Assembly: GCA_045805205.1 (NCBI GenBank) | Contig: JBJMLR010000009.1 | Span: forward strand, 197,658 to 261,657 | DNA from: Bacteroidia bacterium | Lineage (GTDB): Bacteria; Bacteroidota; Bacteroidia; 2-12-FULL-35-15 | Length of the DNA stretch: 64,000 nt | Reading direction: 5' to 3' | Part shown: in pieces, positions 1-64,000 of the stretch | How the letters are laid out: every line of letters begins with the position of its first letter | Position numbering within the stretch: position 1 is the first letter of the stretch | The notes under the pieces: model-generated | The model's input: only the letters and a program-made list of their open reading frames with translations | The model's database searches: none | Told to the model about the DNA's origin: nothing | Position numbers and translations under genes: made by a program

Positions 1-26
1 ATAGAATTCGTTAAATTTGTATACGT

Positions 27-545
27 ATGCTGAAAAACAGGAGAAAATTGATTTTTGTTATTGTCTGCATGGTGCTGGTACCGATGCTGTCGTTTATTCC
101 GGCGCACCGGTATTATATGAGTCTTACGGAGGTGAGGATCAATACCGGCAAGCATACGTTGGATGTAAGCAGCAAGCTGTTTGCCGATGACCTGGAGGCG
201 GCACTGGAAAAAATGAGCGGAAAGAAAGTGTCGCTGGATAAGTCTACCGGCGATAAAGCAGTTGAAGGCATCATCAATGATTATTTTGCGAAGAATTTTA
301 AGATCAATGTCGGCGGGAAGCTGCAGCGTTTAAATTTTGTCGGTTTCGAGATCGAAAACGATGCGGTGTGGTGTTATCTTGAAACACCTGATTTCAAAGG
401 AAAAGGGACAGTGAGTATTTATAATACGCTTCTTTATGAGAGCTTTCCTGATCAGAGCAACCTGATGAATGTAAGCTGGAATGATGTCGCGAAAAGTGCG
501 CGGCTGAATAACCCGGAGCAGCTGGGGGAGTTCGTGTTTGAGTGA
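27..545 (+). CDS. hypothetical protein with an N-terminal hydrophobic anchor or signal
   Basis: 172-aa ORF. N-terminus KLIFVIVCMVLVPMLSF is hydrophobic. No motif I recognise. Confidence 0.4.
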   Translation: MLKNRRKLIFVIVCMVLVPMLSFIPAHRYYMSLTEVRINTGKHTLDVSSKLFADDLEAALEKMSGKKVSLDKSTGDKAVEGIINDYFAKNFKINVGGKLQRLNFVGFEIENDAVWCYLETPDFKGKGTVSIYNTLLYESFPDQSNLMNVSWNDVAKSARLNNPEQLGEFVFE

Positions 546-582
546 GCGTTGTGAGAGTGATAGTGGGGAAGTGATTTTATTT

Positions 583-700
583 ACTAGGAGATTGCTTCGG
601 TCGTTCCTCCCTCGCAATGACGCTGGTAGGGAAAATCATCTGGTCAATAAGAGATTGCTTCGGTCGTTCCTTCCTCAATGGCGCGGGTAGGAGCCATCAC
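583..700. repeat. ~63-bp tandem duplicate (x2), each copy carrying a dispersed element of the gattgcttcg...ctcgcaatgacg type
   Basis: Direct reading: aataagagattgcttcggtcgttcc(t)cc... occurs twice (583-645 and 646-700) between two convergent genes. Confidence 0.7.
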
Positions 701-730
701 TTCATCACTCAATCACTTCATCCCCTTTTT

Positions 731-1690
731 TCACACTTCCTCATTCACGACACCCATTGCGCAGAATTTATCAATCCGCTGGGCGACACGCTTTTCAGGA
801 GAAAGTTTTTCGAGTACGGCAAGGTGTTTTTGAATTTCTTCTTTTACCGTTTGGAAAGTGGCTTGCTGGTCGGTATGGGCACCGCCAAGTGGCTCCGGAA
901 TAACACCATCGATCAGGTGATTTCCAAGCATGTCCTTCGCAGTAAGTTTTAATGCTTCCGCAGCTCTTTCCTTGTTGTTCCAGTTTCTCCAGAGGATAGA
1001 GGAGCACGATTCAGGGGAGATCACCGAATACCAGGTGTTCTCGAGCATCAGCACCCTGTCGCCGATACCGATTCCCAATGCTCCGCCGGATGCACCTTCA
1101 CCGATGATGATACAGATCACCGGGACTTTGAGCTGTGACATTTCCAGCAGGTTCCTGGCGATCGCTTCGCCTTGTCCGCGTTCCTCAGCTTCCAGTCCGG
1201 GGTAAGCTCCGGGCGTATCGATCAGGGTAACAATAGGCTTATTGAATTTTTCAGCGAGCTTCATCAGCCGCAATGCTTTGCGATAGCCTTCCGGGTTTGG
1301 CATTCCGAAGTTCCGGATCTGGCGCATTTTGGTATTGATACCTTTTTGCTGGCCAATAAACATGACGGTTTTTCCATCCATGGATCCGAACCCGCCAACC
1401 ATGGCTTTATCATCTTTGACGGTACGGTCGCCGTGCAGCTCCATAAAGGTTCCGCCGGTGATATAATCGATATAGGCTAATGTGTATGGACGATCCGGGT
1501 GACGGCTGACCTGGACACGCTGCCATGGGGTCAGACTGCTATAAATGTCGGCACGGGCCTGTTTGATCTTTTCTTCAATTTCGGCAGTGGTTTTCGATAC
1601 GTCGACACCGCTTTTTTCAGCCACTTGCTGTACTTTTTCCAATTGTTCCTGTAATTCGGCAATTGGTTTTTCAAAATCCAGATAGTTCAT
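731..1690 (-). CDS. accA: acetyl-CoA carboxylase carboxyltransferase alpha subunit
   Basis: 319 aa. N-terminus [14 protein letters not shown]... and the [21 protein letters not shown] / [14 protein letters not shown] motifs are typical of AccA. Confidence 0.9.
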
Positions 1691-1753
1691 CTCTTCAATT
1701 TTCTGATTTAGGAAGGCTAAAGTACTTAAAATATGGGAAAAATGGAAAAAGAG

Positions 1754-2281
1754 CTATCTCCTCCTTTGTTTCTCGATCCAGTTTACGATCGGCCGGCATC
1801 CATAGAGCATAAAAAGAGCCAATATGATCTTGCTCAGCGCCAGGACCACAAACTGATAGTTGCCCGGGGTACTGCTTAAGAAATCTCCATTCGACGCCTT
1901 GAACAAATAGATCTGGCGTACCAGGTTGGGGATCTCTTCCAGGAGGATCACTCCGGCGATGCAGATAATAACGATGCTCAAAAGGGTAGAACGATGGATC
2001 TGCATGGTTTGAAAATCATTCTTCAGATCCTGCTCGTAGATGATGCGGTCAACCAGAACATGCGTTTTAATCAGTAACAAACGAATGGTGAAAATATAGA
2101 GGACCAGGAAGATCAGGGAATATCCAAAGAAGAGGCTGCCATAATAAAACGAGTCCCCGGAAACAACGCCATTGAATATTTGCGTGGCCTGCATTACAGA
2201 ACCGGCAATGTCGAAGATCTTTGGGATCATAAACAAGCCGATCGCTTTGGCGATGATCGTAAAAACACCTTTTAGATTCAT
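1754..2281 (-). CDS. hypothetical polytopic membrane protein
   Basis: 175 aa with four to five hydrophobic helices. No recognisable catalytic motif. Confidence 0.45.
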   Translation of the reverse strand: MNLKGVFTIIAKAIGLFMIPKIFDIAGSVMQATQIFNGVVSGDSFYYGSLFFGYSLIFLVLYIFTIRLLLIKTHVLVDRIIYEQDLKNDFQTMQIHRSTLLSIVIICIAGVILLEEIPNLVRQIYLFKASNGDFLSSTPGNYQFVVLALSKIILALFMLYGCRPIVNWIEKQRRR

Positions 2282-2390
2282 AGTTCTTTTTTTTCAAATC
2301 TAATCTTTTTTCCGGCTGGTGCTTAAAGCTTGCATCTAACTCACGGCCATTCCCCGAAGTGTACATCCGAAGTTTTTGTACATTTAGTCC

Positions 2391-3851
2391 ATGAGGAAAT
2401 GGACACTCCTTTTATTTTGTTTTCTTTTCACTCATTTCTCTTTCTCCCAGGACAAAGAGCTGGATTCTCTTTGGTCAGTATTCAATAATTCCCATCAGCC
2501 CGATACTGTCCGCCTCAAAGCCATTCAGGCCATCACCTGGAGCTATATCAGCAATGACCCTGATTCGGCTTTTATTATCGCACAGCGGGAACTTACTTTT
2601 GCTAAAACAGTTCCGGGGAACATTGGAAAGAAGTGGACCGGCAAGATCAACAATACGATCGGAGTTTGTTTTATGTACAAGGGCGATTATGCCCGGGCAC
2701 TTCAGTATTATCTGAAGGGGCTCGATGTTTATAAGGAGCTTAACGATAAGATCGGGACCGGGAACTGCTACAATAATATCGGTATTGTGTATTACAATCA
2801 ATCGGATTTTCCCAATGCGCTTAAATATGACCTGATGTCGCTTCAGATGTGTGAAACGATCAAGGATACATTCGGGATCGCTTCCTGCTATTTGAATATC
2901 GGGTTAGTATACAGCGATATGAATGATCTGCCCAAAGCGCTGGACTATTATAAAAATGCGCTCAGTATAAAAGAAAAGCTTGGTGATGAACGGGGAATGG
3001 AAAATTGCCTGACCGACATGGGCAACATATACTATGCTCAGCACGACAACGAAAAAGCGCTTGACTGTAATATGAAAGCGCTCAGGATCGGTGTGGAGAT
3101 CGATGATCAAAAGGGAATAGGGAACTGCTATGGAAATATTGCAAACATCTACCAGGTAAGAAACGATTATACAAAAGCGCTGGAATACAATTTGAAAGCC
3201 CTGGCTATCCTCAAAAGCGTGGACGACATCCAGGGTGTGGCGGTCTGTTACAATGGCATCGGGGAATTGTACCTGGAAAAAAAGAATTACAGAATGACCC
3301 TGGCGTATTGTGATTCAGCATTGAAAGCCGCTGAAAAGATCGGGGATATCAACCGGGAGCGAATGGCTTACGGATATATTGCGCAGGCTTATGAAGGTCT
3401 CGGAAAATTCAAAGAAGCTTACGAAAATCACATTCTGTATACGAATTTTTCCGACACGATCTTTAACGCTGATAATACGGAACAGCTAAGCAGCCTTAAG
3501 ACACAATTCGAAGTGCAGAAGAAAGAAGAGGAGCTCAAGAATAAGGCGGTCGCGCAGCTGGCGATCAATGCGGAAGAAAAGAAGCGGCAGAACCTTGTGA
3601 TCTTTGTCGCGGGAGGAATATTACTGGTGGTACTGATCTTTTCATTTTTGTTATTGCAGCGCTTCCGGCTGGCACAGCAGCAAAAGCTGGTGATTGAGGA
3701 ACAAAAGGAAAAGATGGATCTTGCTTTCAACCAATTGCATGAGAAGAATGAAGAAGTGATGAGCAGCATCCACTATGCTAAACGCATTCAGCGGTCGCTG
3801 CTGCCGACAGAGAAATACATCGAAAGGAATATTAAACGGCTGCAGAAATGA
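2391..3851 (+). CDS. TPR-repeat protein with a C-terminal TM helix and coiled coil, ending at an A..IQ..LLP motif
   Basis: Signal peptide, then many TPR-like units (N..G..Y...GDY.KAL.YY.K.L). A coiled-coil (KKEEELKNKAVAQL) precedes a TM helix (LVIFVAGGILLVVLIFSFLLL). It ends with SIHYAKRIQRSLLPTE. Confidence 0.6.
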   Translation: MRKWTLLLFCFLFTHFSFSQDKELDSLWSVFNNSHQPDTVRLKAIQAITWSYISNDPDSAFIIAQRELTFAKTVPGNIGKKWTGKINNTIGVCFMYKGDYARALQYYLKGLDVYKELNDKIGTGNCYNNIGIVYYNQSDFPNALKYDLMSLQMCETIKDTFGIASCYLNIGLVYSDMNDLPKALDYYKNALSIKEKLGDERGMENCLTDMGNIYYAQHDNEKALDCNMKALRIGVEIDDQKGIGNCYGNIANIYQVRNDYTKALEYNLKALAILKSVDDIQGVAVCYNGIGELYLEKKNYRMTLAYCDSALKAAEKIGDINRERMAYGYIAQAYEGLGKFKEAYENHILYTNFSDTIFNADNTEQLSSLKTQFEVQKKEEELKNKAVAQLAINAEEKKRQNLVIFVAGGILLVVLIFSFLLLQRFRLAQQQKLVIEEQKEKMDLAFNQLHEKNEEVMSSIHYAKRIQRSLLPTEKYIERNIKRLQK

Positions 3852-5176
3852 AAAAGTTAATGCTGCTGTTTTTCTTTGCCGGTCTCGCTTCCGTTTTAGC
3901 TGCGCAGGATCCGCTGCTGCGCACGTTCAACGATACCTCTCTTTCTGACACGGTGCGTTTGCATGCGATCGACGATCTCGCGTGGAACTATGTGTATGCA
4001 AATCTCGACAGTGCAATTTTATTCGCGAACGAGGAGCTTCGCTTTGCGGAACGGGTCCCCGCAGATAAAAAGGTGGCGTGGATAGCCCGCGCTTATGGAA
4101 CGATGGCCTCAGCAAGGATGCAGAAAGGAGACTTTCCGAATGCACTGGACCTGTTTCTGAAAGTACTCAAGATCAGGGAAGGGCAGAACGATACCATTGG
4201 TATCGGCAGATCCTATCTTAACATCGGGGAATTGTACCGGGTGCAGCGGAATTTTGACCTGGCGCTCGAAAACGACCTGCGGGCGATGAAGATCTTTATT
4301 GAAAAGAATGACAGCTCGGGCATCGGGTACGCGAATAATAATATCGGGTTGATCTACCTGAACAACGGACAATACGAGAAATCGACGGGTTATTTCCTTT
4401 ACGGACTGAAGATCATGCATGCGATTGGGGATGAACGGGAAGTGGCGAGTAACTATATGTATCTCGCCGATATAAATCAGAACCGCAAAAAATATAGCGA
4501 AGCTTTACCGTATTACCGGGAAGCATTGAAAATAAAACGAAAGCTGGGAGACCTGCTGGGAGCCAGTATCTGTTACCTCAATATCGGTGAAATGAACCTG
4601 GTAATACCGGATTATGACAAAGCAATCCTGTATTGTGATTCCGCTTTGCAGATCAATAAGCTGACCGGGAACCTAAACCAGCTGCGGGCGACACATGATG
4701 ATCTTTCAAAAGCGTTCGGAGGTTTGGGCAGATATAAGGAGGCTTACGAGCATCATGTTATCTACAAGAAGCTAACGGACAGCATTTTTAATGATGAGGC
4801 CAGCAGGCATCTGAGCGATCTGAAAACGCGGTATGAGGTAGAGAAGAAAGAAGCGGAGCTGAAGACCAAGGAAGTCGAAGCCGCTGCGATCCAGGCGGAG
4901 GAAAAGAAACGCAAGACGCTTATTATCGACGCTGTTGTATTGGTATTGGTACTGACCCTGTTATTTTCATTCTTTTTGTTCCGTCGCTTCAAATTTACCA
5001 ATGCTCAAAAAACGACCATTGAAAATCAGAAGCTCCAGGTTGACCGGGCGTACGATCAGCTGCATGAGAAAAATAAGGAGATCCTTGACAGCATTAATTA
5101 TGCGAGAAGGATCCAGCGGTCACAGCTGCCGACCGAGAGCTATATTGAAAAGCAGTTGAACCGATTGAGAAAATAA
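3848..5176 (+). CDS. TPR-repeat protein, tandem paralog of the previous gene
   Basis: Same architecture and the same C-terminal motif INYARRIQRSQLPTESYIEKQLNRLRK. Its start ATG overlaps the upstream stop as ATGA. Confidence 0.6.
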   Translation: MKKLMLLFFFAGLASVLAAQDPLLRTFNDTSLSDTVRLHAIDDLAWNYVYANLDSAILFANEELRFAERVPADKKVAWIARAYGTMASARMQKGDFPNALDLFLKVLKIREGQNDTIGIGRSYLNIGELYRVQRNFDLALENDLRAMKIFIEKNDSSGIGYANNNIGLIYLNNGQYEKSTGYFLYGLKIMHAIGDEREVASNYMYLADINQNRKKYSEALPYYREALKIKRKLGDLLGASICYLNIGEMNLVIPDYDKAILYCDSALQINKLTGNLNQLRATHDDLSKAFGGLGRYKEAYEHHVIYKKLTDSIFNDEASRHLSDLKTRYEVEKKEAELKTKEVEAAAIQAEEKKRKTLIIDAVVLVLVLTLLFSFFLFRRFKFTNAQKTTIENQKLQVDRAYDQLHEKNKEILDSINYARRIQRSQLPTESYIEKQLNRLRK

Positions 5177-5194
5177 ATTTTGTAGTTTCGTGAC

Positions 5195-6019
5195 ATGATC
5201 ACTTTTCCAAATGCAAAAATCAATATAGGTCTGAACATCATCGGAAAGCGCGATGATGGATTCCATAATATCGAAAGCGTGATGTACCCGATCGGTTTAT
5301 GTGATGCGCTTGAGATCATCGGGAACAAGGAACCGGGTGCCGAACAGTTTATTTTTACTTCTTCGGGAATTGATATTCCCGGAAACGCGAAAGACAATTT
5401 ATGCCGCAAGGCTTATGACCTGATCTCAAGAGATTATGCGTTGCCGAATGTGCGTGTTCATCTTCATAAACACATTCCGGTTGGTGCGGGACTGGGAGGA
5501 GGATCCGCAGATGCGGCTTTTTTTATCCGGCTGCTGAACGAGAAATTTGAGATCGGCCTGGCATGGGGTGAGATGCATCATTATTCCCGTCAGCTTGGAA
5601 GCGACTGCTCCTTTTTTATTTCGAATAAACCGGCTTTCGCTGAAGAAAAAGGGGATCAGTTCGAATCTGTTTTGCTTGACCTGTCGGGGTATTACATTGT
5701 TTTAGTTTGTCCGCCGATCCATGTGAACACTGCGAAAGCCTACAGCGGTGTTAAGCCTCAAAAGCCGGTTCGTTCGCTTGAAGAAGATATTCAGAAACTT
5801 CCGGCTGCGCAGTGGAAAGATCATATTTACAATGATTTTGAGGATTCTATTTTTTCTCAGTTCCCGGAAATAAAAAAGATCAAAGAAAGCTTGTATGAAA
5901 AAGGGGCACTCTATGCTTCCATGAGCGGCAGCGGATCGTCGGTGTATGGATTGTTTGAACGTCCGGTGTTTTTGGAGACAGACTTTCCCGGGTGCTTTGT
6001 TTATGAGAGCGAGTTGTAA
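5195..6019 (+). CDS. ispE: 4-(cytidine 5'-diphospho)-2-C-methyl-D-erythritol kinase
   Basis: GHMP-kinase signature. KINIGLNIIGKRDDGFHNIESV and PVGAGLGGGSADAA are typical of IspE. Confidence 0.85.
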   Translation: MITFPNAKINIGLNIIGKRDDGFHNIESVMYPIGLCDALEIIGNKEPGAEQFIFTSSGIDIPGNAKDNLCRKAYDLISRDYALPNVRVHLHKHIPVGAGLGGGSADAAFFIRLLNEKFEIGLAWGEMHHYSRQLGSDCSFFISNKPAFAEEKGDQFESVLLDLSGYYIVLVCPPIHVNTAKAYSGVKPQKPVRSLEEDIQKLPAAQWKDHIYNDFEDSIFSQFPEIKKIKESLYEKGALYASMSGSGSSVYGLFERPVFLETDFPGCFVYESEL

Positions 6020-6023
6020 TGGT

Positions 6024-6085
6024 TTAAGTGATTAGGTGGCTAAGTAACCAAGTAACTTAGTGATTAGCGATTAAGTGACTGAATG
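6024..6085. repeat. degenerate 8-bp tandem repeat (GTRAYTRG family)
   Basis: gtttaagtgattaggtggctaagtaaccaagtaacttagtgattagcgattaagtgact lies directly after the ispE stop. Confidence 0.6.
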
Positions 6086-6094
6086 ATATTTCTT

Positions 6095-6523
6095 TTATCC
6101 CTTCCTGAAAAGTTTCGTATACCCTTTAACATAGATCTTCCGTTTCTCTCCGACAAAATTTCCGGTCAGGATCAGCTCCGTGCAAAATGCATGCAGGCCA
6201 TCCTTATCGATGGGCGTAAGATATTTGAACTGGTAGATCGTTACCTTGAATTGGTCTGCTTTCCCTGGAAGGAGAGGAGTGCTCGGAAGATTGGCGAAAC
6301 CTTTTCCGCCGCCATTGCAGCTTGAAATGATCAGCGGTTCGTTTCCGGTATTCTGAAATTTAAATTCGACATCACGATAAGTAGAGGTTGCTATTTTCCC
6401 GGTGCTGTCAAGTGGAATCACAACCAGCCCGATGTCGATGGTGTCCTTTTCAAGCTTCAGAACTCCCTGTGCGGGAATCAGGAATGGAACTAAAAGCAAT
6501 ATGATCGAAATTCTATTTTTCAA
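6095..6523 (-). CDS. DUF1573-like secreted protein
   Basis: Signal peptide. The FKFQNTGNEPLIISSCNGGGKG motif (F.F.N.G..PL.I) is characteristic of DUF1573 domains. Confidence 0.5.
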   Translation of the reverse strand: MKNRISIILLLVPFLIPAQGVLKLEKDTIDIGLVVIPLDSTGKIATSTYRDVEFKFQNTGNEPLIISSCNGGGKGFANLPSTPLLPGKADQFKVTIYQFKYLTPIDKDGLHAFCTELILTGNFVGEKRKIYVKGYTKLFRKG

Positions 6524-6573
6524 TTGGTTCGCCCTAAAGGTTTTGATAAATTGTTTTTTTTCTGATAATATCC

Positions 6574-6620
6574 TTAGTTACCCAGTCACATAGTCACCTA
6601 ATCACTCGATCACTTCTGCG
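6574..6620. repeat. degenerate 8-bp tandem repeat (GTRAYTRG family, reverse orientation)
   Basis: ttagttacccagtcacatagtcacctaatcactcgatcact spans the 3' end of the permease gene. Confidence 0.55.
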
Positions 6621-7686
6621 CTTTCTTCAACAGGTACCAGGCCAGGAAGCCAAAAAGTATGTTGGGGATCCACACGGAAGCAAAAGGTGAAACCAAACCG
6701 CTTGCCGCGAATGTTGTAGTGACCTGCATAAACATGATAAAGGTAAAGCTGATAAAGATACCGAGCCCGATATGCATTCCGATGCCTCCCCGGATCTTCC
6801 GGCTGGCAATGGATGCGCCGATAAGTGTCAGAATGAACGTTGCGAATGGAAATGCGGTCCGCCGGTACTTTTCGATCTCATAGCTTTCGATATTATCGGA
6901 TCCTTTTAACTTTTCAGCCGCGATATAATCGTTAAGCTCATGGTAATCCATTGTGCCGACCGTGTTGTCTTTTCTCCCAAACTCCTCCGGCGTAAAATTG
7001 AATGTCGTATCGATCTTTTTACCTTTCGTGATGAACTCGTCCATATCATGAATATAGCGGATGTAGTAATTGTTGATCGTCCATTGGCTTTTGATCGTAT
7101 CCCATTTGATATTATCTGCAACAAGCTTGTAATATAACCTGCCCTTGCTGAATTTTTCAATGGAGAACTGGTATCCTGTATTTTCGGTTGTTGAATACCT
7201 TCCAAGATAAATATAGTTTCCCGGAGAGATCTGTTTATGAATATTCAGATCATGGTTATGAAATTCGTTCCGCACATACGTGTTCTCAAATTCAATTTGC
7301 TTTTTGGTCGCATGAGGGATCACAAAATGATTCAGATATAGTGACAGTGCGGCAATTACGGTTGCCGAAAGCATGTAGGGGAAAAGAAGACGGGTATAGC
7401 TTATTCCGCTGCTGAGGATCGCAACAATTTCCGTGCGGGTGGCCATCTGCGAAGTAAAAAAGATCACGGCGATGAATGTAAACAGCGGACTGAAAAGATT
7501 AAGGAAGAACGGAATGAAATTGAAGTAATAATCTACGATAATGGCACTGAGCGGAGCTTGTTTTGCAATAAAATCATCGATCTTTTCAGAGATGTCAAAT
7601 ACCACTACGATCAGGATGATCAAAGCCATGGCGAAGAAAAAAGTGCCAAGGAATTTCCGGATAATGTATCTGTCGAGTAGTTTCAA
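6610..7686 (-). CDS. LptF/LptG-family LPS export permease
   Basis: 358 aa. N-terminus LLDRYIIRKFLGTFFFAMALIILIVVVFD is typical of YjgP/YjgQ. There are six TM segments with a periplasmic middle domain. The ORF begins with TTG. Confidence 0.75.
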   Translation of the reverse strand: MKLLDRYIIRKFLGTFFFAMALIILIVVVFDISEKIDDFIAKQAPLSAIIVDYYFNFIPFFLNLFSPLFTFIAVIFFTSQMATRTEIVAILSSGISYTRLLFPYMLSATVIAALSLYLNHFVIPHATKKQIEFENTYVRNEFHNHDLNIHKQISPGNYIYLGRYSTTENTGYQFSIEKFSKGRLYYKLVADNIKWDTIKSQWTINNYYIRYIHDMDEFITKGKKIDTTFNFTPEEFGRKDNTVGTMDYHELNDYIAAEKLKGSDNIESYEIEKYRRTAFPFATFILTLIGASIASRKIRGGIGMHIGLGIFISFTFIMFMQVTTTFAASGLVSPFASVWIPNILFGFLAWYLLKKAQK

Positions 7687-7687
7687 T

Positions 7688-7777
7688 GGGTGATTAGGTG
7701 ACTGGGTGATTAGGTAACTAGGTGATTAGGTGACTGGGTAATTAGGTGACTGGGTAACTAGGTGACTAAGTAACTAC
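7688..7777. repeat. degenerate 8-bp tandem repeat, about 11 units (GGTGAYTRG)
   Basis: ggtgattag gtgactgg gtgattag gtaactag ... read directly. It overlaps the tgt 3' end. Confidence 0.85.
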
Positions 7778-8904
7778 AACCGGCTTCCGAGTTTCGGTAC
7801 CATCTGATCTTTCCATTCTTTAAAAGTTCCGGCGATGATCTGGTTCCGTGCCTCGCCGACCAACCACAAATAAAAAGCCAGATTATGAATACTGGCAATT
7901 TGCGCAGCCAGAAGCTCCTGCGAATGTACAAGGTGCCGCAGGTAAGCCTTGCTGTATGCCTTATCCACGTATGAGGTTCCATCGGGGTCAAGAGCTGAAA
8001 AGTCGTCCCTCCATTTTTCATTTTTCATGTTCATGATGCCATTTTTGGTGAAAATCAATCCATGGCGGGCATTCCGGGTTGGCATCACACAATCGAACAT
8101 ATCGATCCCAAGGGCAATGGACTCCAGGATGTTGACCGGTGTTCCGACTCCCATCAGGTAACGGGGCTTATCAGCCGGAAGAATATTGCAAACAACTTCG
8201 GTCATGGCGTACATATCCTCGGCCGGTTCTCCCACGGAAAGTCCTCCGATGGCGTTGCCTTCCCGGTTCTGAGCTGCGATGAACGCTGCCGAACGTTCCC
8301 GGAGATCTTTATAAACGCTTCCCTGCACGATCGGAAAGAGTGTCTGACGATAGCCATATTTGCCTTCTGTCTCATCAAAACGGGTGCAGCACCGCTTCAG
8401 CCAGCGATGCGTCATTTCCATCGAATTCTTAGCGTATTCGTATTCGCAGGGGTAGGGTGTGCATTCATCAAAAGCCATGATGATATCGGCTCCGATGGTC
8501 CGCTGGATATCCATGACATTTTCAGGTGTAAAGAAATGCTTGCTGCCGTCAATATGAGAAGTAAATTTTGCACCTTCTTCGGTCAGTTTACGCTGTCCCG
8601 AAAGGGAATATACCTGGTACCCGCCGCTATCGGTCAGCAGAGGACGTTCCCAGCCGTTGAATTTATGCAGTCCGCCTGCTTTTTCGATGATACCGAGACC
8701 CGGACGAAGGTATAAATGATAGGTATTCCCGAGTATGATCTGTGCTTTGATATCATCACGCAGCTCATGCTGGTGGACCGCTTTAACGGTCCCGGCTGTC
8801 CCAACAGGCATAAAAATAGGAGTCCGGATGATCCCATGGTCAGTCGTGATCTCTCCTGCACGGGCTTTAGAATTGGGGTCGGTATGGGAAATGCTGAAAT
8901 TCAT
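7774..8904 (-). CDS. tgt: queuine tRNA-ribosyltransferase (tRNA-guanine transglycosylase)
   Basis: 376 aa. ARAGEITTDHGIIRTPIFMPVGT and GLSVGEP are typical of Tgt. Zinc-binding C..C..C...H lies near the C-terminus. Confidence 0.9.
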   Translation of the reverse strand: MNFSISHTDPNSKARAGEITTDHGIIRTPIFMPVGTAGTVKAVHQHELRDDIKAQIILGNTYHLYLRPGLGIIEKAGGLHKFNGWERPLLTDSGGYQVYSLSGQRKLTEEGAKFTSHIDGSKHFFTPENVMDIQRTIGADIIMAFDECTPYPCEYEYAKNSMEMTHRWLKRCCTRFDETEGKYGYRQTLFPIVQGSVYKDLRERSAAFIAAQNREGNAIGGLSVGEPAEDMYAMTEVVCNILPADKPRYLMGVGTPVNILESIALGIDMFDCVMPTRNARHGLIFTKNGIMNMKNEKWRDDFSALDPDGTSYVDKAYSKAYLRHLVHSQELLAAQIASIHNLAFYLWLVGEARNQIIAGTFKEWKDQMVPKLGSRL

Positions 8905-9174
8905 CTACTAATGCCAATTTGTACTAACTTACTAATGGATTTCCATCGTTTTCCGAAACCTTTAGTACCCGAAATCACTACTACTTCTTTCGTAGATTGG
9001 TACAAATTAGTATTTAGTAGTTTAATTGTTAATTACTTTGTTTAAATCCTCGCAAAGATAAGGGAATATAGAAGAACGGATAAATCTATTTTCGTAGCAT
9101 GGATAATATTCATTGGTCGGCTGGTCATTTGCAGATCGTGGATGTGTTTTTAGAGATCGCTTGAAATAGACAAC

Positions 9175-10308
9175 ATGAATTGGGCTGCATTTAAAATATT
9201 TTCTATCGGACTGCTGGTGTTTGGGGTATTCGTTTTTGCCTTGCTGGTCCAGCTGTGGTACTATCTCGGTTATTTTCGCCGCCTTGCATTTTATAAGCGA
9301 ACAGAGATGCCGGAAAACACGCCTCCGGCTTCTATTGTCATTTGTGCCCGGAACGAAGATGATAACCTGGCGGAGTTCCTTCCAGCGGTGTTTGCGCAGG
9401 ATTATCCTGATTTTGAAGTGGTCGTTGTGAACGACTGCTCGTATGATAATACAGCTGATTTTCTAAAGGAGTTCGCTACAAAACATGCGAACCTCCGTAT
9501 TGTCACCATCAAAGAGGACGAGTATTATTCGCATGGAAAAAAAGTGGCGCTGATGATGGGGATCAAAGGTGCGAAAAATGAGCACATGCTGCTCACGGAT
9601 GCCGATTGTAAGCCAAACAGCAAGGACTGGCTGAAGAACATGATGCTTCATTTCAGCGGAGAGACCGAAATCGTGCTGGGCTATGGTGCATATGAAAAGC
9701 AGCCGGGCTTCCTGAATAAGATCATTCGCTTTGATACTTTCCTGATCGCGCAGCAGTTTCTGTCTTTTGCGCTCGCAGGGAAAACCTATATGGGAACGGG
9801 ACGTAACCTTGCGTACAAGAAGTCGCTGTTTTTTAAGATGAAAGGCTTTGCTTCCCATTATCATGTTGAATCCGGTGATGATGATCTTTTTGTGAATGAA
9901 GCGGCGACGAAACGCAATTCTCAGATAGAGGTGAGCGTTGAGAACCATACCATATCCCGGGTTAAAAAGACATTCAAATCCTGGTTTCGCCAGAAGCGCC
10001 GCCATGTGACCACCTTTAAGCTTTATAACGGGGCAAGTAAATTCCGGCTGACAATGATCGCCATGAGCCAGTATTTGTTCTTTATAGCCTTTGTAACGGA
10101 ACTCGTACTGCAATTTCAGCCGGTTGTCGTGTTGTCGCTATTTGCTTTGCGATTATTGATACAAATGATTATCTTTAACAAGTCGATGAAACAGCTGGCT
10201 GAAAAGGACCTTTTGTTCCTTGCTCCGGTCATCGAGATCATCTTAATGGCAGTTTATCCCATGATCACGTTCTCTAACCTGTTCATGAAAAAAAATAAAT
10301 GGAAATAG
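9175..10308 (+). CDS. membrane-bound family-2 glycosyltransferase
   Basis: SIVICARNEDDNLAEFLP ... VVVVNDCSYDNT (GT2 DxD region). N- and C-terminal TM helices. Confidence 0.7.
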   Translation: MNWAAFKIFSIGLLVFGVFVFALLVQLWYYLGYFRRLAFYKRTEMPENTPPASIVICARNEDDNLAEFLPAVFAQDYPDFEVVVVNDCSYDNTADFLKEFATKHANLRIVTIKEDEYYSHGKKVALMMGIKGAKNEHMLLTDADCKPNSKDWLKNMMLHFSGETEIVLGYGAYEKQPGFLNKIIRFDTFLIAQQFLSFALAGKTYMGTGRNLAYKKSLFFKMKGFASHYHVESGDDDLFVNEAATKRNSQIEVSVENHTISRVKKTFKSWFRQKRRHVTTFKLYNGASKFRLTMIAMSQYLFFIAFVTELVLQFQPVVVLSLFALRLLIQMIIFNKSMKQLAEKDLLFLAPVIEIILMAVYPMITFSNLFMKKNKWK

Positions 10309-10314
10309 TACCTT

Positions 10315-10932
10315 ATGGACGAATTAGAATTTGACTCGAATCTCTCAGTAAAGGCGGTACACGATTATCACCTGATCCGTGCCGCGCTCGATAACGGAGA
10401 TCAGAAGGCTTATGCCGAGCTGATGGGTCGCTACCGCGATTCGGTCTATTTTATGCTGCTCAAAATGGTCAACAATAAGGATGATGCGGATGATCTGACC
10501 ATTGAAGCATTCGGAAAAGCATTCAAGCGCCTGAGCCAGTACACACCAAATTATGCGTTCAGCACCTGGCTGTTTAAGATCGCATCCAATAACTGCATCG
10601 ATTTCATCCGTCGGAAGAAAATGACGACTTTCTCGATCGATAAAACCTTCGAGAATGATGAAGGAGGCGAGATGAATATGGATATCAAAGCGGAAGGGCT
10701 CAACCCGGAGGAGAACATGGTGAAGAAGCAAAAGGTAAAGCACATGCGGGAAGTAGTGGAGAAGCTGAAGCCGCGTTACCGTGTACTTGTGGAGATGCGT
10801 TATTTCGAAGAGCTCTCTTACGAGGAAATCGCAGAGAAGCTGGAATTGCCGCTGGGAACTGTGAAAGCGCAGCTGTTTCGCGCACGTGAGTTTCTTGCGA
10901 ATATCCTTAAGAATTCGAATGGGAAAATTTGA
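10315..10932 (+). CDS. sigma-70-family (ECF-type) RNA polymerase sigma factor
   Basis: Region 2 (YFMLLKMVNNKDDADDLTIEAFGKAF...STWLFKIASNNCIDFIRRKK) and region 4 (LSYEEIAEKLELPLGTVKAQLFRAR) are both present. Confidence 0.7.
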   Translation: MDELEFDSNLSVKAVHDYHLIRAALDNGDQKAYAELMGRYRDSVYFMLLKMVNNKDDADDLTIEAFGKAFKRLSQYTPNYAFSTWLFKIASNNCIDFIRRKKMTTFSIDKTFENDEGGEMNMDIKAEGLNPEENMVKKQKVKHMREVVEKLKPRYRVLVEMRYFEELSYEEIAEKLELPLGTVKAQLFRAREFLANILKNSNGKI

Positions 10933-11105
10933 CGGAATGGAGTGATCGAGTAATCAGGTGATAAGAGGGATAGCGTAAAGTGGGGAGGATAAAGTGTTAT
11001 GTGTACATCCCTTTCGATAGGTAGCTCTTTAAGATACTTTGCCTCTTTATCGTTTTACGATAATATTTCCCGGTTCACTTTTTCCTCTATTCCTTATCAC
11101 GATAT

Positions 11106-11732
11106 ATGTCTGTCGAAATAATCAAGAAGTACTTTCCCGGAATTACTGATCATCAGTACCAACAATTTTCTGAATTACAATCTCTTTACGAATATTGGAA
11201 TGCGCAGATCAACGTGATCTCGCGCAAGGATATCGATCTGCTGTATGAAAGACATGTGCTGCATTCGCTGGGTATCGCGAAAGTAATGCAGTTCTCAGCC
11301 GGAACGAATGTGATGGATGTTGGCTGTGGTGGTGGGTTTCCGGGTATTCCGCTCGCGATCCTCTTTCCTGAAGCGAACTTCCTGCTGGTGGATTCCATCG
11401 GCAAAAAAATAAAGGTTGTGAATGAAGTTGCTTCTGCGATCGGGTTGAAGAACCTGAAAGGAGAGCACAAACGTGCTGAAGAAGTAAAAGAGAAATTTGA
11501 ATTTATTGTCAGCCGTGCCGTAACCGAGTTCCCTGTTTTTTACCGATGGGTTCAGAATAAATTCAGCAAAAATCAATTCAATCCATTGCCGAATGGGATC
11601 CTGTATCTGAAAGGCGGTGATCTTTCAGAAGAATTCAAAGCTTTTCAGAAAAGAGCGGCCTTTTATGATCTGAAAGAATATTATTCAGAAGCGTTTTTCG
11701 AGACGAAGAAAGTGGTTTATGTGGGTGTTTAG
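11106..11732 (+). CDS. rsmG: 16S rRNA (guanine527-N7)-methyltransferase
   Basis: GidB-like. SAM motif VMDVGCGGGFPGIPLAILFPE and the LVDSIGKKIKV pattern. Confidence 0.85.
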   Translation: MSVEIIKKYFPGITDHQYQQFSELQSLYEYWNAQINVISRKDIDLLYERHVLHSLGIAKVMQFSAGTNVMDVGCGGGFPGIPLAILFPEANFLLVDSIGKKIKVVNEVASAIGLKNLKGEHKRAEEVKEKFEFIVSRAVTEFPVFYRWVQNKFSKNQFNPLPNGILYLKGGDLSEEFKAFQKRAAFYDLKEYYSEAFFETKKVVYVGV

Positions 11733-11733
11733 C

Positions 11734-11808
11734 GTGTTAAAGTGTTAAGGTGTTTGAGTGTTAAGGTGTTTAAAGTGTTTGAGTGTTAAAGTGTCAGGGT
11801 GTTGTAGT
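11734..11808. repeat. degenerate tandem repeat GTGTTWARR (about 9 units)
   Basis: gtgttaaagtgttaaggtgtttgagtgttaaggtgtttaaagtgtttgagtgttaaagtgtcagggtgttgtagtg. Confidence 0.7.
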
Positions 11809-11836
11809 GCCTATGTGTGCTTATCCGGATCATAGT

Positions 11837-12238
11837 ATGAAATTCTATGTGAATGTTTCAGTTCTGTTGGTTACGCTCTGCATGCTCGTATGCTGCGCGC
11901 CGCCACTGAAACACATGAAGCGTCCGGCAGAGATCCGGTACTATATTGTGGGGAGGATCAGGACTGCTGAGATTCCGGAGCCCGTCTTTAATGTAGCAGT
12001 GGATTCTCTCGATCCGATACTGGTCGAAAAACCCATAAGACTGAAGATTACCGATGCTGAACACTTTGAGATCGCATACCAGATCAACGGCGTTGAAGCA
12101 AGGAAACAGGGTTATTTCGGGAAAGATCTTAAGACTCCGGATCTGCAGCTGAATGTCACACTCACAGTGGAGCCCGACAGCGCCGGATTGCACGCGCTGA
12201 AAGATATTGATTTCGCATTTTCAGTGAAAGGAGAATGA
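11837..12238 (+). CDS. hypothetical lipoprotein
   Basis: An internal ATG gives MKFYVNVSVLLVTLCMLVCCAP, a signal peptide with a Cys. The ORF-track start at 11783 is likely too far upstream. Confidence 0.35.
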   Translation: MKFYVNVSVLLVTLCMLVCCAPPLKHMKRPAEIRYYIVGRIRTAEIPEPVFNVAVDSLDPILVEKPIRLKITDAEHFEIAYQINGVEARKQGYFGKDLKTPDLQLNVTLTVEPDSAGLHALKDIDFAFSVKGE

Positions 12239-12239
12239 G

Positions 12240-13883
12240 CTATCTGAGGATCAGTTTTTTTCTGCTTGCATGATCTCCTGAGCTGCATTCAATAAAATAA
12301 ATGCCTCTTGACTCTCCTTCCAGTTGGATTTCCTCTTTGTTCAGACTCGTTTGTTTTTTCAGGATGCATCTTCCAAGGTTGTCGGTAATCTTGACCGTTT
12401 TCGGACCCGGATCACTCATAGCGATACTGAAAACATCAGAAGCAGGATTCGGTGAAATGACAAATCCGTTTTTTTCATCGTTTGCCGGAACCGATGCCAT
12501 ACTTTCAGAAATTTTGGCTACAAACAGGTTTCCACTTCCGCTTGAATTGTAAAATGTCGTACTTCCAAAAGTAATGAAAGCGCTGGTAAAATGTCCGGTA
12601 GTGAAGATCGCGTTGGTTCCGGTCGATGTCACATCCTCACACCAGTCGGGGTTGCCGCCGCCAACGGATTGCACCCAGGAAAGCGTACCATCACTTTCAT
12701 ATTTTGCGAGAAAGCCGTCCTCCGACCCGGAGCTGCCTCCGTGGTTAAAAAGACCGGTACCCCCGAATGCAACCGGGTTGCTGGTGAAGGCACCGCAGAT
12801 GTAAGGATTGTCAGCGCTGTCGACCGTTAAGCCGATCCCGAGATCATAATCGTTCCCTCCGGCACTTGTTGCCCAAAGTGTATTTCCGGACGGATCCATT
12901 TTGGCAAGGATTATATCGTCCGAAGGAGGACTGACATTCGTAAGATTATAGCTGTCAAACGCAATGGAGCTGCCGCCGAAGCCTCCCGTAAAATAAACAT
13001 TTGCCGAGCCATCACATTTTATCGCACGGCTCCAGTTATTTCCGGCCGATCCGTATTCCTTTGCCCAGAGTGCTGTTCCGGAAGAGTTGTATTTTGCAAG
13101 ATAGATGTGTGCATATGTGTCGGAGGTGGATACGGTGTAGGCGCCGAATGTGCTGCTATTCTTATATCGCCCGGTGATCAGGACATTTCCCGCAACATCG
13201 GTACAGACTCCGTTGGCCTCATGTCCGTTGCTGCTTCCCGAGCTTCGTCCCCAGAGTCCGGCTCCGGACGGATCAACTTTTAACAGGAAGATATTATAGT
13301 CGGGACCGGCTGGCGGGATATTGACGGTATCATAAATGGCGCTTCCGCCGTCGAATGAGCCGGTTATATATACGTTAACGCCATCCGTCGCGATTCCATT
13401 GGTCATGAGATCAAAATTCGAAATAGCTTTTACCCAAACGACATTTCCGCTTCCATCCAGCTTCAGAATAAAACCATTGGTCAGGCCGCTGGCCGGACTC
13501 TTGTGCAGCATAAAAGAACCAAAAGCAAGCGAATCGCTGAAGAAGTACCCTGTCACATAGATATTACCGCTGGCATCAGCAACTACGTCCTGTGCAAGCT
13601 CCTCAAGGTAATTGCCAAATGCCTTCGCCCACATGAAGTTCCCGGAGCCATCGTATTTGGCGACGAAAATATCATATCCGCCGGCTCCTGTTATTGTGGT
13701 TCCGCCGAAATCCATGGTCGGACTAGTGAAGCCACCAGCCAGGACAAGGTTCCCCGAAGGGTCGTGTGCAATGTGCTCATAAAGTGTAGCGCACTGAGCG
13801 GATCTTGCCCAGTTCCATGTTGGCGTTTGTGCAGTAAGGAAATGAGAAATAAAAAGGCACAGCAGGAGTAAATTTTTTTTCAT
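12240..13883 (-). CDS. SBBP-type beta-propeller repeat protein with a T9SS C-terminal sorting domain
   Basis: Signal peptide. Repeated SGN..(V/I)TG.F motifs. C-terminus ISPNPASDVFSIA...IYFIEC... matches the Por/T9SS CTD pattern. Confidence 0.6.
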   Translation of the reverse strand: MKKNLLLLCLFISHFLTAQTPTWNWARSAQCATLYEHIAHDPSGNLVLAGGFTSPTMDFGGTTITGAGGYDIFVAKYDGSGNFMWAKAFGNYLEELAQDVVADASGNIYVTGYFFSDSLAFGSFMLHKSPASGLTNGFILKLDGSGNVVWVKAISNFDLMTNGIATDGVNVYITGSFDGGSAIYDTVNIPPAGPDYNIFLLKVDPSGAGLWGRSSGSSNGHEANGVCTDVAGNVLITGRYKNSSTFGAYTVSTSDTYAHIYLAKYNSSGTALWAKEYGSAGNNWSRAIKCDGSANVYFTGGFGGSSIAFDSYNLTNVSPPSDDIILAKMDPSGNTLWATSAGGNDYDLGIGLTVDSADNPYICGAFTSNPVAFGGTGLFNHGGSSGSEDGFLAKYESDGTLSWVQSVGGGNPDWCEDVTSTGTNAIFTTGHFTSAFITFGSTTFYNSSGSGNLFVAKISESMASVPANDEKNGFVISPNPASDVFSIAMSDPGPKTVKITDNLGRCILKKQTSLNKEEIQLEGESRGIYFIECSSGDHASRKKLILR

Positions 13884-13992
13884 GGCTTCTGTTTTTATTC
13901 AGAAACCTAAATTTTAATGCCATAGTTGACATAGGTCAATAAAACGAGACCCTTACGGAATGGAATTTTATAATGCTTGTCCCGGTACCTTT

Positions 13993-14238
13993 TTATAAAA
14001 ATCTTACCGACATGTGGCAGCCTTGTTTTCTGTATTTGACCAGGAAAGGAAATCTTCTGACCCACATCCATTTTTTAACTTTCGGTGTGGGAGCTTTCTG
14101 GCAGTCTCTCGGCCGGCCGGGCTCAATGATGCTTGTGCTTGTCTGCACTTGCGGTTTGCCTTTGCCTACCTGCGCATGAGAGAATGTAGTGAGAGAAAAA
14201 AAGAGAATGAAGAGGAGGAGAAGTTTTTTTGTTTTCAT
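13993..14238 (-). CDS. small secreted hypothetical protein
   Basis: 81 aa with a plausible signal peptide (MKTKKLLLLFILFFSLTTFSHAQ). No homology support, so it may be spurious. Confidence 0.25.
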   Translation of the reverse strand: MKTKKLLLLFILFFSLTTFSHAQVGKGKPQVQTSTSIIEPGRPRDCQKAPTPKVKKWMWVRRFPFLVKYRKQGCHMSVRFL

Positions 14239-14342
14239 ACCTCTATAACGGATCGCTTCCTGAAAGGTACAACTCTATAAAAAACAAAAGCCTTCCATTA
14301 TCAGGAAGGCCTTTGCCCGGGTAGTTATTATTGATTCATGTA

Positions 14343-16211
14343 TTATCTCACGATGCTGATCTTTTTGATCACAGTTCCTTCATTCGTTTTACAGCTCAGG
14401 GTATAGATGCCTTCGGCAAAAGTGCCTGCATCGATCACTGTTGTATTAGTAAAAGGAGTTTGTGAGCTGTATACGATCTGCCCGATCGCGTTGCTGATCG
14501 TCATGCTTTTTACCTCTTTGCCGCTTACGGTAATATTGATGAGATCAGTTGCCGGATTCGGGTAAACGGATACTGAATTGTCCAATGCATTTTCGTCAAT
14601 TCCTGTCAGGATATTTGCCATATCTCCAACCAGGTTGATCGGTCGGAAGATCTCCGTGATCCCTGCGGTTGCGCCGCCATACATCTGCGTTGATAATATT
14701 TTAGATGAGCCGGCGAGTCCGAGTGACAATAAACCTGCTGACGCGGTTGGCTTGATCGTTAATGTAATTGTTCCGATCTGCCCGGATCCGTTTAATACCT
14801 GTGTTTTATCATAACGTACTACCGCAGCGTCGATCTTGCCTGAAGCGTAATTGTCTTTGGTGATCATCAATTCGTTCGATGCATTTCCGAGCCAGTTGGT
14901 GGAAAGGTTTACGGAAACGGAGCCAGCGACGATCTGAGAAGGATCATAATTTATGGTGAAGGAATACCCGTAAAGTGTTCCGATCGGTTTTGCAGATGAC
15001 CCAAGATAGATCGGTGCGGTTACGGTTGTTCCTGCATAGGCAGAAGCTCCCGCGAACTGGATATACATTGTAGGATCAGCAGCAGTTGCTTCCGGCATTG
15101 CAGAAACGTTATTGTGTGTGTTATGACGCATGCCGTAGTTTGCATTGATCGCCGTCATGTCGCTGTTGTTGATCGTGCTGTCGCCATTGCTGTCGGCATA
15201 CTTCATGTTCAGAAGATCCTGGAGGTACATGAAATCGCTGAAGAAATTCGGCCAGTCAGTACAAGGCTGTGAAGTAAAGCTATTGCTTGCGGACGGACGT
15301 GCAGTTCCGGTTTGTCCATAATACATTCCCAGCGGAAAAATATCTTCCATATTTACTTCCCCGTCGCGGTTACAATCTCCGGCCCACACGCTGCAGTCGG
15401 AAACGATCTTCACTCCGTAGGTAGTATCGGTAGAAACGCCGTCGGAAATGATCACACGTGCAACATACGTTCCGAGCGCGCTGTAAAGGTGCTTAGGAGT
15501 TGCGGCAGTAGACGTATTTGCTGCTCCTGATGCAGGATCGCCGAAGTCCCAGTTATAGGATGTTGGAGTGCCGGTGTAATATACGGACATCATTGTGGAG
15601 TCGCCATAGCAGTTGCCGTTGATGTTTGAATACATGGTCGCATCGAGGCAATTCACAGCAACATTGATCAGCTGTGTTGATGTATCTGCCATCGATCCGC
15701 TGGTAGTAATGAGTGTTACGAGATAAGAGCCCGGACCCGGATAAAGGTGATAAGGAGCCGAAGCAGTGGAAGTATTATTTACTCCTGATGCAGGATCGCC
15801 GAAATTCCAGGAAGGAGTTCCGCCGCCGATGCTTTCATCGGTAAAATACATATAGTTGGAACCACCGCACCGGCTGCTGAAATCAGCCCCGAAGCAGTTG
15901 GTCCCTACCGTAATGATCTGTGTCTGGTAATCCCACTCAGCTCCTATGTTTACAAATAAGGTTACATAGTAAGTACCGGCAACAGGATACACGTGAAAGG
16001 TTGCAGTGTCGTGGTTAATGTTGACCATGGAAGTTGAATCGCCGAAATCCCAGGTATAAATCGCCATTTGGTCCTGTGCATAGAACCAAACCGTATCTCC
16101 CGCACAGGCGTTTGTGTGAGAGAAGGTTGCATTACATGCTTTTGCGGCATTTGCGCCGACGAAAAAAGCGACTAAGGCAACCAGCGTTTTTAAGAGTGTA
16201 AGTTTTTTCAT
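14343..16211 (-). CDS. PKD-domain protein with dockerin-like and cohesin-like segments and a T9SS C-terminal sorting domain
   Basis: Three WDFGD/NFGDP PKD signatures. CNRDGEVNMEDIF is a dockerin-like Ca-binding loop. C-terminus VYPNPATDLINI...GIYTLSCKT is a T9SS CTD. Confidence 0.65.
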   Translation of the reverse strand: MKKLTLLKTLVALVAFFVGANAAKACNATFSHTNACAGDTVWFYAQDQMAIYTWDFGDSTSMVNINHDTATFHVYPVAGTYYVTLFVNIGAEWDYQTQIITVGTNCFGADFSSRCGGSNYMYFTDESIGGGTPSWNFGDPASGVNNTSTASAPYHLYPGPGSYLVTLITTSGSMADTSTQLINVAVNCLDATMYSNINGNCYGDSTMMSVYYTGTPTSYNWDFGDPASGAANTSTAATPKHLYSALGTYVARVIISDGVSTDTTYGVKIVSDCSVWAGDCNRDGEVNMEDIFPLGMYYGQTGTARPSASNSFTSQPCTDWPNFFSDFMYLQDLLNMKYADSNGDSTINNSDMTAINANYGMRHNTHNNVSAMPEATAADPTMYIQFAGASAYAGTTVTAPIYLGSSAKPIGTLYGYSFTINYDPSQIVAGSVSVNLSTNWLGNASNELMITKDNYASGKIDAAVVRYDKTQVLNGSGQIGTITLTIKPTASAGLLSLGLAGSSKILSTQMYGGATAGITEIFRPINLVGDMANILTGIDENALDNSVSVYPNPATDLINITVSGKEVKSMTISNAIGQIVYSSQTPFTNTTVIDAGTFAEGIYTLSCKTNEGTVIKKISIVR

Positions 16212-16290
16212 TATATTATATAGTTAGAGTAGTTTATAAATAATGTTCAGTTTGATATTGAGATGTTTGGAAATCAATTTTAGTTGCATG

Positions 16291-16330
16291 GAGGGAAAAA
16301 AAAGGGGGAAGGGGAAAAAGAAAAAGGTGG
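16291..16330. repeat. ~40-nt pure polypurine tract
   Basis: ggagggaaaaaaaagggggaaggggaaaaaaaaaaggtgg lies between convergent genes. Confidence 0.8.
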
Positions 16331-16345
16331 CTGGAATTTACTCAT

Positions 16346-16395
16346 CCAGTCACCTAATCACTTAATCACCTAGTCACCCAATCACTAGTCACCCA
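16346..16395. repeat. degenerate 8-bp tandem repeat (GTRAYTRG family, reverse orientation) abutting the ABC transporter stop
   Basis: ccagtcacctaatcacttaatcacctagtcacccaatcactagtcaccc. Confidence 0.75.
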
Positions 16396-18255
16396 TCAAG
16401 CCAGCTGCATCTGCATATTGCTCAGGCTGCGGTACAATCCGTTATCGAGGTTCATGAGTTGTTCGTGGGTGCCGACTTCCTTAACCGTACCTTTTTCAAT
16501 CACAACGATCTTATCGGCTTTGCGGATCGTGGACAAACGGTGAGCAATTACGAAAGATGTTCTGCCAACCATCAGCTTGTCGAGCGCTTCCTGAACTACG
16601 CGTTCAGATTCAGAATCCAATGAGCTGGTCGCTTCATCTAAAATAAGAATGCTTGGATCTTTCAACACGGCTCTTGCAATTGCTATCCGCTGACGTTGTC
16701 CGCCGGAGAGCTTAATTCCGCGTTCGCCGACAACGGTTTCAAATTTTTCAGGAAATATATCGATGAACTCGAGTGCATTTGCTTTTCTTGCTGCTTCAAC
16801 GATCTCGGCAATGGTAGCATCCGGTTTTCCGTAAGCGATATTTTCTTTGATCGTACCGCCGAATAATAATACATCCTGGGGAACGATCGCCATGTTGTTT
16901 CTCAATTCCGTGAGTGAATAGCTTTTTGCATCTTTATCATCAATATAGAGTGTTCCCTTTTCAGGATCATAGAAACGAAGCAGTAAGCTGATCAGCGTAG
17001 ACTTTCCGGAACCGCTCGGTCCGACCACGGCAATCGTCTCTCCTTTTTTCGCAGTCAATGTGATATCTCTTAATACCTGGATCTCCTTACGGGAAGGATA
17101 AGTGAATGCGACGTTCTCGAAACGTACATTTCCATTTACCCGGGTAATGTCCTTGTGTGCTGCAGTAATATCCAACGGCTCCGGTTTCTCATCGAGGATA
17201 TCAAAGACACGCTCGACCGATCCGATCGCTTTCTGGAGCTGTGCGTACAGCTCGGCAATACCACCGAAGGAAGCACCTACGAAAGCGGAATACATAATGA
17301 ATGAAACCAGATCACCTGTCTCCAGCTGGTGCTGCTGAGCCAGGTAAACACCGTACCAGATCACCGCGACGATAGAACCAAAAAGGCAGAAGATAATAAA
17401 GGATGCAAAAGCACCACGGTATTTACCTCCTTTGATCGCGTTGTGAATGATCTCCTCGGTGCTCTTTTTATAACGCGCATTTTCGAAGAACTCATTTGCA
17501 AATGCTTTTACATTGGTGATTCCCTGCAATGTTTCTTCGATCACCGTGTTCGATTCGGCAATTTTTTCCTGCACATTCTTGGACGTTTTGCGGATGAACC
17601 TTCCGAATATAACAGCAGATGCGGCAACAACGGGAACGATGGCCAGCATGAGCAAGGTCAGCTTCGGCGAGATCACCAGCAACAGGAAGATGCCTCCGAA
17701 GATCAGCATGAACTGCCGCAGGAATTCAGCGATGGTCGTTGTGAGTGTATCCTGGATCTGGGCGATATCGGCGGACATACGGCTATTGAGATCACCTACA
17801 CGCTGCTGCACAAAGAAGCTCATCGGAAGAGAGATGAGGTGAGCATATACAGCCTGGCGAAGAGAAGCGAGTGTGTTTTCGGTGTAGTTGACAAAAAGAT
17901 AAATGCGGAAATAAGAGAATACGGATTGTAAGCTGAGCACGATGAGCAGGTACAGCCCGATATCGTTCATGTTTGAAAAATACGTTTCCTGGAAATGCTT
18001 CACCGACCCGCCCATCATGCTTACACCCTGAACCGCTGTCTCCGCTTTTTTAGGATCGATCACATTGATCAGCGCACCGAGCATGATCGGAAATAATAAA
18101 GCAGTGAATGAAGTCAGGAGCAAGAATCCCAGTCCGAGGTAAAGCTTCCATTTGTGCTTCCCCGTATACTGGAATATGCGCAGTGCTTTTTTGAGTGATT
18201 CTTTATTGACTTTTGCTTTCGGGAGATCATCCGTTTCCTTAACTTTTCTTGCCAT
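16396..18255 (-). CDS. ABC transporter permease/ATP-binding protein (MsbA-like exporter)
   Basis: N-terminal six-TM domain. Walker A GPSGSGKST, signature LSGGQRQRIAIARA and Walker B ILILDEATSSLD. Confidence 0.85.
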   Translation of the reverse strand: MARKVKETDDLPKAKVNKESLKKALRIFQYTGKHKWKLYLGLGFLLLTSFTALLFPIMLGALINVIDPKKAETAVQGVSMMGGSVKHFQETYFSNMNDIGLYLLIVLSLQSVFSYFRIYLFVNYTENTLASLRQAVYAHLISLPMSFFVQQRVGDLNSRMSADIAQIQDTLTTTIAEFLRQFMLIFGGIFLLLVISPKLTLLMLAIVPVVAASAVIFGRFIRKTSKNVQEKIAESNTVIEETLQGITNVKAFANEFFENARYKKSTEEIIHNAIKGGKYRGAFASFIIFCLFGSIVAVIWYGVYLAQQHQLETGDLVSFIMYSAFVGASFGGIAELYAQLQKAIGSVERVFDILDEKPEPLDITAAHKDITRVNGNVRFENVAFTYPSRKEIQVLRDITLTAKKGETIAVVGPSGSGKSTLISLLLRFYDPEKGTLYIDDKDAKSYSLTELRNNMAIVPQDVLLFGGTIKENIAYGKPDATIAEIVEAARKANALEFIDIFPEKFETVVGERGIKLSGGQRQRIAIARAVLKDPSILILDEATSSLDSESERVVQEALDKLMVGRTSFVIAHRLSTIRKADKIVVIEKGTVKEVGTHEQLMNLDNGLYRSLSNMQMQLA

Positions 18256-18457
18256 CGCGGTAGTAATTGAGCTGCAAATTTATGTTTTTTTGAGGCTGGT
18301 TATTGCTGGAGTCCTTAATTTAAAAGATTGCTTCTCCGCCAGCCGGCGGATCGCAATGATGGTTAAGAAAGATCCTGATACTAGAGACGAACTGCCGGCT
18401 TGAATACCTTAAAAAGCTGAATTTTCCGAAAAAAAGAGGAAATTTGCAGGAAAATGC

Positions 18458-18486
18458 TTGACGGAACCGAAAATCTCTTATATTTG
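18458..18486 (+). promoter_or_regulatory. candidate Bacteroidota sigma-A promoter for rpmH (-33 TTG and -7 TATATTTG)
   Basis: cTTGacgg ... 18 nt ... TAtaTTTG about 65 nt upstream of the rpmH ATG. It matches the TAnnTTTG -7 consensus. Confidence 0.3.
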
Positions 18487-18550
18487 CAGTCCGAATTCAA
18501 TAAAAAGAATTATTAATACGTCTCAACTAATTGAGGCACAATACATAAGA

Positions 18551-18706
18551 ACATGTTACGTACGTTCCAACCATCGGTAAGAAAAAGAAAGAACAAGCAC
18601 GGTTTCCGTGAAAGAATGGCAAGTGCAAACGGCCGCCGCGTTTTGGCTAACCGTCGTGCCAAAGGAAGAAAGAAATTAACTGTTTCTGACGAAAATACCC
18701 ACAAAT
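18551..18706 (+). CDS. rpmH: 50S ribosomal protein L34
   Basis: Hand translation gives [51 protein letters not shown] (51 aa), the canonical L34 sequence. It is absent from the ORF track because it is under 60 aa. Confidence 0.85.
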
Positions 18707-18726
18707 AGTGAGACGATCAGTCAATT

Positions 18727-18758
18727 AGATATTTTAAAAATGTTCCGTAACCCGGAAC
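18727..18758 (+). terminator. rho-independent terminator after rpmH
   Basis: Hairpin aatgttccg-taacc-cggaacatt followed by TTTTTTTT. Confidence 0.55.
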
Positions 18759-18897
18759 ATTTTTTTTGTCCATACGCTACTGATAACAGTAAAATCTGTT
18801 GAAAACGGCTCATAAAATGAATCTTCAGAGCCTTTAAAAAGAGATAAATTCGTAACAGTTTTCAAATTGAATAAATACCACATTTCCAAATTAACAT

Positions 18898-21714
18898 ATG
18901 CCAAGAGATAATTCCATAAAATCAGTCCTCATCATCGGAAGCGGTCCAATCGTGATCGGACAAGCCTGCGAATTTGACTATTCCGGCTCACAGGCCGCAC
19001 GTTCACTCAGAGAGGAAGGGATCAGGGTAACGCTGATCAACTCCAACCCGGCGACGATCATGACGGATAAAGTAACTGCGGAGAATATTTACCTGCTGCC
19101 GCTGGAAGTGAAGTCCATTGTAAAGATCCTGGAAGAAAACAAAGATATTGATGCGGTGCTGCCGACCATGGGCGGACAGACGGCCCTGAACCTCGCAATG
19201 AAATGCGATGAAATGGGCATCTGGAAGAAATACAATGTGAGAATGATCGGAGTCGATATCGATGCGATCGAGGTGACGGAGGATCGTGATAAATTCCGTG
19301 AGCGAATGGAAAGCATCGGTGTCGGAATGGCACCTTCCAAAATTGCAAAATCATTCCTGGAAGGAAAAGAGATCGCCCAGGACTTCGGTTTTCCATTGGT
19401 GATCCGCCCGTCCTTTACGCTTGGCGGAAGCGGCGGAAGCGTTGTATACCAGAAAGAAGAATTTGATGCAGCATTGAACCGCGGCCTGCACACGTCGCCG
19501 ATCCACGAAGTACTGATCGATAAAGCGGTGCTTGGCTGGAAAGAATTTGAGCTTGAGTTGTTGCGTGATGCGAATGACAACGTTGCGATCATCTGCTCGA
19601 TCGAGAATTTTGATCCGATGGGCGTTCATACCGGCGATAGCATCACGGTTGCTCCGGCAATGACCCTGAGCGATACCACTTACCAGAAGATGCGGACACT
19701 CGCGATCAAAATGATGCGCAGCATCGGAAATTTTGCGGGCGGATGTAATGTTCAGTTTGCGGTAAGCCCTGATGATGCGGAAGACATTATCGCCATCGAG
19801 ATCAATCCGCGTGTATCGCGTTCATCGGCACTGGCGAGTAAAGCAACCGGTTACCCGATCGCTAAGATTGCGTCGAAGCTGGCGATCGGTTATCACCTGG
19901 ATGAGCTGGAAAATCAGATCACCAAATCGACCTCTGCCTATTTTGAGCCGACGCTGGATTATGTCATTGTAAAAATTCCGCGCTGGAACTTTGATAAATT
20001 CAAGGGTGCGAAGCGTGAGCTTGGCTTCCAGATGAAATCGGTTGGCGAGGTAATGGGGATAGGCCGCTGTTTCCAGGAGGCATTACAGAAAGCTTGTCAG
20101 AGCCTTGAGATCAAACGGAATGGCTTGGGTGCAGATGGAAAAGAAGTGAAGAACCAGGATGAATTGCTGAAAAGCCTGGAGCGTCCGAGCTGGAATCGTC
20201 TGTTCCATATTTACGATGCGATCAAATTGGGGATCTCGATCAAAACGATCCAGAAGCTTACACGGATCGATCCGTGGTTTTTGAACCAGATCGAAGAGCT
20301 GATCATTCTTGAAAGCGAAATTTCTAAATACAGATTAGGAGATCTTCCGAAAGACCTGCTCTATGAGGCAAAGCAAAAAGGGTATGCTGACCGCCAGATC
20401 GCACATTTGCTGAATTGCCTCGAAAGTGAAGTATTCAATCGCCGCCGTGATCTGAATATCAATCGCGTTTATAAGCTTGTCGATACCTGTGCAGCGGAAT
20501 TCGAAGCGAAGACACCCTACTATTACAGTACTTTCGAAGATGAGAATGAAAGCATCGCCTCCGACAAGAAGAAGATCGTGGTGTTAGGAAGCGGTCCGAA
20601 CCGCATCGGACAGGGAATTGAATTTGACTACAGCTGTGTGCATGGCGTATTGGCTGCAAAGGAATGCGGCTATGAAACCATTATGATCAATTGCAACCCG
20701 GAAACGGTTTCTACGGATTTCAACGTTGCCGATAAGCTTTATTTCGAACCGGTGTTCTGGGAACATATTTACGATATCATCCTGAACGAAAAGCCGGAAG
20801 GAGTGATCGTTCAGCTGGGCGGACAAACGGCTTTGAAGCTGGCGGAAAAGCTGGAGCGCTATGGCATCAAGATCATCGGAACGGATTTCAAGTCGCTTGA
20901 CCTGGCTGAAGATCGCGGAAGCTTTTCGACTTTGCTGAAAGAAAATAACATTCCGTATCCGGAGTTCGGTGTGATCGAAGATGCGGAGCAGGCGGTGGAG
21001 CTTTCAAGAAAATTAGGATTCCCGCTGCTGGTTCGTCCGAGCTATGTGTTGGGCGGACAAAGCATGAAGATCGTGATCAATGAGCAGGAGCTGGAGCAGC
21101 ACGTTGTAAAACTGTTGCAGGATCACCCGGGCAATAAAGTATTGCTGGATCATTTCCTGGAAGGAGCGATCGAGGCTGAGAGTGATTCGATCTGTGACGG
21201 AAAAGATAATTACATCATCGGGATCATGGAGCACATCGAGCCGGCAGGGATCCACTCCGGAGATTCATACGCTGTTCTTCCTCCATTCGACTTGAGCGAG
21301 AATGTAATGAAGCAGATCGAGCAGCATACAAAAACGATTGCACTTGCTTTGAATACGGTCGGATTGCTGAACATCCAGTTCGCGATCAAAGATGAAGTGG
21401 TATACATCATTGAAGCCAATCCGCGTGCATCGCGTACGGTTCCGTTCATTGCGAAGGCGTATGATGAGCCGTATGTTAACTATGCAACCAAGGTAATGCT
21501 GGGTGCTAAGGTCAAAGACTTCAAATTCAGCCCGACCAAAAAAGGATATGCGATCAAGATCCCGGTATTCTCCTATGAGAAATTCCCGGAGGTGACCAAA
21601 GAGCTGGGGCCTGAAATGAAATCAACCGGTGAAGCGATCTATTTCATTGATGATCTGACGGATGAGTTCTTTCACAATATTTATTCTGAGAGGAATTTGT
21701 ATTTGAGTAAGTAA
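18898..21714 (+). CDS. carB: carbamoyl-phosphate synthase large subunit (short, about 938-aa form)
   Basis: Two ATP-grasp halves (IIGSGPIVIGQACEFDYSGSQA... and VVLGSGPNRIGQGIEFDYSCVH...). The last ~20 codons are duplicated in the downstream tandem array. Confidence 0.9.
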   Translation: MPRDNSIKSVLIIGSGPIVIGQACEFDYSGSQAARSLREEGIRVTLINSNPATIMTDKVTAENIYLLPLEVKSIVKILEENKDIDAVLPTMGGQTALNLAMKCDEMGIWKKYNVRMIGVDIDAIEVTEDRDKFRERMESIGVGMAPSKIAKSFLEGKEIAQDFGFPLVIRPSFTLGGSGGSVVYQKEEFDAALNRGLHTSPIHEVLIDKAVLGWKEFELELLRDANDNVAIICSIENFDPMGVHTGDSITVAPAMTLSDTTYQKMRTLAIKMMRSIGNFAGGCNVQFAVSPDDAEDIIAIEINPRVSRSSALASKATGYPIAKIASKLAIGYHLDELENQITKSTSAYFEPTLDYVIVKIPRWNFDKFKGAKRELGFQMKSVGEVMGIGRCFQEALQKACQSLEIKRNGLGADGKEVKNQDELLKSLERPSWNRLFHIYDAIKLGISIKTIQKLTRIDPWFLNQIEELIILESEISKYRLGDLPKDLLYEAKQKGYADRQIAHLLNCLESEVFNRRRDLNINRVYKLVDTCAAEFEAKTPYYYSTFEDENESIASDKKKIVVLGSGPNRIGQGIEFDYSCVHGVLAAKECGYETIMINCNPETVSTDFNVADKLYFEPVFWEHIYDIILNEKPEGVIVQLGGQTALKLAEKLERYGIKIIGTDFKSLDLAEDRGSFSTLLKENNIPYPEFGVIEDAEQAVELSRKLGFPLLVRPSYVLGGQSMKIVINEQELEQHVVKLLQDHPGNKVLLDHFLEGAIEAESDSICDGKDNYIIGIMEHIEPAGIHSGDSYAVLPPFDLSENVMKQIEQHTKTIALALNTVGLLNIQFAIKDEVVYIIEANPRASRTVPFIAKAYDEPYVNYATKVMLGAKVKDFKFSPTKKGYAIKIPVFSYEKFPEVTKELGPEMKSTGEAIYFIDDLTDEFFHNIYSERNLYLSK

Positions 21715-22000
21715 TTACAGCGCGTCATTGCGAGTGAGCTAGCGAACGAAGCAATCTGTCGTTTGATTTGACGGATAAGTTCTTTCATAATATTTATTCC
21801 CAAAGGAATTTGTGCCAGAGTAAATAAAATGCCCGTCATCCTGAGCGGAGTCGAAGGAGGGCCTTTTAGCGAACGAAGCAATCTCATCGTTTGATCTGAT
21901 GGATAAGTTCTTTCATGACATTTATTCCAAAAGGAATTTGTATCCGGGTAAATAATTACAGCGCGTCATTGCGAGTGAGTTAGCGAACGAAGCAATCTTA
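21648..22000. repeat. ~113-128-bp tandem repeat x3. Each unit is a copy of the carB 3' end (~20 codons plus stop) followed by the dispersed cgtcattgcgag...cgaagcaatc element.
   Basis: Units translate to DLTDEFFHNIYSERNLYLSK*, FDLTDKFFHNIYSQRNLCQSK* and FDLMDKFFHDIYSKRNLYPGK*. The first unit is the real carB terminus. Confidence 0.85.
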
Positions 22001-22262
22001 TTATAGTGATATTATAAAATGGAAAAAGGTCGGAGGGGATTCCTTCTTTGCCAAAGGTTTTTGGCGGATGAAGGGGTCCTATTTCGTGTGCTGTTGTCTC
22101 TTATAGTGTCTGTCACCACTGCCAGTAAAGATTTAGGCTATCCGAGAGGCGGACTTTTATAACAATTGGATTTGCAAGGCCAAGCCAAGTTAACACAAAA
22201 GCATCTTTGTAGTACGAAATCTTGCCTTTTGAGTAGTGCCGTTACTAATAGTTACTCTTTCT

Positions 22263-23633
22263 TCATTTCTTTTCTTTTATCAATTCCGTAACCTCGTTCG
22301 CTATTATTTTAATATTTTCTGGCTTTAAAACATTTTTAATAGAATCAGATATTTCTTCGTGTGGTGATTTTAGTTTAAGAAATGTGTCAATACCTTTAGA
22401 TGGGTTTGTATTTAATTGGTCTCTCAATGAATTAAACAATTCCATATACTCTGCGTCTTTATGTTCTAAACTGTACAATTCTCTGTATCCAGTCATTGCA
22501 GCAGCAATTGATGCTTTATGATGATATTCTTCAGCAAGTTTTTTTGCAATCTTTTGATTTCTATTTAGCATCCAAATTGCAAATATAAGCGCACCCGCAA
22601 TGCTAAATTGATAAATGAGAAGGTGATAATTGAACTCTTTGCCGCACAACAATAGAATTAACTGCGCTACTCCAAATGCAACAATGTCAGCAATTAACCA
22701 ATTTGTCAGGTTTAATGTTTTATTTTCTAGAGTTTGAAATTCTTTAGTGTATTCTTTTGCCCGTTCAGCAAAAGCATTGTGTAATGAGCTATCTGTTAAG
22801 GCAAGTAGCTTTTGTTCGGCATCAGTTGTTAATTTGCCTAATCTGTTAGCTAATGATTCAACAGTTGCTTTTAGTCCAAGCCCTTCCGTTTCTGTTTCTT
22901 CATCGACAACTTTTTCAAACACAGCTTTATAAAAGCTTCTTAATTTTTTTACTTCTTTTTCGTTTTCAGTTAAGTTTTTATTGAAATCATCTTTAATTTT
23001 GATAATTTGAGTTTTTACTGAATCTCTCCCTTCTTCATCTTCTAATAACAGTTTTTGTGCGGCAATAAGCTCAGTATGTTTACTTTCAATACCGGTATTT
23101 AATTTTTGTGAATCTGCAATCAGAGCAGTAGCTTCAGCAACAAGATTATTTAGACTAGCCTTTGTCGATTCTTTCCCGTCGATACCAATTAATGTTTCCG
23201 TTTTAAATTGATCAACATCGATTTTTACATTTAGGATTTGGGCTTTTATTGATTCTCTTCCTTCTTCACTTTCTAATAAAAGCTTGTGAGCAGAAACAAT
23301 CTCTTCCCGTTTGGCTTTAATATCAATAAGTGCTTCATTAATTACTTTTCTTGTTGATGGGTTTTCTTCTGTACCCACTAAGGTTTCGTTTTTGAATTTT
23401 TCAGCCTCTTCTTTTACTTCTTTTAATATTTGCTGGTCTATACCGGCTTTTACAATTACATTCTTAAATATAGTTTGATTAGATAAATGCTCACCCTCGT
23501 CAACTAAATTCTCTTTATAAAATATGCTGAGTTTGTCAATTTGAGCTTGAATAGCTTTAGTTTTTTTCGTTGTTTCGGTTATTAAAGCAAGAAGTTCTTC
23601 TCTTGTCAGTTCAGGACTATTTTTATCTTCCAT
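22263..23633 (-). CDS. repeat-rich coiled-coil protein with a C-proximal two-helix membrane hairpin (island gene A)
   Basis: 456 aa. About 300 aa of heptad-rich sequence with internal ~65-aa repeats (HKLLLESEEGRESIKAQI and QKLLLEDEEGRDSVKTQI). Two TM helices (WLIADIVAFGVAQLILLLCG and LLIYQFSIAGALIFAIWML). Strongly AT-rich DNA. Confidence 0.5.
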   Translation of the reverse strand: MEDKNSPELTREELLALITETTKKTKAIQAQIDKLSIFYKENLVDEGEHLSNQTIFKNVIVKAGIDQQILKEVKEEAEKFKNETLVGTEENPSTRKVINEALIDIKAKREEIVSAHKLLLESEEGRESIKAQILNVKIDVDQFKTETLIGIDGKESTKASLNNLVAEATALIADSQKLNTGIESKHTELIAAQKLLLEDEEGRDSVKTQIIKIKDDFNKNLTENEKEVKKLRSFYKAVFEKVVDEETETEGLGLKATVESLANRLGKLTTDAEQKLLALTDSSLHNAFAERAKEYTKEFQTLENKTLNLTNWLIADIVAFGVAQLILLLCGKEFNYHLLIYQFSIAGALIFAIWMLNRNQKIAKKLAEEYHHKASIAAAMTGYRELYSLEHKDAEYMELFNSLRDQLNTNPSKGIDTFLKLKSPHEEISDSIKNVLKPENIKIIANEVTELIKEKK

Positions 23634-23726
23634 TTTTATTTAGTTAATTTTAATTCGTTGCTTAAATGTTGAAGGGTTTGCGCAATTATCTACAGCGTTT
23701 CGCGGGCTGGCGCTCGGGCGGTCTTG

Positions 23727-24680
23727 TCATTGCGGTAGTATGTCATTTAGCTTGTCCGCAAACTCTTTTGAATCAGATACTTTTATTGGTTTGATAGTTA
23801 CTTCTTTGTTTTCTTTGTTGAAGTCGCTTATATGTTGAGCAACTAAAGGTGTCAAGTCGGTATTATAAACCAACCAAGCTTCTCCATTTTTGTTTTTAAG
23901 ATAATGTGCTAACTGATGAAATGTATTTAACCCAATTTTACTTCTACTCAGATATTTTGCTTCGATAAAGTACCGTTTATTGTTTTTCAAAAATATTAGA
24001 TCAATCCCTTTGTCCTCAAAATCATTGTTTTGAATGTCTAAGTCGGGGCGATTTCTTAATGCAGCCTCAATACTTTTTTCAAACTCAAAACTATATTCAT
24101 GTGTATCTTTGCTTGAAGAAATGTCTTGGATTTCGTTTTGAATTTCTGCATCCTTGTCTTTATCGGATTTGTATTTGAAAAAAGTGCTGATTAGTCCTAA
24201 TATTACAGTCGCTATTGCAAAAATCGTTGATAACAATTCAAGCCACCAAGTTTCTTTAGATTCGGCGTTTTGATTTTTAATTTTGGGGTTGAATTCTTTT
24301 GGCAACTGTAATTTGATTCGTTCAATTTTGTTTATCAGTTCCTTTCTTTTGGTCAATGGAAGAAATTTGTCCTCCATAAAAGATTCTTCGGTCTTTGTAA
24401 GGATGTCGTCTAGTGAAAGCGGAAAGCTTTGTTTTAGTGTAATTTCTTTAGCGTGAACAAGTGTCGGCAATTCATTAAGCGTAAATGTGGAATCTGAATA
24501 AATAAGTTCTTTGACTGATTGCAAAATTTCGCTCTCAGCATTTTTAATTCTTTCGTTCTGCGATTCTTGTAGCCAAGTCGGAACATACCAAACACCTATA
24601 TAAATGGTCGCAAAAAAACCAAGTATGCTAAATACTGTCCCGAAGTTTGTAAACCATTCTTTAAGTGTCTTTGTATTCAT
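23727..24680 (-). CDS. membrane-anchored protein with a C-terminal PD-(D/E)xK (restriction-endonuclease-like) fold motif (island gene B)
   Basis: 317 aa. TM helices at about 14-36 and about 148-170. The C-terminal GIDLIFLKNNKRYFIEAKYLS fits the hD...hExK core of Mrr/NERD-type nuclease domains. Confidence 0.4.
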   Translation of the reverse strand: MNTKTLKEWFTNFGTVFSILGFFATIYIGVWYVPTWLQESQNERIKNAESEILQSVKELIYSDSTFTLNELPTLVHAKEITLKQSFPLSLDDILTKTEESFMEDKFLPLTKRKELINKIERIKLQLPKEFNPKIKNQNAESKETWWLELLSTIFAIATVILGLISTFFKYKSDKDKDAEIQNEIQDISSSKDTHEYSFEFEKSIEAALRNRPDLDIQNNDFEDKGIDLIFLKNNKRYFIEAKYLSRSKIGLNTFHQLAHYLKNKNGEAWLVYNTDLTPLVAQHISDFNKENKEVTIKPIKVSDSKEFADKLNDILPQ

Positions 24681-24857
24681 AATATTCTACGTGTTGAATG
24701 ATCAACTATTGTTGCTGGTAACGTTTCGCGGCTTGGTGTTCGTTCGGGTTTTTAACTAAAATCATTTTTGCGAAGCCGAATTTTAAGATATTCAAATTTG
24801 TCTTGTGAAGCGAGATGCCCGTAAAGCGCAACGACCGCTGTCATAGGCAGGCAAATG

Positions 24858-26045
24858 TTAGAATGGCAAGCCATCATCTTTGTCTTCCGAAATGTCTACC
24901 GGCATCCATGGATATTTTTCAGTGTCAGTGATAAAATTTCTGGAAGAATTTGTAAATGTGCCCCAAAACTCTACTGGAGTTTCTTCATCAAAATCTGTTT
25001 CGAAAACATTCCCGTCTAATTCTAAGTAGAGGCTTTCTCCTTGTTTTTTGAATCTGCAAGTCACAACTTCAATTAATTTCCCTCTAGCCAAATTGTCTTC
25101 CTTGATTAAGGCTATTTCTTTTGATATTTGCAGCAACACCTTTTCTAATTCTGTTTTGATGACAGCGTAGTTTTTTTCGAGAGATTTTCTGCTAAATGTA
25201 AATCTTATTTGTTTTGTCAATACCACGCTTTCTGGCGTTTTAGTATAAGACGTGGGTGTGGCCTCGGTTACAGAAATTGTATGTTTTGATATTTCAGGAT
25301 ATCCAATAAGAATTTCGTCAGTTTTTAGATTAACAGTTTTTATTGAATACCCCAAAAAGCTTTTTTGTCGTTGTAGTATTGGTGACACAAATGATATAAT
25401 TAACTTAATCCATTCTTCTTTTTTGCTTTGTTTAAAAGTCACCTTACATTCCTCGATTCCCAATGTTACTATTTCCTTATACCAATTTTCCTCAGTATTT
25501 GTTGGCACAGTGTCTGGGCAAGTATAAAAGTCTCGCATCATTTTTTCAATTTCTGATAAGGTGTGAATCGAATTTTGCTTAACTAAGTCGATGTCTCCTT
25601 TTTTTATAGGTCTAAAATGAGCTAAGGAATTCCTCACATTACCAATTTCATCGAGTTTGTTTTTCATGATTTCTCTTGAACCCAAGAAATAGTTTTTGAA
25701 AAACTTCCAATATGCGTCTGAAGTAATTATTCTTATAAGCTCCCCACTCGTCAAGTGGAGTAACGGACTATTAATAACATAACCGAGGTAGGCGTAATTT
25801 TTGTCTTGCGAGAGCCGCTTTTTCGCGATAGCGCCAAGAGTCGAAGTTTCTGCATCATCGCTCGTTATTGAAAGATCTTTCCATTTATCTTGAAATTCAC
25901 TTTTCAGAATTATGAAGACGAAAACCCTTAAGGAATTTTCAATTCTGAATAAAATATTAAGCGCTTCAAAGTATTCAATCTTTAACCAATCCCCTGGCAG
26001 GTCATATAAATTCTTTTCAGTGTTTTTAGCTTCTTTCCAATCCAT
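24858..26045 (-). CDS. HEPN-domain protein, Abi_2 (AbiD/AbiF)/Swt1-like (island gene C)
   Basis: 395 aa. The alpha-helical N-terminal ~160 aa end in IGNVRNSLAHFRPI, an R-x4-H HEPN motif of the RN..AH type seen in Abi_2/Swt1 families. The size is similar to AbiD/AbiF. AT-rich. Confidence 0.4.
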   Translation of the reverse strand: MDWKEAKNTEKNLYDLPGDWLKIEYFEALNILFRIENSLRVFVFIILKSEFQDKWKDLSITSDDAETSTLGAIAKKRLSQDKNYAYLGYVINSPLLHLTSGELIRIITSDAYWKFFKNYFLGSREIMKNKLDEIGNVRNSLAHFRPIKKGDIDLVKQNSIHTLSEIEKMMRDFYTCPDTVPTNTEENWYKEIVTLGIEECKVTFKQSKKEEWIKLIISFVSPILQRQKSFLGYSIKTVNLKTDEILIGYPEISKHTISVTEATPTSYTKTPESVVLTKQIRFTFSRKSLEKNYAVIKTELEKVLLQISKEIALIKEDNLARGKLIEVVTCRFKKQGESLYLELDGNVFETDFDEETPVEFWGTFTNSSRNFITDTEKYPWMPVDISEDKDDGLPF

Positions 26046-26340
26046 CTTTCTATTTGTTTAGTTTGCTTGCCTATAAATTTCTTACTAACCGCAACTCACA
26101 CGCAATCCCACTGCATTTCAATAAATTAATACTCGTATAGAAGCGGATATAAAACGGGTAGAAACGTTTCTACACGGCTATAGAATTAAATCAATTCCAA
26201 TAAATTGACAGGAGGGAGTAGCTCGAATCGTATAGCTAAAATATAATAATTTCCGAAATGCGCAATGTTTATGCCAGCGAATAGGTAAAAACACCTATTA
26301 GAAGAGGAGCAAAATATCGATGTGCGCAGCTTATCATCGC

Positions 26341-26395
26341 CATGGTGAGATTGCTTCGTTCGCTACACTCACTCGCAATGACGCGCTGCAATGAA
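26341..26395. repeat. dispersed ~37-bp element (gattgcttcgttcgctacactcactcgcaatgacgcg), an inverted copy of the elements at 21720-21998
   Basis: About 36 of 38 nt identical to the reverse complement of 21962-21998. It explains the spurious LLRSL..AMTRCN ORFs at 21681-21887 and 26342-26584. Confidence 0.8.
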
Positions 26396-26433
26396 TCGCC
26401 TGGAGCTCTTTTTTCTTACTGCGTTTCCCAACC

Positions 26434-26997
26434 TTACTCTTTTTCTTCCGGAGCAAAATCGACTGAAACATCCTTGATCTTTTCATCCGGACCAAAAGCC
26501 AGGATCATCGATCGGATGGGACTGGATTCATTAGCATTTGTTATCGTCAGATACGTGGACAAAGCCAAAGATCCACCGCTCTGATCCCGGCAGGAATAGG
26601 ATTGCGGATATTTGCCGGCAAATTCGGAAAGGGACCAGGAGGGATCCAATACCACCTGCTCGTCCGAAAGGAATTTCACACCATTGTTGTGCAGGATATT
26701 CAGACTGGTCAGATACATCGCCTCACGGGAATCTCCATAGCTTATTTCAGTTTCCTCCGGATCGATGTATTTCATGGAATCCGGGCTCATTTTGAATTTA
26801 ATTGGTTTTGCAAAACCTTCAATGAGCAGCTGATCAAGCGGCAATGCATCAAATGTACAGGTGCCTGCGGCAAGTTTTTCCATTCGTTCTCTTTCCTGCT
26901 GCTTGTTGTTCTCTACCGAAGTCAATCCTTTGTACACAAGAAAGATGACAAGTCCCAGGATAAAAATTATGATGAATGCTTTCTTGAAGAGTTTCAT
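26434..26997 (-). CDS. hypothetical membrane-anchored protein
   Basis: 187 aa. N-terminal TM (FIIIFILGLVIFLVY). No recognised motif. Confidence 0.45.
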   Translation of the reverse strand: MKLFKKAFIIIFILGLVIFLVYKGLTSVENNKQQERERMEKLAAGTCTFDALPLDQLLIEGFAKPIKFKMSPDSMKYIDPEETEISYGDSREAMYLTSLNILHNNGVKFLSDEQVVLDPSWSLSEFAGKYPQSYSCRDQSGGSLALSTYLTITNANESSPIRSMILAFGPDEKIKDVSVDFAPEEKE

Positions 26998-27202
26998 GGG
27001 TATCCGTTTGCGAATAAAGATAGTAAATAGAACGCGGATGACACAGAAAACGCGGATCTACACGGATCTGTTTATCGTAATGATTCACCGAGCGGATTGT
27101 ATTTGCTTACGGATCGATTCGTACTGACAAGAATAGAAAAGCAATCTCCTTACTACAAAGAGATTGCTTTTCCGCCGGTCGCAGATCGTAATAGCGAAAG
27201 TT

Positions 27203-27694
27203 CTAGCTCTTCGTCAGCATTACATCCAGACTGTCGAGCGTCATTGTAAATCCTTCTTTAAAGCCCATTTCAATCATTTTTTCCATGCGTTCGAGACTAT
27301 CATTGTAAATGGAGATGTGCACTTTTGTTTTCCCGTTTTGTTCGCTGAAAGTCAGGTTCCAGTCAGAACCCGGTAAATGAAGATTTTCATCTTTGTCGGC
27401 GAAAACGCTCAGGAATTTGAAATTGCTCTTCGGGGTAATGGATGTGTATTTCTGGACCTGCCAGCCTTCGTTGCCTTCCGGACTTACCATTGCATAGAAT
27501 CGCCGGTCGCCCACCTCGAAGTTCATGTGCTTTGTTTTTGAGAGATAGGGTTTTGGTGCCCACCATTGATCAAGAATTTCAGGTTTGGTGAAAGCATCCC
27601 ATACCAGCGGGAGCTCCGCATTAAATTCGCGGTTAATGGATACCGTTTTTGTTGCTTTGTCGACAGTGAAGTCAAAGAGTGATGTGTTTTTCAT
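27203..27694 (-). CDS. SRPBCC-superfamily protein (AHSA1 / activator of Hsp90 ATPase-like)
   Basis: 163 aa. The [22 protein letters not shown] pattern is typical of the AHSA1 (PF08327) domain. Confidence 0.75.
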
Positions 27695-27699
27695 CTTAA

Positions 27700-27898
27700 A
27701 GTTAGTTTTTATTTGGTGAATTTTTCTAAGTGAACCTTGGTGCTCTGCGTGCCTTATGGCGAATAAAATTTTACCACTAAGACACTAAGATCACGTAGAA
27801 ACACTAAAGGTAAATCTTGGTTAAGCTTTATGGTGTTTTTTCTGCGTGAACCTTGGTGTTCTGAGTGCCTTAGTGGTGAATAAATTTTTACGACAGTA
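27700..27898. repeat. ~55-bp direct repeat x2 between the two AHSA1 paralogs
   Basis: ttttctaagtgaaccttggtgctctgcgtgccttatggcgaataaaatttta and ttttctgcgtgaaccttggtgttctgagtgccttagtggtgaataaattttta. Confidence 0.7.
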
Positions 27899-28396
27899 TT
27901 ACCGTTTCGCCAGCATTGTATCCAGGTTTTCCATCGCCATTGTAAGACCTTCCTTGAAGCCCATTTTGAGTGTAGCTTCCAGCTGAGCGAGGTCAGGATA
28001 GTTGATGATGCCTTCCACCAAGGTATTCTGGCCCATTTCTTTGAAATTCATGATCCATTTAGACTGCGGCATTTCAGGGTTGATCTTTCCATTGGAATCG
28101 CAGAATGCGTCATTGGCTGTGAATTTATTCATCGGTTCGATCTTTTCGTAGTTGGTGACCGACCAATGTTCTTCGCCATTGGGTCCTACTGCGGCGTACA
28201 GCCATTTGCCGCCTTCACGGAAATCCTGGCTCTTTGTTTTTGCTTTCCATGGTTTCGGCATCCACCATTGATCAAGGATCTTATGATCAGTATATGCTTC
28301 CCAGACCGTTGCGCGGTCCGCTGCAAATTCCCGTTGAATGGTGATCACGTTGTGTGTTTTGTCGACATTGAAGTCGAAGAATAATGTTTTGCTCAT
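27899..28396 (-). CDS. SRPBCC-superfamily protein (AHSA1-like), paralog
   Basis: 165 aa. ATVWEAYTDHKILDQWWMPKPW. Confidence 0.75.
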   Translation of the reverse strand: MSKTLFFDFNVDKTHNVITIQREFAADRATVWEAYTDHKILDQWWMPKPWKAKTKSQDFREGGKWLYAAVGPNGEEHWSVTNYEKIEPMNKFTANDAFCDSNGKINPEMPQSKWIMNFKEMGQNTLVEGIINYPDLAQLEATLKMGFKEGLTMAMENLDTMLAKR

Positions 28397-28534
28397 CTTT
28401 TCTGTTTTTTGTTTTATAATATATTCTGGTCTGATACTCTATTTCTCATTCTCTTCAATGTTTGCGTAGTGAAAAAATTAACCACAGAGGATCGGAGGGC
28501 ACGGAGGGCCACAGAGAAACAACTGTAGTAAGTT

Positions 28535-28852
28535 TTATTTCTTCTTTTTTAATGTGAACAGCACTTCATCCAGCTGGTTAAATTTGTCTTCCCACATTTT
28601 GCGGAACTGTTCGATCCATTTATCGATCTCTTTCATTTTGTTAATCTCTAGTGTATAGTATATTTCTCTGCCAACTTGTTCCTGGGTAACGACTTCACAT
28701 TCAGCAAGGATCTGCAGGTGCTTTGAAACCGCCTGGCGGCTGGTATTGAAATGTTCAGCCAGCGCGTTGGGTGTCATGGCATTCAGTGCGATCAGTGTAA
28801 TGATGGCTCTGCGGGTTGGATCGGCAATGGCCTGGAAGATGTCTCGTCTCAT
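28535..28852 (-). CDS. ArsR/SmtB-family transcriptional regulator
   Basis: [19 protein letters not shown] ... [21 protein letters not shown] (wHTH of the ArsR family). Confidence 0.8.
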
Positions 28853-28860
28853 TTCTTTAA

Positions 28861-28898
28861 TAGGTGATTAGGTAACCAGGTAACGGGGTGACTAAGTG
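28861..28898. repeat. degenerate 8-bp tandem repeat (GTRAYTRG family) in the ArsR upstream region
   Basis: taggtgattaggtaaccaggtaacggggtgactaagtg. Confidence 0.6.
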
Positions 28899-29015
28899 GG
28901 TACTTTCGTTTTTAATAAGCAACTAATCGGTTGCAAATATATGTGCAACTTTTCGGTTGCGCAAATTTAATTTCTGAATTGGTCGTAATTGGTTGGTAGT
29001 CAGCGATAAAAATTA

Positions 29016-29777
29016 TCAGGGTGTTAACGAAAGCGCTTTGATCCGGTCGCCATCAAAAGAAATATAGAGCACATTCGCGAGCGCTGACTTACCGTATTTG
29101 AAGTTTCCGGTCACCGCCAGGCGATTGCCGGTCCATGTTGTTACGCAGGATTCCAGGTGATAATCCTGGCTGTAAAGGAAGGTTCCGGGAGAAATAGCTT
29201 TCAGCAATGCTTTTCCGAATTCTTCTTTTTCATTCCTGCCGCTGATCATTACTTTGTTCAGCTGCTTAATAAAACCGGAGCTGATACCCGGCCCGACCGA
29301 GTTCGAGATCATGTCGGCGCTATCACCGCAGACAAACCCACCAAATTGCGCAGAACCGCCAACTTCATAGTGATGGGAATGGATCCCTCTATACAAATGT
29401 ACACCCGGGCAATATTTTGAAAATAACGGATCCGTTGTCTCGACAAGGTATTTCGCAGCTCCTTTTTTTGTGCTGTCCATTTCAAAGAATGAGAATTTCC
29501 AATGCATCTCTCCCGTCTTTGCATCAAAGGTTTCTGCAAAGGCACCGCTTCCCAAAGGGAAATAGTCGTCCGGATATTTTTTGTAAATGTTTATGAAAAA
29601 AGTTCCTTCGGGGCTGGAGCTGTCGATCGCTAAGGCCGGACCGGGACTATAGAAGAAAAGATCATCTGCGGCTTTGGTCTTTTCGGGATCTGATTTTGTG
29701 CCGGCTTCTGTTTTTGCAGGAGGCTTGCAATTGGCCAGGAGAAGAAGTATAAAGATGGAGTAGACGGCGGTCCGCAT
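29016..29777 (-). CDS. hypothetical lipoprotein
   Basis: 253 aa. Signal peptide with a lipobox-like LLLLANC. Confidence 0.4.
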   Translation of the reverse strand: MRTAVYSIFILLLLANCKPPAKTEAGTKSDPEKTKAADDLFFYSPGPALAIDSSSPEGTFFINIYKKYPDDYFPLGSGAFAETFDAKTGEMHWKFSFFEMDSTKKGAAKYLVETTDPLFSKYCPGVHLYRGIHSHHYEVGGSAQFGGFVCGDSADMISNSVGPGISSGFIKQLNKVMISGRNEKEEFGKALLKAISPGTFLYSQDYHLESCVTTWTGNRLAVTGNFKYGKSALANVLYISFDGDRIKALSLTP

Positions 29778-29786
29778 TTCCGAGCT

Positions 29787-30206
29787 CTATTTCTCTTCGC
29801 CTGTAAGATGTCCTTCCTCAAATAAGAGGGTCCGCAGCACCATGCCATTCTGATCTTTGATGTATTTCTTACCCGACCAGAGCGCTCCGTTTTTGTATGA
29901 ACCTTCTTCATCCGGAACATGCTCCGGATCGGGCTGCTGCTTCATGGCTTTTGTTTTCGGATCCCATTCTCCTTTGTAGATCTTATTTTCGAATGCCAGC
30001 ACACAAATGGTATTATGCTGGCTGTCCATGTACCTAACATAGCCGTTCACAAGTGAATCGCAGCGGAAGATCCCCTGCTCAAGGATAATGCAGTCGCTGT
30101 CGCTGGTCAGGCGTTTGCTGTCTCCATTTCTGCCGCGGCATCCTTGTGCAAAAGCAGCGCCTGTGACGAGAGAGAATAATAGGATCAATTTTATATTTTT
30201 CATCAT
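29787..30206 (-). CDS. hypothetical secreted protein
   Basis: Likely starts at MMKNIKLILLFSLVTGAAFAQ (signal peptide). The ORF-track start at 30260 is probably too long. Confidence 0.35.
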   Translation of the reverse strand: MMKNIKLILLFSLVTGAAFAQGCRGRNGDSKRLTSDSDCIILEQGIFRCDSLVNGYVRYMDSQHNTICVLAFENKIYKGEWDPKTKAMKQQPDPEHVPDEEGSYKNGALWSGKKYIKDQNGMVLRTLLFEEGHLTGEEK

Positions 30207-30327
30207 GGCGATATATATTTCTGTCGGAAGAAGAGATTGCTGAATTGCTTTACATAACAAGTGCTCTCGATGACGGCGCGATCTTCTTTAATCAAATATA
30301 AGGAAAGGGAATAAGAAAAAGAAGCGT

Positions 30328-30513
30328 TTATTTGATCTCCTCAAAATCCACATACTCACCTTCCTCTGCTATCGGATTTTTCTTTTTGGAGGCCGGCTCG
30401 GAATCTGTAGCAGGTCCCGGAGAGTCGTTCCGGCGGGGCCGCATGGAATTAACGCCGTCCATGATCCGGTAAAGGATCCAGACTACTAATATGGTATAAA
30501 AGACGTCGCGCAT
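30328..30513 (-). CDS. small membrane protein (DUF4834-like: N-terminal TM, acidic C-terminus ending YVDFEEI)
   Basis: 61 aa. TM helix FYTILVVWILYRIM. C-terminus EEGEYVDFEEIK. Confidence 0.35.
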   Translation of the reverse strand: MRDVFYTILVVWILYRIMDGVNSMRPRRNDSPGPATDSEPASKKKNPIAEEGEYVDFEEIK

Positions 30514-30547
30514 CGGATTGCAAAGTTAATCAGAATATGGTAGTTAT

Positions 30548-30605
30548 TTATTGTGATAATTAATTAATGTGATAATTAGGATAATTTGGTAATTAGTTAA
30601 TGGAG
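30548..30605. repeat. AT-rich degenerate tandem repeat (GTGATAATTA variant)
   Basis: ttgtgataattaattaatgtgataattaggataatttggtaattagttaatgg. Confidence 0.7.
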
Positions 30606-30917
30606 TAATCGAAAAGTACAGCTGTAATGCCTACGCTTAAAGGATTCCACTGCCATCGTCAGGCATGGCAGGATATAGCTCTGCAAAAAGAAACTGAATG
30701 CCTTAATTCTTAACAGAGAAATTGAATTAAAAGACCTGATTTTTAACGTTTTTGGCGAAGAAAAGCTTGTATCTAGAGTGTTTTTAAATGAAGTAGATAT
30801 CGCCAATTATTTCCCAGAATTCCAATCCGAGTCATATATACAAGGATATACTGGATAGTTTTCCCACGTGATTTCTACCTGCTTTTTACTATCTTTCGGA
30901 TAGCAAAAAACAACTCC

Positions 30918-31778
30918 ATGAACTTATTTAGTAAAGAAAACCCTTTTGTTGAGAGAGCAAAATCTCCTCTATATGGGACTTTTATCGTTTCATGGTTAAT
31001 ATGGAATTGGAGAATTGTTCTTACGGTCTTATTCCTTTCCAAGTCCGACTTTCATGGGTTCACTTTAGTTGAGTACATCGCCAATCATTACTTGCATTTC
31101 TGCAATATTTTGTTCGTCCCGTTGTTATTTACTGCCCTTTATTTATTTGCACTGCCTCACATTGATTACTACATATTGAGTTATACTGAAGAAAGAAAAA
31201 GAAGGAGAATAGACAAAAAAATGAAAATCCTAGGTAGTCACTCCGTGAGCGGTAGAGATTACAATGACTTGCTTTTTAAATATGATGCAGAAAGAAAAAA
31301 GATAATTACTATTCAACAGGAATTAACAACCGCCAATACAGAATTAGTTGGTACAAAAAACAAGCTTGAGGGACAAATCAACTCATATAATCAGCTAAAA
31401 ACGATTATAGATACTCACGAAGCGTCGTTAACTAGGCTTAGAAACCGACATCAATCGTCAGGTTTTTTTAATGGCAGATGGAAGAGGGAAGCAAAGTCGG
31501 GAACTCAGGTGTCAGAGCAAGAAGTTAGCATCCAAGCAAATGATTATTACCGTGTCAAGAATCGCGAAAACAAACAAACTCATATACTGGAATTAGTTAA
31601 TTTTGATCCTGATCGAGCTGATTTGGAATTTGCAAAGGTGTCAGTTGATAACACAGAAATTACTATATGCAAATTAAAAATTGTTGGCGACAACGTGGTA
31701 GAAGGAACCGAAGGAAAAGAAGTCGTGACTTATACGCGAAATAAGTATCAACAACAAGATCAACATACTAAAGTATAG
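30918..31778 (+). CDS. hypothetical membrane protein with a coiled-coil segment (AT-rich islet)
   Basis: 286 aa. Two N-terminal TM helices, then a coiled-coil (ITIQQELTTANTELVGTKNKLEGQINSYNQLKTIID). AT-rich DNA flanked by GTGATAATTA-type repeats. Confidence 0.45.
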   Translation: MNLFSKENPFVERAKSPLYGTFIVSWLIWNWRIVLTVLFLSKSDFHGFTLVEYIANHYLHFCNILFVPLLFTALYLFALPHIDYYILSYTEERKRRRIDKKMKILGSHSVSGRDYNDLLFKYDAERKKIITIQQELTTANTELVGTKNKLEGQINSYNQLKTIIDTHEASLTRLRNRHQSSGFFNGRWKREAKSGTQVSEQEVSIQANDYYRVKNRENKQTHILELVNFDPDRADLEFAKVSVDNTEITICKLKIVGDNVVEGTEGKEVVTYTRNKYQQQDQHTKV

Positions 31779-31853
31779 AGTTGCGTTGACTCAGTTCAGA
31801 TATAATTCCCCTACCTAATTATCAAATCCTGATTATCACATTCTCTAATTATT

Positions 31854-32648
31854 TCAATCCTTCGTCATCTTCCGCATCAGCCTATAAAACATCTTAGGGA
31901 AATAATGTTTTACATACACGGAAAAGATTTCGTACTTACCAACATATTTATGATCGCGGTTGCTTTTTACAGCAGAGATAATTCCTTTTGCGCAATCCAT
32001 GGCCGACATCCCTTTTTCCTGCGCTTCGCTTTTTACTCCATAGGGCGAACCATCTTCTTTTAAAAGCTTTGTGCTCACATCGGTATTAATGAAACCGGGT
32101 GTGGCGATCAATACTTTTACATTGTCTTTGTAGAGCTCTTGCCGTAAAGATTCAAACCATCCGAACAATGCATGTTTGGAAGCAGAATAAGTGGAGTAGA
32201 GCGGAAGTCCGTATTTACCCATGATGCTGGTAACAACCACCAGTTTACCTTCCTGCTGTTTCTGCATCACTTTCGCGACCGCCTTTGTCAGATTGATCGT
32301 TCCGAAAAAATTAATTTCCATCACTTTGCGATCCACTTCAGTTGGCGTATTTACCGCTTTTGTACGGTGTCCCATTCCGCTGTTATTGATCAGCACATCG
32401 ATACGGCCGAATTTTTTCAAAACAGCCTCCACCTTTTCCTGGATATTTTCGGTGTGTTCAAGATCGAGCGGGAGAACAAAAATATTTTCGAAAGGGATCC
32501 TGCAGGCAGCTGCAACACGCTCCAGCTCACCTTCGCGGCGCGCAGAAAGAACAAGCTTTGCACCCTCCGAAGCGCTCACGTAGGCAAGCGCTTCACCAAT
32601 TCCTGATGATGCGCCGGTGATCCAGATGATTTTGTCTTTGAGGTTCAC
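31854..32648 (-). CDS. SDR-family short-chain dehydrogenase/reductase
   Basis: TGASSGIG cofactor motif, NNSG and the catalytic YSASK (Y-x3-K). Confidence 0.85.
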   Translation of the reverse strand: MNLKDKIIWITGASSGIGEALAYVSASEGAKLVLSARREGELERVAAACRIPFENIFVLPLDLEHTENIQEKVEAVLKKFGRIDVLINNSGMGHRTKAVNTPTEVDRKVMEINFFGTINLTKAVAKVMQKQQEGKLVVVTSIMGKYGLPLYSTYSASKHALFGWFESLRQELYKDNVKVLIATPGFINTDVSTKLLKEDGSPYGVKSEAQEKGMSAMDCAKGIISAVKSNRDHKYVGKYEIFSVYVKHYFPKMFYRLMRKMTKD

Positions 32649-32721
32649 GTTTTCAATAGGCCGCCCTTCGACTCCGCTCAGGGTGACGCATCACCCGGCT
32701 GCATAGTCACCGGTCAACCTG

Positions 32722-33558
32722 CTACTTATTTTTATCCTGGAAATCCAATGATTTTACACCGAGAAATTTCAGAAACTTCTTCGCGTTGATCTTCAGGGTT
32801 TCCTTGATCTCCGTGAGTGCCGTTTTTGCAACACCTTCATCGGGTCTTGTTTTAAACCTGGAATCACGGTAAACAAAATCTTTTCCTGCGGGAGTGTAAT
32901 AATAGGCATAGAAAGATTTCCGGCTCTCATCGTCCGGGATATTGATCTTCGCATAACCGTGATATGATGTTTCATCTGTCACCATGATCGCCGCCTGGTT
33001 GAACCAAGGCATTACCTTGCTCATGCAGTTTTTTACATCTTTATCCCAGAACTCAAGTGCTCCGCCATATTCCTGCTTCCAGTTCTTATTCAGATAGATC
33101 AGCAGGTTAATGCGGCGATGTAATTTTGCCGCTGGGTTCATATTTACATCTACGTGGATGTCAACAAAGCTGCCCGGTCCGCCCTGGTGAACTCCAGAGC
33201 CCAATGCATCATAGGTAGAGCTGAGTCCGTCGATGCCGGTTACCTTGCTCATCCATTCATACATTTCAGGAGAGTTCAAAAAATCGCGGAGCTCATTAAA
33301 TTGCGGATGGTAACGGTCCAGGTGATATTCTTCGGATTTATTTTCGTTGATGCTCTTGCGTTTTACTTTCAGAGCGTCGAGCTTTGGAAAGTTGGAGTAG
33401 AGTGTGTCCGCTACCTCCGTTTGCAGAAAATCCGGCAGCGCCACATGTTTGCAGGGGATCGCCGTTTCGAACTGCTTGCGGATCTCATTTATCTTGTCTT
33501 CGCTCAAATAAGCGGGATTGATCAGATTCTTCATTAGTAACAGGGTTTTCAAAGACAA
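32722..33558 (-). CDS. 2OG-Fe(II) oxygenase-superfamily protein (prolyl-hydroxylase-like)
   Basis: HVDVN (HxD) with a downstream H. The RINLLIYLN pattern is typical of P4H/Tpa1-like domains. Confidence 0.5.
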   Translation of the reverse strand: MSLKTLLLMKNLINPAYLSEDKINEIRKQFETAIPCKHVALPDFLQTEVADTLYSNFPKLDALKVKRKSINENKSEEYHLDRYHPQFNELRDFLNSPEMYEWMSKVTGIDGLSSTYDALGSGVHQGGPGSFVDIHVDVNMNPAAKLHRRINLLIYLNKNWKQEYGGALEFWDKDVKNCMSKVMPWFNQAAIMVTDETSYHGYAKINIPDDESRKSFYAYYYTPAGKDFVYRDSRFKTRPDEGVAKTALTEIKETLKINAKKFLKFLGVKSLDFQDKNK

Positions 33559-33686
33559 AAATACACAAAAAAACGCAATTTGTGAGGGTTGAAAGCCACC
33601 TAAAAAATGGGCATTTAACAGTTTTTGGAGAGCCTGTCAGCCTGTTTTTACTATATATTTGTGTAGAACATTCATAAGCTATTTCT

Positions 33687-36242
33687 ATGCAGAATTTTAA
33701 CCTGAGATCCATTCTTCCCATTGTTACCGGCATTGTCATTTTCATTGCATTGACATTCGGCTATTTTACGCCGCTGACCAAAGGCAAGGTCATTATCCAG
33801 AGCGATATGGTTCAGAACAAGGGCATGTCGAAGGAGATCATCGACCACCGTGAGAAGTACCATGAAGAGCCGTTATGGACAAACAGGATGTTTGGCGGAA
33901 TGCCTGCTTTCCAGATCGCGATAACGTATCCGGGCAACTTGTTGACTCCTGTAAGGAATGCTTTCATGCTTGGTTTTCCCACTCCCGCGAACATGGTATT
34001 CTCGTATATGCTGGGCTTTTTCATTCTATTATTGGTGCTGAAAGTTGATAAGTGGCTGAGCATTGTCGGGGCCGTTGGCTTTGGCTTCTCCGCATTTTTC
34101 TTCCTGATCATCAGTGCCGGGCATAATACGCAGGCCCTCGCGATCGGTTATATGGCACCGGTGTTTGCAGGCGTGATCCTTGTCTGCCGTGGGAGATACT
34201 TGCTCGGCGGAGCGATCACAGCGTTATTCTTTGGGCTGGAGCTTGTTTGTAACCATCCTCAGATCGCTTATTACCTGATCCTGCTGTGTGCGATCTACGT
34301 GGCTTTTGAATGGATCGTTCGCTTGCGGAACAGGGAATTCAATGACATCCTGAAGAGCCTTGCCATATTCGCTGTTGCCGGAGCGCTTGCGGTAGGATGC
34401 AACATTACCAACCTCTGGAATACTTATGACTATGCAAAATCCACGATCCGCGGGCCGTCGGAATTATCCTCCGACAAGAGCAATAAAACTTCCGGACTGG
34501 ATAAGGATTATGCAACACAATGGAGCCTCGGTAAATCGGAAACGATGACACTGATGATCCCCGGCTTCAAGGGCCGTTCGTCCAGCGTTCAGATCAAAGA
34601 AAATAAAAGTGCTTTAAAAGGAGTGGATCCGCAAATGAAAGATGTTGTGGGAAATGCATCTCAGTATTGGGGTGATCAGCCTTTTACCGATTCTCCGTAT
34701 GCAGGTTCGGTTATTTGCTTCCTTTTCGTGCTTGGACTTTTTATTGTGCCCGGAAGGTTAAAATGGGCGCTGTTATTTACCACCGTGTTATCGATCACCC
34801 TGGCCTGGGGACATAATTTCATGTCGCTCACTAGCGCATTCCTGGATTATTTCCCGGGGTATAATAAGTTCCGCGCAGTGACCATGATCCTGGTTCTTGC
34901 TGAATTGGCAATACCGCTGCTGGCGATCCTTGCTGTCGACAGGATCCTGAAGACACCGGATATTTTTAAGCAGCCGATCAGTCTTGATCCGCCTGCAATT
35001 TTATCGAAGCTGAAATTCCTGTTCAGCGGAAAAACCATCACGTTCCAGAATGCGCTCATTATCTCTTTTGCACTGACAGGCGGATTGGCGCTGATCTTTT
35101 TCCTGATGCCCGGACTTACTGACTTCAGCGGTGCCGGCGATCAGCAGATGATCAACTATTATACGGAGAAGAACGGAGTGGACATTGCGAATAAGATCAT
35201 GGATAACATTATCATTGCCCGGACATCCATCTTCCGGATCGAGGCAATGCGAAGCTTCTTCCTCATTCTGCTGGGAGCTGCTCTCGTGTGGTTGTTCGTA
35301 AAGCAAAAACTTACCAAAGGCATTCTTATACCGGCATTGGGACTTATTATGCTCTTCGATCTGGCAACGGTTGATAAAACCTTTCTGAACGATAAAAATT
35401 TTACAGGCAAAAAAGAATCAGCAACTCCTTTCCCGATGACGGAAGCGGACAAAGCTGTGCTGGAAGACAAAGATCCGGACTATCGTGTGCTGGACATCAC
35501 CGATCAGCAGAACGGGCCTTTCAATACTGCGAGAGCGTCTTTTTATCATAACTCCATCGGAGGTTACCACGCTGCGAAGCTGAGAAGATACCAGGAGCTG
35601 ATCGAGGCACATATCGGAGGGGAGATCCAGGATGTGGTCGGCGTGCTCAGCCATCAAGCGACAGATTCGGCGATCCGGGTAGCCTTCTCGCGCCAGCCGG
35701 TGCTGAATATGCTGAACATGCGTTACCTGATCTATAATCCGGATGCACAACCGCTTGAAAACCGATATGCTTTAGGCAACGCATGGTTTGTGAACGAAAT
35801 AAAGATGGTGCCGGATGCAGATGCTGAATTAAAAGCAGTCGGAGCGTTTAATCCGAAGCAAACTGCAATTGTGGATGAGCGTTACAAAGCACAGCTCGAA
35901 GGCTTCGCGCCGAAACCGGATCCGAATGGCACTATTAAGCTTACCGAATATAAAGCGAATGATCTGAAATATGAGTCGAATGCGGCTTCAGAGCAACTGG
36001 CGGTATTCTCTGAGATCTACTACAAAGACTGGCATATTTATATTGACGGAGAAAAGAAAGATCTGATCGCTGCCGACTGGATATTACGTGCTGCAAGAAT
36101 TCCTGCCGGAAAACATGCTGTTGAGCTCAGGTTTGAACCGGACAAATATTTCACGGGTGAGAAGATCTCGCTGGTGAGCAGTTTAGCTTTGTTTGCTTTT
36201 GTAGTGGTGTCGTTGTTCCTTGCGTGGAGGAAAAAAAGCTGA
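33687..36242 (+). CDS. YfhO-family (GT-C-like) polytopic membrane protein
   Basis: 851 aa with about 14 predicted TM helices. The N-terminus LWTNRMFGGMPAFQI resembles Bacteroidota YfhO-family proteins. Confidence 0.5.
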   Translation: MQNFNLRSILPIVTGIVIFIALTFGYFTPLTKGKVIIQSDMVQNKGMSKEIIDHREKYHEEPLWTNRMFGGMPAFQIAITYPGNLLTPVRNAFMLGFPTPANMVFSYMLGFFILLLVLKVDKWLSIVGAVGFGFSAFFFLIISAGHNTQALAIGYMAPVFAGVILVCRGRYLLGGAITALFFGLELVCNHPQIAYYLILLCAIYVAFEWIVRLRNREFNDILKSLAIFAVAGALAVGCNITNLWNTYDYAKSTIRGPSELSSDKSNKTSGLDKDYATQWSLGKSETMTLMIPGFKGRSSSVQIKENKSALKGVDPQMKDVVGNASQYWGDQPFTDSPYAGSVICFLFVLGLFIVPGRLKWALLFTTVLSITLAWGHNFMSLTSAFLDYFPGYNKFRAVTMILVLAELAIPLLAILAVDRILKTPDIFKQPISLDPPAILSKLKFLFSGKTITFQNALIISFALTGGLALIFFLMPGLTDFSGAGDQQMINYYTEKNGVDIANKIMDNIIIARTSIFRIEAMRSFFLILLGAALVWLFVKQKLTKGILIPALGLIMLFDLATVDKTFLNDKNFTGKKESATPFPMTEADKAVLEDKDPDYRVLDITDQQNGPFNTARASFYHNSIGGYHAAKLRRYQELIEAHIGGEIQDVVGVLSHQATDSAIRVAFSRQPVLNMLNMRYLIYNPDAQPLENRYALGNAWFVNEIKMVPDADAELKAVGAFNPKQTAIVDERYKAQLEGFAPKPDPNGTIKLTEYKANDLKYESNAASEQLAVFSEIYYKDWHIYIDGEKKDLIAADWILRAARIPAGKHAVELRFEPDKYFTGEKISLVSSLALFAFVVVSLFLAWRKKS

Positions 36243-36353
36243 GTAATACAGGTGCTCAACTAGGTTTGACTTAGCAGCTGAATAAACGCTTCTGGCCCGG
36301 TATGCATTTCCTTAGGCTATACAGCGAAGGAAATTGCCGGACAGAAAAGCTGA

Positions 36354-37838
36354 TCATAGAAAAGTAATCCCGACATGCTTCAGGTTCTTCCTGATCTTAC
36401 CGTTCAGCTCCGGCGCAGCTTCCGTTTTCAGGATCAGGAAGATGAAAATTCCTCCGACGATCGCGCTTCGTATCGCGATATCCGGGATCAAATGTCCTGT
36501 GTACGGAATTAGCATTCCGGGTGCAAGAGCGACTACGGAAATCAGCAATAACTTCAATGAATTAAGATCGTAAGGCTGCATTTTGTAAGTGACCTTCAGG
36601 AAAAGAAAGCGGAGGGAATTATTTGCAACCACCGTAACTGCCGTCGCAATTGCGGAGCCGGCGATTCCATATTTCGGAATAAAAATGAGATTAGCCGCCA
36701 CCACCAATCCTACCATCAGGAAAACAAAGAAAGCGTCAAAGCGGTAATACTTTGAATTTGCAATGATCACCTGGTTGATCCCCGTTGCCATTTCCACAAG
36801 ATATCCCGCACTCAGGATGAGAATCACATATTTGCCGGAAGCATACGCAGGAGGAAGCAGCTGCATGATATTATCAATATTGGCTGCGATCCCGATAAAT
36901 AAAAGAAGTCCAATGGTCAGCTGGCTGTTGCATGACTTCGCATAAAGGGAAGCGATCTCTCGGAGATCTTCTTTTTTGAATGCTTCCGCTACAATTCCGG
37001 TCATGATCCGGTAAAGTGAACGTGCAGGAATGAGAATGATCGTTCCGAACTGGAAAGCGATCCCGTAGATCCCCGCTTTGTCTTCTCCCAGCATGGAGTT
37101 CACCATGATCGCATCGATGTTCAGAATAATTGCTCCTGCACCGCCTGCCAGAATGGAATACACGCCCAGCCGGATCATTTCCGCTCTCAGCTCTGCACTC
37201 ATGAAGCCCCGGATCGGCCTGATATGCCATTCGCCCTGGCGAACGATAAAAGCGAGCAAAATGATGGTCGGCAGACAAACCAGTGAAATGTAGAGCAAAA
37301 TAAAAATTCGGAATTCAATGATCTTCAAGAAGTAAATAAGCAATAGCGCCATGATCAGTATGCGCTGAAGAAAATCTTTGCTGAATGAACCAATGACCGA
37401 GTTGTACGTCGCCCGGAGGTAGCTGTCGAAAATATTAAAAAATACAGTGAAGAATGTCAATGGCATCAGGTAAAAAAGATACGTGACGAACAGCGGGGAC
37501 TTTGCCTGGTTACGCACGATCAGCGATGGCTGAAGGAAAACGAATACGACATAACAGATCGCAAACCCGATCAGCGTGATCAGCAATGCATAAAACAGGA
37601 AGCCATGATGCCCCTTGTCCTTGTTGCGGAAGTAAGGAAAGAAACGGTTGGTGACCGAAGTAAAGCCGAGATTGGCAAATTGTGCGAAGAGCGCTGAGTA
37701 AGAAACAAGGATCCGGAGCACACCATTTTCTGATGGATTGAACAGGTGCGACATCCACATAACGGTAAGAAAACCAAGCCCGGCTCCGAGATAGGAGTAG
37801 ACCGCGTTACGCGTTGCTTGTTTTTCGATGATGCCCAA
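36354..37838 (-). CDS. polysaccharide biosynthesis protein / Wzx-like oligosaccharide flippase
   Basis: 494 aa with about 12-14 TM helices. N-terminus NAVYSYLGAGLGFLTVMWMSHLF..RILVSYSALFAQFANLGFTSVTNRFFPYF is of the Polysacc_synt family. It is a paralog of 50650..52113. Confidence 0.7.
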   Translation of the reverse strand: MGIIEKQATRNAVYSYLGAGLGFLTVMWMSHLFNPSENGVLRILVSYSALFAQFANLGFTSVTNRFFPYFRNKDKGHHGFLFYALLITLIGFAICYVVFVFLQPSLIVRNQAKSPLFVTYLFYLMPLTFFTVFFNIFDSYLRATYNSVIGSFSKDFLQRILIMALLLIYFLKIIEFRIFILLYISLVCLPTIILLAFIVRQGEWHIRPIRGFMSAELRAEMIRLGVYSILAGGAGAIILNIDAIMVNSMLGEDKAGIYGIAFQFGTIILIPARSLYRIMTGIVAEAFKKEDLREIASLYAKSCNSQLTIGLLLFIGIAANIDNIMQLLPPAYASGKYVILILSAGYLVEMATGINQVIIANSKYYRFDAFFVFLMVGLVVAANLIFIPKYGIAGSAIATAVTVVANNSLRFLFLKVTYKMQPYDLNSLKLLLISVVALAPGMLIPYTGHLIPDIAIRSAIVGGIFIFLILKTEAAPELNGKIRKNLKHVGITFL

Positions 37839-37844
37839 GTGCTT

Positions 37845-38885
37845 CTAGAAATGGTCTTTGCTAAGCGGTGTTCCTGCTTTCAGGTCTTTTGCAGCGGTTT
37901 TTCCGATCACCTGTTCCCAGTATCTGGGAGCCAACCCGGTTGCGGGCCGGATGATCCTGAGGTTGTCGCTGCTGAATGCTTCTCCTTTTTTAACGTCCTT
38001 AGAAACGAAGATCGAACGCTTAAATTGCATGCTCTTTTCTTCTGCCGGTAAAATGCCTTTCTGTATCACTCCCAGCGAAAGAAATGCGCGTTCCGTTTCT
38101 ACAACCAGGGAATGCAATTCTTCCGGTTCGAGGGAAAATGCGCTGTCAACACCACCGTCAGCTCTCCTCAGTGTAAAATGTTTTTCGATCACGCGGGCAC
38201 CCAATGCCACTGCCGCCACGGAAGCGCCTACACCCATTGTATGATCCGAAAGACCAGTAACACAATCAAATGTATTGATGAAATCGGGGATCGTGTTGAG
38301 ATTGGTATTCTCCGGTGTTGCCGGATAAGTGCTGGTGCATTTCAAAAGGATAATGTCCTTGCATCCCGCTTTTCTCAATACTTCAATACTCTCTGTAATG
38401 TCTTCACGGGTGGTGACGCCGCTCGAGATGATCACCGGCTTGCCGGTAGCAGCTACTTTTTTCAGCAGCGGGTGATGAGTGTTTTCGAACGATGCGATCT
38501 TATACATCGGAACATTCAATGTTTCCAGGAAATCAACAGCCGTTTCATCGAATGGCGAGCTGAATGCAAGCATTCCTTTTTCTTTTGCCCGGTCAAAAAT
38601 AGGCTTGTGCCATTCCCAGGGAGTATATGCCATTTTGTAAAGGTCATGCAGCTCTTTTCCGTTCCAAAGTGAATTCTTGTCTTCGATCGTGTAAGCGCCT
38701 TTCATCGTGATCGTATCGGCAGTATAGGTTTGCAGCTTAAGCGCATGCGCACCGGCTGCCGCTGCTGCATCCACGAGCTCCAGCGCGCGGTCCAGCGACT
38801 GGTTATGATTGCCGCTCATTTCAGCAATAATGAAAGGCTTGTGGTTCTTGCCTATTGTAATATTTCCAATTTTGATATTCTGCAT
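37845..38885 (-). CDS. pseI: NeuB-family nonulosonic acid synthase, pseudaminic acid synthase by context
   Basis: 346 aa. FIIAEMSGNHNQSLDRALELVDAA... (NeuB TIM-barrel) plus a C-terminal SAF/antifreeze-like domain. It is adjacent to pseG/H, pseF, pseC and pseB. Confidence 0.75.
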   Translation of the reverse strand: MQNIKIGNITIGKNHKPFIIAEMSGNHNQSLDRALELVDAAAAAGAHALKLQTYTADTITMKGAYTIEDKNSLWNGKELHDLYKMAYTPWEWHKPIFDRAKEKGMLAFSSPFDETAVDFLETLNVPMYKIASFENTHHPLLKKVAATGKPVIISSGVTTREDITESIEVLRKAGCKDIILLKCTSTYPATPENTNLNTIPDFINTFDCVTGLSDHTMGVGASVAAVALGARVIEKHFTLRRADGGVDSAFSLEPEELHSLVVETERAFLSLGVIQKGILPAEEKSMQFKRSIFVSKDVKKGEAFSSDNLRIIRPATGLAPRYWEQVIGKTAAKDLKAGTPLSKDHF

Positions 38886-38886
38886 A

Positions 38887-40374
38887 TTATGCTTTTTTTC
38901 TGAATAGTTTATGACTCGGAATCCCTTGCTCCGTCACTGTTTCCTCGTTTCCGAATCCTGCTTTTAAAAAGCTGTTGTAGGAAGCGTCGTTTCCGATCTT
39001 AATATAAGCTGTGATCGTCGCATCCGGATTCTTCGTCAGAAAATCATCACCGGCAATGCTCAGCATATCTGCCGCCAGACCTTTTCCCCTGAAGTCAGGA
39101 TCAACCGAGATCCCGATCACTGTTTCTTTTCCGCTTGTGTCGATCCGGACTTGTCCGACAGGCTTTTCAGCAGCATTCAGGAACAAATAAAAGAAACACG
39201 TTCCTGAAGACAGTTTTGCGTTGAACCATTTTACATGATCTTCGTATTTTACCTGCGACTGATTATATGATTGCGCTCTTACCAGCGGGTCATTTGTCCA
39301 GATAAAATAAAAATCGGTATCCGCCGGAGTGGCCATTCTGAAATGAAGCGGTTCCTTTCTCAGACCGGCGAATGCGGTTCTGAAACGCTCCGGTGACTTA
39401 CCGTCAATATACTTCGATTGCTGCCGGACCAGGTCGTTAAGGTCTTCGATCGCTAATTGTGAGAATTGTTCCTGAATTGCAGATATTGAAAGCAGATTCA
39501 GATCACCCAGGCTGATCGCGACTTTGTTTTGAATCAAGCCCCGGAGAATTCCTTTTTGATTGTCGGCTGTGTATCCACTCAGCAGGCCGATACCGGTTGC
39601 GCAGCATTCCATGGAAATGCTGCTGGCCGGACAAATTGCCACATCACATTTTTGAAGAAGGCTCACCAGCTCATCGGCGCTTATATCGAAGTGTTTGTGA
39701 ATTTTTACGGAAGAGCTTTTCGCAATGAGCTCATCGATCTTTCCCAGGTGCGGATTTGCGGCTCCCAGCATCAAATGAATTTCACCGATCCCCTGAATAC
39801 CGGTCAGTGCTTCACAAAACTTCTGCGTGATGTTATTTGCATCGGCAGCACCCATGCTGATGAAAACATTTTTTATGGCCGCGATCGCACGTATTTCTTT
39901 TTTCTCAAGGAACGGTGCTCTCAAAAGCGCGTAATCCGGTCCGAGCAGATATTTTGTATAGGGTTCGGCGGAATAATCCGATCTTTCAGCCGTTGCAGCA
40001 TGATTGATGATCATATCAGCCACATGATGCCAGGAATGCAGGTCATCGATCGCAACCAGCTTACATCCTTTTGCTTTGATCGTCTTCTGGTAATCGGTTC
40101 TGAATTCATATCCATCCAGCAATACAATATCGGATGGATCAAGAAAGCCCGCCAGGTTTTTTACATCCTTCTCAGGGTCCGTTTCTAAAGGCAGATGAAA
40201 AATAGTTTCTGTTATTTTATGAATAGCACGGATCACATGTTCGGATGGCTGCTGCACGGCAAACATGATCTGAAAATCATGTTTCAGCATATCTGCAAGC
40301 GCGAGGCTGCGGATGATATGTCCCATCCCGATAGCAGTGCCGCCGTCGGCCCGTATAACCAGCTTTGGTTTCAA
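38887..40374 (-). CDS. pseG: bifunctional PseG-like UDP-sugar hydrolase (N-terminal) fused to a GNAT N-acetyltransferase (PseH-like, C-terminal)
   Basis: N-terminus KLVIRADGGTAIGMGHIIRSLALADML resembles PseG. The C-terminal ~160 aa carry a GNAT core (GISVDPDFRGKGLAADML). Confidence 0.65.
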   Translation of the reverse strand: MKPKLVIRADGGTAIGMGHIIRSLALADMLKHDFQIMFAVQQPSEHVIRAIHKITETIFHLPLETDPEKDVKNLAGFLDPSDIVLLDGYEFRTDYQKTIKAKGCKLVAIDDLHSWHHVADMIINHAATAERSDYSAEPYTKYLLGPDYALLRAPFLEKKEIRAIAAIKNVFISMGAADANNITQKFCEALTGIQGIGEIHLMLGAANPHLGKIDELIAKSSSVKIHKHFDISADELVSLLQKCDVAICPASSISMECCATGIGLLSGYTADNQKGILRGLIQNKVAISLGDLNLLSISAIQEQFSQLAIEDLNDLVRQQSKYIDGKSPERFRTAFAGLRKEPLHFRMATPADTDFYFIWTNDPLVRAQSYNQSQVKYEDHVKWFNAKLSSGTCFFYLFLNAAEKPVGQVRIDTSGKETVIGISVDPDFRGKGLAADMLSIAGDDFLTKNPDATITAYIKIGNDASYNSFLKAGFGNEETVTEQGIPSHKLFRKKA

Positions 40375-40377
40375 ATC

Positions 40378-41430
40378 TTATTTTACAAGTATGATTTTAT
40401 GAGTTCCGGATTCATTTCCGGTATTTACGGTGACAAAATAAACCCCGGCCGGTTGAGCTGAAAGATCAATCATAGATTCTTTATTCTCCGAGTGCTTCCA
40501 GCCGACCTGGTTTCCCAGGATGTCGTAAATCAACACATCAAAGCCCGTAGCCTGGGTATCGTTCACCTTTATTCCGAAAACTCCGGAGGAAGGATTCGGG
40601 TAGATGTTAAAATTCGTCAGCGTCCCCGGCTCAGAAATCCCAACGTTGGTTGGCCCCAGGTAAATTGCGTTAATTTCAGCTGCATTCAGCAGCCTGTCAT
40701 AAATTCTGATGTCATCGATCTTTCCATGGAAGTCATACGATGAAGCTGCACATAGAGTTCCTGAGGATGTAAGCGTTGTTGCCGTTCCCAAATGAGCAGT
40801 TCCGGCCTGCATATTTCCGAGTGTGCCGGATGGCGGAAGTGCAGCTGAAATAGTCTGCATAACATTGTTCACATACATTTGTACACGGCCGAGACCTCCT
40901 GCGGTTCCATTTGTACCATCATACATCGCGACAACGTGATACCACATGCTCGTGTCGGTAACGCTGGTTGAGCCTTGTGCGTAAACTGCATTTCCCGTTC
41001 CCAGCGAACTGCTGTAAAGCAGCATGATTTTTCCGCCATAAACGCTGAGTGCAAATTGCTGCTGTGCTGATGAACAGGCTCCGTCAGCATCTTTTGTCAG
41101 AATGCCGCTTGCTGCAGCAGTAGCATAAGGTTTAATCCAGACAGAGATCGAAAATTTATTTCCTACCCCGGAAAATGCAGTATTAAGTACGTTCCCGAAA
41201 TCAACATAATCGCTTGATCCATTATAGAAATAAGCACAATTCGGATTGCCAAACCGATCGGTAGTGAGTGTGGCACCTACTACAGTTCCGTTAAGTCCGC
41301 TGCCGCTGTCGTCATTCGCATTTCCTGTAAAGGGATACGATGCGGAGAGTCCACTTCCAAGCGATATCTGCGCATTTGCTACGGAAAAAGTGATGCCCAG
41401 AAGCAGAATAAATAAGTAGATCTTTTTCAT
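40378..41430 (-). CDS. LamG/concanavalin-like jelly-roll domain protein with a T9SS C-terminal sorting domain
   Basis: Signal peptide. DDIRIYDRLLNAAEI is the typical LamG_3 ending. C-terminus NIYPNPSSGVFGI...GVYFVTVNT is a T9SS CTD. Confidence 0.55.
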   Translation of the reverse strand: MKKIYLFILLLGITFSVANAQISLGSGLSASYPFTGNANDDSGSGLNGTVVGATLTTDRFGNPNCAYFYNGSSDYVDFGNVLNTAFSGVGNKFSISVWIKPYATAAASGILTKDADGACSSAQQQFALSVYGGKIMLLYSSSLGTGNAVYAQGSTSVTDTSMWYHVVAMYDGTNGTAGGLGRVQMYVNNVMQTISAALPPSGTLGNMQAGTAHLGTATTLTSSGTLCAASSYDFHGKIDDIRIYDRLLNAAEINAIYLGPTNVGISEPGTLTNFNIYPNPSSGVFGIKVNDTQATGFDVLIYDILGNQVGWKHSENKESMIDLSAQPAGVYFVTVNTGNESGTHKIILVK

Positions 41431-41456
41431 GATGGTTGGATTAGTTGTTAGATTTA

Positions 41457-42290
41457 TTAAACCTGTTCAGGGACAAGTTTTATTATTTCTACATTTTTTT
41501 GTGCTGCCGTCTCCAATGCAGCGGAACTGTATTTTGATGCGCGAAGGTTGTCGAGCGTATCTTTCCTCTTTAGTGAATATTCATTGATATACCGATCAAG
41601 ATGACTTGAGCGCAAAGCGAACGTCATAAAAAGCGAAATGCGTTCAAACTGCTGGTCCTTTTTGAGGAATGCCGGAACCATTCCTTCACGTCCGGCCTTA
41701 TTGATCGAAAATTCAGGAAAGAATTTCAGCCGGACCGCATTTCCGCTATGAAGCGTCTTTAGACTCCAGACAGCTACGTCGCCGGCTTCATTACCGACAA
41801 GTACGGACTTCCCGTCGGGGTTTTTATGGCTTCCTACTTTAATTTTCAAGCCACCGCTGTAGTTTTTATGATCCTGCAGATAAATTCCAAGGCGGATCAG
41901 TGTATACTCTCCCTGCCAATCCGGTCCGCTCAGATCGGTACGGTCAATGCAGTCGCGGTGAAAACCACGCTGTCCTGTTCCGATCTGGTAGGAGCTATCG
42001 CCGAAATAAATGATGTTCGGGTCACCCAGTATTGTTCGTGCAATTTCCAGGATCCGTTCGTCAAGCAGGATCGGGTAAAGCTTTTCTTTGCTCAGCAGAT
42101 CACCTTTATTGTACTTCGCTTTTGTCGGAAGATTCGGCAGCTGGAAATCCAGCTTCTTGCTTTTATCGATCTCGTATTGTTCGTAGGCCAGCTTTCTGAA
42201 TTGCCCGATCTCATCGGCGCTGAAAACGTTTCGAACCAGCAGGTACCCGTCCTGATCAAACTTCTTTTTATCGATGATCAAATTGCTCAT
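41457..42290 (-). CDS. PhyH-family (phytanoyl-CoA dioxygenase-like) 2OG-Fe(II) oxygenase
   Basis: GFHRD (HxD) and a later H in ...LKTLHSGN. The length and pattern match PhyH-like hydroxylases. Confidence 0.55.
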   Translation of the reverse strand: MSNLIIDKKKFDQDGYLLVRNVFSADEIGQFRKLAYEQYEIDKSKKLDFQLPNLPTKAKYNKGDLLSKEKLYPILLDERILEIARTILGDPNIIYFGDSSYQIGTGQRGFHRDCIDRTDLSGPDWQGEYTLIRLGIYLQDHKNYSGGLKIKVGSHKNPDGKSVLVGNEAGDVAVWSLKTLHSGNAVRLKFFPEFSINKAGREGMVPAFLKKDQQFERISLFMTFALRSSHLDRYINEYSLKRKDTLDNLRASKYSSAALETAAQKNVEIIKLVPEQV

Positions 42291-42292
42291 GG

Positions 42293-43048
42293 CTATGTTT
42301 TCTTTTGTTCTATGTGTGCATTTATTGCGACTAACTCAGGATGTTCCAGCAGAATTTTTTCAATTTCAGTGTAAGGAAGCTTGTCAGCATTGTATTCTTC
42401 GATCAGCGTTTTAACGAGCTGGAAATCATCATCGGTATCAACCGTGATCCTCAGGTTGGAGTGGTTTTCGGACTGCTTTACATGATATAAGCTGGTCACT
42501 CCTGATCTGTTCTTCCAGATGTAAGGCGTTACATGCTCCAGGTCCGAGGGCTCCTTTGCATTACTGATAGCCTGTTCCAGGGACCGGGCGCTGAAAATTT
42601 CGAAATCAAAACCGCGGGCAAATGTCCGCTCGATCGCATTGCTGAGATAGAGGTTGGGATCATTCAGCTGCATGTATTTTTCAATGCCGTTCCGAATTAA
42701 ATGCGGATCGATGAGCGGACAATCGGAAGTGACACGAACAATCGTTTCAATCTTATTTTTTTGGACAGCTCCCCAGAAGCGGTCGAGGACATTTTCCTCG
42801 CTTCCGCGGTAATATTTCAGGCTATTCTTTTCGGCAAACTCACAAACAGGGTTGTCGGTATCATTTGTTGTGGTAGCGATGATCACCTCAAACCCAGCCT
42901 GTTTCAAACGATCGGTATGATATTTCAGCAATGGAATTCCGTTCACTTCTTTCAATATCTTTCCTGGCAAGCGAGTGCTGGTCATGCGTGCCTGTGTGAT
43001 GATACCGATTTTGGGTAAATGCGGGGTCATTAATTTTTGAATTTCCAA
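42293..43048 (-). CDS. pseF: cytidylyltransferase (CTP_transf_3 / SpsF-like), candidate CMP-pseudaminic acid synthetase
   Basis: IGIITQARMTSTRLPGKILK is the signature of acylneuraminate/SpsF-type cytidylyltransferases. It may start at the internal Met (MTPHL...). It lies in the pse cluster. Confidence 0.6.
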   Translation of the reverse strand: MEIQKLMTPHLPKIGIITQARMTSTRLPGKILKEVNGIPLLKYHTDRLKQAGFEVIIATTTNDTDNPVCEFAEKNSLKYYRGSEENVLDRFWGAVQKNKIETIVRVTSDCPLIDPHLIRNGIEKYMQLNDPNLYLSNAIERTFARGFDFEIFSARSLEQAISNAKEPSDLEHVTPYIWKNRSGVTSLYHVKQSENHSNLRITVDTDDDFQLVKTLIEEYNADKLPYTEIEKILLEHPELVAINAHIEQKKT

Positions 43049-43833
43049 ACGATGAGGTTCGCCGAATTAAGCGGAACCAGTCCAAAAACATCTGTTCTGA
43101 ACTCAAGGATCTCAATATTCTTTTTATTTTTTAAAACACTGACGAGGTTTCGGTTATAGTCATTGAGCTCTAAATATTTATTTCGCATCATGCCCAGGAG
43201 TGAATCGCGCTCCTCGATCACTGTCGGTTCAAAGTGAACAACATAGTTGATCTTTTCTTTTTGCTTTTCAAGACTTTCGATGATTACGGTCGCATCGGGG
43301 ATCTGTTCGATGCTGTGTGTTGTAAAGACCGTTGAATTAGGGCGGATGAAATCGTAATCTCCGCTTTCGTAATAATTGAATTCGCGGACATCCATCCCGA
43401 TCTTTTTTCCGATCGCCAGCGCATTTCTCGAATAATCACCTCCATAAGCTTTTGCTCCCAGCAGACTGAGATTGAAACCATAGCCGCATCCCAGTTCACA
43501 CATGTTCGAAGATGAATATTTTTTCAGCGTCGAGCCGATCAGCTCATAGTACTGTTTTCTTGCCTCCGCTACCGTTGTCTTGTAAATGTCGTCACCAATA
43601 GAAATGGTCATGTCGCCGGTTACGGGATGCAGGCCCGCCTGCTGAAATTCCATCGCTTTGTATGCTTCTGCATCAGGCAGGTCGCAGGCAAGCAATCGTG
43701 CATATTTATCGAGATTGTATTCATTCTCGACCTGCTGAACATCACGTTTTTTTTGAAACTCAGTCATTCCCAGTAATCGTTTGCTCCAGGGATTATTCTT
43801 GTTCAGGTACTCGTTTACTGAAATTGCTTTCAT
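43030..43833 (-). CDS. class I SAM-dependent methyltransferase
   Basis: Motif I ELGCGYGFN and a Rossmann-like pattern. Embedded in the pse cluster. Confidence 0.6.
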   Translation of the reverse strand: MKAISVNEYLNKNNPWSKRLLGMTEFQKKRDVQQVENEYNLDKYARLLACDLPDAEAYKAMEFQQAGLHPVTGDMTISIGDDIYKTTVAEARKQYYELIGSTLKKYSSSNMCELGCGYGFNLSLLGAKAYGGDYSRNALAIGKKIGMDVREFNYYESGDYDFIRPNSTVFTTHSIEQIPDATVIIESLEKQKEKINYVVHFEPTVIEERDSLLGMMRNKYLELNDYNRNLVSVLKNKKNIEILEFRTDVFGLVPLNSANLIVWKFKN

Positions 43834-45002
43834 TTGTTTTTTATATAGCTTAGGATAGTGCTGATCACACGGTCCTGGTCCTCATTGCTCAGTGAATGGT
43901 ACATCGGAATACTCAGGCATTTTTCATAATACGCCTCCGCCAGCGGATGATCGCCCTTTTTATGTCCGAACTGCTTGTAGTACGGCATGAGGTGAACCGG
44001 TACATAATGAACCTGGGCAAAAATATTTTCAGAGCGGAGATGTTCGTAAAGCCCCGGACGATCATCCACGCTGATCACATACAGGTGATAGGCATTTCCT
44101 TCGATCGAAGGAGCGGGGATCACTTTCGTTCCTTTAAATGCATTGTCGTAGCGCTTAGCGAGTTCGATCCTTCGCGCCAGATTCTCACCGGCTCTTTGCA
44201 TCTGTGATGTCCCGAGCGCAGCCTGAAAATCGGTAAGTCGATAGTTGTAACCGAGCTCCTGCATTTCATAGTACCATCCGCCCTGCGCAATTTCGTCGGG
44301 AGAATTTTTGTATTTCGTTGCATCCTTCGTGATACCGTGGGTGCGAAGCAGGTTGATCTTATCGTAAAGCGCTTTGCTGTTGGTTGTGATCATGCCGCCT
44401 TCACCGGTTGCGATGTGTTTTACAGGATGAAATGAAAAGATCGCGAGGTCGGCAAAATTCCCGTTCCCGCAGTTCTGCTTTATTCCTTTGCTGTCGGTAA
44501 AATATCCGCCCGGAGCATGACAGGCATCCTCGATGATCCAGCATCCGAAGTCATCTGCAAGCTTCCTGTATTCTTCAAGATTTACAGCATTCCCTGTAAA
44601 ATCAACAGGAATGATGCCGCTGAAGTAGCCTTTCGGATGTTTTTCAAGCAATGCCCGAACCTTTTTTATGTCGAGCAAAAACGTATCCGGATCGATATCG
44701 GCAAAATGAACTTCGCCTCCGCAGTAGCGTACACAATTTGCGGAAGCTGCAAAGGTGATAGGAGTTGTGATAACGCGTGTTCCTTCCTTTATGTCAAGCG
44801 CCATTGCGCAAAGGTGCAGCGCGGCCGTTCCATTGGAAAGCGCAATGGCATATTTCGCACCGGTGTATGCTGCAAAGGTCTTTTCAAATTCAGCGATTGC
44901 CGGCCCCTGTGTCAGGAAATCCGACCGCAGTGTTTTTGTTACGGCTTCGATATCCGCATCGGTGATCGTCTGGCGGCCGTAAGGAATAATTTTAGAGCTC
45001 AC
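43830..45002 (-). CDS. pseC: DegT/DnrJ/EryC1-family PLP aminotransferase, UDP-4-amino-4,6-dideoxy-N-acetyl-beta-L-altrosamine transaminase by context
   Basis: N-terminus IPYGRQTITDADIEAV...LTQGP...ALSNGTAALHL and the PLP-lysine region (HPVKHIATGEGG). Confidence 0.8.
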   Translation of the reverse strand: MSSKIIPYGRQTITDADIEAVTKTLRSDFLTQGPAIAEFEKTFAAYTGAKYAIALSNGTAALHLCAMALDIKEGTRVITTPITFAASANCVRYCGGEVHFADIDPDTFLLDIKKVRALLEKHPKGYFSGIIPVDFTGNAVNLEEYRKLADDFGCWIIEDACHAPGGYFTDSKGIKQNCGNGNFADLAIFSFHPVKHIATGEGGMITTNSKALYDKINLLRTHGITKDATKYKNSPDEIAQGGWYYEMQELGYNYRLTDFQAALGTSQMQRAGENLARRIELAKRYDNAFKGTKVIPAPSIEGNAYHLYVISVDDRPGLYEHLRSENIFAQVHYVPVHLMPYYKQFGHKKGDHPLAEAYYEKCLSIPMYHSLSNEDQDRVISTILSYIKNK

Positions 45003-45014
45003 TTATTTAAGAGA

Positions 45015-46031
45015 CTAGATTGAAAAAGTAGCGTCGACGTGTTCCCTGATCAGCTTGCGAAGATCGTCTACGGAAACCCATTCCTTGTTCTCGCCCGAAT
45101 TATACTGGAAGCCTTGCGGGACCAGCTTCGCATTGAAGCTTTTGACGTACTCATCGATCTTGAAATTGGGAACCTGCGGAAGGATCGCGTAGTATTTGCC
45201 CAGGTCGTAAGTAGTAAACGAATCGGAGGAAGTGATCATTTCTTCATGCACCTTTTCGCCGGGACGAATGCCGATGACTTCATGCTTACAATCGGGACCA
45301 ATTGCTTTCGCAACGTCTGTGATCTTGTAGGAAGGGATCTTCGGGACAAAGATCTCGCCGCCCCAGGCTGTTTCCATGGCGTGGAGCACCATATCGACAC
45401 CACCTTGCAGCGAAATATTGAAACGGGTCATATTCGGATCGGTGATCGGAAGCACACCTTCCTTTTTCTTTTTAAGGAAGAACGGGATCACTGATCCGTT
45501 GGAGCCCATTACGTTTCCATAGCGGACAACGGAGAATTTAATGTCCACTTTCCCGCGGATGTTATTCGCTGCGACAAACAATTTATCCGAGCAGAGCTTT
45601 GTTGCGCCATAGAGATTAATTGGCGCTGCGGCTTTATCGGTTGATAATGCCACGACATTCTTCACTTCGCTTTCCATGGCCGCATTGATCACGTTCTCAG
45701 CTCCCAATACATTTGTCTTCACACATTCCATCGGGTTGTATTCCGCGATGGGCACATGTTTCATTGCTGCTGCATGGATCACATAATCGATGCCCTTGAA
45801 TGCTTTTTTCAGGCGATCATAATCTCTTACATCACCGATGAAATAGCGGATGGCCGGATATTTCGTGTGGGAATATTCCTGGGCCATTTCGAATTGCTTC
45901 TGCTCATCGCGCGAGAAAATAACAAGTCGGCGTATATCCGGGAAACGGGATAAAATATTGCGGGTCAGGTGCTTTCCGAGTGATCCGGTACCACCTGTGA
46001 TCAAAATTGACTTTCCATTCAAATCCAGCAT
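45015..46031 (-). CDS. pseB: UDP-N-acetylglucosamine 4,6-dehydratase (inverting), PseB/FlaA1-type
   Basis: KSILITGGTGSLGKHL...VIFSRDEQKQFEM and YGATK (Y-x3-K). The length of about 338 aa is typical of PseB. Confidence 0.8.
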   Translation of the reverse strand: MLDLNGKSILITGGTGSLGKHLTRNILSRFPDIRRLVIFSRDEQKQFEMAQEYSHTKYPAIRYFIGDVRDYDRLKKAFKGIDYVIHAAAMKHVPIAEYNPMECVKTNVLGAENVINAAMESEVKNVVALSTDKAAAPINLYGATKLCSDKLFVAANNIRGKVDIKFSVVRYGNVMGSNGSVIPFFLKKKKEGVLPITDPNMTRFNISLQGGVDMVLHAMETAWGGEIFVPKIPSYKITDVAKAIGPDCKHEVIGIRPGEKVHEEMITSSDSFTTYDLGKYYAILPQVPNFKIDEYVKSFNAKLVPQGFQYNSGENKEWVSVDDLRKLIREHVDATFSI

Positions 46032-46101
46032 AATAAGGCTTTTTGTTAAAGCCCCAAAAATACGGAGAGTTTAGCGAAATAGCAAAGGTTTGGGAGGTCA
46101 T

Positions 46102-46146
46102 AAAAAATGAGTTAAAATTCTGATTGACAGAATTTTAACTCATTTA
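46102..46146 (-). terminator. rho-independent terminator downstream of the BNR/T9SS gene
   Basis: Perfect 15-bp inverted repeat atgagttaaaattct / agaattttaactcat with a 7-nt loop. The minus-strand transcript is followed by UUUUUU. Confidence 0.55.
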
Positions 46147-46178
46147 ATGAAATTCAATTAGGGAGGATGGAATTACGC

Positions 46179-47417
46179 TTACTTAATGATCAGCTTTCCT
46201 GTACCGATCACGGATGTTCCGTCGAACACCTTGTAAAGATAAACACCTGCGTCCAGTCCGTTTCTGTTAAGACTGAAGATCCGGTTTTTAGATGCAGCCG
46301 TTTTTACCAGTTTTCCGCTGATATCGAAGAGTCCAACCGATTGCGCATTGCTGAAAGTATAATTGCTGCAGTCGATAGTAGTTGTCTCGGAAAATGGATT
46401 CGGATAAGCAGTGAAAACGTTCGCTGTTGTTTCTTCCTGGATCCCGACATTCGAAGTATATTTTAAAATAGTTCCGTTGAGTCCGGAAGCATATCCCACA
46501 TTGGCATTCACCACGTCCACCCGGTAAAGGCGTGCGGTTCCGGGATACGATGTTGTCCAGCTTGCTCCGCCGTTTGTTGTTGTAAGGATCGTTCCTGTAT
46601 TCAATGAGATGTCTCCGCCAACCACAAAGCCGTGATTGGAGTCATAGAAATCGATGCCCGAATAAAAAGCGGTGGATGTGTCGGATACCGTAACACCTGA
46701 CCAGGTTGTACCCGCGTCTGCAGTTGTTCTGACGGTTCTGTTGCCCCCGATTACAAGACCAGTGTTGACGCCCGTAAAATACAAGTTCTGAAGAGGCGAA
46801 GTTGTACCGCTTACCAGAGTGGTCCAGTTTGACCCTCCGTTCGTCGTTTTGAAGATCTTGCCGGAGAATTCTACAGCATAACCATCTGTTGACGAAGTAA
46901 AATAAGTGCCGTAAATCGCGATACCTGCACTGGCTCCGGTAACCGTTGTGTTGGTCCAGGTTGTACCGCCGTCGGTGGTTTTCAATATCACCGAAAGCGT
47001 GCTGCCGCTTCCGCCGCCGCTAATAAAACCCGTATTGGAGTCGATGAAAAAGATGTGACGGAAATTAACACCGGTCACAGGCATTGTCATTGCTGACCAG
47101 GTGGCACCTCCATTTGTTGTTTTTAACGCCGTAAGACCGTTCCCCACCGCATATCCTGTATTTGCATCAACAAAAAGAATGTAATACAGATCCTGGGTGG
47201 TCCCACTGATTTGCCCGTTCCAGGTGGTTCCGCCATCGGTGGTCTTTCTGATGGTTCCTGCCGCGCCGCATACATAAACTGTATTAATGGTTGGTGCAGA
47301 GATTCCATTAAGACTGCTCGTTGTCCCGCTGACAAGCGGCGTCCAGGCAACCGTTTGTGCAGCAATATTTCCCGCGAACAGAACAGCTGCAAATAAAAGT
47401 ACTTTGATCTTTTTCAT
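46179..47417 (-). CDS. BNR/Ycf48-like repeat protein with a T9SS C-terminal sorting domain
   Basis: Six or more T(T/S)(D/N)GG.(T/S)W BNR repeats. C-terminus FTAYPNPFSETTTI...GVYLYKV... is a T9SS CTD. Confidence 0.6.
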   Translation of the reverse strand: MKKIKVLLFAAVLFAGNIAAQTVAWTPLVSGTTSSLNGISAPTINTVYVCGAAGTIRKTTDGGTTWNGQISGTTQDLYYILFVDANTGYAVGNGLTALKTTNGGATWSAMTMPVTGVNFRHIFFIDSNTGFISGGGSGSTLSVILKTTDGGTTWTNTTVTGASAGIAIYGTYFTSSTDGYAVEFSGKIFKTTNGGSNWTTLVSGTTSPLQNLYFTGVNTGLVIGGNRTVRTTADAGTTWSGVTVSDTSTAFYSGIDFYDSNHGFVVGGDISLNTGTILTTTNGGASWTTSYPGTARLYRVDVVNANVGYASGLNGTILKYTSNVGIQEETTANVFTAYPNPFSETTTIDCSNYTFSNAQSVGLFDISGKLVKTAASKNRIFSLNRNGLDAGVYLYKVFDGTSVIGTGKLIIK

Positions 47418-47473
47418 TGGAGTCGTTTTTTAGTGAAAGGGAGACGTAATAAAAATACAAATAAATCGGGAAT

Positions 47474-48148
47474 CTACCGGTTTTGAGAGTTAAACTCGCC
47501 GATATTCAGGAACTTTTCCTTGTTTTTTTTGAGCCACTCCAGGTCCTTATCCCACCATTTGAACTTCATAAGGAATTCGATCTGCTCCTGGCTGAAGCGG
47601 TATTTGATCACTTTTGCCGGAACTCCGCCTACGATACTATACGGTTCCACATCTCTTGTCACCACTGCGCCGGATCCGATGATCGCGCCATCACCGATTT
47701 TTACGCCGTAACGTATGATGGCATTATTACCGATCCACACATCATTGCCGATCTCGGTGGAAGGAAATTCATCAAAAAGATTTTTCTCCACGATCACCAG
47801 TCCTGACGATTGTCCGAGTGTAGAGTAGAAGAGAGGATGCGTTGAAACAAACTCAGCCGAGGGATGAGCTCCCATGCCTGTGCTGACATTCGGTCCGATA
47901 CAGGTGAACTTTCCGACCTTTGTATTGTAGAGCTGGGAGTTCCTTGCAACGTAACTGAAATCGCCCAGCTCGGAGTCGCGAAGCCGTGCGAACTTATATA
48001 CCGTATTGTAATTATTGAATTTGCAATTGCTTACTTCTGCCATGTACTCAAGGTGCAGATGCTGACTGCGATACTTCATTTCCAGCGACCATTTCCGGAA
48101 CAGCCATCGTAACCAATATGTGCATGGATTCTGAAACAGTGCGCGCAT
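47474..48148 (-). CDS. hexapeptide-repeat (CatB/XAT-family) sugar O-acetyltransferase
   Basis: Left-handed beta-helix hexapeptides: [35 protein letters not shown]. Confidence 0.7.
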
Positions 48149-48150
48149 TG

Positions 48151-49041
48151 CTATAATTTTTTTCGTTCAAAAGCATCTACAAAGGAAACTTCGCTTGCAT
48201 TATAAACCTTGCAGTTCTGCGAGCGGGCATACTTTTCAAGTGCAATATAACCATAAAATGTTTTTGCCCAGGTGTGAAAGATCTCGTCCATTCTGAATGT
48301 TTCCGTAAGGTGTGCACCCTTTGTGAATGGAATATATTTTACGGTCCTCACATCATCATAAAAATGGATGTGCTTAAGATGTAGCTTATTATGCTCGTCC
48401 AGATAAAGGCTTTCATGCCACGTATGATCAGCGCCAACCAGGTCCACTTCTTCAAAACCCATATTGATCGCCAGGAAAGTAGCTGCCACAAGTACATTTT
48501 GCGCTTGCGGCATCGCCATATTACGCCGGTAGAACCAATGCGCAATCCCGGCGAATCCTTTAAAAACGGTATAGTTGAAATACCGGAGCTCGACATTGCT
48601 GTTCTTTTTACTTAAGGCTGAAAATCGTTCGCTGCCGGAGGCCATCTGCGGAACAAAAAGGATCATTTTCCAGGTGGTGCGTTTTTCGATCGCATCGATC
48701 ACATCCAGTGTTGCCTTTTCATTACTTTTCCAAAAGCTGTAATCGAGGATCACGTAGAAGGAAGGCTTTAATAGTTCATATTCCGGGGTCAGGGAAAAGG
48801 AATTCACACAAAATAACGGAAGCGACGAAAAAAGTCCGGAATGTTTTTCCAGGGAGGCTTTCAGCGAAGGGCCGTTGCCAAGCACAATACATCTTTTTTC
48901 CTTCGTTAGGGGAATACGGTTCCTCAGCTTTGAACGTGCAGGTATTTTCAACAGCGAGATGCCGGTGTTGACCAGGCGAGTGAAAAAGCCTCCGGCTTCC
49001 TTGTATGTGCTTTCCGCTGACATGCGTTGCAAATGTAGCAA
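48151..49041 (-). CDS. DUF115 / Maf-like (motility-accessory-factor-like) protein, candidate nonulosonic-acid (pseudaminic acid) transferase
   Basis: The [10 protein letters not shown] motif matches the conserved G.GPSL of DUF115/MptE-like/Maf proteins. It lies in the pse glycan locus. Confidence 0.5.
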
Positions 49042-49123
49042 ATTATGTTTTTACCTGACTTGCCCGGACCGTCGCCTGTCGCTCGCCAAAATTCATTAAT
49101 ATTGTAATCTCACAGTATAGCAT

Positions 49124-49852
49124 ATGAACAGCCTCGAACGCATAACCAAAAAGATATTTCAGAATTTCGGTATCCTGATCCGGAAATACAATCCTGCTAC
49201 CAGCGAGGAGCTTCGCCGGATCCGCCTTTTCGGGCATTATGACATCGACCTCGTGTTCGATATCGGTGCCAATAAAGGACAATATGCCAAAGGGATCATG
49301 GATGCGGGCTATAAAGGCAGAATAGTTTCTTTTGAGCCATTGTCAGCAGTACATGCTATCATTGCTTCTGAAGCCAAGGGAAGCGCTACCTGGGAAGTGG
49401 CGCCGCGCTGTGCGATCGGTGCGAAAAAAGAGGAGATCGAGATTCATATTTCTGCGAATTCAGTGAGCAGCACTTTGCTGAATATGCTGGACTCGCACAT
49501 TGAAGGTGCCCCGGAATCAAAGATCATCGGGAAAGAAAAAGTACAGGTTTTACCGCTGGATGAGATCGGCGGCAGCTATATAAAAAATGCGAAGAACCTT
49601 TTTCTGAAGATCGATGTACAGGGCTTTGAGCAGGAAGTGCTGAAAGGAGCACAGCAAATGATCGCGAAAGCAAAAGGAATTGAAATGGAAATTTCCCTGG
49701 TTCCTTTGTATGAAGGACAGGATTGGCTGCTTCCGCAGATCCTCGCATACATGGAAGAAAAAGGATTCATCCTGACCAGCATCGTTCCTGCCTTCACCGA
49801 TCATAAAACCGGAAGGGTATTGCAGTGCAACGGGATCTTCTACCGGAAATAA
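49124..49852 (+). CDS. FkbM-family methyltransferase
   Basis: The DIDLVFDIGANKGQYAKG motif is typical of Methyltransf_21 (FkbM). Confidence 0.7.
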   Translation: MNSLERITKKIFQNFGILIRKYNPATSEELRRIRLFGHYDIDLVFDIGANKGQYAKGIMDAGYKGRIVSFEPLSAVHAIIASEAKGSATWEVAPRCAIGAKKEEIEIHISANSVSSTLLNMLDSHIEGAPESKIIGKEKVQVLPLDEIGGSYIKNAKNLFLKIDVQGFEQEVLKGAQQMIAKAKGIEMEISLVPLYEGQDWLLPQILAYMEEKGFILTSIVPAFTDHKTGRVLQCNGIFYRK

Positions 49853-50602
49853 ATGGACTTCAATCCGAAAATAAGCATCATCACCGTCGTTTACAACGCA
49901 CATGCGCTGATCGAAAGGACGGTAAGATCGGTGCTTTCACAAGACTGGAACAACATCGAATACATTATCATCGATGGCGGCTCGTCCGACGGAACACTTG
50001 AAATAGCAGAGAAATATTCTTCGCAGATCGCGCTGATCCATTCGGGTAAAGACAATGGAATTTATGATGCGATGAACAAAGGATTGAAGGATGCAACCGG
50101 CGACTATGTGCTTTTCCTGAATGCCGGTGATACTTTTTATTCGAAGGATGTGATCCGGAGAGTATTTGCAAACGGTGAAGCCGATGTGTATTATGGCAAC
50201 ACCGCCATTGTGGACAGCCAGGAGAATATCATTGGCGACAGGAGATTAACGCCGCCGGAAGTGCTTAACTGGAGAAGCCTGCGTTTTGGAATGTGTGTCT
50301 CTCACCAGTCGTTTATTGCGCGGCGAAAAATCTGTGAGCCCTACGATCTTGATTATAAGGTCAGCTCCGATATCGATTGGGTGATCCGCGTGCTGAAAAA
50401 ATCCGGGAGGATCCTCAATATACAGGGGTATATTTCCTGTTTCCTCGAAGGTGGTGTTTCAAACAGGCGGAGAAAAAAAGCGCTTGGGGAACGATTCAGG
50501 ATCATGAGCCGGCACTATGGCTTTTTCCGGACGTTAGTTAATCATATTTATATCTTGCTCCGTTATCCTTTTCATCGTTTCACAAGACGATCGATGACCT
50601 GA
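49853..50602 (+). CDS. family-2 glycosyltransferase
   Basis: ISIITVVYNAHALIERTVRSV...IIIDGGSSDGT (GT2 DxD). Confidence 0.8.
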   Translation: MDFNPKISIITVVYNAHALIERTVRSVLSQDWNNIEYIIIDGGSSDGTLEIAEKYSSQIALIHSGKDNGIYDAMNKGLKDATGDYVLFLNAGDTFYSKDVIRRVFANGEADVYYGNTAIVDSQENIIGDRRLTPPEVLNWRSLRFGMCVSHQSFIARRKICEPYDLDYKVSSDIDWVIRVLKKSGRILNIQGYISCFLEGGVSNRRRKKALGERFRIMSRHYGFFRTLVNHIYILLRYPFHRFTRRSMT

Positions 50603-50649
50603 GCAATTTTTGTCCGACAGTCTCGTTAATCCAGCACAAAAAAAGAATT

Positions 50650-52113
50650 TTGAATACGATCAGGAAACAGGGAATCAGCAATGCCATCATCATATACCTT
50701 GGTGCGGTGATCGGCTTTGTCAGCCTGATGTTCATTCAGCCGCATCTGCTGCAGGCAAAAGAGCTCGGACTTACCCGGATCCTCGTTGCTGCCGCCAGCC
50801 TTATTGCGACGGTACTTCCGCTGGGGATCAGCAGCGTCACCACCCGTTTCTTTCCTTATTTCCGCAACGAGGAAAAAAAGCATTTCGGATATTTCGGCTT
50901 TATGCTGCTCGTGGTGCTTGCGGGGACACTGCTCTCGGGGATCATTGTATATGTTTTTAAAAAGGCGATCATTGCGGAGTACATCGAACAGTCGCCGCTT
51001 TTTGTGGATTACTATGATCTTTTATTGCCGCTTGCAATGGTAATGGGGATCAACATCGCCTTGAATTCTTATTCCGCTTCTCTTTTCCGTACAACGCTGG
51101 TCACCTTTCTCGAAAGTATTTATTCCCGCCTTGCATTCGTCCTGCTCATCGTCCTTTATTATTTCCACTACCTGACGTTGAGCCAGTTCATCGGCTTTTT
51201 TGTTTTCAGTTATTTTATCCAGGCGCTTTGGCTGTGCTTGTATGTTTTCAGTATCGATAAACCTTCGATGATCATTGACCGGGAACAATTCCGGAAAGTG
51301 GGACTGAGCCGCTTGTTCGGCTATGGCTTGCTGCTTACACTCACGAATATCTCATCCTTGAGCATGAAATATTTTGATACCGTGCTGATCGGACATTACC
51401 TCAACCTGGAGGCAGTCGGTGTTTTTGCGGTAGGTGCATACATTTCGGTGATCATCGAGATCCCTTTGAATTCACTTGAGAAGATCTCCCATGCAAAAGT
51501 GTCGCAGGCCTGGGCAAACAATGATACGGAAAGCATTAAAGCTATTTATTACCAGTCGGTAAAATACCTGATGCTGATCGGCGGCTTGCTGGTGGTAGGA
51601 ATTATTACTAATGTGAATGAGCTGTTCATGCTGCTTCCTGAAAGTTATGCTCCTGCGATACCGGTTACGGTGATCTCCTGCATCGCGGCCTTTCTGAATG
51701 TTGCAACGGGTGTAAATACATCGATCATTTACAGCTCTTCGAAATACCTGTATGGGACCATTTTGCTGGCAATATTGCTGGTGCTTGCTGTCGGACTGAA
51801 TATGTGGCTGATCCCTCTGTATGGGATCATGGGAGCAGCGATTGCAACAGGATTGCTGGCGATCGTTTACAATGCAACGAAATACATTATTATCCTGGTT
51901 CTTTTTAAAATGCAGCCCTATGATCTGTCGAGCTTAAAGATCATTTTTGTGATCGCGGTTTCTTTTCTCACGGCCTGGCTGATGCCTTTGTTCAAAGATC
52001 CTGTTGTTACGATGGCTTGCCGGGCGGCGGCGACAACGGCAGTGTATTGCGGATTGGCTTATTTCCTTAAGATCGCGCCGGAGCTGCACAAATACATTCC
52101 GGGAAATAAATAG
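50650..52113 (+). CDS. polysaccharide biosynthesis protein / Wzx-like flippase (paralog of 36354..37838)
   Basis: 487 aa. N-terminus NAIIIYLGAVIGFVSLMFIQPHLL..RILVAAASLIATVLPLGISSVTTRFFPYF is near-colinear with the other flippase. Confidence 0.7.
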   Translation: MNTIRKQGISNAIIIYLGAVIGFVSLMFIQPHLLQAKELGLTRILVAAASLIATVLPLGISSVTTRFFPYFRNEEKKHFGYFGFMLLVVLAGTLLSGIIVYVFKKAIIAEYIEQSPLFVDYYDLLLPLAMVMGINIALNSYSASLFRTTLVTFLESIYSRLAFVLLIVLYYFHYLTLSQFIGFFVFSYFIQALWLCLYVFSIDKPSMIIDREQFRKVGLSRLFGYGLLLTLTNISSLSMKYFDTVLIGHYLNLEAVGVFAVGAYISVIIEIPLNSLEKISHAKVSQAWANNDTESIKAIYYQSVKYLMLIGGLLVVGIITNVNELFMLLPESYAPAIPVTVISCIAAFLNVATGVNTSIIYSSSKYLYGTILLAILLVLAVGLNMWLIPLYGIMGAAIATGLLAIVYNATKYIIILVLFKMQPYDLSSLKIIFVIAVSFLTAWLMPLFKDPVVTMACRAAATTAVYCGLAYFLKIAPELHKYIPGNK

Positions 52114-52265
52114 AAAACAGTGTGAGTTTTTTTAGCGGTTTTGGAAAGAGAAACAGCTCTTGCTTTAAGCTTCGATCATTATTTTTCACCACACTTCGGC
52201 CTTCCGTCAGGGTGCCGCAGAATTCCCCTGTGAAACTCTGTGTCCTCTGATTCTCCGTGGTTTTT

Positions 52266-53024
52266 TTATAGTTTTTTCAGCAGCTCTTCGAGATCCTTTT
52301 TTGCTTTGAAATCATCTTCCGTCACCGGAGTGATCTCCAGTGCTTTTTGCGTCCAAAGTTTTGCTTCCACGCTTTTTCCCATTTCATAATAGGTTTCCGC
52401 TAATTCGTACTGGTGGTTCATGTATTTCGGCTCGATGCTGATGGCCGTCATAAACGCCTTCACTGCATCGTCGTAAGAGCCTCCCGGAGGAACACCCCCG
52501 AAAAATGAATTGATCATTGCTTTCTCAAAGGCATTGAAGCCGGCAATTGTGCGGTGCCATCTCCCAAGGATATGATAAGCTCCGGCCAGCTTTGGATTCA
52601 GCGCAATCGCTCTGTCAACCTGGTATTTGATCAGCTTCGCATTCGCGATCTTTTGTTTCGAGCTTGCATTTTCATTGATGCGCCCCAGCGCCATTGCATA
52701 CACATAATGCGCATCGGCGGTTGCTTCATTCAGCTTCAGCGCCTTTTTTGCAAGGTATTCCGCAGTGCGGTAATTCTTCATCTTTTCATCGTCCGATGGA
52801 ATGTAGTAGAACGCATACTTGGAATAGCAATAGCTCGCGCTGCAGAGGTAATTTACATTGTTCGAATCCGATTTTAGCAAGGCTTGGAAAAGCGGGAATG
52901 CTTCTTTGTATTTGAATTCCGTTCTCAGCTTGTAAGCTTTGGCATACTGTTCATCTGCGGTTTGAGCAGTTCCTGCATTGCCTAACGCGATCAGGAGGAA
53001 TAATGTAAAAGTGATTCTCTTCAT
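52266..53024 (-). CDS. hypothetical secreted TPR-like protein
   Basis: Signal peptide. Helical repeats rich in Y/A/K. No catalytic motif. Confidence 0.4.
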   Translation of the reverse strand: MKRITFTLFLLIALGNAGTAQTADEQYAKAYKLRTEFKYKEAFPLFQALLKSDSNNVNYLCSASYCYSKYAFYYIPSDDEKMKNYRTAEYLAKKALKLNEATADAHYVYAMALGRINENASSKQKIANAKLIKYQVDRAIALNPKLAGAYHILGRWHRTIAGFNAFEKAMINSFFGGVPPGGSYDDAVKAFMTAISIEPKYMNHQYELAETYYEMGKSVEAKLWTQKALEITPVTEDDFKAKKDLEELLKKL

Positions 53025-53036
53025 CTTATTTCTTTA

Positions 53037-56000
53037 TTAGAATGCTCTTTCAACTCCGATCACAAAACGATACTGGATATAATCCTTGTCTGTCGCCGGA
53101 ATTTTGTTCAGGAAAAACGGCATGTCGAACCGGATGGTGAGCGGGCTGACCGTTTGCAATGCTCCGAATTTTTTGATCGTTAATGCAGCTCCCACTCCGG
53201 CATCTGCACGCAGGTCCGACATTTTCAATACGGGATCTGTATTTTTGCTGTAATTGATCACTCCGGCATCTCCGAACAGGTAAGTAGTGAGCTTGAAAGT
53301 TTTGGTCAGCCAGTTCTGGCGTTTCACTTTAACGATGCCGCTGAACTCCAGCTCCGCATTCACTGCGGCCCCCGTGGAACCCTTGTAGGTGTATACAAGC
53401 GTTCCGTCGCTCTGCAGCTGCGGCGCAAGATATCCTGAGTAACCGCGGAGATTCAGTCCTCCGCCATAATGGAATATATTGGTCGTTGCACCGATCGTTG
53501 CCCAGGCAGGATCGAAGAAGCCTTGCGAACGGGTAAACTTGTTGTCCATCATCTCTTCCGGGTTAGCGCCGGCGAGGAACAAAGCAGATTCGCTGGGGCC
53601 GTTGGTGCCGGTTCCGTACTGACCGAAAACGCGCGTGTTCAGCATCAGCCGCCAGATCTTTGTGCGGTTGATCATCGTTAATTTGACAAGCTGGTAATCA
53701 TAGTCGCTCATAACTGCGGAGGTGCGCATGCCCAAATTGATGCTCCCGGTTCCCGCAGTATAATTATAAGAATGATCGATCCCGACATTCAGTGTATTGT
53801 TGAGTTCATTCGGGATCCACTCTTTCGGAAGCAATAGGTAAGGAAGGTCATTCAATCCTTTCCTGTACATGGATTTGAAGTACATGTATACCTTATTCTT
53901 TCCGCGGATATCTTTCCTGTCGAAACCAACGGTATAACCGTTCAATCCGTCCAGTGATTTTGCCGACAGGTAAAAGGAGGATCCTTTCATGAATTTATCG
54001 GTTGCGGTGCTGTAGCTGAACCGGTAGCTGACATTATCATAAAGATCTCCTGCTTTTTTTTCTGTAAGCGTATCAAGATAATTTTGTCCTTTTCCGAAAT
54101 TGAACCAGACCGTTGCATCGAAAATATGCTTGTAGGCCATGTAATTTCCGTTCAGGTTAAGCCCGAGTTTGACACCGTCGTAGCCGTTGTACCAGAGATC
54201 GGGCCGTGCATACAATTCATAGCGCGTCCAGTCGGAAGGGTTATAGATCTTCGAGTCAAAGCGGTAGCGCACAGGAAATTTCTGATTGTTGTTCAGCATG
54301 TTCACGTCCGCCATGCGGGTGCTTGGATCGATCACCACGTTTGCAACACCTCCCGGAACTGTTACTTCAGCGGTATAGGTCTTTTTAATATTGTCCCAGC
54401 CGATCCATCTCGGCAGCACTTTCGATTTCGTATCCTTTACAAACCAGGTATTCGGAATGTGGTAGTAGTAGATGCTGTCGCTTTTGCTGATCACCGCAAA
54501 ATCCACGGGCATCTGCATTCCTTTACGCTTGAATGTGATCTCATACTGATCTTTCTCTTTTCCCTTTTTTACTGACTTCACCGCATAATCGATTGTCTTC
54601 GATGTTTCTATCCATTCATCAAAAAACCAGTTCAGGTCCACGTGTGTGTAATTGATGATCGAGGCCCGGAAGTCTTCCACATAAGGATGAGCGAATTTCC
54701 ACTGATCGAAATAATGCGCAAGTGCAGCTTTGAATAAAGAATCTCCGAGAACGTACTGGAGATTGTACATCATCGTGGCGGTCTTCATATATACCTGTCC
54801 GTAGCCGCCTCCATGGCGGATCGCACCATTATAGCCATCGGAGTGCAGCGCCATGAATGTTTCCACATCGCGGGCAGCGGAATTCATGTAGCCGTTATAC
54901 ACTTCGCTGTTGCGGATATAATCCGGCTCGGTGAAATTCCTTACGTATTTCGATTTCGGCAGATATGCAATGCGCTGTTTGCCATCGATCCGCTCATAAG
55001 TAGAGCTGGTCACGAATTGTGTGAATCCTTCATCCAGCATCGGGCGGTAGGTTTCATTGGAGCCGACCATTCCGAAGAACCAGTTATGACTGATCTCGTG
55101 GACAAAAAGATCGCGGTAATCGGGATCGAATCCACCGCATAATGTCAGCATAGGATATTCCATTCCATCCTGTGCATCCGCAACTACCATTTTGCTGTAA
55201 GCGTATCTTCCGATGTCCTCGGAGTTCACGCGGATGATCTTGGCAGTATATTCGGCGGCATTTTGCCATCCGATGGCATGCGGTTCCTGGACCAGCGCTA
55301 CGCAGCGAACGCCGTTCCATTCCGTTTCACCGATGCGATAGGTCGGGTCGGTGGTCAGGGCAAAATCGTGAACGTTCTCCGCATGAAACATCCATGTTTT
55401 AGTGGTACCATTGGGTTCGATAACTACCGAGGGTTTTTCATTCCATGGCTTTTTTGCAAAATTCTTTATATCAAGTCTGGCCCTGAGCTCTGCAGGCAGA
55501 ACTTCATCACGGTTGATCAGATCGCCGGTCGCATCCAGGACATAATTATTCGGAAGAGAAAAAGCAACATCGAATGTTCCGTAATCGCCATAGAACTCAT
55601 GATCCAGGTGCTGATCGGTATCCCAGCCGGCTTTACGGTCGTAAACGGAAATGCGGGGATACCAGTGAACAACATCGTAATGTTTATAGCCGAATGCGTT
55701 GAACATTTTCATCCGGTTCCGGATCGAGCTGTTATCAAAATATGTTTTGAAATTTATTTTGAAAGTGAGATTTTCTCCCGGCTTAAGCGGCGCATTAAGG
55801 AAAACTTTCAGGATCGTGTTATCCAGCTCTGTCTTCAGCTCCTGTCCGTTTACAGTGATCTTTGAAACCACTGTTCCCAATCCCTGCTGCTGGTATTTTC
55901 CGAAGGTGACTTTCAGGTCATTGTTTTTGTACAGGTCCTCCAGGTAGGAGCCTTTGGTTTGAGCATTATTGTAGAGATGGAAATAAACAAAATTCAGCTC

Positions 56001-56231
56001 GTCGGGTGAATTATTATAGTAAGTAAGCTGTTCCGTTCCATCAATGATGTCAGTTTTATCATCGAGTGCCGCATTAATGGTATAATGCACATCCTGCTGC
56101 CAGTAACCCTCGTAGGGCTTTCGGTTTTTCCAGTAATAGATATTGGTGGCGCTCTGAAAATTACTTTCAGGGAACTGAGCGAATAACTGGGAACAATATA
56201 AAAGTGTGAATGCGATTAACAGCTTCTTCAT
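53037..56231 (-). CDS. M1-family zinc metallopeptidase (aminopeptidase N-like), secreted
   Basis: HEISHNWFFG (HExxH) with a downstream LDEGF glutamate. The real start is likely the internal MKKLLIAFTLLYCSQLFAQ signal peptide. The ORF-track start at 56441 adds about 70 codons that are not signal-like. Confidence 0.75.
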   Translation of the reverse strand: MKKLLIAFTLLYCSQLFAQFPESNFQSATNIYYWKNRKPYEGYWQQDVHYTINAALDDKTDIIDGTEQLTYYNNSPDELNFVYFHLYNNAQTKGSYLEDLYKNNDLKVTFGKYQQQGLGTVVSKITVNGQELKTELDNTILKVFLNAPLKPGENLTFKINFKTYFDNSSIRNRMKMFNAFGYKHYDVVHWYPRISVYDRKAGWDTDQHLDHEFYGDYGTFDVAFSLPNNYVLDATGDLINRDEVLPAELRARLDIKNFAKKPWNEKPSVVIEPNGTTKTWMFHAENVHDFALTTDPTYRIGETEWNGVRCVALVQEPHAIGWQNAAEYTAKIIRVNSEDIGRYAYSKMVVADAQDGMEYPMLTLCGGFDPDYRDLFVHEISHNWFFGMVGSNETYRPMLDEGFTQFVTSSTYERIDGKQRIAYLPKSKYVRNFTEPDYIRNSEVYNGYMNSAARDVETFMALHSDGYNGAIRHGGGYGQVYMKTATMMYNLQYVLGDSLFKAALAHYFDQWKFAHPYVEDFRASIINYTHVDLNWFFDEWIETSKTIDYAVKSVKKGKEKDQYEITFKRKGMQMPVDFAVISKSDSIYYYHIPNTWFVKDTKSKVLPRWIGWDNIKKTYTAEVTVPGGVANVVIDPSTRMADVNMLNNNQKFPVRYRFDSKIYNPSDWTRYELYARPDLWYNGYDGVKLGLNLNGNYMAYKHIFDATVWFNFGKGQNYLDTLTEKKAGDLYDNVSYRFSYSTATDKFMKGSSFYLSAKSLDGLNGYTVGFDRKDIRGKNKVYMYFKSMYRKGLNDLPYLLLPKEWIPNELNNTLNVGIDHSYNYTAGTGSINLGMRTSAVMSDYDYQLVKLTMINRTKIWRLMLNTRVFGQYGTGTNGPSESALFLAGANPEEMMDNKFTRSQGFFDPAWATIGATTNIFHYGGGLNLRGYSGYLAPQLQSDGTLVYTYKGSTGAAVNAELEFSGIVKVKRQNWLTKTFKLTTYLFGDAGVINYSKNTDPVLKMSDLRADAGVGAALTIKKFGALQTVSPLTIRFDMPFFLNKIPATDKDYIQYRFVIGVERAF

Positions 56232-56350
56232 AGGATCGGATATGAATTCTACACGTAAATATAGAAGATTTTTGGATAAGAGAAGTAGAATACCGCCTTC
56301 TGCAATGGCATGTGTTTTTTCTGCATCCTCCTGGAAACAAAAGAGATCAA

Positions 56351-57928
56351 ATGAAAAAAGGACTACTATCTGCTGCTGCATGTTTGCTGACGATGATCGG
56401 GAATGCGCAGACCGTTCAATGGGCAAAAAATTATCCGGCACTTGGGGAATTCACCTGGCCGAAATACCTGGAAACCGACGGAAGCAATGAGCTGGTATTT
56501 GGCGAGTATTTTACAGCTTATTCGAGCTCGGGTCTATTTCTTCAGAAGATGGACGGCGGAGGAACGGTGCTTTGGAGTAAAACAATGAACTCGCCGAACG
56601 CACAGGTAGCGGGTTGGGCGCCTCCAACTGTTGGCGGATTGGCGGTAAATGCCTCCGGAAATATTTATATAGGGGGAAATTTTGGTGATACCCTCGATGT
56701 GGAAGGAACTTCTTACCCGATCAACGGATCAGAAAATATTTTCCTTGCAAAGTATGCCAGTGACGGCTCCATGAGCTGGATCCAAACGTATGACCATGCC
56801 AGGCTAAGCAGCATCTTTTCAGATGGTACGAATACTTATTTTTTGGTCACATTCACGGGGTCGGTCAATATCTTCGGACAATCATATACGTCGGTAGGCA
56901 GCTCTGATCTTTTGATCCTTGAGTTGGGAGCGGCAGACAACCTGATGTGGTCCAAACAGCTTCATGGAAAGATAAGCGGGGTCAAATTCGTAAAAGCGGC
57001 ATCGGGAAATATGTTCCTTGCCGGATACTTTTCGGATGAGGCGCTTAGTTACGATTCCTATTCATATGCCTGGTCGGGCGGCTTCAATGACTATTTCCTG
57101 CTGAAGATGGATCCCGCGGGAAATCAGCTTTATTATAATCTTCTTTGGGCGAGCCAGCAGCAGAGCGCGCATGACATGGTGGTCACGGCCGATGAAAAAG
57201 TTTTTGTCGGCGGCCAAAGCTGCTGGACCGACGGATGTATGGGGATCATTAAAACCTTTGATGCTGCCGGGAGCTTATTGGCAGACCAGGGTTTTTCGGG
57301 TAGCACCTGCTCTTACGGCTGTGGATTTGATGCGAATGATCTTGTGGTCACGGATGCCTCCGGTGTCTGGATGATGGGAGCGGAGCAGAATACATTGAAC
57401 TATGGAATCCCGGAAGATGACTGGCATAACATCAGTCTCAGTAAATTTGATTTCTCAGGGAATATTATTTCGAAGGATACATTCCGGGTAGATGCTGCTG
57501 ATGGGATCGAAGTTTCAAAAGGGATAGCTGCTGACAATTCAGGAGCTCTTTATATGACAGCGCCATTCCGGGGAACAGCGGCATTCGGGTCCTATACGCT
57601 CACGAACTCCGGAACTGATCAGGAATTCATTCTCATAAAGATGGGGTTCCTGGCCACTGCAGTGGATGACAAAGAGGATCCTTATCTGGTGAAGATCTCG
57701 CCTAATCCTTCTTCCGGCCGGTTTGAACTGGACTATCGAAATAATGGAAAAAGCACTTATCAGCTGAAGGTCCGGGATGTCCTGGGACAATTGGTGCTGG
57801 ATGAACAAAAGGAGATCAGCGGATCTGACCGGCCGGTGATCGATCTGTCCGGACAACCGAAGGGAATTTACTTTCTGGAAATCGGGGGTGGATCGGAAAG
57901 AAAAGTTGAAAAGCTGATTCTGAATTGA
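56351..57928 (+). CDS. SBBP-type beta-propeller repeat protein with a T9SS C-terminal sorting domain (paralog of 12240..13883)
   Basis: Start chosen at MKKGLLSAAACLL. Repeated SGN(I/M)(Y/F)..G.F motifs. C-terminus ISPNPSSGRFEL...GIYFLEIGG is a T9SS CTD. Confidence 0.6.
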   Translation: MKKGLLSAAACLLTMIGNAQTVQWAKNYPALGEFTWPKYLETDGSNELVFGEYFTAYSSSGLFLQKMDGGGTVLWSKTMNSPNAQVAGWAPPTVGGLAVNASGNIYIGGNFGDTLDVEGTSYPINGSENIFLAKYASDGSMSWIQTYDHARLSSIFSDGTNTYFLVTFTGSVNIFGQSYTSVGSSDLLILELGAADNLMWSKQLHGKISGVKFVKAASGNMFLAGYFSDEALSYDSYSYAWSGGFNDYFLLKMDPAGNQLYYNLLWASQQQSAHDMVVTADEKVFVGGQSCWTDGCMGIIKTFDAAGSLLADQGFSGSTCSYGCGFDANDLVVTDASGVWMMGAEQNTLNYGIPEDDWHNISLSKFDFSGNIISKDTFRVDAADGIEVSKGIAADNSGALYMTAPFRGTAAFGSYTLTNSGTDQEFILIKMGFLATAVDDKEDPYLVKISPNPSSGRFELDYRNNGKSTYQLKVRDVLGQLVLDEQKEISGSDRPVIDLSGQPKGIYFLEIGGGSERKVEKLILN

Positions 57929-58257
57929 GTGATCTTATCAATTCATAAAATAGTGAAGGAAACGAAGCATCTCATTCTTCCCGACAGTTCCTTCCGGAGA
58001 TGCCTCGTTCCTCGCATTACTTTTCAAAGAATATTTTCAAATCCGGGGCGGTTTTCCTATTTTTGAATAACCATGGCGTGGGTATTTTCTGATCTGAAAA
58101 CAGCACCCCGGACTGAAAATATAAAGCCATATTTGATCACAAACTGCAAGGTTTAAACTTGCTATCGCGGGTAACAAGTCCACGACAAAAATATTCTTTG
58201 GCTTTCGCTTGCAAATATGCAAATATATTTAGTATATTTGTGCTAAATATATTAGCA

Positions 58258-59016
58258 ATGTCGAAAATAGCCAAAAACATTAGTGTTCTGAGGGCACTAA
58301 AAAAATTATCCCAAACTCAGTTAGCGGATGAATTGAACATTTCGAGGTCCCGTTTAGGTTCTTATGAAGAAGGAAGAGCAGAGCCTCCGTATGATCTTTT
58401 GATCAAAATTGCGGATCATTTTCATGTTGCTATTGATGCTTTGGTGAGAGGAGATCTTGCAAAAACAGATCCGGACTCTTTAATGGAGATCGGTAAGAAC
58501 AGGATCCTGTTCCCGGTGATCGTGGATCGTCAAAACCAGGATATGGTGGAAGTGGTTCCTGCAAAAGCGGTAGCCGGTTATTTAAATGGTTATGCTGATC
58601 CTGAATTCATCGAAGATCTTCCAACAATGAACCTTCCTTTCAAGATCATTGGAAAGCACCGTGCATTTTCTATCAAAGGAGATTCTATGCCTCCGTTAAA
58701 AGATGGAACTTTTGTAGTCGGTAAATATGTAGAATCGCTGAGCGAGATCAAAGAAGGACAAACGTATATCGTGCTTACAAAAGAAGATGGTGTGGTGTAC
58801 AAACGCCTATACCGTGAAGACAAAAAAAGCACCGATGTTTTCCAGTTTCATTCGGATAACCCGGCATATTCACCTTATACTGTGAAGTCGGAAAACATCA
58901 TCGAGATCTGGAGCTTTATCTGCAGTCTGAATATCGGCGAGTTCAAGCCACAGGATCTCAACCTGGAAAGCATGATCAGATTCCTGCAGTCGTTCAGAGT
59001 GGAGATGGGGAAATAA
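58258..59016 (+). CDS. XRE-family HTH plus S24 (LexA/CI-like) peptidase-domain repressor
   Basis: HTH is LKKLSQTQLADELNISRSRLGSYEEG. The C-terminal S24 part has the FSIKGDSMPP (G-D-S-M) nucleophile motif and a later VYKRL lysine. Start chosen at MSKIAKN. Confidence 0.7.
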   Translation: MSKIAKNISVLRALKKLSQTQLADELNISRSRLGSYEEGRAEPPYDLLIKIADHFHVAIDALVRGDLAKTDPDSLMEIGKNRILFPVIVDRQNQDMVEVVPAKAVAGYLNGYADPEFIEDLPTMNLPFKIIGKHRAFSIKGDSMPPLKDGTFVVGKYVESLSEIKEGQTYIVLTKEDGVVYKRLYREDKKSTDVFQFHSDNPAYSPYTVKSENIIEIWSFICSLNIGEFKPQDLNLESMIRFLQSFRVEMGK

Positions 59017-59090
59017 TAATATCATAGCCCGGGGTTAAAAATAATATCATAGCCCGGGGTTAAAACCACCGGGCTATGATATTATTATTT
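59014..59090. repeat. REP/BIME-like palindromic unit: a 26-bp direct repeat x2 plus an inverted copy forming an ~18-bp-stem hairpin
   Basis: aataatatcatagcccggggttaaaa appears twice, followed by ccaccgggctatgatattatt. It sits immediately upstream of the IS200-like/RAYT gene. Confidence 0.7.
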
Positions 59091-59162
59091 CATAGCGGTC
59101 GGCTTTAGTCGGCAAAACAGCAAAACAGTTAAAATTGCCCGCTCCGGCATAAATGATGATCT

Positions 59163-59540
59163 ATGTCATATGTAAGAGTGTGGGTGCATCTGGTGTTTTC
59201 AACAAAAAACAGGGAGACACTGCTGAAAAAAGAAATCCGCGAGCAAATCCGACAACACATCAAAGAAAATTGCAAGGAGAAAGGTATTTTCCTCCAGGCA
59301 ATTAATGGCTACGAAGACCACTTACATTGTCTTATATCCCTGGGCTGTGACCAAACCATCGCCAAAGTTGCCCAAATGATAAAGGGCGAATCCTCTTATT
59401 GGATCAACAAGAACAAACTAGTACCCGGAGAGTTCATGTGGCAAAATGAATATTATGCCAATTCCGTTAGTGAGTCAGAAAAAAGAAAAATCGAAAGCTA
59501 TATCAGAAATCAAGAGAAGAAACATGCAATTTCAGGGTAA
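59163..59540 (+). mobile_element. IS200/IS605-family Y1 (HuH) transposase, possibly a REP-associated tyrosine transposase (RAYT)
   Basis: 125 aa. MSYVRVWVHLVFSTKNRE..., HuH motif HLHCLIS and the catalytic-Tyr region GESSYWINK. There is no companion tnpB. Confidence 0.8.
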
Positions 59541-59556
59541 GGACTAATGCCAGCTT

Positions 59557-60552
59557 TTATTTCAACCTGATACTCTCCGCAATCTTGGTAAGATCATCAA
59601 GCGCGGAATTTTGATCGCTGATCATCACCACATGAACGATCAGCCCTTGTTCAACCTGTCCGTTATCAAAAAGCTGTTCGCGCTCAATAATATTCTGTGA
59701 TTTGATATCAAAGGAAAGCCAGTCTGCTTTTTTTTCGAGAAAGCTACCTTTCACCGTTTTAGCGTCTTTTTCCGTTAAGCCATAGCTTTTATATAACGGC
59801 GAAGGATGATTGCCAAGATAAATGATCATTTTAACCCAGCTCGTGTCACTCATCAGCTGGTACTTGTGCAGCTTAAACACCTGGAAATCGTATTGCTGGT
59901 CAGTTGTGATGAAGTAATCCGCAGGAAGATCGAAAATAAAGTTTTTCTTAGAGCCATAAAGCGCATGTGTTTCTTTCCGCGCAGTCCGGGTATTGGCGCG
60001 GGCTCCTTTTGAAAGCGTTGAGAAGACTGTCTCCGTCAGCTTCTGAAAATGTTCCCGCTGCTCATAAGCCGCAGGATTAATATATGCACTGATCTTGAAA
60101 AGTGTATTATCCTGTGTTTTTACCAACAGGCTGTTGACGAGGATCGCATTCTGGGTCGAGTCAAAGCTTAGCGGACTTGATAAAATCGAAAATAGGCTGT
60201 CCTTTTCACAAAGTACCTTCGTCCGGAAATTTATTTTTTCATTTTGCTCTTTCACGCGATCCAGCATCTTATTGTCGCCCAGTGAAAACAGCTCCTGCGC
60301 ATAAAAAACCAGCCGCATTTCACCGAGGTCGAGAACGATCCGTGTTTCTTCGTTCTCATTAGGATCTGCAGACATAATATCGACACCCCTTTTTATGTTT
60401 TTTGCATAAACCGGAAAATCAAAAAATGCCCGGTCATTCAGGATCGATTGTTTGTTGCCGATCCGGATCGTATCCGGATTTTGCGCATGGATGCCCAGGC
60501 AAAGTATTCCAAAAAGGAATGAAAGGCAGGTACGGGAGTAGTTTCTATTCAT
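59557..60552 (-). CDS. hypothetical secreted protein
   Basis: 331 aa. Signal peptide CLSFLFGILCLGIHAQ. No recognised motif. Confidence 0.4.
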   Translation of the reverse strand: MNRNYSRTCLSFLFGILCLGIHAQNPDTIRIGNKQSILNDRAFFDFPVYAKNIKRGVDIMSADPNENEETRIVLDLGEMRLVFYAQELFSLGDNKMLDRVKEQNEKINFRTKVLCEKDSLFSILSSPLSFDSTQNAILVNSLLVKTQDNTLFKISAYINPAAYEQREHFQKLTETVFSTLSKGARANTRTARKETHALYGSKKNFIFDLPADYFITTDQQYDFQVFKLHKYQLMSDTSWVKMIIYLGNHPSPLYKSYGLTEKDAKTVKGSFLEKKADWLSFDIKSQNIIEREQLFDNGQVEQGLIVHVVMISDQNSALDDLTKIAESIRLK

Positions 60553-60566
60553 GCGTTTTGTTGTTT

Positions 60567-62522
60567 TTAGTTTCCCAGCTTCTTCCGGCCTTTCCAGACA
60601 ATATTCAAGTCGTTCTCGATCTTGTAGTCCTTCGAGTAGGCAAGATGCAAGCGGTTGCGTGTGTCGGGCGTTATTGCAATGTTGGCGATCACATCGGCCG
60701 GCGAAAGAACAGAAGGCTTTATTTTAGGAAGCTGCTCCTGCGATTCCTTTCCATAGCCTACCCAGGATCTGACCCCGAATAATACGGCAAAAATATTTCC
60801 GAAGAAACCGCCCTTGTTTTCCTGGAAAGCAAACAGGACAGGAGAGAGGATCAGCAGCAATAAAGCGGAAAGAAAATCGAATAATCTTTTATTGCGTTTG
60901 TTTTTCGGTTTCCCGATAGAGTTTACATCAATGATATACAGATCTCCGGCAGTATCAATTGAATTGCTCCCGATGATCGATAAGCTCTCCGGCGGTGCGA
61001 TCTTAAAATCAACATCTGCCGAAACCAGTGTGTGCATATGATCGATGATCACCTGGGAAGAGATATCGCGGGAGCAGAAAATGACTTCGTTTATTTTGTA
61101 GATCTCGATCACTTCACTCACCTGGTTGATATCTCCTACATGATCCTTATGCTTTTTTCCGCTGCCATCGATACTGATGAATCCTGCAAAGCTGAAATTG
61201 ATATTCGTCTGCTTCAGCAAAATGATCACCCGGTCAAACTCTTCCGGTGTGCCGATCACGGCGACCCGTTTACTCTTATCCGGATTCAGGCTGAATTGTT
61301 TCAGCCCGCTGAGGTGAAGAAGGAGCCGTGAAACGAGATAAGAGGTGATCACCCAGGCCATTCCGAAAAGGATCAGCGCACGCGAAAAGCGGTAGGCTTC
61401 AGGCAATAATGAATACCCGATCAGGATGATCCCGGTTCCGACCAGCACACCCCTGAAAATGCGGAACAACCGGATCGGCTTGTCATAGCCGCCGCTGAGG
61501 TAAACGGTGAACATCCAGATGAGAATATAAACAGGAAAAGCGACGGATATGATCGTATCGGAATAATGACCTCCCGCAATGAATTTGAAATTCTTAGCGT
61601 AATAATCTTTGATCAGCATCAGTCCTGCAAAGATGAAAGCAAAATCCAGGGCAGGCAATGCGATCGATTTCAGGAAGCGGATGATGATCGCAGCACCGGC
61701 TCTCAGCCAGATCGCAAAGTTGATCAGGAGGGAAAAGGTTTTTGCATTGTTTTGCGAAAAATGCTTCTTCGCAAAAATGACCATTGCTTTGTAGAAAACG
61801 AACACGTAGTTCACACTGCTTTTTTTCGTGCTCTCTCCTTTGTAATGAATGATCCGTGTCTCCGGAAAATAATAATTTTTGTACCCGCCCAGGAGGATAC
61901 GATACGAAAGGTCGATATCTTCTCCATACATGAAGAATGTTTCATCCAGCAATCCCACTTTGTCGAGTGCATTTTTCCGCATCAGCATAAATGCTCCCGA
62001 GAGGATATCTACTTCGTTGGTTTTATCCTTATCTAAAAAGCCAAGATGATACCTGCCAAAAGTTTTAGAGCGTGGAAATAACCGGGAAAGACCGAAGATC
62101 TTATAAAACGCAACAGCCGGCGTAGGAAGTCCGCGCTTGGATTCCGGCAGGAAGTTACCTTTCCCATCCAGCATTTTTACACCCAGTCCGCCTGCATCAG
62201 GATGTTGATCCATGAATGCGGTCACCTTTTCAAAAGTGTCCTCTTCAACAACCGTATCTGGGTTCAGCAAAAGAACATATTCCCCTTTTGAAATTTTGAT
62301 CGCCTGGTTGTTTGCGTAGGAGAAGCCTGTATTCTTTTTATTTTCGATGAGCTGAACTTCCGGGAATTTCTCTTTCACCATTGCGATGGAACCATCCACC
62401 GAATTATTGTCGACTACGAAGATCTCGGTTGACAGGTTTTTCGAAGCTTTCCTTACGGAATAGAGGCATTGTTCCAGAAAATGCTGAACGTTGTAATTGA
62501 CGATGATGATGCTTAGCTTCAT
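60567..62522 (-). CDS. GT2 glycosyltransferase fused to a polytopic, sugar-transferase-like (WcaJ/PglB-N-like) membrane module
   Basis: N-terminus LSIIIVNYNVQHFLEQCL...VVDNNSVDGS (GT2). Then about six TM helices, a Rossmann-like RVAVIGTPEEFDRV segment, and KRLFDFLSALLLLILSPVLF, the start of a Bac_transf domain. The canonical C-terminal catalytic block is not seen. Confidence 0.6.
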   Translation of the reverse strand: MKLSIIIVNYNVQHFLEQCLYSVRKASKNLSTEIFVVDNNSVDGSIAMVKEKFPEVQLIENKKNTGFSYANNQAIKISKGEYVLLLNPDTVVEEDTFEKVTAFMDQHPDAGGLGVKMLDGKGNFLPESKRGLPTPAVAFYKIFGLSRLFPRSKTFGRYHLGFLDKDKTNEVDILSGAFMLMRKNALDKVGLLDETFFMYGEDIDLSYRILLGGYKNYYFPETRIIHYKGESTKKSSVNYVFVFYKAMVIFAKKHFSQNNAKTFSLLINFAIWLRAGAAIIIRFLKSIALPALDFAFIFAGLMLIKDYYAKNFKFIAGGHYSDTIISVAFPVYILIWMFTVYLSGGYDKPIRLFRIFRGVLVGTGIILIGYSLLPEAYRFSRALILFGMAWVITSYLVSRLLLHLSGLKQFSLNPDKSKRVAVIGTPEEFDRVIILLKQTNINFSFAGFISIDGSGKKHKDHVGDINQVSEVIEIYKINEVIFCSRDISSQVIIDHMHTLVSADVDFKIAPPESLSIIGSNSIDTAGDLYIIDVNSIGKPKNKRNKRLFDFLSALLLLILSPVLFAFQENKGGFFGNIFAVLFGVRSWVGYGKESQEQLPKIKPSVLSPADVIANIAITPDTRNRLHLAYSKDYKIENDLNIVWKGRKKLGN

Positions 62523-62532
62523 TCGGATGCGT

Positions 62533-62650
62533 CAATTAGTTAATGTGATAATTAGTTGATGTGATAATGTGCGGATTGTAAGGTATAGTTCTCTCTGTCA
62601 TTTGAGGGGAGCAAATTAACACATTGTCACATTATCATATTATTTAATTG
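62533..62650. repeat. AT-rich GTGATAAT-type tandem repeat with a downstream inverted partial copy
   Basis: ttaatgtgataattagttgatgtgataatgtg ... cacattgtcacattatcatattatttaattg. Confidence 0.6.
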
Positions 62651-63260
62651 AAAGCGAGTTCTCATACGGAGTACGATTCACGATCGAACGCCCCAAAGTA
62701 ACTTCATCAGCATACTCCAGTTCATCACCGATCGAGATCCCCCGTGCAATTGTGCTGACGGTCAGGTTAAATTCCTTCAGCCGTTTGTAGATATAAAAAT
62801 TGGTCGTATCGCCTTCCATTGTTGTGCTCAGGGCCATGATCACTTCCCTGATCTCTCCCGCAGCCGCTTTGACTACCAGGCTTTCAATATGCAGATCCGA
62901 AGGGCCTACGCCATCCATCGGTGAAATGATCCCTCCCAGAACGTGATATACACCCCGATATTGCTGGGTGTTCTCAATCGCCATCACATCCCGGATATCT
63001 TCTACCACGCATACCGTTCCATGATCACGGTGAGTATTGGAACACACTTCGCATAAAGGCTTGTCGGAAACATTATGACATTTTTCACAATAGCGGAGCT
63101 CGGATCTTAACTTAATAAATGCATTTCCGAACTGGCTCACATCTGCCGGATCCTGTTTCATCAAATGCAATACAAAACGCAAAGCGGTCCGCTTTCCCAC
63201 ACCCGGCAACTTGCTGAATTCATTTACAGCTTCTTCTATCAATTTGGACGAAAAGTTCAT
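62640..63260 (-). CDS. recR: recombination protein RecR
   Basis: [12 protein letters not shown] (HhH), Cys4 zinc finger CEKCHN...CEVC and a Toprim domain. Confidence 0.9.
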
Positions 63261-63347
63261 GAACCCAAAATTACTGAATTTTACCGAGGTTTTAACCTCC
63301 TGATGAGTCTTCTAATATGTATTTTTGCACAGCTAAAAGTAAATAGC

Positions 63348-64000
63348 ATGAAGCTTTACAGAACTCTTGTAAATGCAGTGACCGATACGCTACGGAAAAT
63401 TTTCCGGGAAGGACGCCATGCCGATAAAGCAGTCGAGGAGATATTGAAAAGCAATCCCCGGTTCGGTTCGCGCGACAGGAAGTTTATCGCCGAAAACGTG
63501 TATGGGATGGTTCGCTGGTGGAGACTGCTTACAGAAACAGCAGGAACAGATGAGAATTTCCTCCGGCTTTTTGCAATATGGTCCGTTATCAGCGGCCGTG
63601 AATTGCCGGATTGGGAGGAGTTCGGGGAAATTGACAATGAAAAAATTCTTGCAAAGCACAGCGAGCTGCTCTCAGTAAGAAAATACCGGGAGTCGGTTCC
63701 CGACTGGCTGGATGAGATGGCTTGCAGGGAACTGGGCGAGCCGGTTTGGACAAAAGAGCTTCACGCGCTTAACCAGGAAGCAGCGGTTGTGCTCCGGGTG
63801 AATGAGCTGAAAACGTCCGTAGAACAGCTTCAGCAAATGCTTGCTGCGAAGCAGGTTGAAACGAAAAGGACCAGTGAGTGCGGGTTGATACTGCTGAAAC
63901 GACAAAATCTTCAGCAGCTCGAAGAATACAAAGCCGGCCTGTTTGAGATCCAGGATGCTTCCTCACAGCTCATTGCACCGTTTATGGAATTGAAGAGCGG
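63348..64000 (+). CDS. RsmB/Sun-family rRNA methyltransferase, N-terminal part (runs off the window end)
   Basis: Hand translation MKLYRTLVNAVTDTLRKIFREGRHADKAVEEILKSNPRFGSRDRKFIAENVYGMVRWWRLL... has no stop up to position 64000. The NusB-like N-domain pattern is typical of RsmB/RsmF. Confidence 0.55.
   Translation, partial: MKLYRTLVNAVTDTLRKIFREGRHADKAVEEILKSNPRFGSRDRKFIAENVYGMVRWWRLLTETAGTDENFLRLFAIWSVISGRELPDWEEFGEIDNEKILAKHSELLSVRKYRESVPDWLDEMACRELGEPVWTKELHALNQEAAVVLRVNELKTSVEQLQQMLAAKQVETKRTSECGLILLKRQNLQQLEEYKAGLFEIQDASSQLIAPFMELKS

Follow-up and report, generated by a model that had tools for sequence, protein, structure and literature searches.

A candidate single-gene ribonuclease in a Bacteroidia genome: a Swt1-like HEPN protein with an orphan C-terminal domain and an SSB-tip-like tail

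The 64,000-nt stretch of DNA analysed here (the window) contains three adjacent genes on the minus strand, C, B and A, in what the earlier note had labelled an island. Their base composition bears this label out: the GC content is 0.346 in gene C, 0.332 in gene B and 0.319 in gene A, against 0.447 for the window. Gene C, whose features are collected in Table 1, is intact, and its product is exactly the protein deposited as MFL5764336.1, 'hypothetical protein ACJ77K_10390', from a 262 kb contig of a Bacteroidia MAG. The product of gene B has two TM segments and, at its C-terminus, an Mrr-like nuclease domain, and that of gene A is a coiled-coil membrane protein; neither has a match in PADLOC. 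Spacers of 177 nt (C/B) and 93 nt (B/A) separate the genes, and a 26-nt GC-rich motif is common to both, once after C and once after B. This motif and the shared strand prompted an integron-cassette reading of the island, which was rejected, as the spacers fold no better than shuffled sequences on either strand (z 0.1-1.5). The gene C locus is bordered on one side by carB, and no island-free relatives came up when metagenomes were scanned for the 187-aa protein that flanks the island. Gene C presumably has its own promoter within the 290-nt 5' flank. No conserved element was detected in this flank, and a scan for sigma-70-type promoters and terminators, which does not cover the promoters of Bacteroidota, showed no enrichment.

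Table 1. Features of gene C and its upstream flank, in positions of the window
Feature	Position	Strand	Detail or basis
Gene C, complete CDS with stop codon	24858..26045	minus	395 aa, ATG start
5' flank of gene C, 290 nt up to a REP-like element	26046..26335	minus	
N-terminal segment, residues 1-22	25980..26045	minus	AlphaFold models and conservation
Swt1-like HEPN domain (predicted), residues 23-175	25521..25979	minus	Pfam HEPN_Swt1, PADLOC, AlphaFold topology
R34-I-E36-N37-S-L-R40, E-x3-[KR]-type motif in the first long helix	25926..25946	minus	conservation
R138-N-S-L-A-H143, predicted catalytic R-x4-H, RN..AH variant	25617..25634	minus	invariance and helix position
Family-specific alpha/beta domain, residues 176-380	24906..25520	minus	profile search and AlphaFold
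Acidic tail, residues 381-395 (MPVDISEDKDDGLPF), ending L-P-F-COOH	24861..24905	minus	pLDDT and family tails

The AlphaFold model of the gene C protein is confident (pLDDT 89.7, pTM 0.89). It places a short beta-hairpin (residues 7-15), in a segment with conserved W3, P17 and W20, ahead of a helical core made up of helices 23-57, 70-80, 124-142 and 149-175, with an insert (81-123) between core helices 2 and 3. The R-x4-H motif claimed in the earlier note is present: RNSLAH, residues 138-143 within IGNVRNSLAHF (134-144), is the sole R-x4-6-H in the protein. By itself such a motif is weak evidence, R-x4-H occurring in 13% and R[NDH]x3H in 1.6% of shuffled versions of the protein; it is significant because R138, N139, A142 and H143 are invariant in all 64 full-length homologues, down to 45% identity. 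Its helical context, too, is as expected, since in the models the motif closes helix 124-142, ahead of the last core helix, which is predicted to begin at residue 149 or 151 in the two AlphaFold models. Further upstream, R34, E36 and N37 are invariant in the same 64 homologues, and position 40 is R in 63 of them and K in one.

HEPN domains are defined by R-x4-6-H with a polar N, D or H directly after the arginine, the motif sitting where core helix 3 ends and the loop leading to helix 4 begins; they have a four-helix up-down core with an insert between helices 2 and 3 and a second conserved acidic residue upstream, typically within E-x3-[KR] (PMC3710099). Gene C agrees with this definition in its motif, in the position of the motif and in the upstream E36-N-S-L-R40. 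The earlier note had let the domain end at RNSLAH after about 160 alpha-helical residues. The alpha-helical character stands, but the end does not: because the long helix 149-175 completes the domain after the motif, the boundary lies near residue 175. What supports a HEPN fold in the model is its topology. Foldseek searches of the PDB gave no significant match to a solved HEPN structure, either with the full model or with a model of the isolated N-terminal domain (the entries at rank 3-4 were two HEPN toxins, at an E of about 2 and a TMq of about 0.25), and no sequence link to any solved structure was found with the single sequence or with a profile.

Where does this domain belong among the HEPN families? 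The Abi2/Swt1 clade was described by Anantharaman et al. 2013 (PMC3710099), and gene C had been called 'Abi_2/Swt1-like' before; sequence comparison supports the Swt1-like part of this call and not the Abi_2 part. The Pfam model HEPN_Swt1 (PF18731) aligns from position 3 to 102 of its 115 with residues 32-154 of gene C (E 7.1e-5) at 23.5 bits, which is 4 bits below its gathering score of 27.5 bits, an operational cut-off and not a biological feature. The same model matches all 64 aligned homologues at E<0.01 (best 6.5e-8), so the HEPN-family hit extends from gene C to its relatives. Nine of ten orthologues tested, 45-88% identical to the gene C protein over the full length, reach the gathering score (27.5-32.8 bits) and the remaining one scores 27.2; NCBI names orthologues 'Swt1 family HEPN domain-containing protein'. 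Membership in Abi_2 (PF07751) is not supported, this model giving no match in any member scanned: gene C at E<=1, the 64 homologues at E<=0.01 and the ten orthologues at E<=0.1. The length of 395 aa does fall in the AbiD/AbiF range, as the earlier note had pointed out, but carries no weight as an argument for Abi_2. AbiD/F genes co-occur with the abiF RNA motif RF03085 (PMC12165695), and Rfam, this motif included, gave no matches in the window at gathering scores or between positions 21700 and 26450 at E<=1.

In the defence libraries, the best match is PADLOC PDC-M34B (E 2.6e-10, residues 30-156 of gene C to positions 63-180 of 192), with weak matches to Cas13a HEPN models as well. Unlike gene C, PDC-M34B consists of little more than a HEPN domain (about 190 aa, HEPN-only) and is part of a multi-gene candidate, PDC systems being predictions; no M34A-like partner lies beside gene C, and the gene C family is not included as a PADLOC system. 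The DS11 CBS-domain anti-phage model NF053863 scores 23.4 bits (E 2.9e-5), not reaching its curated cut-off of 260 bits, and its alignment (model positions 240-303 of 305 to residues 97-168) covers the shared HEPN-like end only. A literature search found no paper on the gene C family and no experiment on any member.

The C-terminal domain is modelled mostly with pLDDT >90. P181, N183, W188, E310, A320, G322, E359, P379 and W380 are invariant in it, and D317 and N318 nearly so. A profile search of 1.84 billion (1.84e9) representative proteins with this domain returned 220 matches, and the best 150 of these all correspond to about residues 175-395 of proteins of about 395 aa, or to fragments. 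The domain is an orphan, exclusive to the gene C architecture among the matches listed: it has no Pfam match, no PDB sequence match and no match in PHROGs, and a Foldseek search with the full model found no match for it in the PDB or BFVD. Nor does any weak but consistent Pfam match emerge, any one family being common to at most two of 26 members. The domain may serve as a sensor or bind a partner, as the earlier note had suggested.

Behind this domain, the protein ends in an acidic tail that is predicted to be flexible (pLDDT about 70 for residues 381-390 and <50 for 392-395). The tail ends are a family feature with the consensus [L/I/V/F]-P-F-COOH: PF forms the C-terminus in 149 of 211 members (71%) and F in 183, against 5 (0.6%) and 29, respectively, of 829 background ORFs. 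In sequence, this ending resembles the C-terminal tip of SSB, DDDIPF (PMC5872125). Each is a disordered, acidic peptide at the C-terminus that closes with [I/L/V]-P-F-COOH, and one family member ends in DDDDIPF, like the SSB tip itself. The remainder of the gene C protein, unlike SSB, contains no OB fold, and its acidic run is shorter and interrupted by K and G (EDKDDGLPF). The likeness would be one of a short linear motif of the SSB-Ct type, making the tail a putative functional mimic and not a homologue.

A homologue search with gene C found 437 proteins, of which the best 120 are mostly about 393 aa long and cover the query end to end. The family is uncharacterised and horizontally scattered, occurring sporadically across phyla and in variable regions: a survey of 185,579 species genomes yielded about 70 loci, spread over more than 12 phyla that include Bacteroidota, Proteobacteria, Chloroflexota, Planctomycetota, Nitrospirota, Acidobacteriota, CPR and one DPANN archaeon. 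It is practically absent from phages and plasmids, with no phage matches, a single, HEPN-only match on plasmids and one match among 2.9 million IMG/VR contigs. Several copies are pseudogenised. Integrases, resolvases and transposases, along with RM, SIR2, MADS, CBASS, Gabija and GmrSD genes, are among the neighbours at other loci; because many loci, including that of the window, have housekeeping neighbours, and several have only these, the association with defence is only partial. The neighbourhoods share little: even with neighbours down to 70 aa considered, the largest non-self neighbour cluster covers 6 of 69 loci, and flanking DNA shows no conservation between loci. Gaps around the genes are typically at least 100 nt, and only 31 of 64 loci have a downstream gene that shares the strand.

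We favour, with a probability of roughly 0.55, reading gene C as a HEPN ribonuclease module that is complete in one gene and moves horizontally. That it is a single-gene module follows from the context survey, since about 70 loci share no partner gene, flank or ncRNA and genes B and A are independent of it. A metal-independent RNase site would be built from R138, N139 and H143, probably with a contribution from E36 and R40. In HEPN RNases the site is competent only on pairing of two HEPN domains, and by analogy with these enzymes the gene C site may likewise be competent only when two such domains pair. But how would such an enzyme be silenced? No antitoxin or partner gene accompanies gene C, so control must be intrinsic to the protein. 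We propose that the C-terminal domain and the flexible acidic [L/I/V/F]-P-F tail keep the enzyme inactive and respond to a cue, for example phage infection or replication stress, upon which productive dimerisation would lead to RNA cleavage and growth arrest. We infer RNase activity, dimerisation, autoinhibition and a role in defence or conflict; the product of gene C probably acts on its own as an RNase in stress or against phages, as predicted from its sequence and model.

The arrangement of the island invites the alternative that C, B and A work together as a single system and are co-transcribed from the minus strand: the three genes are adjacent, on the same strand and similarly low in GC, and share the spacer motif. 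The context survey contradicts this, as no gene like B or A lies beside the relatives of gene C in 69 loci, while relatives of B (L079, L080) and a relative of A (L081) occur in unrelated surroundings that contain neither the other of the two genes nor a HEPN gene. Together with the length of the spacers and the missing PADLOC matches for B and A, this makes a joint system very improbable. Partnership could also be of a less visible kind. Many HEPN toxins are paired with MNT or other antitoxins, and gene C might be the toxin of a toxin-antitoxin or AbiF-like pair whose antidote is an unrecognised small neighbour or a cis-encoded ncRNA; the precedent of AbiD/F and its RNA motif (PMC12165695) and the long flanks of gene C (290 nt on the 5' side, 177 nt on the 3' side) would leave room for one. 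However, no MNT antitoxin gene adjoins gene C in the window, the 69 loci have no conserved neighbour down to 70 aa, and their flanking DNA is unconserved. Rfam, both at gathering scores and at E<=1, and Abi_2 gave no match, and the downstream spacer is no more structured than shuffled sequence, which leaves such a pair improbable.

A different question is whether any such activity serves immunity at all. Gene C could encode an accessory enzyme of RNA metabolism, for instance an RNase recruited through its tail that clears RNA at stalled forks or under stress. The loci with housekeeping neighbours only, the near absence of the family from phages and plasmids and the likeness of the PF-ending acidic tail to the SSB tip, a recruiter of many DNA-metabolism proteins (PMC5872125), all fit this idea. 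Set against it are the extremely sporadic presence, with about 70 of the 185,579 species scattered over more than 12 phyla, the low-GC island, the pseudogenes and the recurrence of mobile-element and defence genes as neighbours, which are typical of conflict genes and not of core or niche metabolism; we regard a purely metabolic role as possible, but doubtful. Finally, the HEPN domain might be catalytically dead and bind RNA or nucleotides only, as proposed for eukaryotic Swt1, whose HEPN domain is thought to be inactive (PMC3710099), with the activity residing in the C-terminal domain, where N183, E310 and E359, and the nearly invariant D317 and N318, could form a separate site. This has little to recommend it next to a motif in which none of the 64 homologues departs from R138, N139 and H143: conservation of this kind has been taken to mark active RNases, and the bacterial versions of the Swt1 family have been described as catalytically active (PMC3710099).

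Within the favoured reading of a self-contained RNase module, the tail allows a more specific, and speculative, proposal: that it mimics the SSB tip and wires the HEPN RNase to the SSB interactome, either as bait or as a pseudosubstrate plug. We consider this rather unlikely. As bait, the tail would be pulled by phage or host proteins that grip SSB tails, and the RNase would thereby be clustered or relieved of inhibition. As a plug, it would sit as a pseudosubstrate in the arginine-rich HEPN site until displaced by proteins gripping SSB tails. The orphan C-terminal domain could then be a new fold that couples engagement of the tail to HEPN pairing. SSB-like phage proteins with an SSB tip have been linked to the activation of other defence systems, such as DRT10. 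If the proposal were true, a single-protein immune RNase would, through SSB-tip mimicry, sense its trigger by a new principle.

We would also like to place gene C in the context of known HEPN systems. With Swt1-like HEPN proteins (PF18731) it shares the N-terminal profile match and the RN..AH form of R-x4-H. Eukaryotic Swt1 differs in having a PIN domain and an apparently inactive HEPN dyad, and the described bacterial Swt1-like versions carry AAA+ ATPase, TM-helix or helicase fusions and occur in R-M operons (PMC3710099), whereas gene C is a stand-alone gene that combines a single HEPN domain with the orphan 205-aa domain and the acidic PF tail. AbiD and AbiF, single-protein phage-resistance determinants, were grouped in the same HEPN clade by the 2013 classification and are similar to gene C in motif flavour and size; gene C, however, has no Abi_2 match and no abiF RNA motif, and its C-terminal half is unrelated to theirs. 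A parallel in architecture is HEC-08, a single-gene HEPN defence protein in which mutation of the motif histidine abolishes defence (bioRxiv 10.1101/2024.01.29.577857). [quoted passage not shown] The two differ in that HEC-08 has a HEPN domain of the DUF3644 family and a zinc-ribbon-like C-terminus and is embedded in Hma systems, while gene C has a Swt1-like HEPN domain and no such embedding.

Cas13, Csm6, RNase L and many abortive-infection systems all use HEPN RNases as their effectors. The gene C family is compact (about 395 aa), highly conserved and partnerless, and its regulatory part would consist of the orphan domain and the SSB-tip-like tail. If active, it would offer a tractable one-protein model of how a HEPN enzyme senses its trigger, and possibly a source of a new fold; should it prove to be an ordinary toxin, a family of 'hypothetical proteins' from more than 12 phyla still gains a domain annotation and a testable motif.

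The N-terminal half of gene C is a Swt1-type HEPN domain, with its motif intact, invariant and at the expected structural position. The exact protein is deposited as MFL5764336.1 ('hypothetical protein ACJ77K_10390') within a 262-kb Bacteroidia MAG contig, where the other two low-GC island genes, B and A, carry the locus tags ACJ77K_10385 and ACJ77K_10380. IGNVRNSLAHF spans residues 134-144, and RNSLAH is the sole R-x4-6-H within the protein. By itself, the R-x4-H motif is weak evidence: it arose in 13% of shuffles of the protein, and its polar-after-R form in 1.6%. What makes RNSLAH meaningful is its conservation across an alignment of 64 full-length homologues (at least 45% identity), in which R138, N139, A142, H143, F144 and R145 are invariant, as are R34, E36 and N37, while position 40 is R in 63 of 64.

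Features of the low-GC island and of gene C (window coordinates)
Feature	Position	Strand	Description
Gene C ORF	24858..26045	-	395 aa, ATG start; from ORF calling in the window
RNSLAH of gene C	25617-25634	-	residues 138-143; coordinates mapped on the window
Gene B	23727-24680	-	317 aa; two predicted TM segments; C-terminal ...GIDLIF...YFIEAKY region
Gene A	22263-23633	-	456 aa; long coiled-coil N-terminal part; hydrophobic helices near residues 305-360
GC-rich motif CCGnnCGAnCnCCAnnCCGCGAAACG	23696-23721 and 24722-24747	-	26 nt; after the stop codons of gene B and gene C
REP-like element ATTACAGCGCGTCATTGCGAGTGAG..TAGCGAACGAAGCAATCT	21714-21998 (three, left), 26346-26392 (one, right)		exact inverted copies flanking the island

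The only Pfam match of the gene C protein is HEPN_Swt1 (PF18731; residues 32-154 aligned to positions 3-102 of the 115 in the model), with E 7.1e-5 and 23.5 bits, 4 bits under the gathering score. It is through its orthologous family that gene C belongs to the Swt1-like HEPN group: HEPN_Swt1 is matched by all 64 aligned homologues (top E 6.5e-8), nine of ten diverse orthologues scanned individually meet or exceed the cut-off with 27.5-32.8 bits, the tenth having 27.2, and several orthologues already carry the NCBI name 'Swt1 family HEPN domain-containing protein'. The earlier note had called gene C an Abi_2/Swt1-like HEPN protein; the Swt1 part of that assignment stands, whereas Abi_2 is matched in Pfam by none of the 64. 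A 2013 survey (PMC3710099) places Abi2 and Swt1-like domains in one clade and holds bacterial Swt1-family versions to be catalytically active. The top PADLOC match is the HEPN-only candidate PDC-M34B (2.6e-10), alongside weak Cas13a HEPN matches, and the DS11 anti-phage model of NCBIfam aligns by its HEPN-like end only, at 23 bits versus a cut-off of 260. Abi_2, PDC-M34, DS11 and HEPN-MNT were each considered as the identity of gene C, which tested as a member of none of them.

The AlphaFold2 model, with the 64-sequence alignment as input, is confident (pLDDT 89.7, pTM 0.89) and places helices at residues 23-57, 70-80, 124-142 and 149-175, the second and third separated by a partly helical insert; modelling residues 1-178 alone left the topology unchanged. 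PMC3710099 puts the HEPN motif where core helix 3 ends and the loop to helix 4 begins, and describes a polar residue after the R of the motif, inserts between helices 2 and 3, and commonly an upstream E-x3-[KR] motif, the gene C counterpart of which is E36...R40; the predicted topology and the motifs fit this description. The HEPN identity proposed in the earlier note holds in substance, and we assign it a probability of about 0.9. Catalytic competence is likely, a prediction we make with somewhat less confidence.

The C-terminal half, modelled as a confident alpha/beta domain (residues 176-380), is an orphan domain confined to the gene C family, and the two-domain architecture is exclusive to it. 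Its invariant residues in the 64-homologue alignment are P181, N183, W188, E310, A320, G322, E359, P379 and W380. A profile of this domain alone retrieved 220 proteins at E<=0.001 from 1.84 billion representative proteins; among the 150 of these matches listed, no other fusion partner was found, and those whose length could be judged all correspond to about residues 175-395 of proteins of about 390-460 aa, the others being fragments. Pfam gave no match, and across 26 members not even a weak consistent one; PHROG and, by sequence, the PDB gave none, and Foldseek returned nothing from the PDB and BFVD.

A feature beyond the earlier note is the conservation of the C-terminal tail. Flexibility is predicted for the final 15 residues, MPVDISEDKDDGLPF (pLDDT ~70, below 50 for the last four), yet the tail is conserved among 211 distinct full-length members: 183 end in F and 149 in PF, position -3 is L, I, F or V in 168, and position -4 is D or E in 123. 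The background, 829 unrelated ORFs of these loci, has just 5 with a terminal PF and 29 with a terminal F. The tail pattern is similar to DDDIPF, the C-terminal tip of SSB, for which PMC5872125 describes high conservation and a role in essential protein interactions; a phage SSB-like protein bearing this tip has been reported to trigger the DRT10 defence system. At L063, one of the numbered loci with relatives in other genomes (Ramlibacter sp. WS9), the family member (7899-9164) ends in ...NDDDDIPF and includes the canonical E. coli-type tip. LPF is the terminus of all 15 Bacteroidota copies and position -3 varies elsewhere, a distribution that may reflect host-specific mimicry or plain phylogenetic signal alike. 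One of the five background ORFs ending in PF (L038, Syntrophales, 15071-15478, 135 aa, ...DDDVPF) looks to be a genuine SSB, and the family member 6 kb away (8001-9194) ends in ...VPF; the pair, a single anecdote, would fit tail mimicry of the host SSB. Our hypothesis that the tail functions as an SSB-tip mimic is, on balance, unlikely.

The family is sporadic, crosses phyla and occurs in variable regions. Essentially full-length matches occupy 70 loci among species-representative genomes, or about 70 of 185,579 species, a lower bound because the scan was pattern-based. They come from Bacteroidota, Alpha-, Beta-, Gamma- and Deltaproteobacteria, Chloroflexota, Planctomycetota, Nitrospirota, Acidobacteriota, Zixibacteria, WOR-3, Gracilibacteria and one Parvarchaeota archaeon. 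None was found among 50,697 phage genomes, the sole plasmid match is HEPN-only, and in IMG/VR the family appears on one of 2.9 million contigs. Five copies (L017, L031, L072, L073, L077) are broken into two to four ORF fragments each, apparent pseudogenes, which fits a gene that is dispensable and possibly costly.

Gene C is a single-gene module without a conserved partner. When ORFs were called in 69 non-redundant loci and every neighbour clustered, the biggest non-self cluster reached only 6 of 69 loci, at scattered positions not adjoining the gene. Gaps on either side are mostly at least 100 nt, the downstream gene is co-oriented in 31 of 64 loci, and flanking DNA is not conserved between loci beyond near-identical genomes. 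Neighbours are mixed: besides housekeeping genes there are integrases, transposases and a resolvase, R-M genes (MmeI-type and others), and SIR2, MADS, CBASS, Gabija and GmrSD. An Rfam scan of the gene C region gave no match, including to the abiF motif, an RNA that accompanies AbiD/F genes (PMC12165695). The sole recurring multi-gene neighbourhood is an upstream, same-strand pair (~970 aa and ~411 aa, clusters 5 and 6) at three distant loci (L042, L072 and L074, at 3.3-7.9 kb within each locus).

The window island, for its part, is an accretion of independent genes, with GC contents of 0.346 (C), 0.332 (B) and 0.319 (A) versus 0.447 for the window. No protein downstream of gene C relatives is related to B or A. 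The gene B family (57 matches, some with the Mrr-type restriction endonuclease domain PF04471 or named 'restriction endonuclease') has relatives that stand alone in unrelated contexts, and gene B is a predicted membrane-anchored nuclease-like protein that travels alone. Gene A has no match in Pfam or PADLOC and only a weak one in PHROG (4.5e-5); none of its 41 family matches was found together with B or C, and the relative examined was alone in an unrelated context. One gene A relative lies near an integrase. The common strand and the 26-nt motif after C and B prompted an integron-cassette reading; the motif has no significant secondary structure, and we rejected this reading because the spacers fold no better than shuffled sequence. 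No integrase gene lies within the island. More diverged copies of the REP-like element at 589-669 identify it as a dispersed genomic repeat. At the left edge, two further tandem copies of the carB 3' end (its final 69 nt, 21646-21714) lie immediately downstream of it, at 21759-27 and 21887-21955 (77-87% identical), and a REP-like element follows each carB 3'-end copy (region 21646-22010); it looks as if insertion or recombination had taken place there repeatedly and left a scar. A second small insertion may be represented by another low-GC gene (30918-31778 (+), local GC ~0.36), whose 286-aa product has a hydrophobic N-terminal region and is unmatched in Pfam.

In Cas13, Csm6, RNase L/Ire1, HEPN toxins and other HEPN enzymes, RNA is cleaved without metal, and two HEPN domains must pair for this. 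By analogy, the gene C site would cleave RNA without metal and would need such pairing. Because no antitoxin accompanies gene C, we infer a built-in off-state, in which the C-terminal domain and tail would hold the enzyme off until a cue permits productive pairing, whereupon RNA would be cut and growth arrested. [quoted passage not shown] Our literature search found no paper on the gene C family, and one HEPN domain with an orphan domain and an SSB-tip-like tail, partner-less, is not among the Abi2/Swt1-clade architectures in the available text of the 2013 survey (PMC3710099). For a role in defence or conflict, we see the odds as even. Should the sensor lie in the tail or in the C-terminal domain, the finding would be far more valuable.

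Follow-up and report, generated by a model that had tools for sequence, protein, structure and literature searches.

[quoted passage not shown] In Tannerella forsythia, a locus for either pseudaminic acid (Pse) or legionaminic acid (Leg) adjoins wzx and the O-glycosylation genes, and which of the two sugars is encoded differs from strain to strain (PMC5378307; PMC5420450); the Pse transferase of this organism, Tanf_01245, is a GT-B/TagB-like protein (PMC5420450). The O-glycosylation (LFG) locus of Bacteroides is marked by metG beside wzx and by several glycosyltransferase genes in series, the last two of which are conserved (PMC12871550). The domain PF01973 (DUF115) is the catalytic domain in flagellin nonulosonic-acid transferases (bioRxiv 10.1101/2020.06.03.131540). 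Proteins of the YfhO family depend on Und-P-sugars and glycosylate teichoic acids and, in streptococci, Ser/Thr-rich regions of proteins (PMC12041528; for teichoic acids, see also PMC5836110). In a preprint of July 2026, YfhO of Bacteroidota is predicted to be the missing O-oligosaccharyltransferase of the phylum (bioRxiv 10.64898/2026.07.27.740950).

In the window, i.e. the whole 64-kb stretch of DNA that was analysed, positions 33687-52113 form a single, lineage-specific surface-glycan locus (Table 1). We propose, with slightly better than even confidence, that it uses a DUF115 transferase to make a Pse-containing glycan unit, which is then flipped by Wzx and transferred by YfhO to an extracytoplasmic acceptor. 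The initial annotation had seen a fit to the model of T. forsythia, in which modified Pse/Leg caps the general protein O-glycan on T9SS cargo and S-layer proteins. Taken literally, this would make the locus a counterpart of the T. forsythia/Bacteroides LFG outer-glycan locus, with the embedded T9SS cargo proteins among the substrates, a reading that is rather unlikely. A swap between Pse and Leg as in T. forsythia is also seen here, yfhO as the predicted oligosaccharyltransferase gene is adjacent, and the methyl- and acetyltransferases suit the known decorated O-glycans of the phylum (PMC12871550). However, the metG-wzx arrangement is missing, only one GT2 and the DUF115 protein stand in place of a glycosyltransferase series, the two conserved terminal glycosyltransferases have no counterpart, and a GT-B/TagB-like transferase such as Tanf_01245 is lacking. 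The candidate transferase of the window is related to Maf and GT42; as Tanf_01245 is not a DUF115 protein, we rejected the two as counterparts. Overall, the interpretation first given is partly supported.

Extent and enzymes of the pseudaminic acid locus

Housekeeping genes border the locus: to its left lie those for an SDR and a 2OG oxygenase, to its right those for a TPR protein and an M1 peptidase. All genes named in the initial annotation were found where it had placed them, as closely packed ORFs, although its limits had left yfhO outside. In the minus-strand operon, gaps or overlaps between genes are 1-26 bp, except for 56 bp (47417/47474) and 147 bp (46031/46179). The source is a 262-kb MAG contig (NCBI) of an uncultured Bacteroidia bacterium, and identical gene order in independent assemblies (e.g. 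L005, L006, L025 and L070) adds to the support for contiguity.

Table 1. Features of the surface-glycan locus, with coordinates in the window
Feature	Position	Strand	Basis
YfhO-family GT-C membrane protein, 851 aa	33687..36242	+	Pfam YfhO 25.3 bits; convergent with wzx1
Wzx-like flippase 1, last gene of Pse operon	36354..37838	-	Polysacc_synt 30.5 bits (cut-off 28.2)
PseI, pseudaminic acid synthase	37845..38885	-	TIGR03586 485 bits (cut-off 340); NeuB and SAF domains
PseG (UDP-sugar hydrolase) with C-terminal GNAT fusion	38887..40374	-	TIGR03590 205 bits (cut-off 154), residues 4-276
LamG/ConA-like protein	40378..41430	-	Laminin_G_3; Por_Secre_tail; signal peptide and T9SS type-A CTD
PhyH-type Fe(II)/2-oxoglutarate oxygenase	41457..42290	-	PF05721, E 6e-10
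SpsF-type cytidylyltransferase, 245 aa	42293..43030	-	CTP_transf_3 88 bits
Class I SAM-dependent methyltransferase, 267 aa	43030..43833	-	ELGCGYG motif; AlphaFold fold
PseC aminotransferase	43830..45002	-	TIGR03588 462 bits (cut-off 423.5)
PseB, inverting UDP-GlcNAc 4,6-dehydratase	45015..46031	-	TIGR03589 511 bits (cut-off 408)
TAnnTTTG, possible Bacteroidota -7 promoter element (weak)	46055..46062	-	pattern match, 24 bp upstream of pseB
BNR/Ycf48-like beta-propeller	46179..47417	-	PSII_BNR; Por_Secre_tail; signal peptide and T9SS type-A CTD
CatB/Vat-class (xenobiotic-type) hexapeptide acetyltransferase	47474..48148	-	Hexapep
DUF115/MptE-like protein, 290 aa	48151..49023	-	PF01973 38 bits (cut-off 34.6)
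FkbM-family methyltransferase, first gene of divergent operon	49124..49852	+	PF05050; TIGR01444
GT2 glycosyltransferase, 249 aa	49853..50602	+	Glycos_transf_2 101 bits
Wzx-like flippase 2	50650..52113	+	Polysacc_synt 28.6 bits (cut-off 28.2); Polysacc_synt_3

Family assignment by Pfam gathering scores and by the cut-offs of NCBI equivalog HMMs (NCBIfam/TIGR) confirms, at the level of sequence families, a gene cluster for pseudaminic acid, a sialic-acid-like sugar. PseB, PseC, PseG and PseI exceed their cut-offs, and the synthase and the transaminase do not profile as Leg or Neu enzymes: PseC reaches 213 bits with the LegC model (cut-off 420) and PseI 299 bits with the NeuB equivalog (cut-off 400), while PseB scores 75 bits with the LegB model. 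The earlier call of a Pse rather than a Leg or Neu pathway was therefore borne out. The additional claim of all six steps to CMP-Pse is borne out for these four enzymes, but not shown for PseF, and the supposed PseH half of the fusion protein is a generic GNAT (Acetyltransf_3 over residues 343-474) that fails the PseH model with 26 bits (cut-off 93). The two halves, both detected in 29 of the 84 DUF115 loci that were compared, are adjacent and co-linear in most Pse-type loci among the 24 related loci with listed gene order, and the GNAT is presumably a PseH-like N-acetyltransferase. Together, PseB, PseC, the fused GNAT, PseG and PseI would convert UDP-GlcNAc to a pseudaminic acid.

The cytidylyltransferase had been called PseF-like. 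This identity was rejected, as the protein scores 19 bits with the PseF equivalog (cut-off 205.7); it is of the SpsF/COG1861 type and is named SpsF by JGI. Within its ORF (42293-43048), the ATG at 43030 was taken as the start, in agreement with the protein deposited at NCBI. Among solved structures, the uncharacterised cytidylyltransferase 6oew is its best relative (E 1.3e-40). The gene occurs in 23 of the 84 loci, all of which have a Pse-type PseB or lie on short contig fragments, and it is absent from every identified Leg-type locus in this set. For its namesake SpsF in Bacillus subtilis, genetics shows that once legionaminic acid has been made, the protein is needed for the sugar to be displayed (PMC7439481). 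We presume that the enzyme encoded here is the CMP-Pse synthetase, providing the CMP form of Pse.

The oxygenase, whose best solved relatives are ectoine hydroxylases, is presumably a tailoring enzyme; its gene and that for the SpsF-type cytidylyltransferase occur together in Pse-type loci (23/84). The methyltransferase at 43030-43833 has no Pfam or NCBIfam match, though its AlphaFold model (pLDDT 95.5) bears out its designation as a SAM methyltransferase. Foldseek gave 802 PDB matches at E<=1e-3, the best 50 of which are all methyltransferases, and the matches include the sugar C-methyltransferases KijD1 and MtmC. This family, with 44-75% identity kept, also has members in Syntrophomonas and Microcoleus MAGs. 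Tailoring of Pse would involve the class I methyltransferase and the oxygenase, and possibly the FkbM methyltransferase, the gene for which is present in 28/84 loci. The oxygenase, the FkbM methyltransferase, the acetyltransferase, the GT2 and two Wzx-like flippases are all present as first described.

The DUF115 protein and its conserved neighbours

The start of the DUF115 protein (ORF 48151-49041) was placed at the ATG at 49023 because the deposited NCBI homologue has 290 residues. Its AlphaFold model (pLDDT 87) finds the Maf glycosyltransferase 5mu5 as best fold match in the PDB (E 7.5e-6), followed by human sialyltransferases, and the sole match of the family profile among PDB sequences is Cst-II (GT42) of Campylobacter jejuni (E 0.004), with the GNGPSLK and G-x-D motifs lining up. 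It lacks the extra N- and C-terminal domains of the much larger Maf (632 residues) and is nearest in size and motifs to Cst-II, an enzyme that sialylates lipooligosaccharide. The protein thus resembles a single-domain Maf/Cst-II (GT42) nonulosonic-acid transferase, a "mini-Maf", and is a candidate CMP-nonulosonic-acid transferase. Relatives were found in 314 of 185,579 species genomes, the 314 reported carriers being Bacteroidota; all 80 relatives inspected are from this phylum, including cultured Pedobacter, Solitalea, Fibrella, Fibrivirga and Arcticibacter. Nonulosonic-acid genes lie within 10 kb in 33 of the 43 fully flanked loci; the other 10, with none in this range, count against the proposed role.

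If the DUF115 protein worked like flagellar Maf, it would O-glycosylate proteins such as the LamG and BNR cargo directly from CMP-Pse in the cytoplasm, and Wzx, GT2 and YfhO would belong to a separate pathway. The fold match, the shared catalytic domain and two co-transcribed cargo genes with Ser/Thr-rich products (19-25% Ser plus Thr) agree with this. We nevertheless consider it very improbable, given the small size and missing domains of the protein, the absence of flagellar genes, and the lack of cargo genes in most cassettes. Moreover, both cargo proteins carry Sec signal peptides, and proteins glycosylated beforehand would not be expected to pass through Sec. Instead, the fact that DUF115 is tightly linked to GT2, Wzx and YfhO genes throughout the phylum indicates a lipid-linked route.

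This linkage recurs throughout the neighbourhoods examined, in which DUF115 is usually accompanied by a GT2, a CatB-type acetyltransferase and Wzx, and often also by a YfhO-family GT-C protein. The acetyltransferase gene, the product of which has the CatB and Vat O-acetyltransferases as best solved relatives (E 1e-29), directly follows the DUF115 gene in 55/84 loci, irrespective of whether these have a Pse pathway, a Leg pathway or no sugar pathway. In 46/84 loci, the GT2 gene lies next to the DUF115 gene or is transcribed divergently from it. Orthologues of wzx1 (36-76% identity) are the last gene of the nonulosonic-acid operon in 43/84 loci; its product, a polysaccharide biosynthesis protein in the NCBI annotation, has about nine or more hydrophobic segments. 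The product of wzx2, an oligosaccharide flippase according to NCBI, appears to be about 30% identical to that of wzx1, as judged from shared flippase-gene matches in related loci, and its true orthologues (54-74% identity) are limited to the clade of the window. Two distinct gene orders connect the DUF115-acetyltransferase pair with GT2, Wzx and YfhO; in P. glucosidilyticus (L056), no sugar pathway interrupts the order YfhO-GT2-DUF115-acetyltransferase-Wzx.

The sugar pathway itself varies, Pse-type and complete Leg-type pathways alternating inside one type of cassette. Locus L010 is of Leg type (LegB 514 bits, cut-off 475; LegC 548, cut-off 420; NeuB 486, cut-off 400), and PtmE-like, LegG-like and PglD-like families recur among the cassette loci. 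In L085, the SDR, 2OG oxygenase, YfhO and Wzx1 are 62-89% and the acetyltransferase 86% identical to those of the window, yet the sugar genes are Leg genes; L086, L087 and the contig of L032 have different contents after yfhO-wzx. In the clade of the window, a hypervariable sugar region is anchored by yfhO-wzx. The pathway part is swappable, its place being taken in relatives by a complete Leg pathway or other sugar genes.

According to the mechanism that we favour, the soluble DUF115 protein would move the CMP-sugar onto a lipid-linked sugar acceptor built with the help of the adjacent GT2, as suggested by fold, motifs and gene linkage; the unit would be O-acetylated by the CatB-class enzyme, and the lipid-linked glycan would cross the inner membrane via Wzx. 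Several observations count against it. The cytidylyltransferase and the GNAT fail the PseF and PseH models. The GT2, in which no hydrophobic or TM segment was found by hydropathy, resembles chain-extending enzymes like WcaE (the closest named model, at 104 bits far under its cut-off) and not Und-P-sugar synthases. Fibrella-group loci have neither GT2 nor YfhO within 10 kb.

YfhO and the probable acceptor

The YfhO protein of the window falls slightly under the Pfam gathering score of 28.5, which weighs against our assignment, but all seven aligned orthologues match Pfam YfhO (best E 1.9e-14) and most close homologues have a precomputed PF09586 match. About 12-13 TM segments are predicted by hydropathy, with a large soluble stretch (560-826) before the last one, and D40, which lies in the loop following TM1, does not vary among the aligned orthologues. 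The protein is a candidate extracytoplasmic glycan transferase. As the final step, it may pass the glycan to an extracytoplasmic acceptor, most probably Ser/Thr of exported proteins, in line with the protein O-glycosylation of the phylum, and less probably LPS or another glycan. Since the locus is anchored on yfhO, for which an O-oligosaccharyltransferase role has been predicted, the protein O-glycan idea stays alive. Against this, what YfhO enzymes are known to transfer from Und-P is a single sugar and not an oligosaccharide. Porphyromonas gingivalis, moreover, is a species that we take to be O-glycosylating. It lacks YfhO (bioRxiv 10.64898/2026.07.27.740950), a further point against our explanation.

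Alternatively, a lipid-anchored glycan may be decorated instead of proteins, i.e. an LPS core or O-unit, a capsule-like polymer or a glycolipid anchoring T9SS cargo, with YfhO acting as on the teichoic acids of Firmicutes. Pse and Leg are frequent constituents of O-antigens and capsules, the likeness of DUF115 to Cst-II would fit, and in the closest clade T9SS cargo genes lie in or beside the locus. However, the locus is, as first described, of Wzx type without Wzy or Wzz: no match to the Wzy, Wzz or initiating phosphoglycosyl transferase families was found among the long non-nested ORFs (at least 150 aa) of the window, none of these families recurs across the 84 loci, and the same applies to O-antigen ligase and export genes in the window and these loci. 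There is also no link to lipid A or core genes, the sole LPS-related gene of the window, lptF/G (6610-7686), being 26 kb away. This alternative appears quite improbable.

Embedded cargo genes and a promoter-like motif

The LamG gene lies within the operon, with flanking gaps of 26 and 3 bp. Homologues in the cassette are confined to L001/L002 (one arrangement on two contigs) and L014, and BNR homologues (41-54% identity) occur at varying positions in or beside the cassette in 10/84 loci, all of the closest clade. Neither protein contains the canonical O-glycosylation motif D(S/T)(A/I/L/V/M/T), most versions of the cassette have no cargo genes, and CTD genes are common, with five in the window. 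The embedded cargo, offered initially as support for the protein O-glycan model, is consequently weak evidence for it and speaks against the literal T. forsythia/LFG reading. In streptococci, the pgf cluster likewise embeds the genes of its adhesin substrates (PMC12041528).

The TAnnTTTG motif occurs 49 times in the window, not above chance (46.7 expected), so that upstream of pseB its position alone is suggestive. Similar matches are located just upstream of yfhO (33654-33661, plus strand) and of the DUF115 ATG (49030-49037, minus strand).

Gene organization and the pseudaminic acid pathway

The locus lies on a 262-kb contig of an NCBI metagenome-assembled genome (MAG) labelled "Bacteroidia bacterium" (proteins MFL5764347-62). 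Of the 17 locus proteins that were looked up, 14 form a 90%-identity cluster of their own, and the lineage therefore appears to be poorly sampled. The genes are arranged in a long minus-strand string and a short divergent string (see table), with gaps of 1–26 bp or overlaps between neighbours, the exceptions being the gaps that precede the BNR gene (56 bp) and pseB (147 bp). The GC content (44–48%) is the same as that of the flanks. A promoter/terminator scan with a sigma-70 model, which does not cover Bacteroidota promoters, gave results near chance, and TAnnTTTG occurs in the window at chance level, for which reason it is noted by position alone. The start of PseI in the deposited annotation probably differs from the ORF start used here.

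Features of the locus and its surroundings, in window coordinates
Feature	Position	Strand	Remarks
T9SS type-A CTD protein outside the locus	12240-13883		
T9SS type-A CTD protein outside the locus	14343-16211		
carB	18898-21714		
Low-GC stretch	22000-31800		GC 33–42%, against about 46% elsewhere
ORF in low-GC stretch	24858-26045		weak Swt1-like HEPN match; PADLOC candidate defence protein PDC-M34B (E 2.6e-10)
Two AHSA1-domain genes in low-GC stretch	27203-28396		same pair in the related locus L087
SDR gene	31854-32648		
SDR and 2OG-Fe(II) oxygenase genes	31854-33558		immediately upstream of yfhO
YfhO-family protein	33687-36242		851 aa
Minus-strand gene string	49041 down to 36354	-	ORF map; order: DUF115, hexapeptide acetyltransferase, BNR-CTD, PseB, PseC, 267-aa protein, cytidylyltransferase, PhyH, LamG-CTD, PseG-GNAT, PseI, Wzx1
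267-aa protein	43030-43833	-	
DUF115 protein	48151-49023	-	290 aa
Divergent short string	49124-52113	+	ORF map; FkbM, GT2, Wzx2
T9SS type-A CTD protein outside the locus	56312-57928		
651-aa protein	60567-62522		GT2 and CoA_binding_3 domains

The initial annotation had claimed all six steps of the pseudaminic acid (Pse) pathway. Four of these exceed the cut-offs of curated NCBIfam equivalog models, i.e. the inverting UDP-GlcNAc 4,6-dehydratase/5-epimerase PseB (TIGR03589, 511 bits, cut-off 407.75), the aminotransferase PseC (TIGR03588, 462 bits, cut-off 423.5), the UDP-sugar hydrolase PseG (TIGR03590, 205 bits, cut-off 153.55) and the synthase PseI (TIGR03586, 485 bits, cut-off 340). The synthase and the aminotransferase do not profile as legionaminic (Leg) or neuraminic acid enzymes: PseI scores 299 bits with NeuB_NnaB (cut-off 400), PseC 213 bits with the LegC family (cut-off 420) and PseB 75 bits with the LegB model. 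Since the LegB, LegC and NeuB models all fall far below cut-off, this is a Pse-type pathway. Judged by these profile scores the Pse pathway is real, with equivalog-level support for four of its six steps, and the remaining two steps, those of the N-acetyltransferase and the cytidylyltransferase, are plausible.

For the first of these two, the GNAT domain fused to PseG reaches 26 bits with the PseH model TIGR03585 (cut-off 93) and 38 bits with Acetyltransf_3; the fusion is kept in relatives. The cytidylyltransferase fails the PseF model TIGR03584 (19 bits, cut-off 205.7) and belongs to the SpsF type of the CTP_transf_3 family (JGI name SpsF), its closest solved relative being 6oew (E 1.3e-40), itself an uncharacterised cytidylyltransferase. 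In B. subtilis, spsF is needed after Leg synthesis for sugar display (PMC7439481), which fits a CMP-activating role for an SpsF-type enzyme, and the enzyme encoded here may carry out the PseF step. The "PseF" of Tannerella forsythia is likewise a weak match to C. jejuni PseF (bit score 37; the aligned parts are 37% identical) and was inactive on Pse5,7Ac2 (PMC5378307).

Compared with the CMP-Pse pathway of H. pylori and C. jejuni (PseB, C, H, G, I, F), the equivalog matches imply that the order of the chemistry should be the same as far as free Pse. In contrast, the GNAT domain fused to PseG stands in the place of PseH and a cytidylyltransferase of the SpsF/COG1861 type in that of PseF, genes for three or four additional tailoring enzymes (the class I methyltransferase, PhyH, FkbM and the CatB-type acetyltransferase) lie among those of the pathway, and the flagellar context is absent. 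Four related loci with the same gene order (L005, L006, L008 and L061) lack pseC, the 267-aa methyltransferase gene directly following pseB (at about 11.6–13.5 kb in locus coordinates); the aminotransferase may be encoded elsewhere there, or a different sugar may be made.

The other initial assignments were confirmed, namely PhyH, FkbM, GT2 and the two Wzx-like proteins, the hexapeptide acetyltransferase, which is of the CatB/Vat class, and the embedded T9SS cargo, which consists of two type-A CTD proteins. The 267-aa protein, which had been named a SAM methyltransferase, has no match in Pfam and NCBIfam scans, yet its AlphaFold model (pLDDT 95.5) gives 802 PDB matches at E<=1e-3, the best 50 of which are all methyltransferases, including the sugar C-methyltransferases KijD1 and MtmC; the sequence also contains an ELGCGYG motif. 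Homologues with 46–48% identity were found in MAGs that carry the labels Syntrophomonas sp. and Microcoleus sp., so this family is not confined to the Bacteroidota. A literature search linking PhyH to pseudaminic acid gave nothing relevant. The hexapeptide acetyltransferase was considered as a substitute for PseH or LegH and rejected, as it occurs with Pse genes, with Leg genes (which have their own PglD-like enzyme) and without any nonulosonic acid genes.

The DUF115 protein and its conserved cassette

The first gene of the minus-strand string encodes a candidate CMP-nonulosonic acid transferase with a PF01973 (Maf_flag10/DUF115) domain (38.1 bits, cut-off 34.6). PDB searches with its single sequence, or with that of the 267-aa protein, gave nothing useful, and only the DUF115 family profile and the structure models were informative. 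The AlphaFold family model (pLDDT 87) has as its top Foldseek match the Magnetospirillum Maf flagellin glycosyltransferase 5mu5 (E 7.5e-6, probability 1.0), with 12% identity over the structural alignment, followed by the archaeal MptE kinase and the human sialyltransferases ST8SiaIII and ST6GalNAc2. A profile of 38 family members, searched against all PDB sequences, matched a single family, C. jejuni Cst-II (GT42), at a marginal E of 0.004–0.02 over 158 residues that span the GNGPSLK and G-x-D motifs. Three histidines (H200, H203 and H220) are invariant in the DUF115 family; the sequence alignment with Cst-II ends before the region of His188, which we take to be the catalytic base of that enzyme.

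The likeness to Maf (PDB 5mu5) and Cst-II (PDB 1ro7) consists of the PF01973 domain, the best fold match, the two shared motifs and the genomic linkage with CMP-nonulosonic acid pathways. The protein is less than half as long as Maf (290 against 632 residues), lacks the extra domains that flank the catalytic domain there and has no hydrophobic segment; the Maf architecture of about 600 residues with a flagellin partner is not found, the organism is not flagellated and there are no flagellar genes in the window. In size and layout the DUF115 protein is nearer to Cst-II, whose acceptor is a glycolipid, than to Maf. In Maf enzymes, whose donors are CMP-linked Pse, Leg, Neu5Ac or Kdo, PF01973 forms the catalytic domain (bioRxiv 10.1101/2020.06.03.131540). 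A literature search linking Maf_flag10 to Bacteroidetes gave nothing relevant.

Relatives of the DUF115 protein are found 314 times in 185,579 genomes (one genome scanned per species), and all 80 that were inspected are from Bacteroidota. Cultured carriers include Pedobacter puniceum, P. glucosidilyticus, Solitalea koreensis, S. longa, Fibrella spp., Fibrivirga algicola and Arcticibacter sp. Complete genomes with the cassette exist, for example that of Arcticibacter sp. MXS-1 (NZ_CP169244). The window proteins were compared by tblastn with 84 neighbourhoods of DUF115 relatives, of up to 20 kb each, 43 of which have full 10-kb flanks. A CatB-type acetyltransferase gene directly follows the DUF115 gene in 55 of the 84 loci, a GT2 gene is adjacent to or divergent from it in 46, and a wzx gene was found in 43. 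A YfhO-like gene lies beside the GT2 gene in Pedobacter, Solitalea and Arcticibacter, and is convergent with wzx1 in the clade of the window; the YfhO count is a lower bound, as the window's own yfhO is 12.8 kb from the DUF115 gene, outside the fetched flank. In P. glucosidilyticus the cassette consists of YfhO, GT2, DUF115, acetyltransferase and Wzx only.

Between the acetyltransferase and Wzx genes, two versions of a pathway module are found. The Pse version encodes PseB proteins 66–90% identical, and PseI proteins mostly 64–90% identical, to those of the window. The other is a complete Leg pathway with LegB, LegC and NeuB above their equivalog cut-offs, accompanied by PtmE-like, LegG-like, PglD-like and NeuA-like genes. 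Nonulosonic acid genes are present in 33 of the 43 fully flanked loci. The initial annotation had seen no Wzy or Wzz, and this stands: neither a Wzy polymerase, nor a chain-length regulator, nor an initiating phosphoglycosyl transferase was found among the scanned ORFs of the window or among the gene families recurring in the 84 loci. At a distance of 8.5 kb from wzx2, the window encodes a 651-aa protein that combines GT2 and CoA_binding_3 domains and has no Bac_transf domain; in L001/L002 a homologue is encoded some 10 kb away from the DUF115 gene.

YfhO and the hypervariable region

The yfhO product scores 25.3 bits with PF09586, just under the cut-off of 28.5. All seven orthologues that were aligned match the YfhO model (best E 1.9e-14); PF09586 is precomputed for most close homologues, some of which NCBI calls "YfhO family protein", and there are at least 7,280 related clusters. 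A PDB search with the single sequence gave nothing useful, and one with an orthologue profile found nothing. The protein has about 12–13 hydrophobic segments and an invariant D40 after TM1, and hence a predicted polytopic membrane layout with an acidic residue in the putative first outer loop. YfhO enzymes are GT-C proteins that use Und-P-linked sugars outside the membrane and glycosylate teichoic acids; streptococcal members also glycosylate Ser/Thr-rich regions of exported proteins, and in S. mutans the adhesin substrates are themselves encoded within the pgf locus (PMC12041528).

In the clade of the window yfhO is part of a common backbone, in which carB is followed by SDR, 2OG oxygenase, YfhO and convergent Wzx1 genes, the last four being 62–90% identical. 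What follows differs between relatives: in L085 a Leg pathway and then the acetyltransferase and DUF115 genes, with an FkbM gene just beginning where the locus ends, other amino-sugar genes without DUF115 in L086, and methylated deoxysugar genes on the L032 contig. In L087 and L003, the closest relative (YfhO 78% identity), a 31-kb version encodes two NeuB-family synthases, one fused to a cytidylyltransferase. The far side is conserved as well, with a TPR protein and an M1 peptidase. These conserved flanks around variable contents mark 33.7–52.1 kb of the window as one hypervariable glycan locus.

The fusion protein (594 aa; L003 1-1240, L087 21293-22535 on JGI contig Ga0395905_0000003) is encoded in addition to a separate PseI-like synthase, and genes for ATP-grasp, PIG-L, metallophosphatase and DUF6044 proteins are present too. 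This suggests that the relative makes a further nonulosonic acid, or one with other modifications, at the same locus. The SDR and the 2OG-Fe(II) oxygenase, which has a faint Ofd1 C-terminal domain, are 77–90% identical at the same site in L085 and L086, and the same families occur there in L087 and on the L032 contig. They are clade-conserved neighbours, yet nothing ties them to glycan synthesis, and they were left out of the glycan locus. Further upstream, only about 2–2.5 kb separate carB from the SDR gene in L085 and L086, so that the window carries an insertion of about 8 kb within its low-GC stretch, in which most ORFs have no Pfam match.

Proposed route of the glycan and the secreted proteins

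The initial annotation had compared the locus with that of Tannerella, in which modified Pse or Leg caps the general O-glycan of T9SS cargo and S-layer proteins. Bacteroides-type O-glycosylation (LFG) loci are defined by metG, wzx, variable glycosyltransferases and two conserved glycosyltransferases, and the transferase and ligase of Bacteroidota O-glycosylation are still unidentified (2025 review, PMC12871550). The scanned long non-nested ORFs of the window (at least 150 aa) include wzx genes and no tRNA-synthetase family; family scans between 33.7 and 52.1 kb gave one GT2 and the DUF115 protein rather than a glycosyltransferase series ending in two conserved members, and no locus protein has a GT-B/TagB-like domain of the Tanf_01245 type (about 445 aa; PMC5420450). 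The locus is thus without the LFG architecture. The idea that the Tannerella Pse transferase is itself Maf/DUF115-like was rejected, as it is GT-B/TagB-like (PMC5420450).

The Pse/Leg locus of T. forsythia adjoins its general protein O-glycosylation locus (PMC5378307, PMC5420450, PMC6120980). It shares with the present locus the phylum, a Pse pathway beside wzx, the swap of Pse and Leg among relatives at one site and a cytidylyltransferase that is weak against PseF. It differs in its 445-aa GT-B/TagB-like transferase Tanf_01245, compared to a 290-aa GT42-related DUF115 candidate here, and in its long glycosyltransferase series, where the present locus has one GT2 gene and a yfhO gene. The combination of a GT2 and a YfhO-family gene in one locus is known from CsbB/YfhO, GtrB/PgtC2 and streptococcal PgfS/PgfM1, and secreted-protein genes are embedded here as adhesin genes are in S. 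mutans pgf. However, those GT-A plus YfhO systems handle single hexoses or HexNAc carried by Und-P, with flippases of the GtrA type, whereas here the flippases are of the Wzx type, the GT2 is soluble and WcaE-like, and there is a nonulosonic acid pathway with its own transferase.

According to an in silico prediction in a preprint of July 2026, the oligosaccharyltransferase that is missing from the general O-glycosylation of the phylum is the YfhO of Bacteroidota; the preprint also points out that P. gingivalis has no YfhO (bioRxiv 10.64898/2026.07.27.740950). The YfhO described here resembles the predicted enzymes at the family level (PF09586, multi-TM, Bacteroidota). In gut Bacteroidales, yfhO adjoins sahH or mtnN-luxS, whereas here it adjoins wzx and a variable sugar-biosynthesis region.

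We propose as the likeliest route that tailored CMP-Pse would be made first, after which the GT42/Maf-like DUF115 enzyme would add its sugar to a lipid-linked acceptor extended by GT2. The unit would then be O-acetylated and flipped over the inner membrane by Wzx, and YfhO would transfer it to an acceptor outside the cytoplasm, with proteins as the probable acceptors. The steps from the DUF115 transfer onwards are inferred from fold, motifs and linkage that is conserved. A wider reading, possible though on balance doubtful, is that the yfhO-wzx region would be an environmental-Bacteroidota outer-glycan locus of general protein O-glycosylation, with the yfhO linkage supporting YfhO as O-oligosaccharyltransferase/ligase and with DUF115 as a new nonulosonic acid transferase family acting on lipid-linked glycans. 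If so, yfhO linkage in two independent gene orders would be comparative-genomic support for that role, and the "mini-Maf" would add Pse/Leg caps to O-glycans well beyond Tannerella. Should the glycan go to LPS or another lipid instead, the system would be new but would decorate in an ordinary way.

Pseudaminic and legionaminic acids mimic sialic acids. They are known above all from flagella and pathogen O-antigens, and to our knowledge they are documented in Bacteroidota on the Tannerella O-glycan only. The present locus represents another genetic solution, and one that is far more widespread, with a DUF115 relative in 314 species genomes, a swappable pathway module and an uncharacterised candidate transferase. 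The physical linkage of yfhO bears on the 15-year-old question of the oligosaccharyltransferase of Bacteroidota O-glycosylation, for which YfhO has just been proposed. Several DUF115 carriers are cultured and tractable, and in Pedobacter puniceum, Solitalea and Fibrella the distinctive sugar could serve as a read-out for that proposal.

The embedded T9SS cargo genes had been taken as support for the O-glycan model. The LamG-CTD and BNR-CTD genes are indeed packed into the operon, but it is only in the closest clade (L001, L003, L014, L016, L020, L021, L023, L033 and L039) that homologues of the two families occur in or beside the cassette, and their positions vary; they were therefore rejected as a conserved part of the cassette. 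L005 and L006, with near-identical synteny, lack both cargo genes as well as pseC. The canonical O-glycosylation motif D(S/T)(A/I/L/V/M/T) is absent from both the LamG and the BNR protein, each of which has one DTS, so the cargo is not used as evidence for that model. The association of cargo and cassette is suggestive, not established; it may be real, and it is not universal. With five CTD genes in the window, or about one per 13 kb, cargo genes are dense in this genome. One of the three CTD proteins outside the locus has PKD, cohesin and dockerin-like domains. Finally, in L086 a PorP/SprF gene and a gene for a 2466-aa SprB-like gliding adhesin (19156-22535) directly follow the yfhO-wzx locus, as another T9SS-related neighbour of this region.

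Follow-up and report, generated by a model that had tools for sequence, protein, structure and literature searches.

Introduction

Four described systems bear on a DUF115 protein encoded in a Bacteroidota pseudaminic acid (Pse) locus. The first is the Maf (motility-associated factor) flagellin nonulosonic acid glycosyltransferases (M. magneticum Maf, 5MU5; Campylobacter and Helicobacter PseE/Maf; Aeromonas Maf1; CbMaf), proteins of ~600 aa (632 residues for 5MU5) in which N- and C-terminal domains flank a central Maf_flag10 domain, a modified GT-A domain related to Cst-II in its donor-binding region. Catalytically essential residues are D324 and E415 in MmMaf and D272, S334, and D357 in CbMaf, and CbMaf (Clostridium botulinum) can transfer its native sugar, Neu5Ac, or Kdo. 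The second is the bacterial sialyltransferases Cst-II/CstI of CAZy family GT42 (1RO7, with CMP-3F-Neu5Ac, and 2P2V), of which Cst-II is a single-domain enzyme of 291 aa with Neu5Ac as donor and an oligosaccharide as acceptor. In Cst-II, N31, N51, and D154 reportedly bind CMP, Tyr156 and Tyr162 reportedly bind phosphate, and His188 is said to be catalytic; the locus of the C. jejuni Cst-II transferase also has a hexapeptide sialate O-acetyltransferase. The third is Tanf_01245 and TFUB4_00887 of Tannerella forsythia (445 and 442 aa), TagB/GT-B superfamily proteins that transfer Pse and legionaminic acid (Leg) derivatives to the general O-glycan and are the only Bacteroidota transferases of this kind with genetic proof (PMC5420450). 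The fourth is MptE (8SD5), an archaeal 6-hydroxymethyl-7,8-dihydropterin pyrophosphokinase of ~215 aa that carries out ATP pyrophosphoryl transfer in a pterin pathway.

Results

We analysed a 64,000-nucleotide stretch of DNA from an uncultured Bacteroidia bacterium (the window) and 80 related Bacteroidota loci. The DUF115 gene is an intact, uninterrupted minus-strand ORF that stands at the head of a Pse sugar operon, encodes 290 aa counted from an ATG at 49023, and ends in a stop codon at 48151-48153. The first-pass annotation had given the gene as 48151-49041; the ORF is real, but 49041 is an upstream TTG (48151..49041, minus strand, 296 aa), and we place the start at 49023 because all homologues begin at the equivalent of this internal ATG (MSxEKTYK...). 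Homologues are 286-310 aa in length, and a public collection holds a 100%-identical 290-aa protein under the name 'MAG: Bacteroidia bacterium'. The genes of the locus are as follows, with fractions giving the related loci in which a gene recurs:

33687..36242, plus strand: YfhO-family GT-C membrane protein (weak PF09586 match here; synteny)
36354..37838, minus strand: Wzx-like flippase 1, with which the minus-strand operon ends (PF01943; 43/80)
37845..38885, minus strand: PseI, pseudaminic acid synthase (TIGR03586, 485 bits vs. cut-off 340)
38887..40374, minus strand: PseG hydrolase with a fused GNAT (PseH-like) domain at residues 343-474 (TIGR03590, 205 bits vs. cut-off 154)
40378..41430, minus strand: T9SS-CTD cargo with LamG domain, not core, inserted in the Pse operon (1/80)
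41457..42290, minus strand: PhyH-family dioxygenase, probable Pse side-chain tailoring (PF05721; 20/80)
42293..43048, minus strand: divergent cytidylyltransferase (CTP_transf_3), presumed CMP-Pse synthetase (PF02348, 88 bits)
43030..43833, minus strand: class I SAM-dependent methyltransferase, 267 aa, without Pfam match (CELGCGYG invariant in 25 homologues)
43830..45002, minus strand: PseC aminotransferase (TIGR03588, 462 bits vs. cut-off 424)
45015..46031, minus strand: PseB, UDP-GlcNAc 4,6-dehydratase (inverting) (TIGR03589, 511 bits vs. cut-off 408)
46179..47417, minus strand: T9SS-CTD cargo with Ycf48-like BNR propeller, not core, between the acetyltransferase and PseB (7/80)
47474..48148, minus strand: hexapeptide (XAT/CatB/Vat-class) O-acetyltransferase (Pfam Hexapep; PDB CatB/Vat, E 2e-29)
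48151..49023, minus strand: DUF115/PF01973 gene, candidate CMP-nonulosonate (Pse) glycosyltransferase (PF01973, AF2, Foldseek, hhalign)
49124..49852, plus strand: FkbM-family methyltransferase, divergent from the DUF115 gene (PF05050, TIGR01444; 27/80)
49853..50602, plus strand: GT2 glycosyltransferase, WcaE-like, 249 aa (PF00535; 40/80)
50650..52113, plus strand: Wzx-like flippase 2 (Polysacc_synt)

The Pse locus is genuine, as the first-pass annotation had it: PseB, PseC, PseG, and PseI all score above their NCBIfam equivalog cut-offs. The cytidylyltransferase scores only 19 bits against the PseF model and is not a canonical PseF; it is found with Pse genes in 23 loci. The acetyltransferase gene begins 2 nt past the DUF115 stop codon and is present in 47 of the 80 loci; in all but one of these (46) it lies immediately 3' of the DUF115 gene, and in the exception (L052) upstream of it. 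The position of the DUF115 gene between the acetyltransferase and the FkbM methyltransferase, which had been taken to support a transferase role, is as described but by itself is weak evidence. The WcaE-like GT2 (best NCBIfam match WcaE, 104 bits, under its cut-off) is the sole other glycosyltransferase at the locus. Most YfhO homologues have a PF09586 match and are named 'YfhO family protein', and the gene accompanies the module in either of two gene orders.

Three further readings were considered and rejected. The 267-aa unannotated ORF as a rival transferase gave way to a class I SAM methyltransferase by its CELGCGYG motif and its homologues, for which two sources name a SAM-dependent methyltransferase and one of which has PF13489. 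The BNR/T9SS protein, also encoded in an extension (L081) of one of its seven related loci, matches Ycf48-type propellers and not sialidase-like enzymes. The locus shows no compositional sign of a foreign island, its GC content (0.45-0.48) being that of its surroundings.

The DUF115 protein matches PF01973 (MptE-like; formerly DUF115/Maf_flag10) at residues 46-209 with 38.1 bits (E 1.7e-9; gathering cut-off, 34.6 bits), over HMM positions 22-169 of 171. The match is not due to chance, because 45 of 49 diverse family members match as well, and the DUF115 membership proposed in the first-pass annotation is thereby borne out. PF01973 is the protein's only domain match, with no TagB/GT-B domain, no NCBIfam model, and no PF06002 (CST-I) match at E <= 0.01. 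The AlphaFold (AF2) model has pLDDT 88 and pTM 0.85, and its top Foldseek match in the PDB is the Maf glycosyltransferase 5MU5 (E 1.8e-6, probability 1.00), with M. jannaschii HPPK (MptE; 8SD5) second (E 1.1e-5), human sialyltransferase ST8SiaIII after MptE, and the human sialyltransferases ST6Gal1 and ST6GalNAc2 and SteA cell-division regulators also among the matches. TM-scores are modest, at 0.49 (query-normalised) for Maf, and a pyrophosphokinase stands in second place. The predicted structure indicates that the Maf central-domain fold (modified GT-A/Rossmann-like) is present in the DUF115 protein.

The results of profile searches extend the comparison to Cst-II. A tighter family profile (A1) reaches Cst-II in an hmmsearch against the PDB (E 0.0025), and hhalign of the family profile with Cst-II, the sequence of which was checked against the PDB, gives 94.3% (E 1e-7) over 153 columns, pairing query residues 43-205 with Cst-II residues 2-160. 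A family profile failed to recover 5MU5 in hmmsearch; the PDB gave no match to a broader 49-sequence profile (A2), and only chance matches to hapalindole cyclases in a single-sequence phmmer search. The alignments indicate that the putative CMP-binding half of the DUF115 protein is homologous to that of Cst-II. Two motifs mark this half:

48862..48891, minus strand: [10 protein letters not shown] motif, residues 45-54, nucleotide-binding loop; aligns with Cst-II G8-N-G-P-S12
48415..48435, minus strand: GADHTWH motif, residues 197-203; Asp199 aligns with Cst-II D154

The hhalign residue pairs are GNGPS with Cst-II G8-S12, CVN74 with CN31, LD94 with YN51, and GAD199 with GID154. The alignment stops at Cst-II residue 160; Cst-II Tyr156 pairs with Thr201, and the His188 region is unaligned.

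Conservation was assessed over 348 family members. N50, G51, P52, and S53 are each kept in 336 to 347 members, D94 in 335, G197 in all 348, D199 in 337 (E in the other 11), H200 in 331, and W202 in 337; His200 and Trp202 are family-specific, and the family's own invariant residues are H200, W202, H220-F221, N275, and D283. Every residue conserved in >=90% of the members is intact in the window protein, which departs at >=85%-conserved positions only by a V/I swap. Ala174 (Ser in 24 close homologues; AMPQSQN loop) was rejected as a defect, the position being weakly conserved over the 348 members. D94 and D199 (D/E in 348/348) match the Maf essential residues (D272...S334...D357 in CbMaf; D324...E415 in MmMaf) in order and comparable spacing, and N176/S174 lie ~23-25 residues before D199, like the Maf Ser, both being comparisons of spacing only. 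D94, D199, H200, and H220 are candidate catalytic residues, and are guesses, because the C-terminal third, which in Cst-II contains the reportedly catalytic His188, is unaligned.

Genes for nonulosonic acid (NulO) lie within 10 kb of the DUF115 gene in 61 of the 80 loci. Of the 80, 42 carry Pse-type genes (PseB alone lay in reach in 16 of these, and PseI alone in 1), 15 carry a Leg-like cluster, and 5 carry PseB with another synthase, a third type; PseC is missing from five of the closest relatives. We conclude that conserved Pse/Leg cassette linkage over the 80 loci is an informative signal for function. Orthologues thus adjoin cassettes of three types, and in one locus (L006) the same syntenic slot, with flanking genes 80-86% identical, has the Pse cassette swapped for a Leg cassette (LegB, LegC, and NeuB-, NeuC-, and NeuD-type genes, each above its NCBIfam cut-off) and a DUF115 orthologue only 56% identical to the window protein. 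No NulO gene is in reach in 19 loci, of which ~9 have full or nearly full flanks and lack NulO genes within 10 kb; these ~9 carry only the GT2, an intact DUF115 gene, a flippase, and sometimes the acetyltransferase (e.g., Pedobacter glucosidilyticus, L047/L049; Solitalea koreensis, L070; and L051).

These loci bear on the strongest alternative, that the protein is a CMP-ulosonate transferase lacking Pse specificity, either promiscuous or using CMP-Kdo or another ulosonate in some genomes, with NulO cassettes as interchangeable add-ons to a GT2-DUF115-acetyltransferase-flippase module. The variety of cassettes, the ~9 full-flank loci, and the range of sugars transferred by the Clostridium botulinum Maf are consistent with such an enzyme, as is the result that no residue cleanly discriminates Pse- from Leg-linked members among those compared (the most discriminating positions cluster at 229-245, in a comparison confounded by phylogeny). 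However, Leg-linked orthologues form sub-clades of their own, identity among DUF115 proteins (55-62%) is lower than among the neighbouring proteins (80-90%), the faster divergence to be expected of a protein that tracks sugar or acceptor, and Pse is the only activated ulosonate encoded nearby in the window. We consider this alternative unlikely, while giving it some weight.

According to a second alternative, Pse is transferred by the adjacent GT2 or by an unlinked TagB/GT-B enzyme, and the DUF115 protein adds another residue to, or acts on another substrate in, the same glycan. The precedent of Tanf_01245 and TFUB4_00887 (PMC5420450) favours a TagB/GT-B enzyme. However, models for TagB/Glyphos_transf and other GT-B transferases matched none of ~20 larger ORFs between 31.8 and 52.1 kb, and the only GT-B-related protein at the locus is PseG, a hydrolase. 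With respect to the GT2, use of CMP-sugars is not known for WcaE-type enzymes. The nearest functional neighbours of the DUF115 protein all use CMP-sugars, and no other CMP-sugar transferase fold is found among the locus genes. This alternative is decidedly improbable. That the protein is no glycosyltransferase, and shares only the fold with one while working as a pyrophosphokinase like MptE or a nucleotide-binding regulator like SteA, is barely credible, since, although the Pfam family is named after archaeal MptE and both 8SD5 and SteA regulators are structural matches, the gene sits in, and appears co-transcribed with, a sugar-nucleotide/glycan operon across Bacteroidota families, the homology to Cst-II takes in the residues said to bind CMP, and there is no pterin or methanopterin context.

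Discussion

We take family membership, fold, donor-half homology, and conserved Pse/Leg linkage as established. The best reading of the DUF115 protein is that it is a candidate Pse transferase, a reading that is supported, not proven, and that we adopt because the protein is a PF01973 member, has a fold closest to that of Maf, is linked to NulO genes, and is the sole protein of the locus that resembles a CMP-sugar transferase. In the first-pass annotation the same role had been proposed; the family, the fold, and the linkage in 61 of 80 loci uphold it, but transfer of Pse specifically is something that we infer. Stated in full, the protein is probably a cytoplasmic single-domain CMP-nonulosonate glycosyltransferase, here a pseudaminyltransferase.

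The locus resembles each of the described systems in part. With Maf, the protein has in common PF01973, the best structural match, linkage to Pse/Leg genes, and, in a comparison of spacing only, the order and similar spacing of conserved acidic residues. The description 'Maf-like' thus holds for family and fold, but not for architecture or context: the window protein is one domain of 290 aa, with neither of the Maf N- and C-terminal domains; the Pfam-level match is the only direct sequence link to Maf; and the phylum is non-flagellated, with no flagellin here, no flagellar gene among ~50 larger window ORFs scanned, and none recognised in the related loci, which were screened mainly against the window's proteins. 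The partners here are, instead, a GT2, Wzx flippases, an acetyltransferase, and a YfhO GT-C protein, which argues for a glycan or lipid-linked acceptor rather than protein Ser/Thr. With Cst-II, the protein has in common size, single-domain layout, a homologous CMP-binding half (hhalign 94%) with the motifs GNGPSL, C-x-N-x-F, and G-x-D in both, and, on the reading adopted here, an oligosaccharide as acceptor; it differs in lacking PF06002, in a C-terminal third that cannot be aligned with the Tyr156/Tyr162/His188 apparatus, and in its donor, presumably Pse or Leg rather than Neu5Ac.

In Tannerella, which is of the same phylum, the transferase gene likewise lies beside a strain-specifically swapped Pse/Leg cassette with a methyltransferase nearby (PMC5420450), an arrangement mirrored here by the window and L006. 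The transferases themselves are of an unrelated fold, and the window locus encodes no TagB/GT-B protein. The Tannerella O-glycan, which had been cited as a precedent for DUF115 proteins, is therefore none (PMC5420450), and a phylogeny with TfPseT/TfLegT would compare unrelated folds. MptE has the same Pfam family name and is the second-best structural match, but is an archaeal ATP-dependent enzyme of pterin context, absent here, and lacks the C-terminal extension of the window protein. On the reading adopted here, the database name '6-hydroxymethylpterin diphosphokinase MptE-like' is misleading for the family of the DUF115 protein.

We propose the following pathway, in which donor identity (Pse), acceptor, order of steps, catalytic residues, and stereochemistry are as we infer them. 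PseB, PseC, GNAT-PseG, PseI, and the divergent cytidylyltransferase would produce CMP-activated Pse, which the methyltransferase and the PhyH dioxygenase probably tailor. In the DUF115 enzyme, the N-terminal two-thirds (residues ~43-205) would be a Rossmann-like CMP-sugar-binding domain common to Maf (PF01973) and GT42 Cst-II, and the last ~85 residues, which are family-specific, would provide the acceptor and catalytic side. The enzyme would move Pse onto a short lipid-linked glycan that the WcaE-like GT2 extends, the XAT-class acetyltransferase and FkbM methyltransferase would decorate the product, and a Wzx-type flippase would then export the decorated glycan.

The protein belongs to a large single-domain branch, a 290-aa clade, of a family that in other bacteria glycosylates flagella; clustering at 50% identity divides the clade into at least 1,950 clusters, and members are encoded in 324 stretches of species-representative genomes. 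A broader proposal, which we put forward as a speculation that probably will not hold as a whole, is that this Cst-II-sized DUF115 clade is the dedicated Pse/Leg-capping transferase of a Bacteroidota module (WcaE-like GT2, DUF115, XAT acetyltransferase, Wzx flippase, and YfhO-type GT-C) that builds a short nonulosonate-capped, acetylated/methylated lipid-linked glycan, that YfhO transfers this glycan to a periplasmic or outer-surface acceptor, and that the clade merits a family of its own between Maf and GT42. If so, the YfhO protein could be the ligase/OTase that is still being sought for surface glycosylation in Bacteroidota.

Enzymes that attach Pse or Leg to targets other than flagellin are barely known, and the few examples have unrelated folds. 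The family provides a large, easily recognised set of candidate Pse/Leg transferases, in which Pse-to-Leg cassette swaps at one locus are natural experiments and for which cultivable carriers exist (Pedobacter, among them P. puniceum HX-22-1, L030; Pseudopedobacter, with P. beijingensis CGMCC 1.12329, L048; Fibrella, L063, L067, L078, and L079; and Solitalea). If confirmed, the activity would provide pseudaminyl- and legionaminyltransferases for glyco-engineering, would correct the pterin-derived database name, and would give a handle on the assembly of nonulosonate-capped surface glycans in environmental Bacteroidota.

The DUF115 gene and its operon

The minus-strand ORF at 48151..49041, in which the first-pass annotation saw a DUF115/Maf-like protein and candidate pseudaminic-acid (Pse) transferase, is uninterrupted and encodes 296 aa counted from TTG. 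All homologues begin at the equivalent of an internal ATG at 49023 (consensus MSxEKTYK), and the real product is therefore 290 aa; the ORF and its 10-residue motif stand as annotated, and the start moves to ATG 49023. The public protein collection holds a 100% identical 290-aa protein (source 'MAG: Bacteroidia bacterium') named '6-hydroxymethylpterin diphosphokinase MptE-like protein'. The proposed PF01973 profile search scores the protein at 38.1 bits (E 1.7e-9), above the curated Pfam cut-off of 34.6, and the same profile matches 45 of 49 diverse relatives. No NCBIfam model covers the protein. The minus-strand octamer TACATTTG (49030-49037), 7-14 nt upstream of ATG 49023, agrees with the Bacteroidota -7 promoter consensus, TAnnTTTG; this putative -7 element hints at a 5' leader that is very short or absent.

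Features of the locus
36354-37838, minus: Wzx-like flippase 1, at one end of the locus
40378-41430, minus: T9SS C-terminal-domain cargo with LamG domain, inserted inside the Pse operon
41457-42290, minus: PhyH-family dioxygenase amid the Pse genes, conserved with them in 20 related loci
43030-43833, minus: predicted class I SAM methyltransferase, unannotated, amid the Pse genes and conserved with them in 11 related loci
46179-47417, minus: T9SS C-terminal-domain cargo with Ycf48-like BNR propeller, inserted inside the Pse operon
47474..48148, minus: hexapeptide acetyltransferase (XAT-class), beginning 2 nt after the DUF115 stop codon
48862..48891, minus: 10-residue motif, residues 45-54 of the DUF115 protein
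49124..49852, plus: FkbM methyltransferase, divergent from the DUF115 gene
50650-52113, plus: Wzx-like flippase 2, at the other end of the locus

The DUF115 gene lies, as annotated, between the acetyltransferase and the FkbM methyltransferase, and is the first gene of a long minus-strand operon that continues with the acetyltransferase, the propeller cargo, PseB, PseC, a 267-aa protein, a divergent cytidylyltransferase, the PhyH dioxygenase, the LamG cargo, a PseG-GNAT fusion, PseI and a Wzx-like flippase; the plus strand carries FkbM, a WcaE-like GT2 and the second flippase. PseB, PseC, PseG and PseI each score above the NCBIfam equivalog cut-off, and the cytidylyltransferase belongs to PF02348 and is not a canonical PseF. 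The 267-aa protein has no Pfam match, but an invariant CELGCGYG motif and homologues named SAM methyltransferase in two sources identify it, at the sequence level, as a class I SAM methyltransferase. Together with the PhyH dioxygenase, it suggests that the Pse derivative is tailored (hydroxylated or methylated).

The GC content of the locus equals that of its surroundings. The two flippases are paralogous (about 28-30% identity to each other's orthologues); the minimal Pedobacter-type module has one. The propeller gene is also found in 7 of 80 related nonulosonic-acid (NulO) loci, where its position varies, and again in L081, which extends one of them; a sialidase-like reading of its product was ruled out by sequence. 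Three more T9SS cargo genes occur in the window (12240-13883, 14343-16211 and 56312-57928). A low-GC stretch at 22000-26000 (0.34-0.35 vs about 0.46) contains ORFs that lack Pfam matches as well as one HEPN_Swt1-like protein (24858-26045); it could be an island of foreign or defence genes.

Linkage to NulO cassettes

The family is a large one: searches for relatives returned 532 clusters at 90% identity (word-indexed search) and 1,950 representatives at 50% identity (E <= 0.001; 456 with E <= 1e-30), the best 150 of which are all about 290 aa. Relatives are encoded by 324 stretches of one-genome-per-species contigs, and 79 of the best 80 bear a Bacteroidota name in the record title; carriers include Chitinophaga, Pedobacter, Pseudopedobacter, Arcticibacter, Solitalea, Fibrella, Spirosoma, Flectobacillus, Chryseobacterium, Crocinitomicaceae and many MAGs. 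One MAG, JAYWFU01, has two paralogues on separate contigs (L042, L075), one followed by the acetyltransferase and the other beside a legionaminic-acid (Leg)-like cluster. Full-text literature searches found no paper on the 290-aa clade. We compared the window's proteins with the best 80 of the 324 loci, 10 kb on each side.

NulO genes within reach of the DUF115 gene in 80 related loci
Pse-type, PseB at >=60% identity: 40 (16 of these with only PseB in reach)
Only PseI in reach: 1
True PseB with a different NeuB-type synthase: 5
Leg-like cluster: 15
No NulO genes in reach: 19

By our estimate, chance would place a gene within 10 kb of a NulO cluster in well under 1% of cases, far too rarely to account for the linkage. 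In locus L006 the flanks are those of the window (M1 peptidase, TPR protein, Wzx, GT2, FkbM, acetyltransferase and flippase, 61-86% identity), with a full Leg cassette in place of the Pse cassette: LegB, LegC and NeuB-, NeuC- and NeuD-type enzymes, all of which pass their NCBIfam cut-offs, together with a nucleotidyltransferase and a cytidylyltransferase. The DUF115 orthologue of L006, at only 56% identity, has diverged much further than the genes around it, and Leg-linked orthologues group in separate sub-clades on at least four occasions, the pattern expected of an enzyme that recognises the swapped sugar. No residue sets Pse-linked members cleanly apart from Leg-linked ones; the positions that discriminate best cluster at 229-245, in a comparison confounded by phylogeny.

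Of the 19 loci without NulO genes, about 9 are covered over all or almost all of their flanks and hold only GT2, DUF115, a flippase and sometimes the acetyltransferase, some with YfhO (examples, within 10 kb: Pedobacter glucosidilyticus L047 and L049, Solitalea koreensis L070, and L051, L032 and L057). We conclude that the conserved core is a small module for glycan assembly and that NulO cassettes are insertions into it. That about 9 full-flank loci keep DUF115 without NulO genes within 10 kb, and that Neu5Ac and Kdo are among the sugars transferred by the Clostridium botulinum Maf, speak for a donor-promiscuous or non-Pse ulosonate (e.g. Kdo) transferase; we regard this alternative as unlikely.

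Cassette composition varies further. PseC, present in the window (43830-45002), L062, L007 and L022, is absent within 20 kb from five of the closest syntenic relatives (L001, L002, L054, L004, L058), which do carry PseB, methyltransferase, cytidylyltransferase, PhyH, PseG/GNAT and PseI; either PseC is encoded elsewhere or the product is a nonulosonate without the 7-amino group. A third cassette type (L009, L011, L012, L028, L060) pairs a true PseB (84-89% identical) with a NeuB-type synthase that shares only 28-35% identity with PseI, has PseC in 2 of 5 loci, and keeps DUF115 and acetyltransferase genes in the usual position; L081, extending L028, adds PIG-L, metallophosphatase, ATP-grasp and epimerase genes.

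A further gene is linked to the module in two orders.

33687-36242, plus: YfhO-family GT-C membrane protein, beyond the first flippase

It lies beside the flippase end in window-type loci and beside GT2 in Pedobacter, Solitalea and Arcticibacter (linked in the window, L081, L082, L030, L047-L050, L061, L064, L070, L073 and L077). A 2025 review lists the OTase, the ligase and the core flippase of O-glycosylation in Bacteroidota as yet to be discovered.

Fold and conserved residues

A confident AlphaFold2 model built from 25 homologues (pLDDT 88, pTM 0.85) has as its best Foldseek matches in the PDB the Magnetospirillum Maf glycosyltransferase 5MU5 (E 1.8e-6), the archaeal MptE kinase 8SD5 (E 1.1e-5) and the human sialyltransferase ST8SiaIII (E 2.7e-4), with SteA, ST6Gal1 and ST6GalNAc2 weaker and lower down. 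A PDB search with the single sequence found nothing; the close-family profile matches Campylobacter Cst-II (E 0.0025). Profile-profile comparison, with the Cst-II sequence checked beforehand against PDB entries, aligns residues 43-205 with Cst-II 2-160 (94.3% probability, E 1e-7), including four motifs whose residues reportedly contact CMP in the Cst-II structure.

Aligned motifs, DUF115 protein and Cst-II
G49-N-G-P-S53: G8-S12
C-V-N74: C-N31
L-D94: Y-N51
G197-A-D199: G152-I-D154

The last ~85 residues do not align with Cst-II, which has its catalytic His188 in this part. The DUF115 family instead has near-invariant residues of its own (348 members: H200, W202, N212, H220-F221, F256, Y265, N275, D283-A-F). 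Every position conserved at >=90% is intact in the window protein, which therefore looks functional. Published mutagenesis shows that Maf requires two acidic residues and a serine (D324 and E415 in Magnetospirillum magneticum; D272, S334 and D357 in C. botulinum); D94, N176/S174 and D199 occur in the same order with similar spacing, a likeness of order and spacing only.

The only glycosyltransferase candidates at the locus are the DUF115 protein and GT2, and only the former has a CMP-sugar-type fold; that the Pse transferase is another protein is improbable. ORF scans of the window found no initiating phosphoglycosyltransferase, polymerase or TagB-like transferase at the locus. The nearest candidate for an initiating enzyme lies beyond it.

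59163-59540, plus: IS200-type Y1 transposase
60567-62522, minus: 651-aa protein with a GT2 domain and the N-terminal part of an EPS-type polyprenyl glycosylphosphotransferase (CoA_binding_3), adjoining the transposase

A role outside glycosyl transfer, for which the MptE kinase match and the Pfam family name might speak, is very improbable given the glycan operon around the gene and the Cst-II homology.

Comparison with known transferases and implications

The DUF115 protein resembles a Maf/GT42-type CMP-nonulosonate transferase, one that would use an oligosaccharide acceptor as Cst-II does. It belongs to PF01973 by Pfam's own threshold but is no Maf proper, having one domain where Maf has three and lying outside a flagellar context. 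It is not recognisable from its sequence as a GT42 member, lacking a PF06002 match and an alignable catalytic half. The Tannerella precedent cited for a DUF115 Pse/Leg transferase was mistaken, since Tanf_01245 and TFUB4_00887 (445 and 442 aa) have a TagB or GT-B domain (PMC5420450). The strain-specific Pse/Leg swap of Tannerella is mirrored by the cassette swap between the window and L006.

The best-supported explanation from fold and NulO linkage, and the part of the original reading that survives, is that the DUF115 protein is probably a stand-alone pseudaminyltransferase. Working in the cytoplasm, the enzyme would cap a short glycan carried on a lipid, adjacent enzymes would acetylate and methylate the glycan, and a Wzx flippase would export it. 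Such an enzyme is to be expected in a locus of this sort. A 2018 paper states that, for protein glycans, no legionaminic acid transferase had been identified by then. Non-flagellar Pse/Leg transferases are scarce, and the DUF115 family is a source of many candidates that can be tested, with Pse/Leg swaps already provided by nature.
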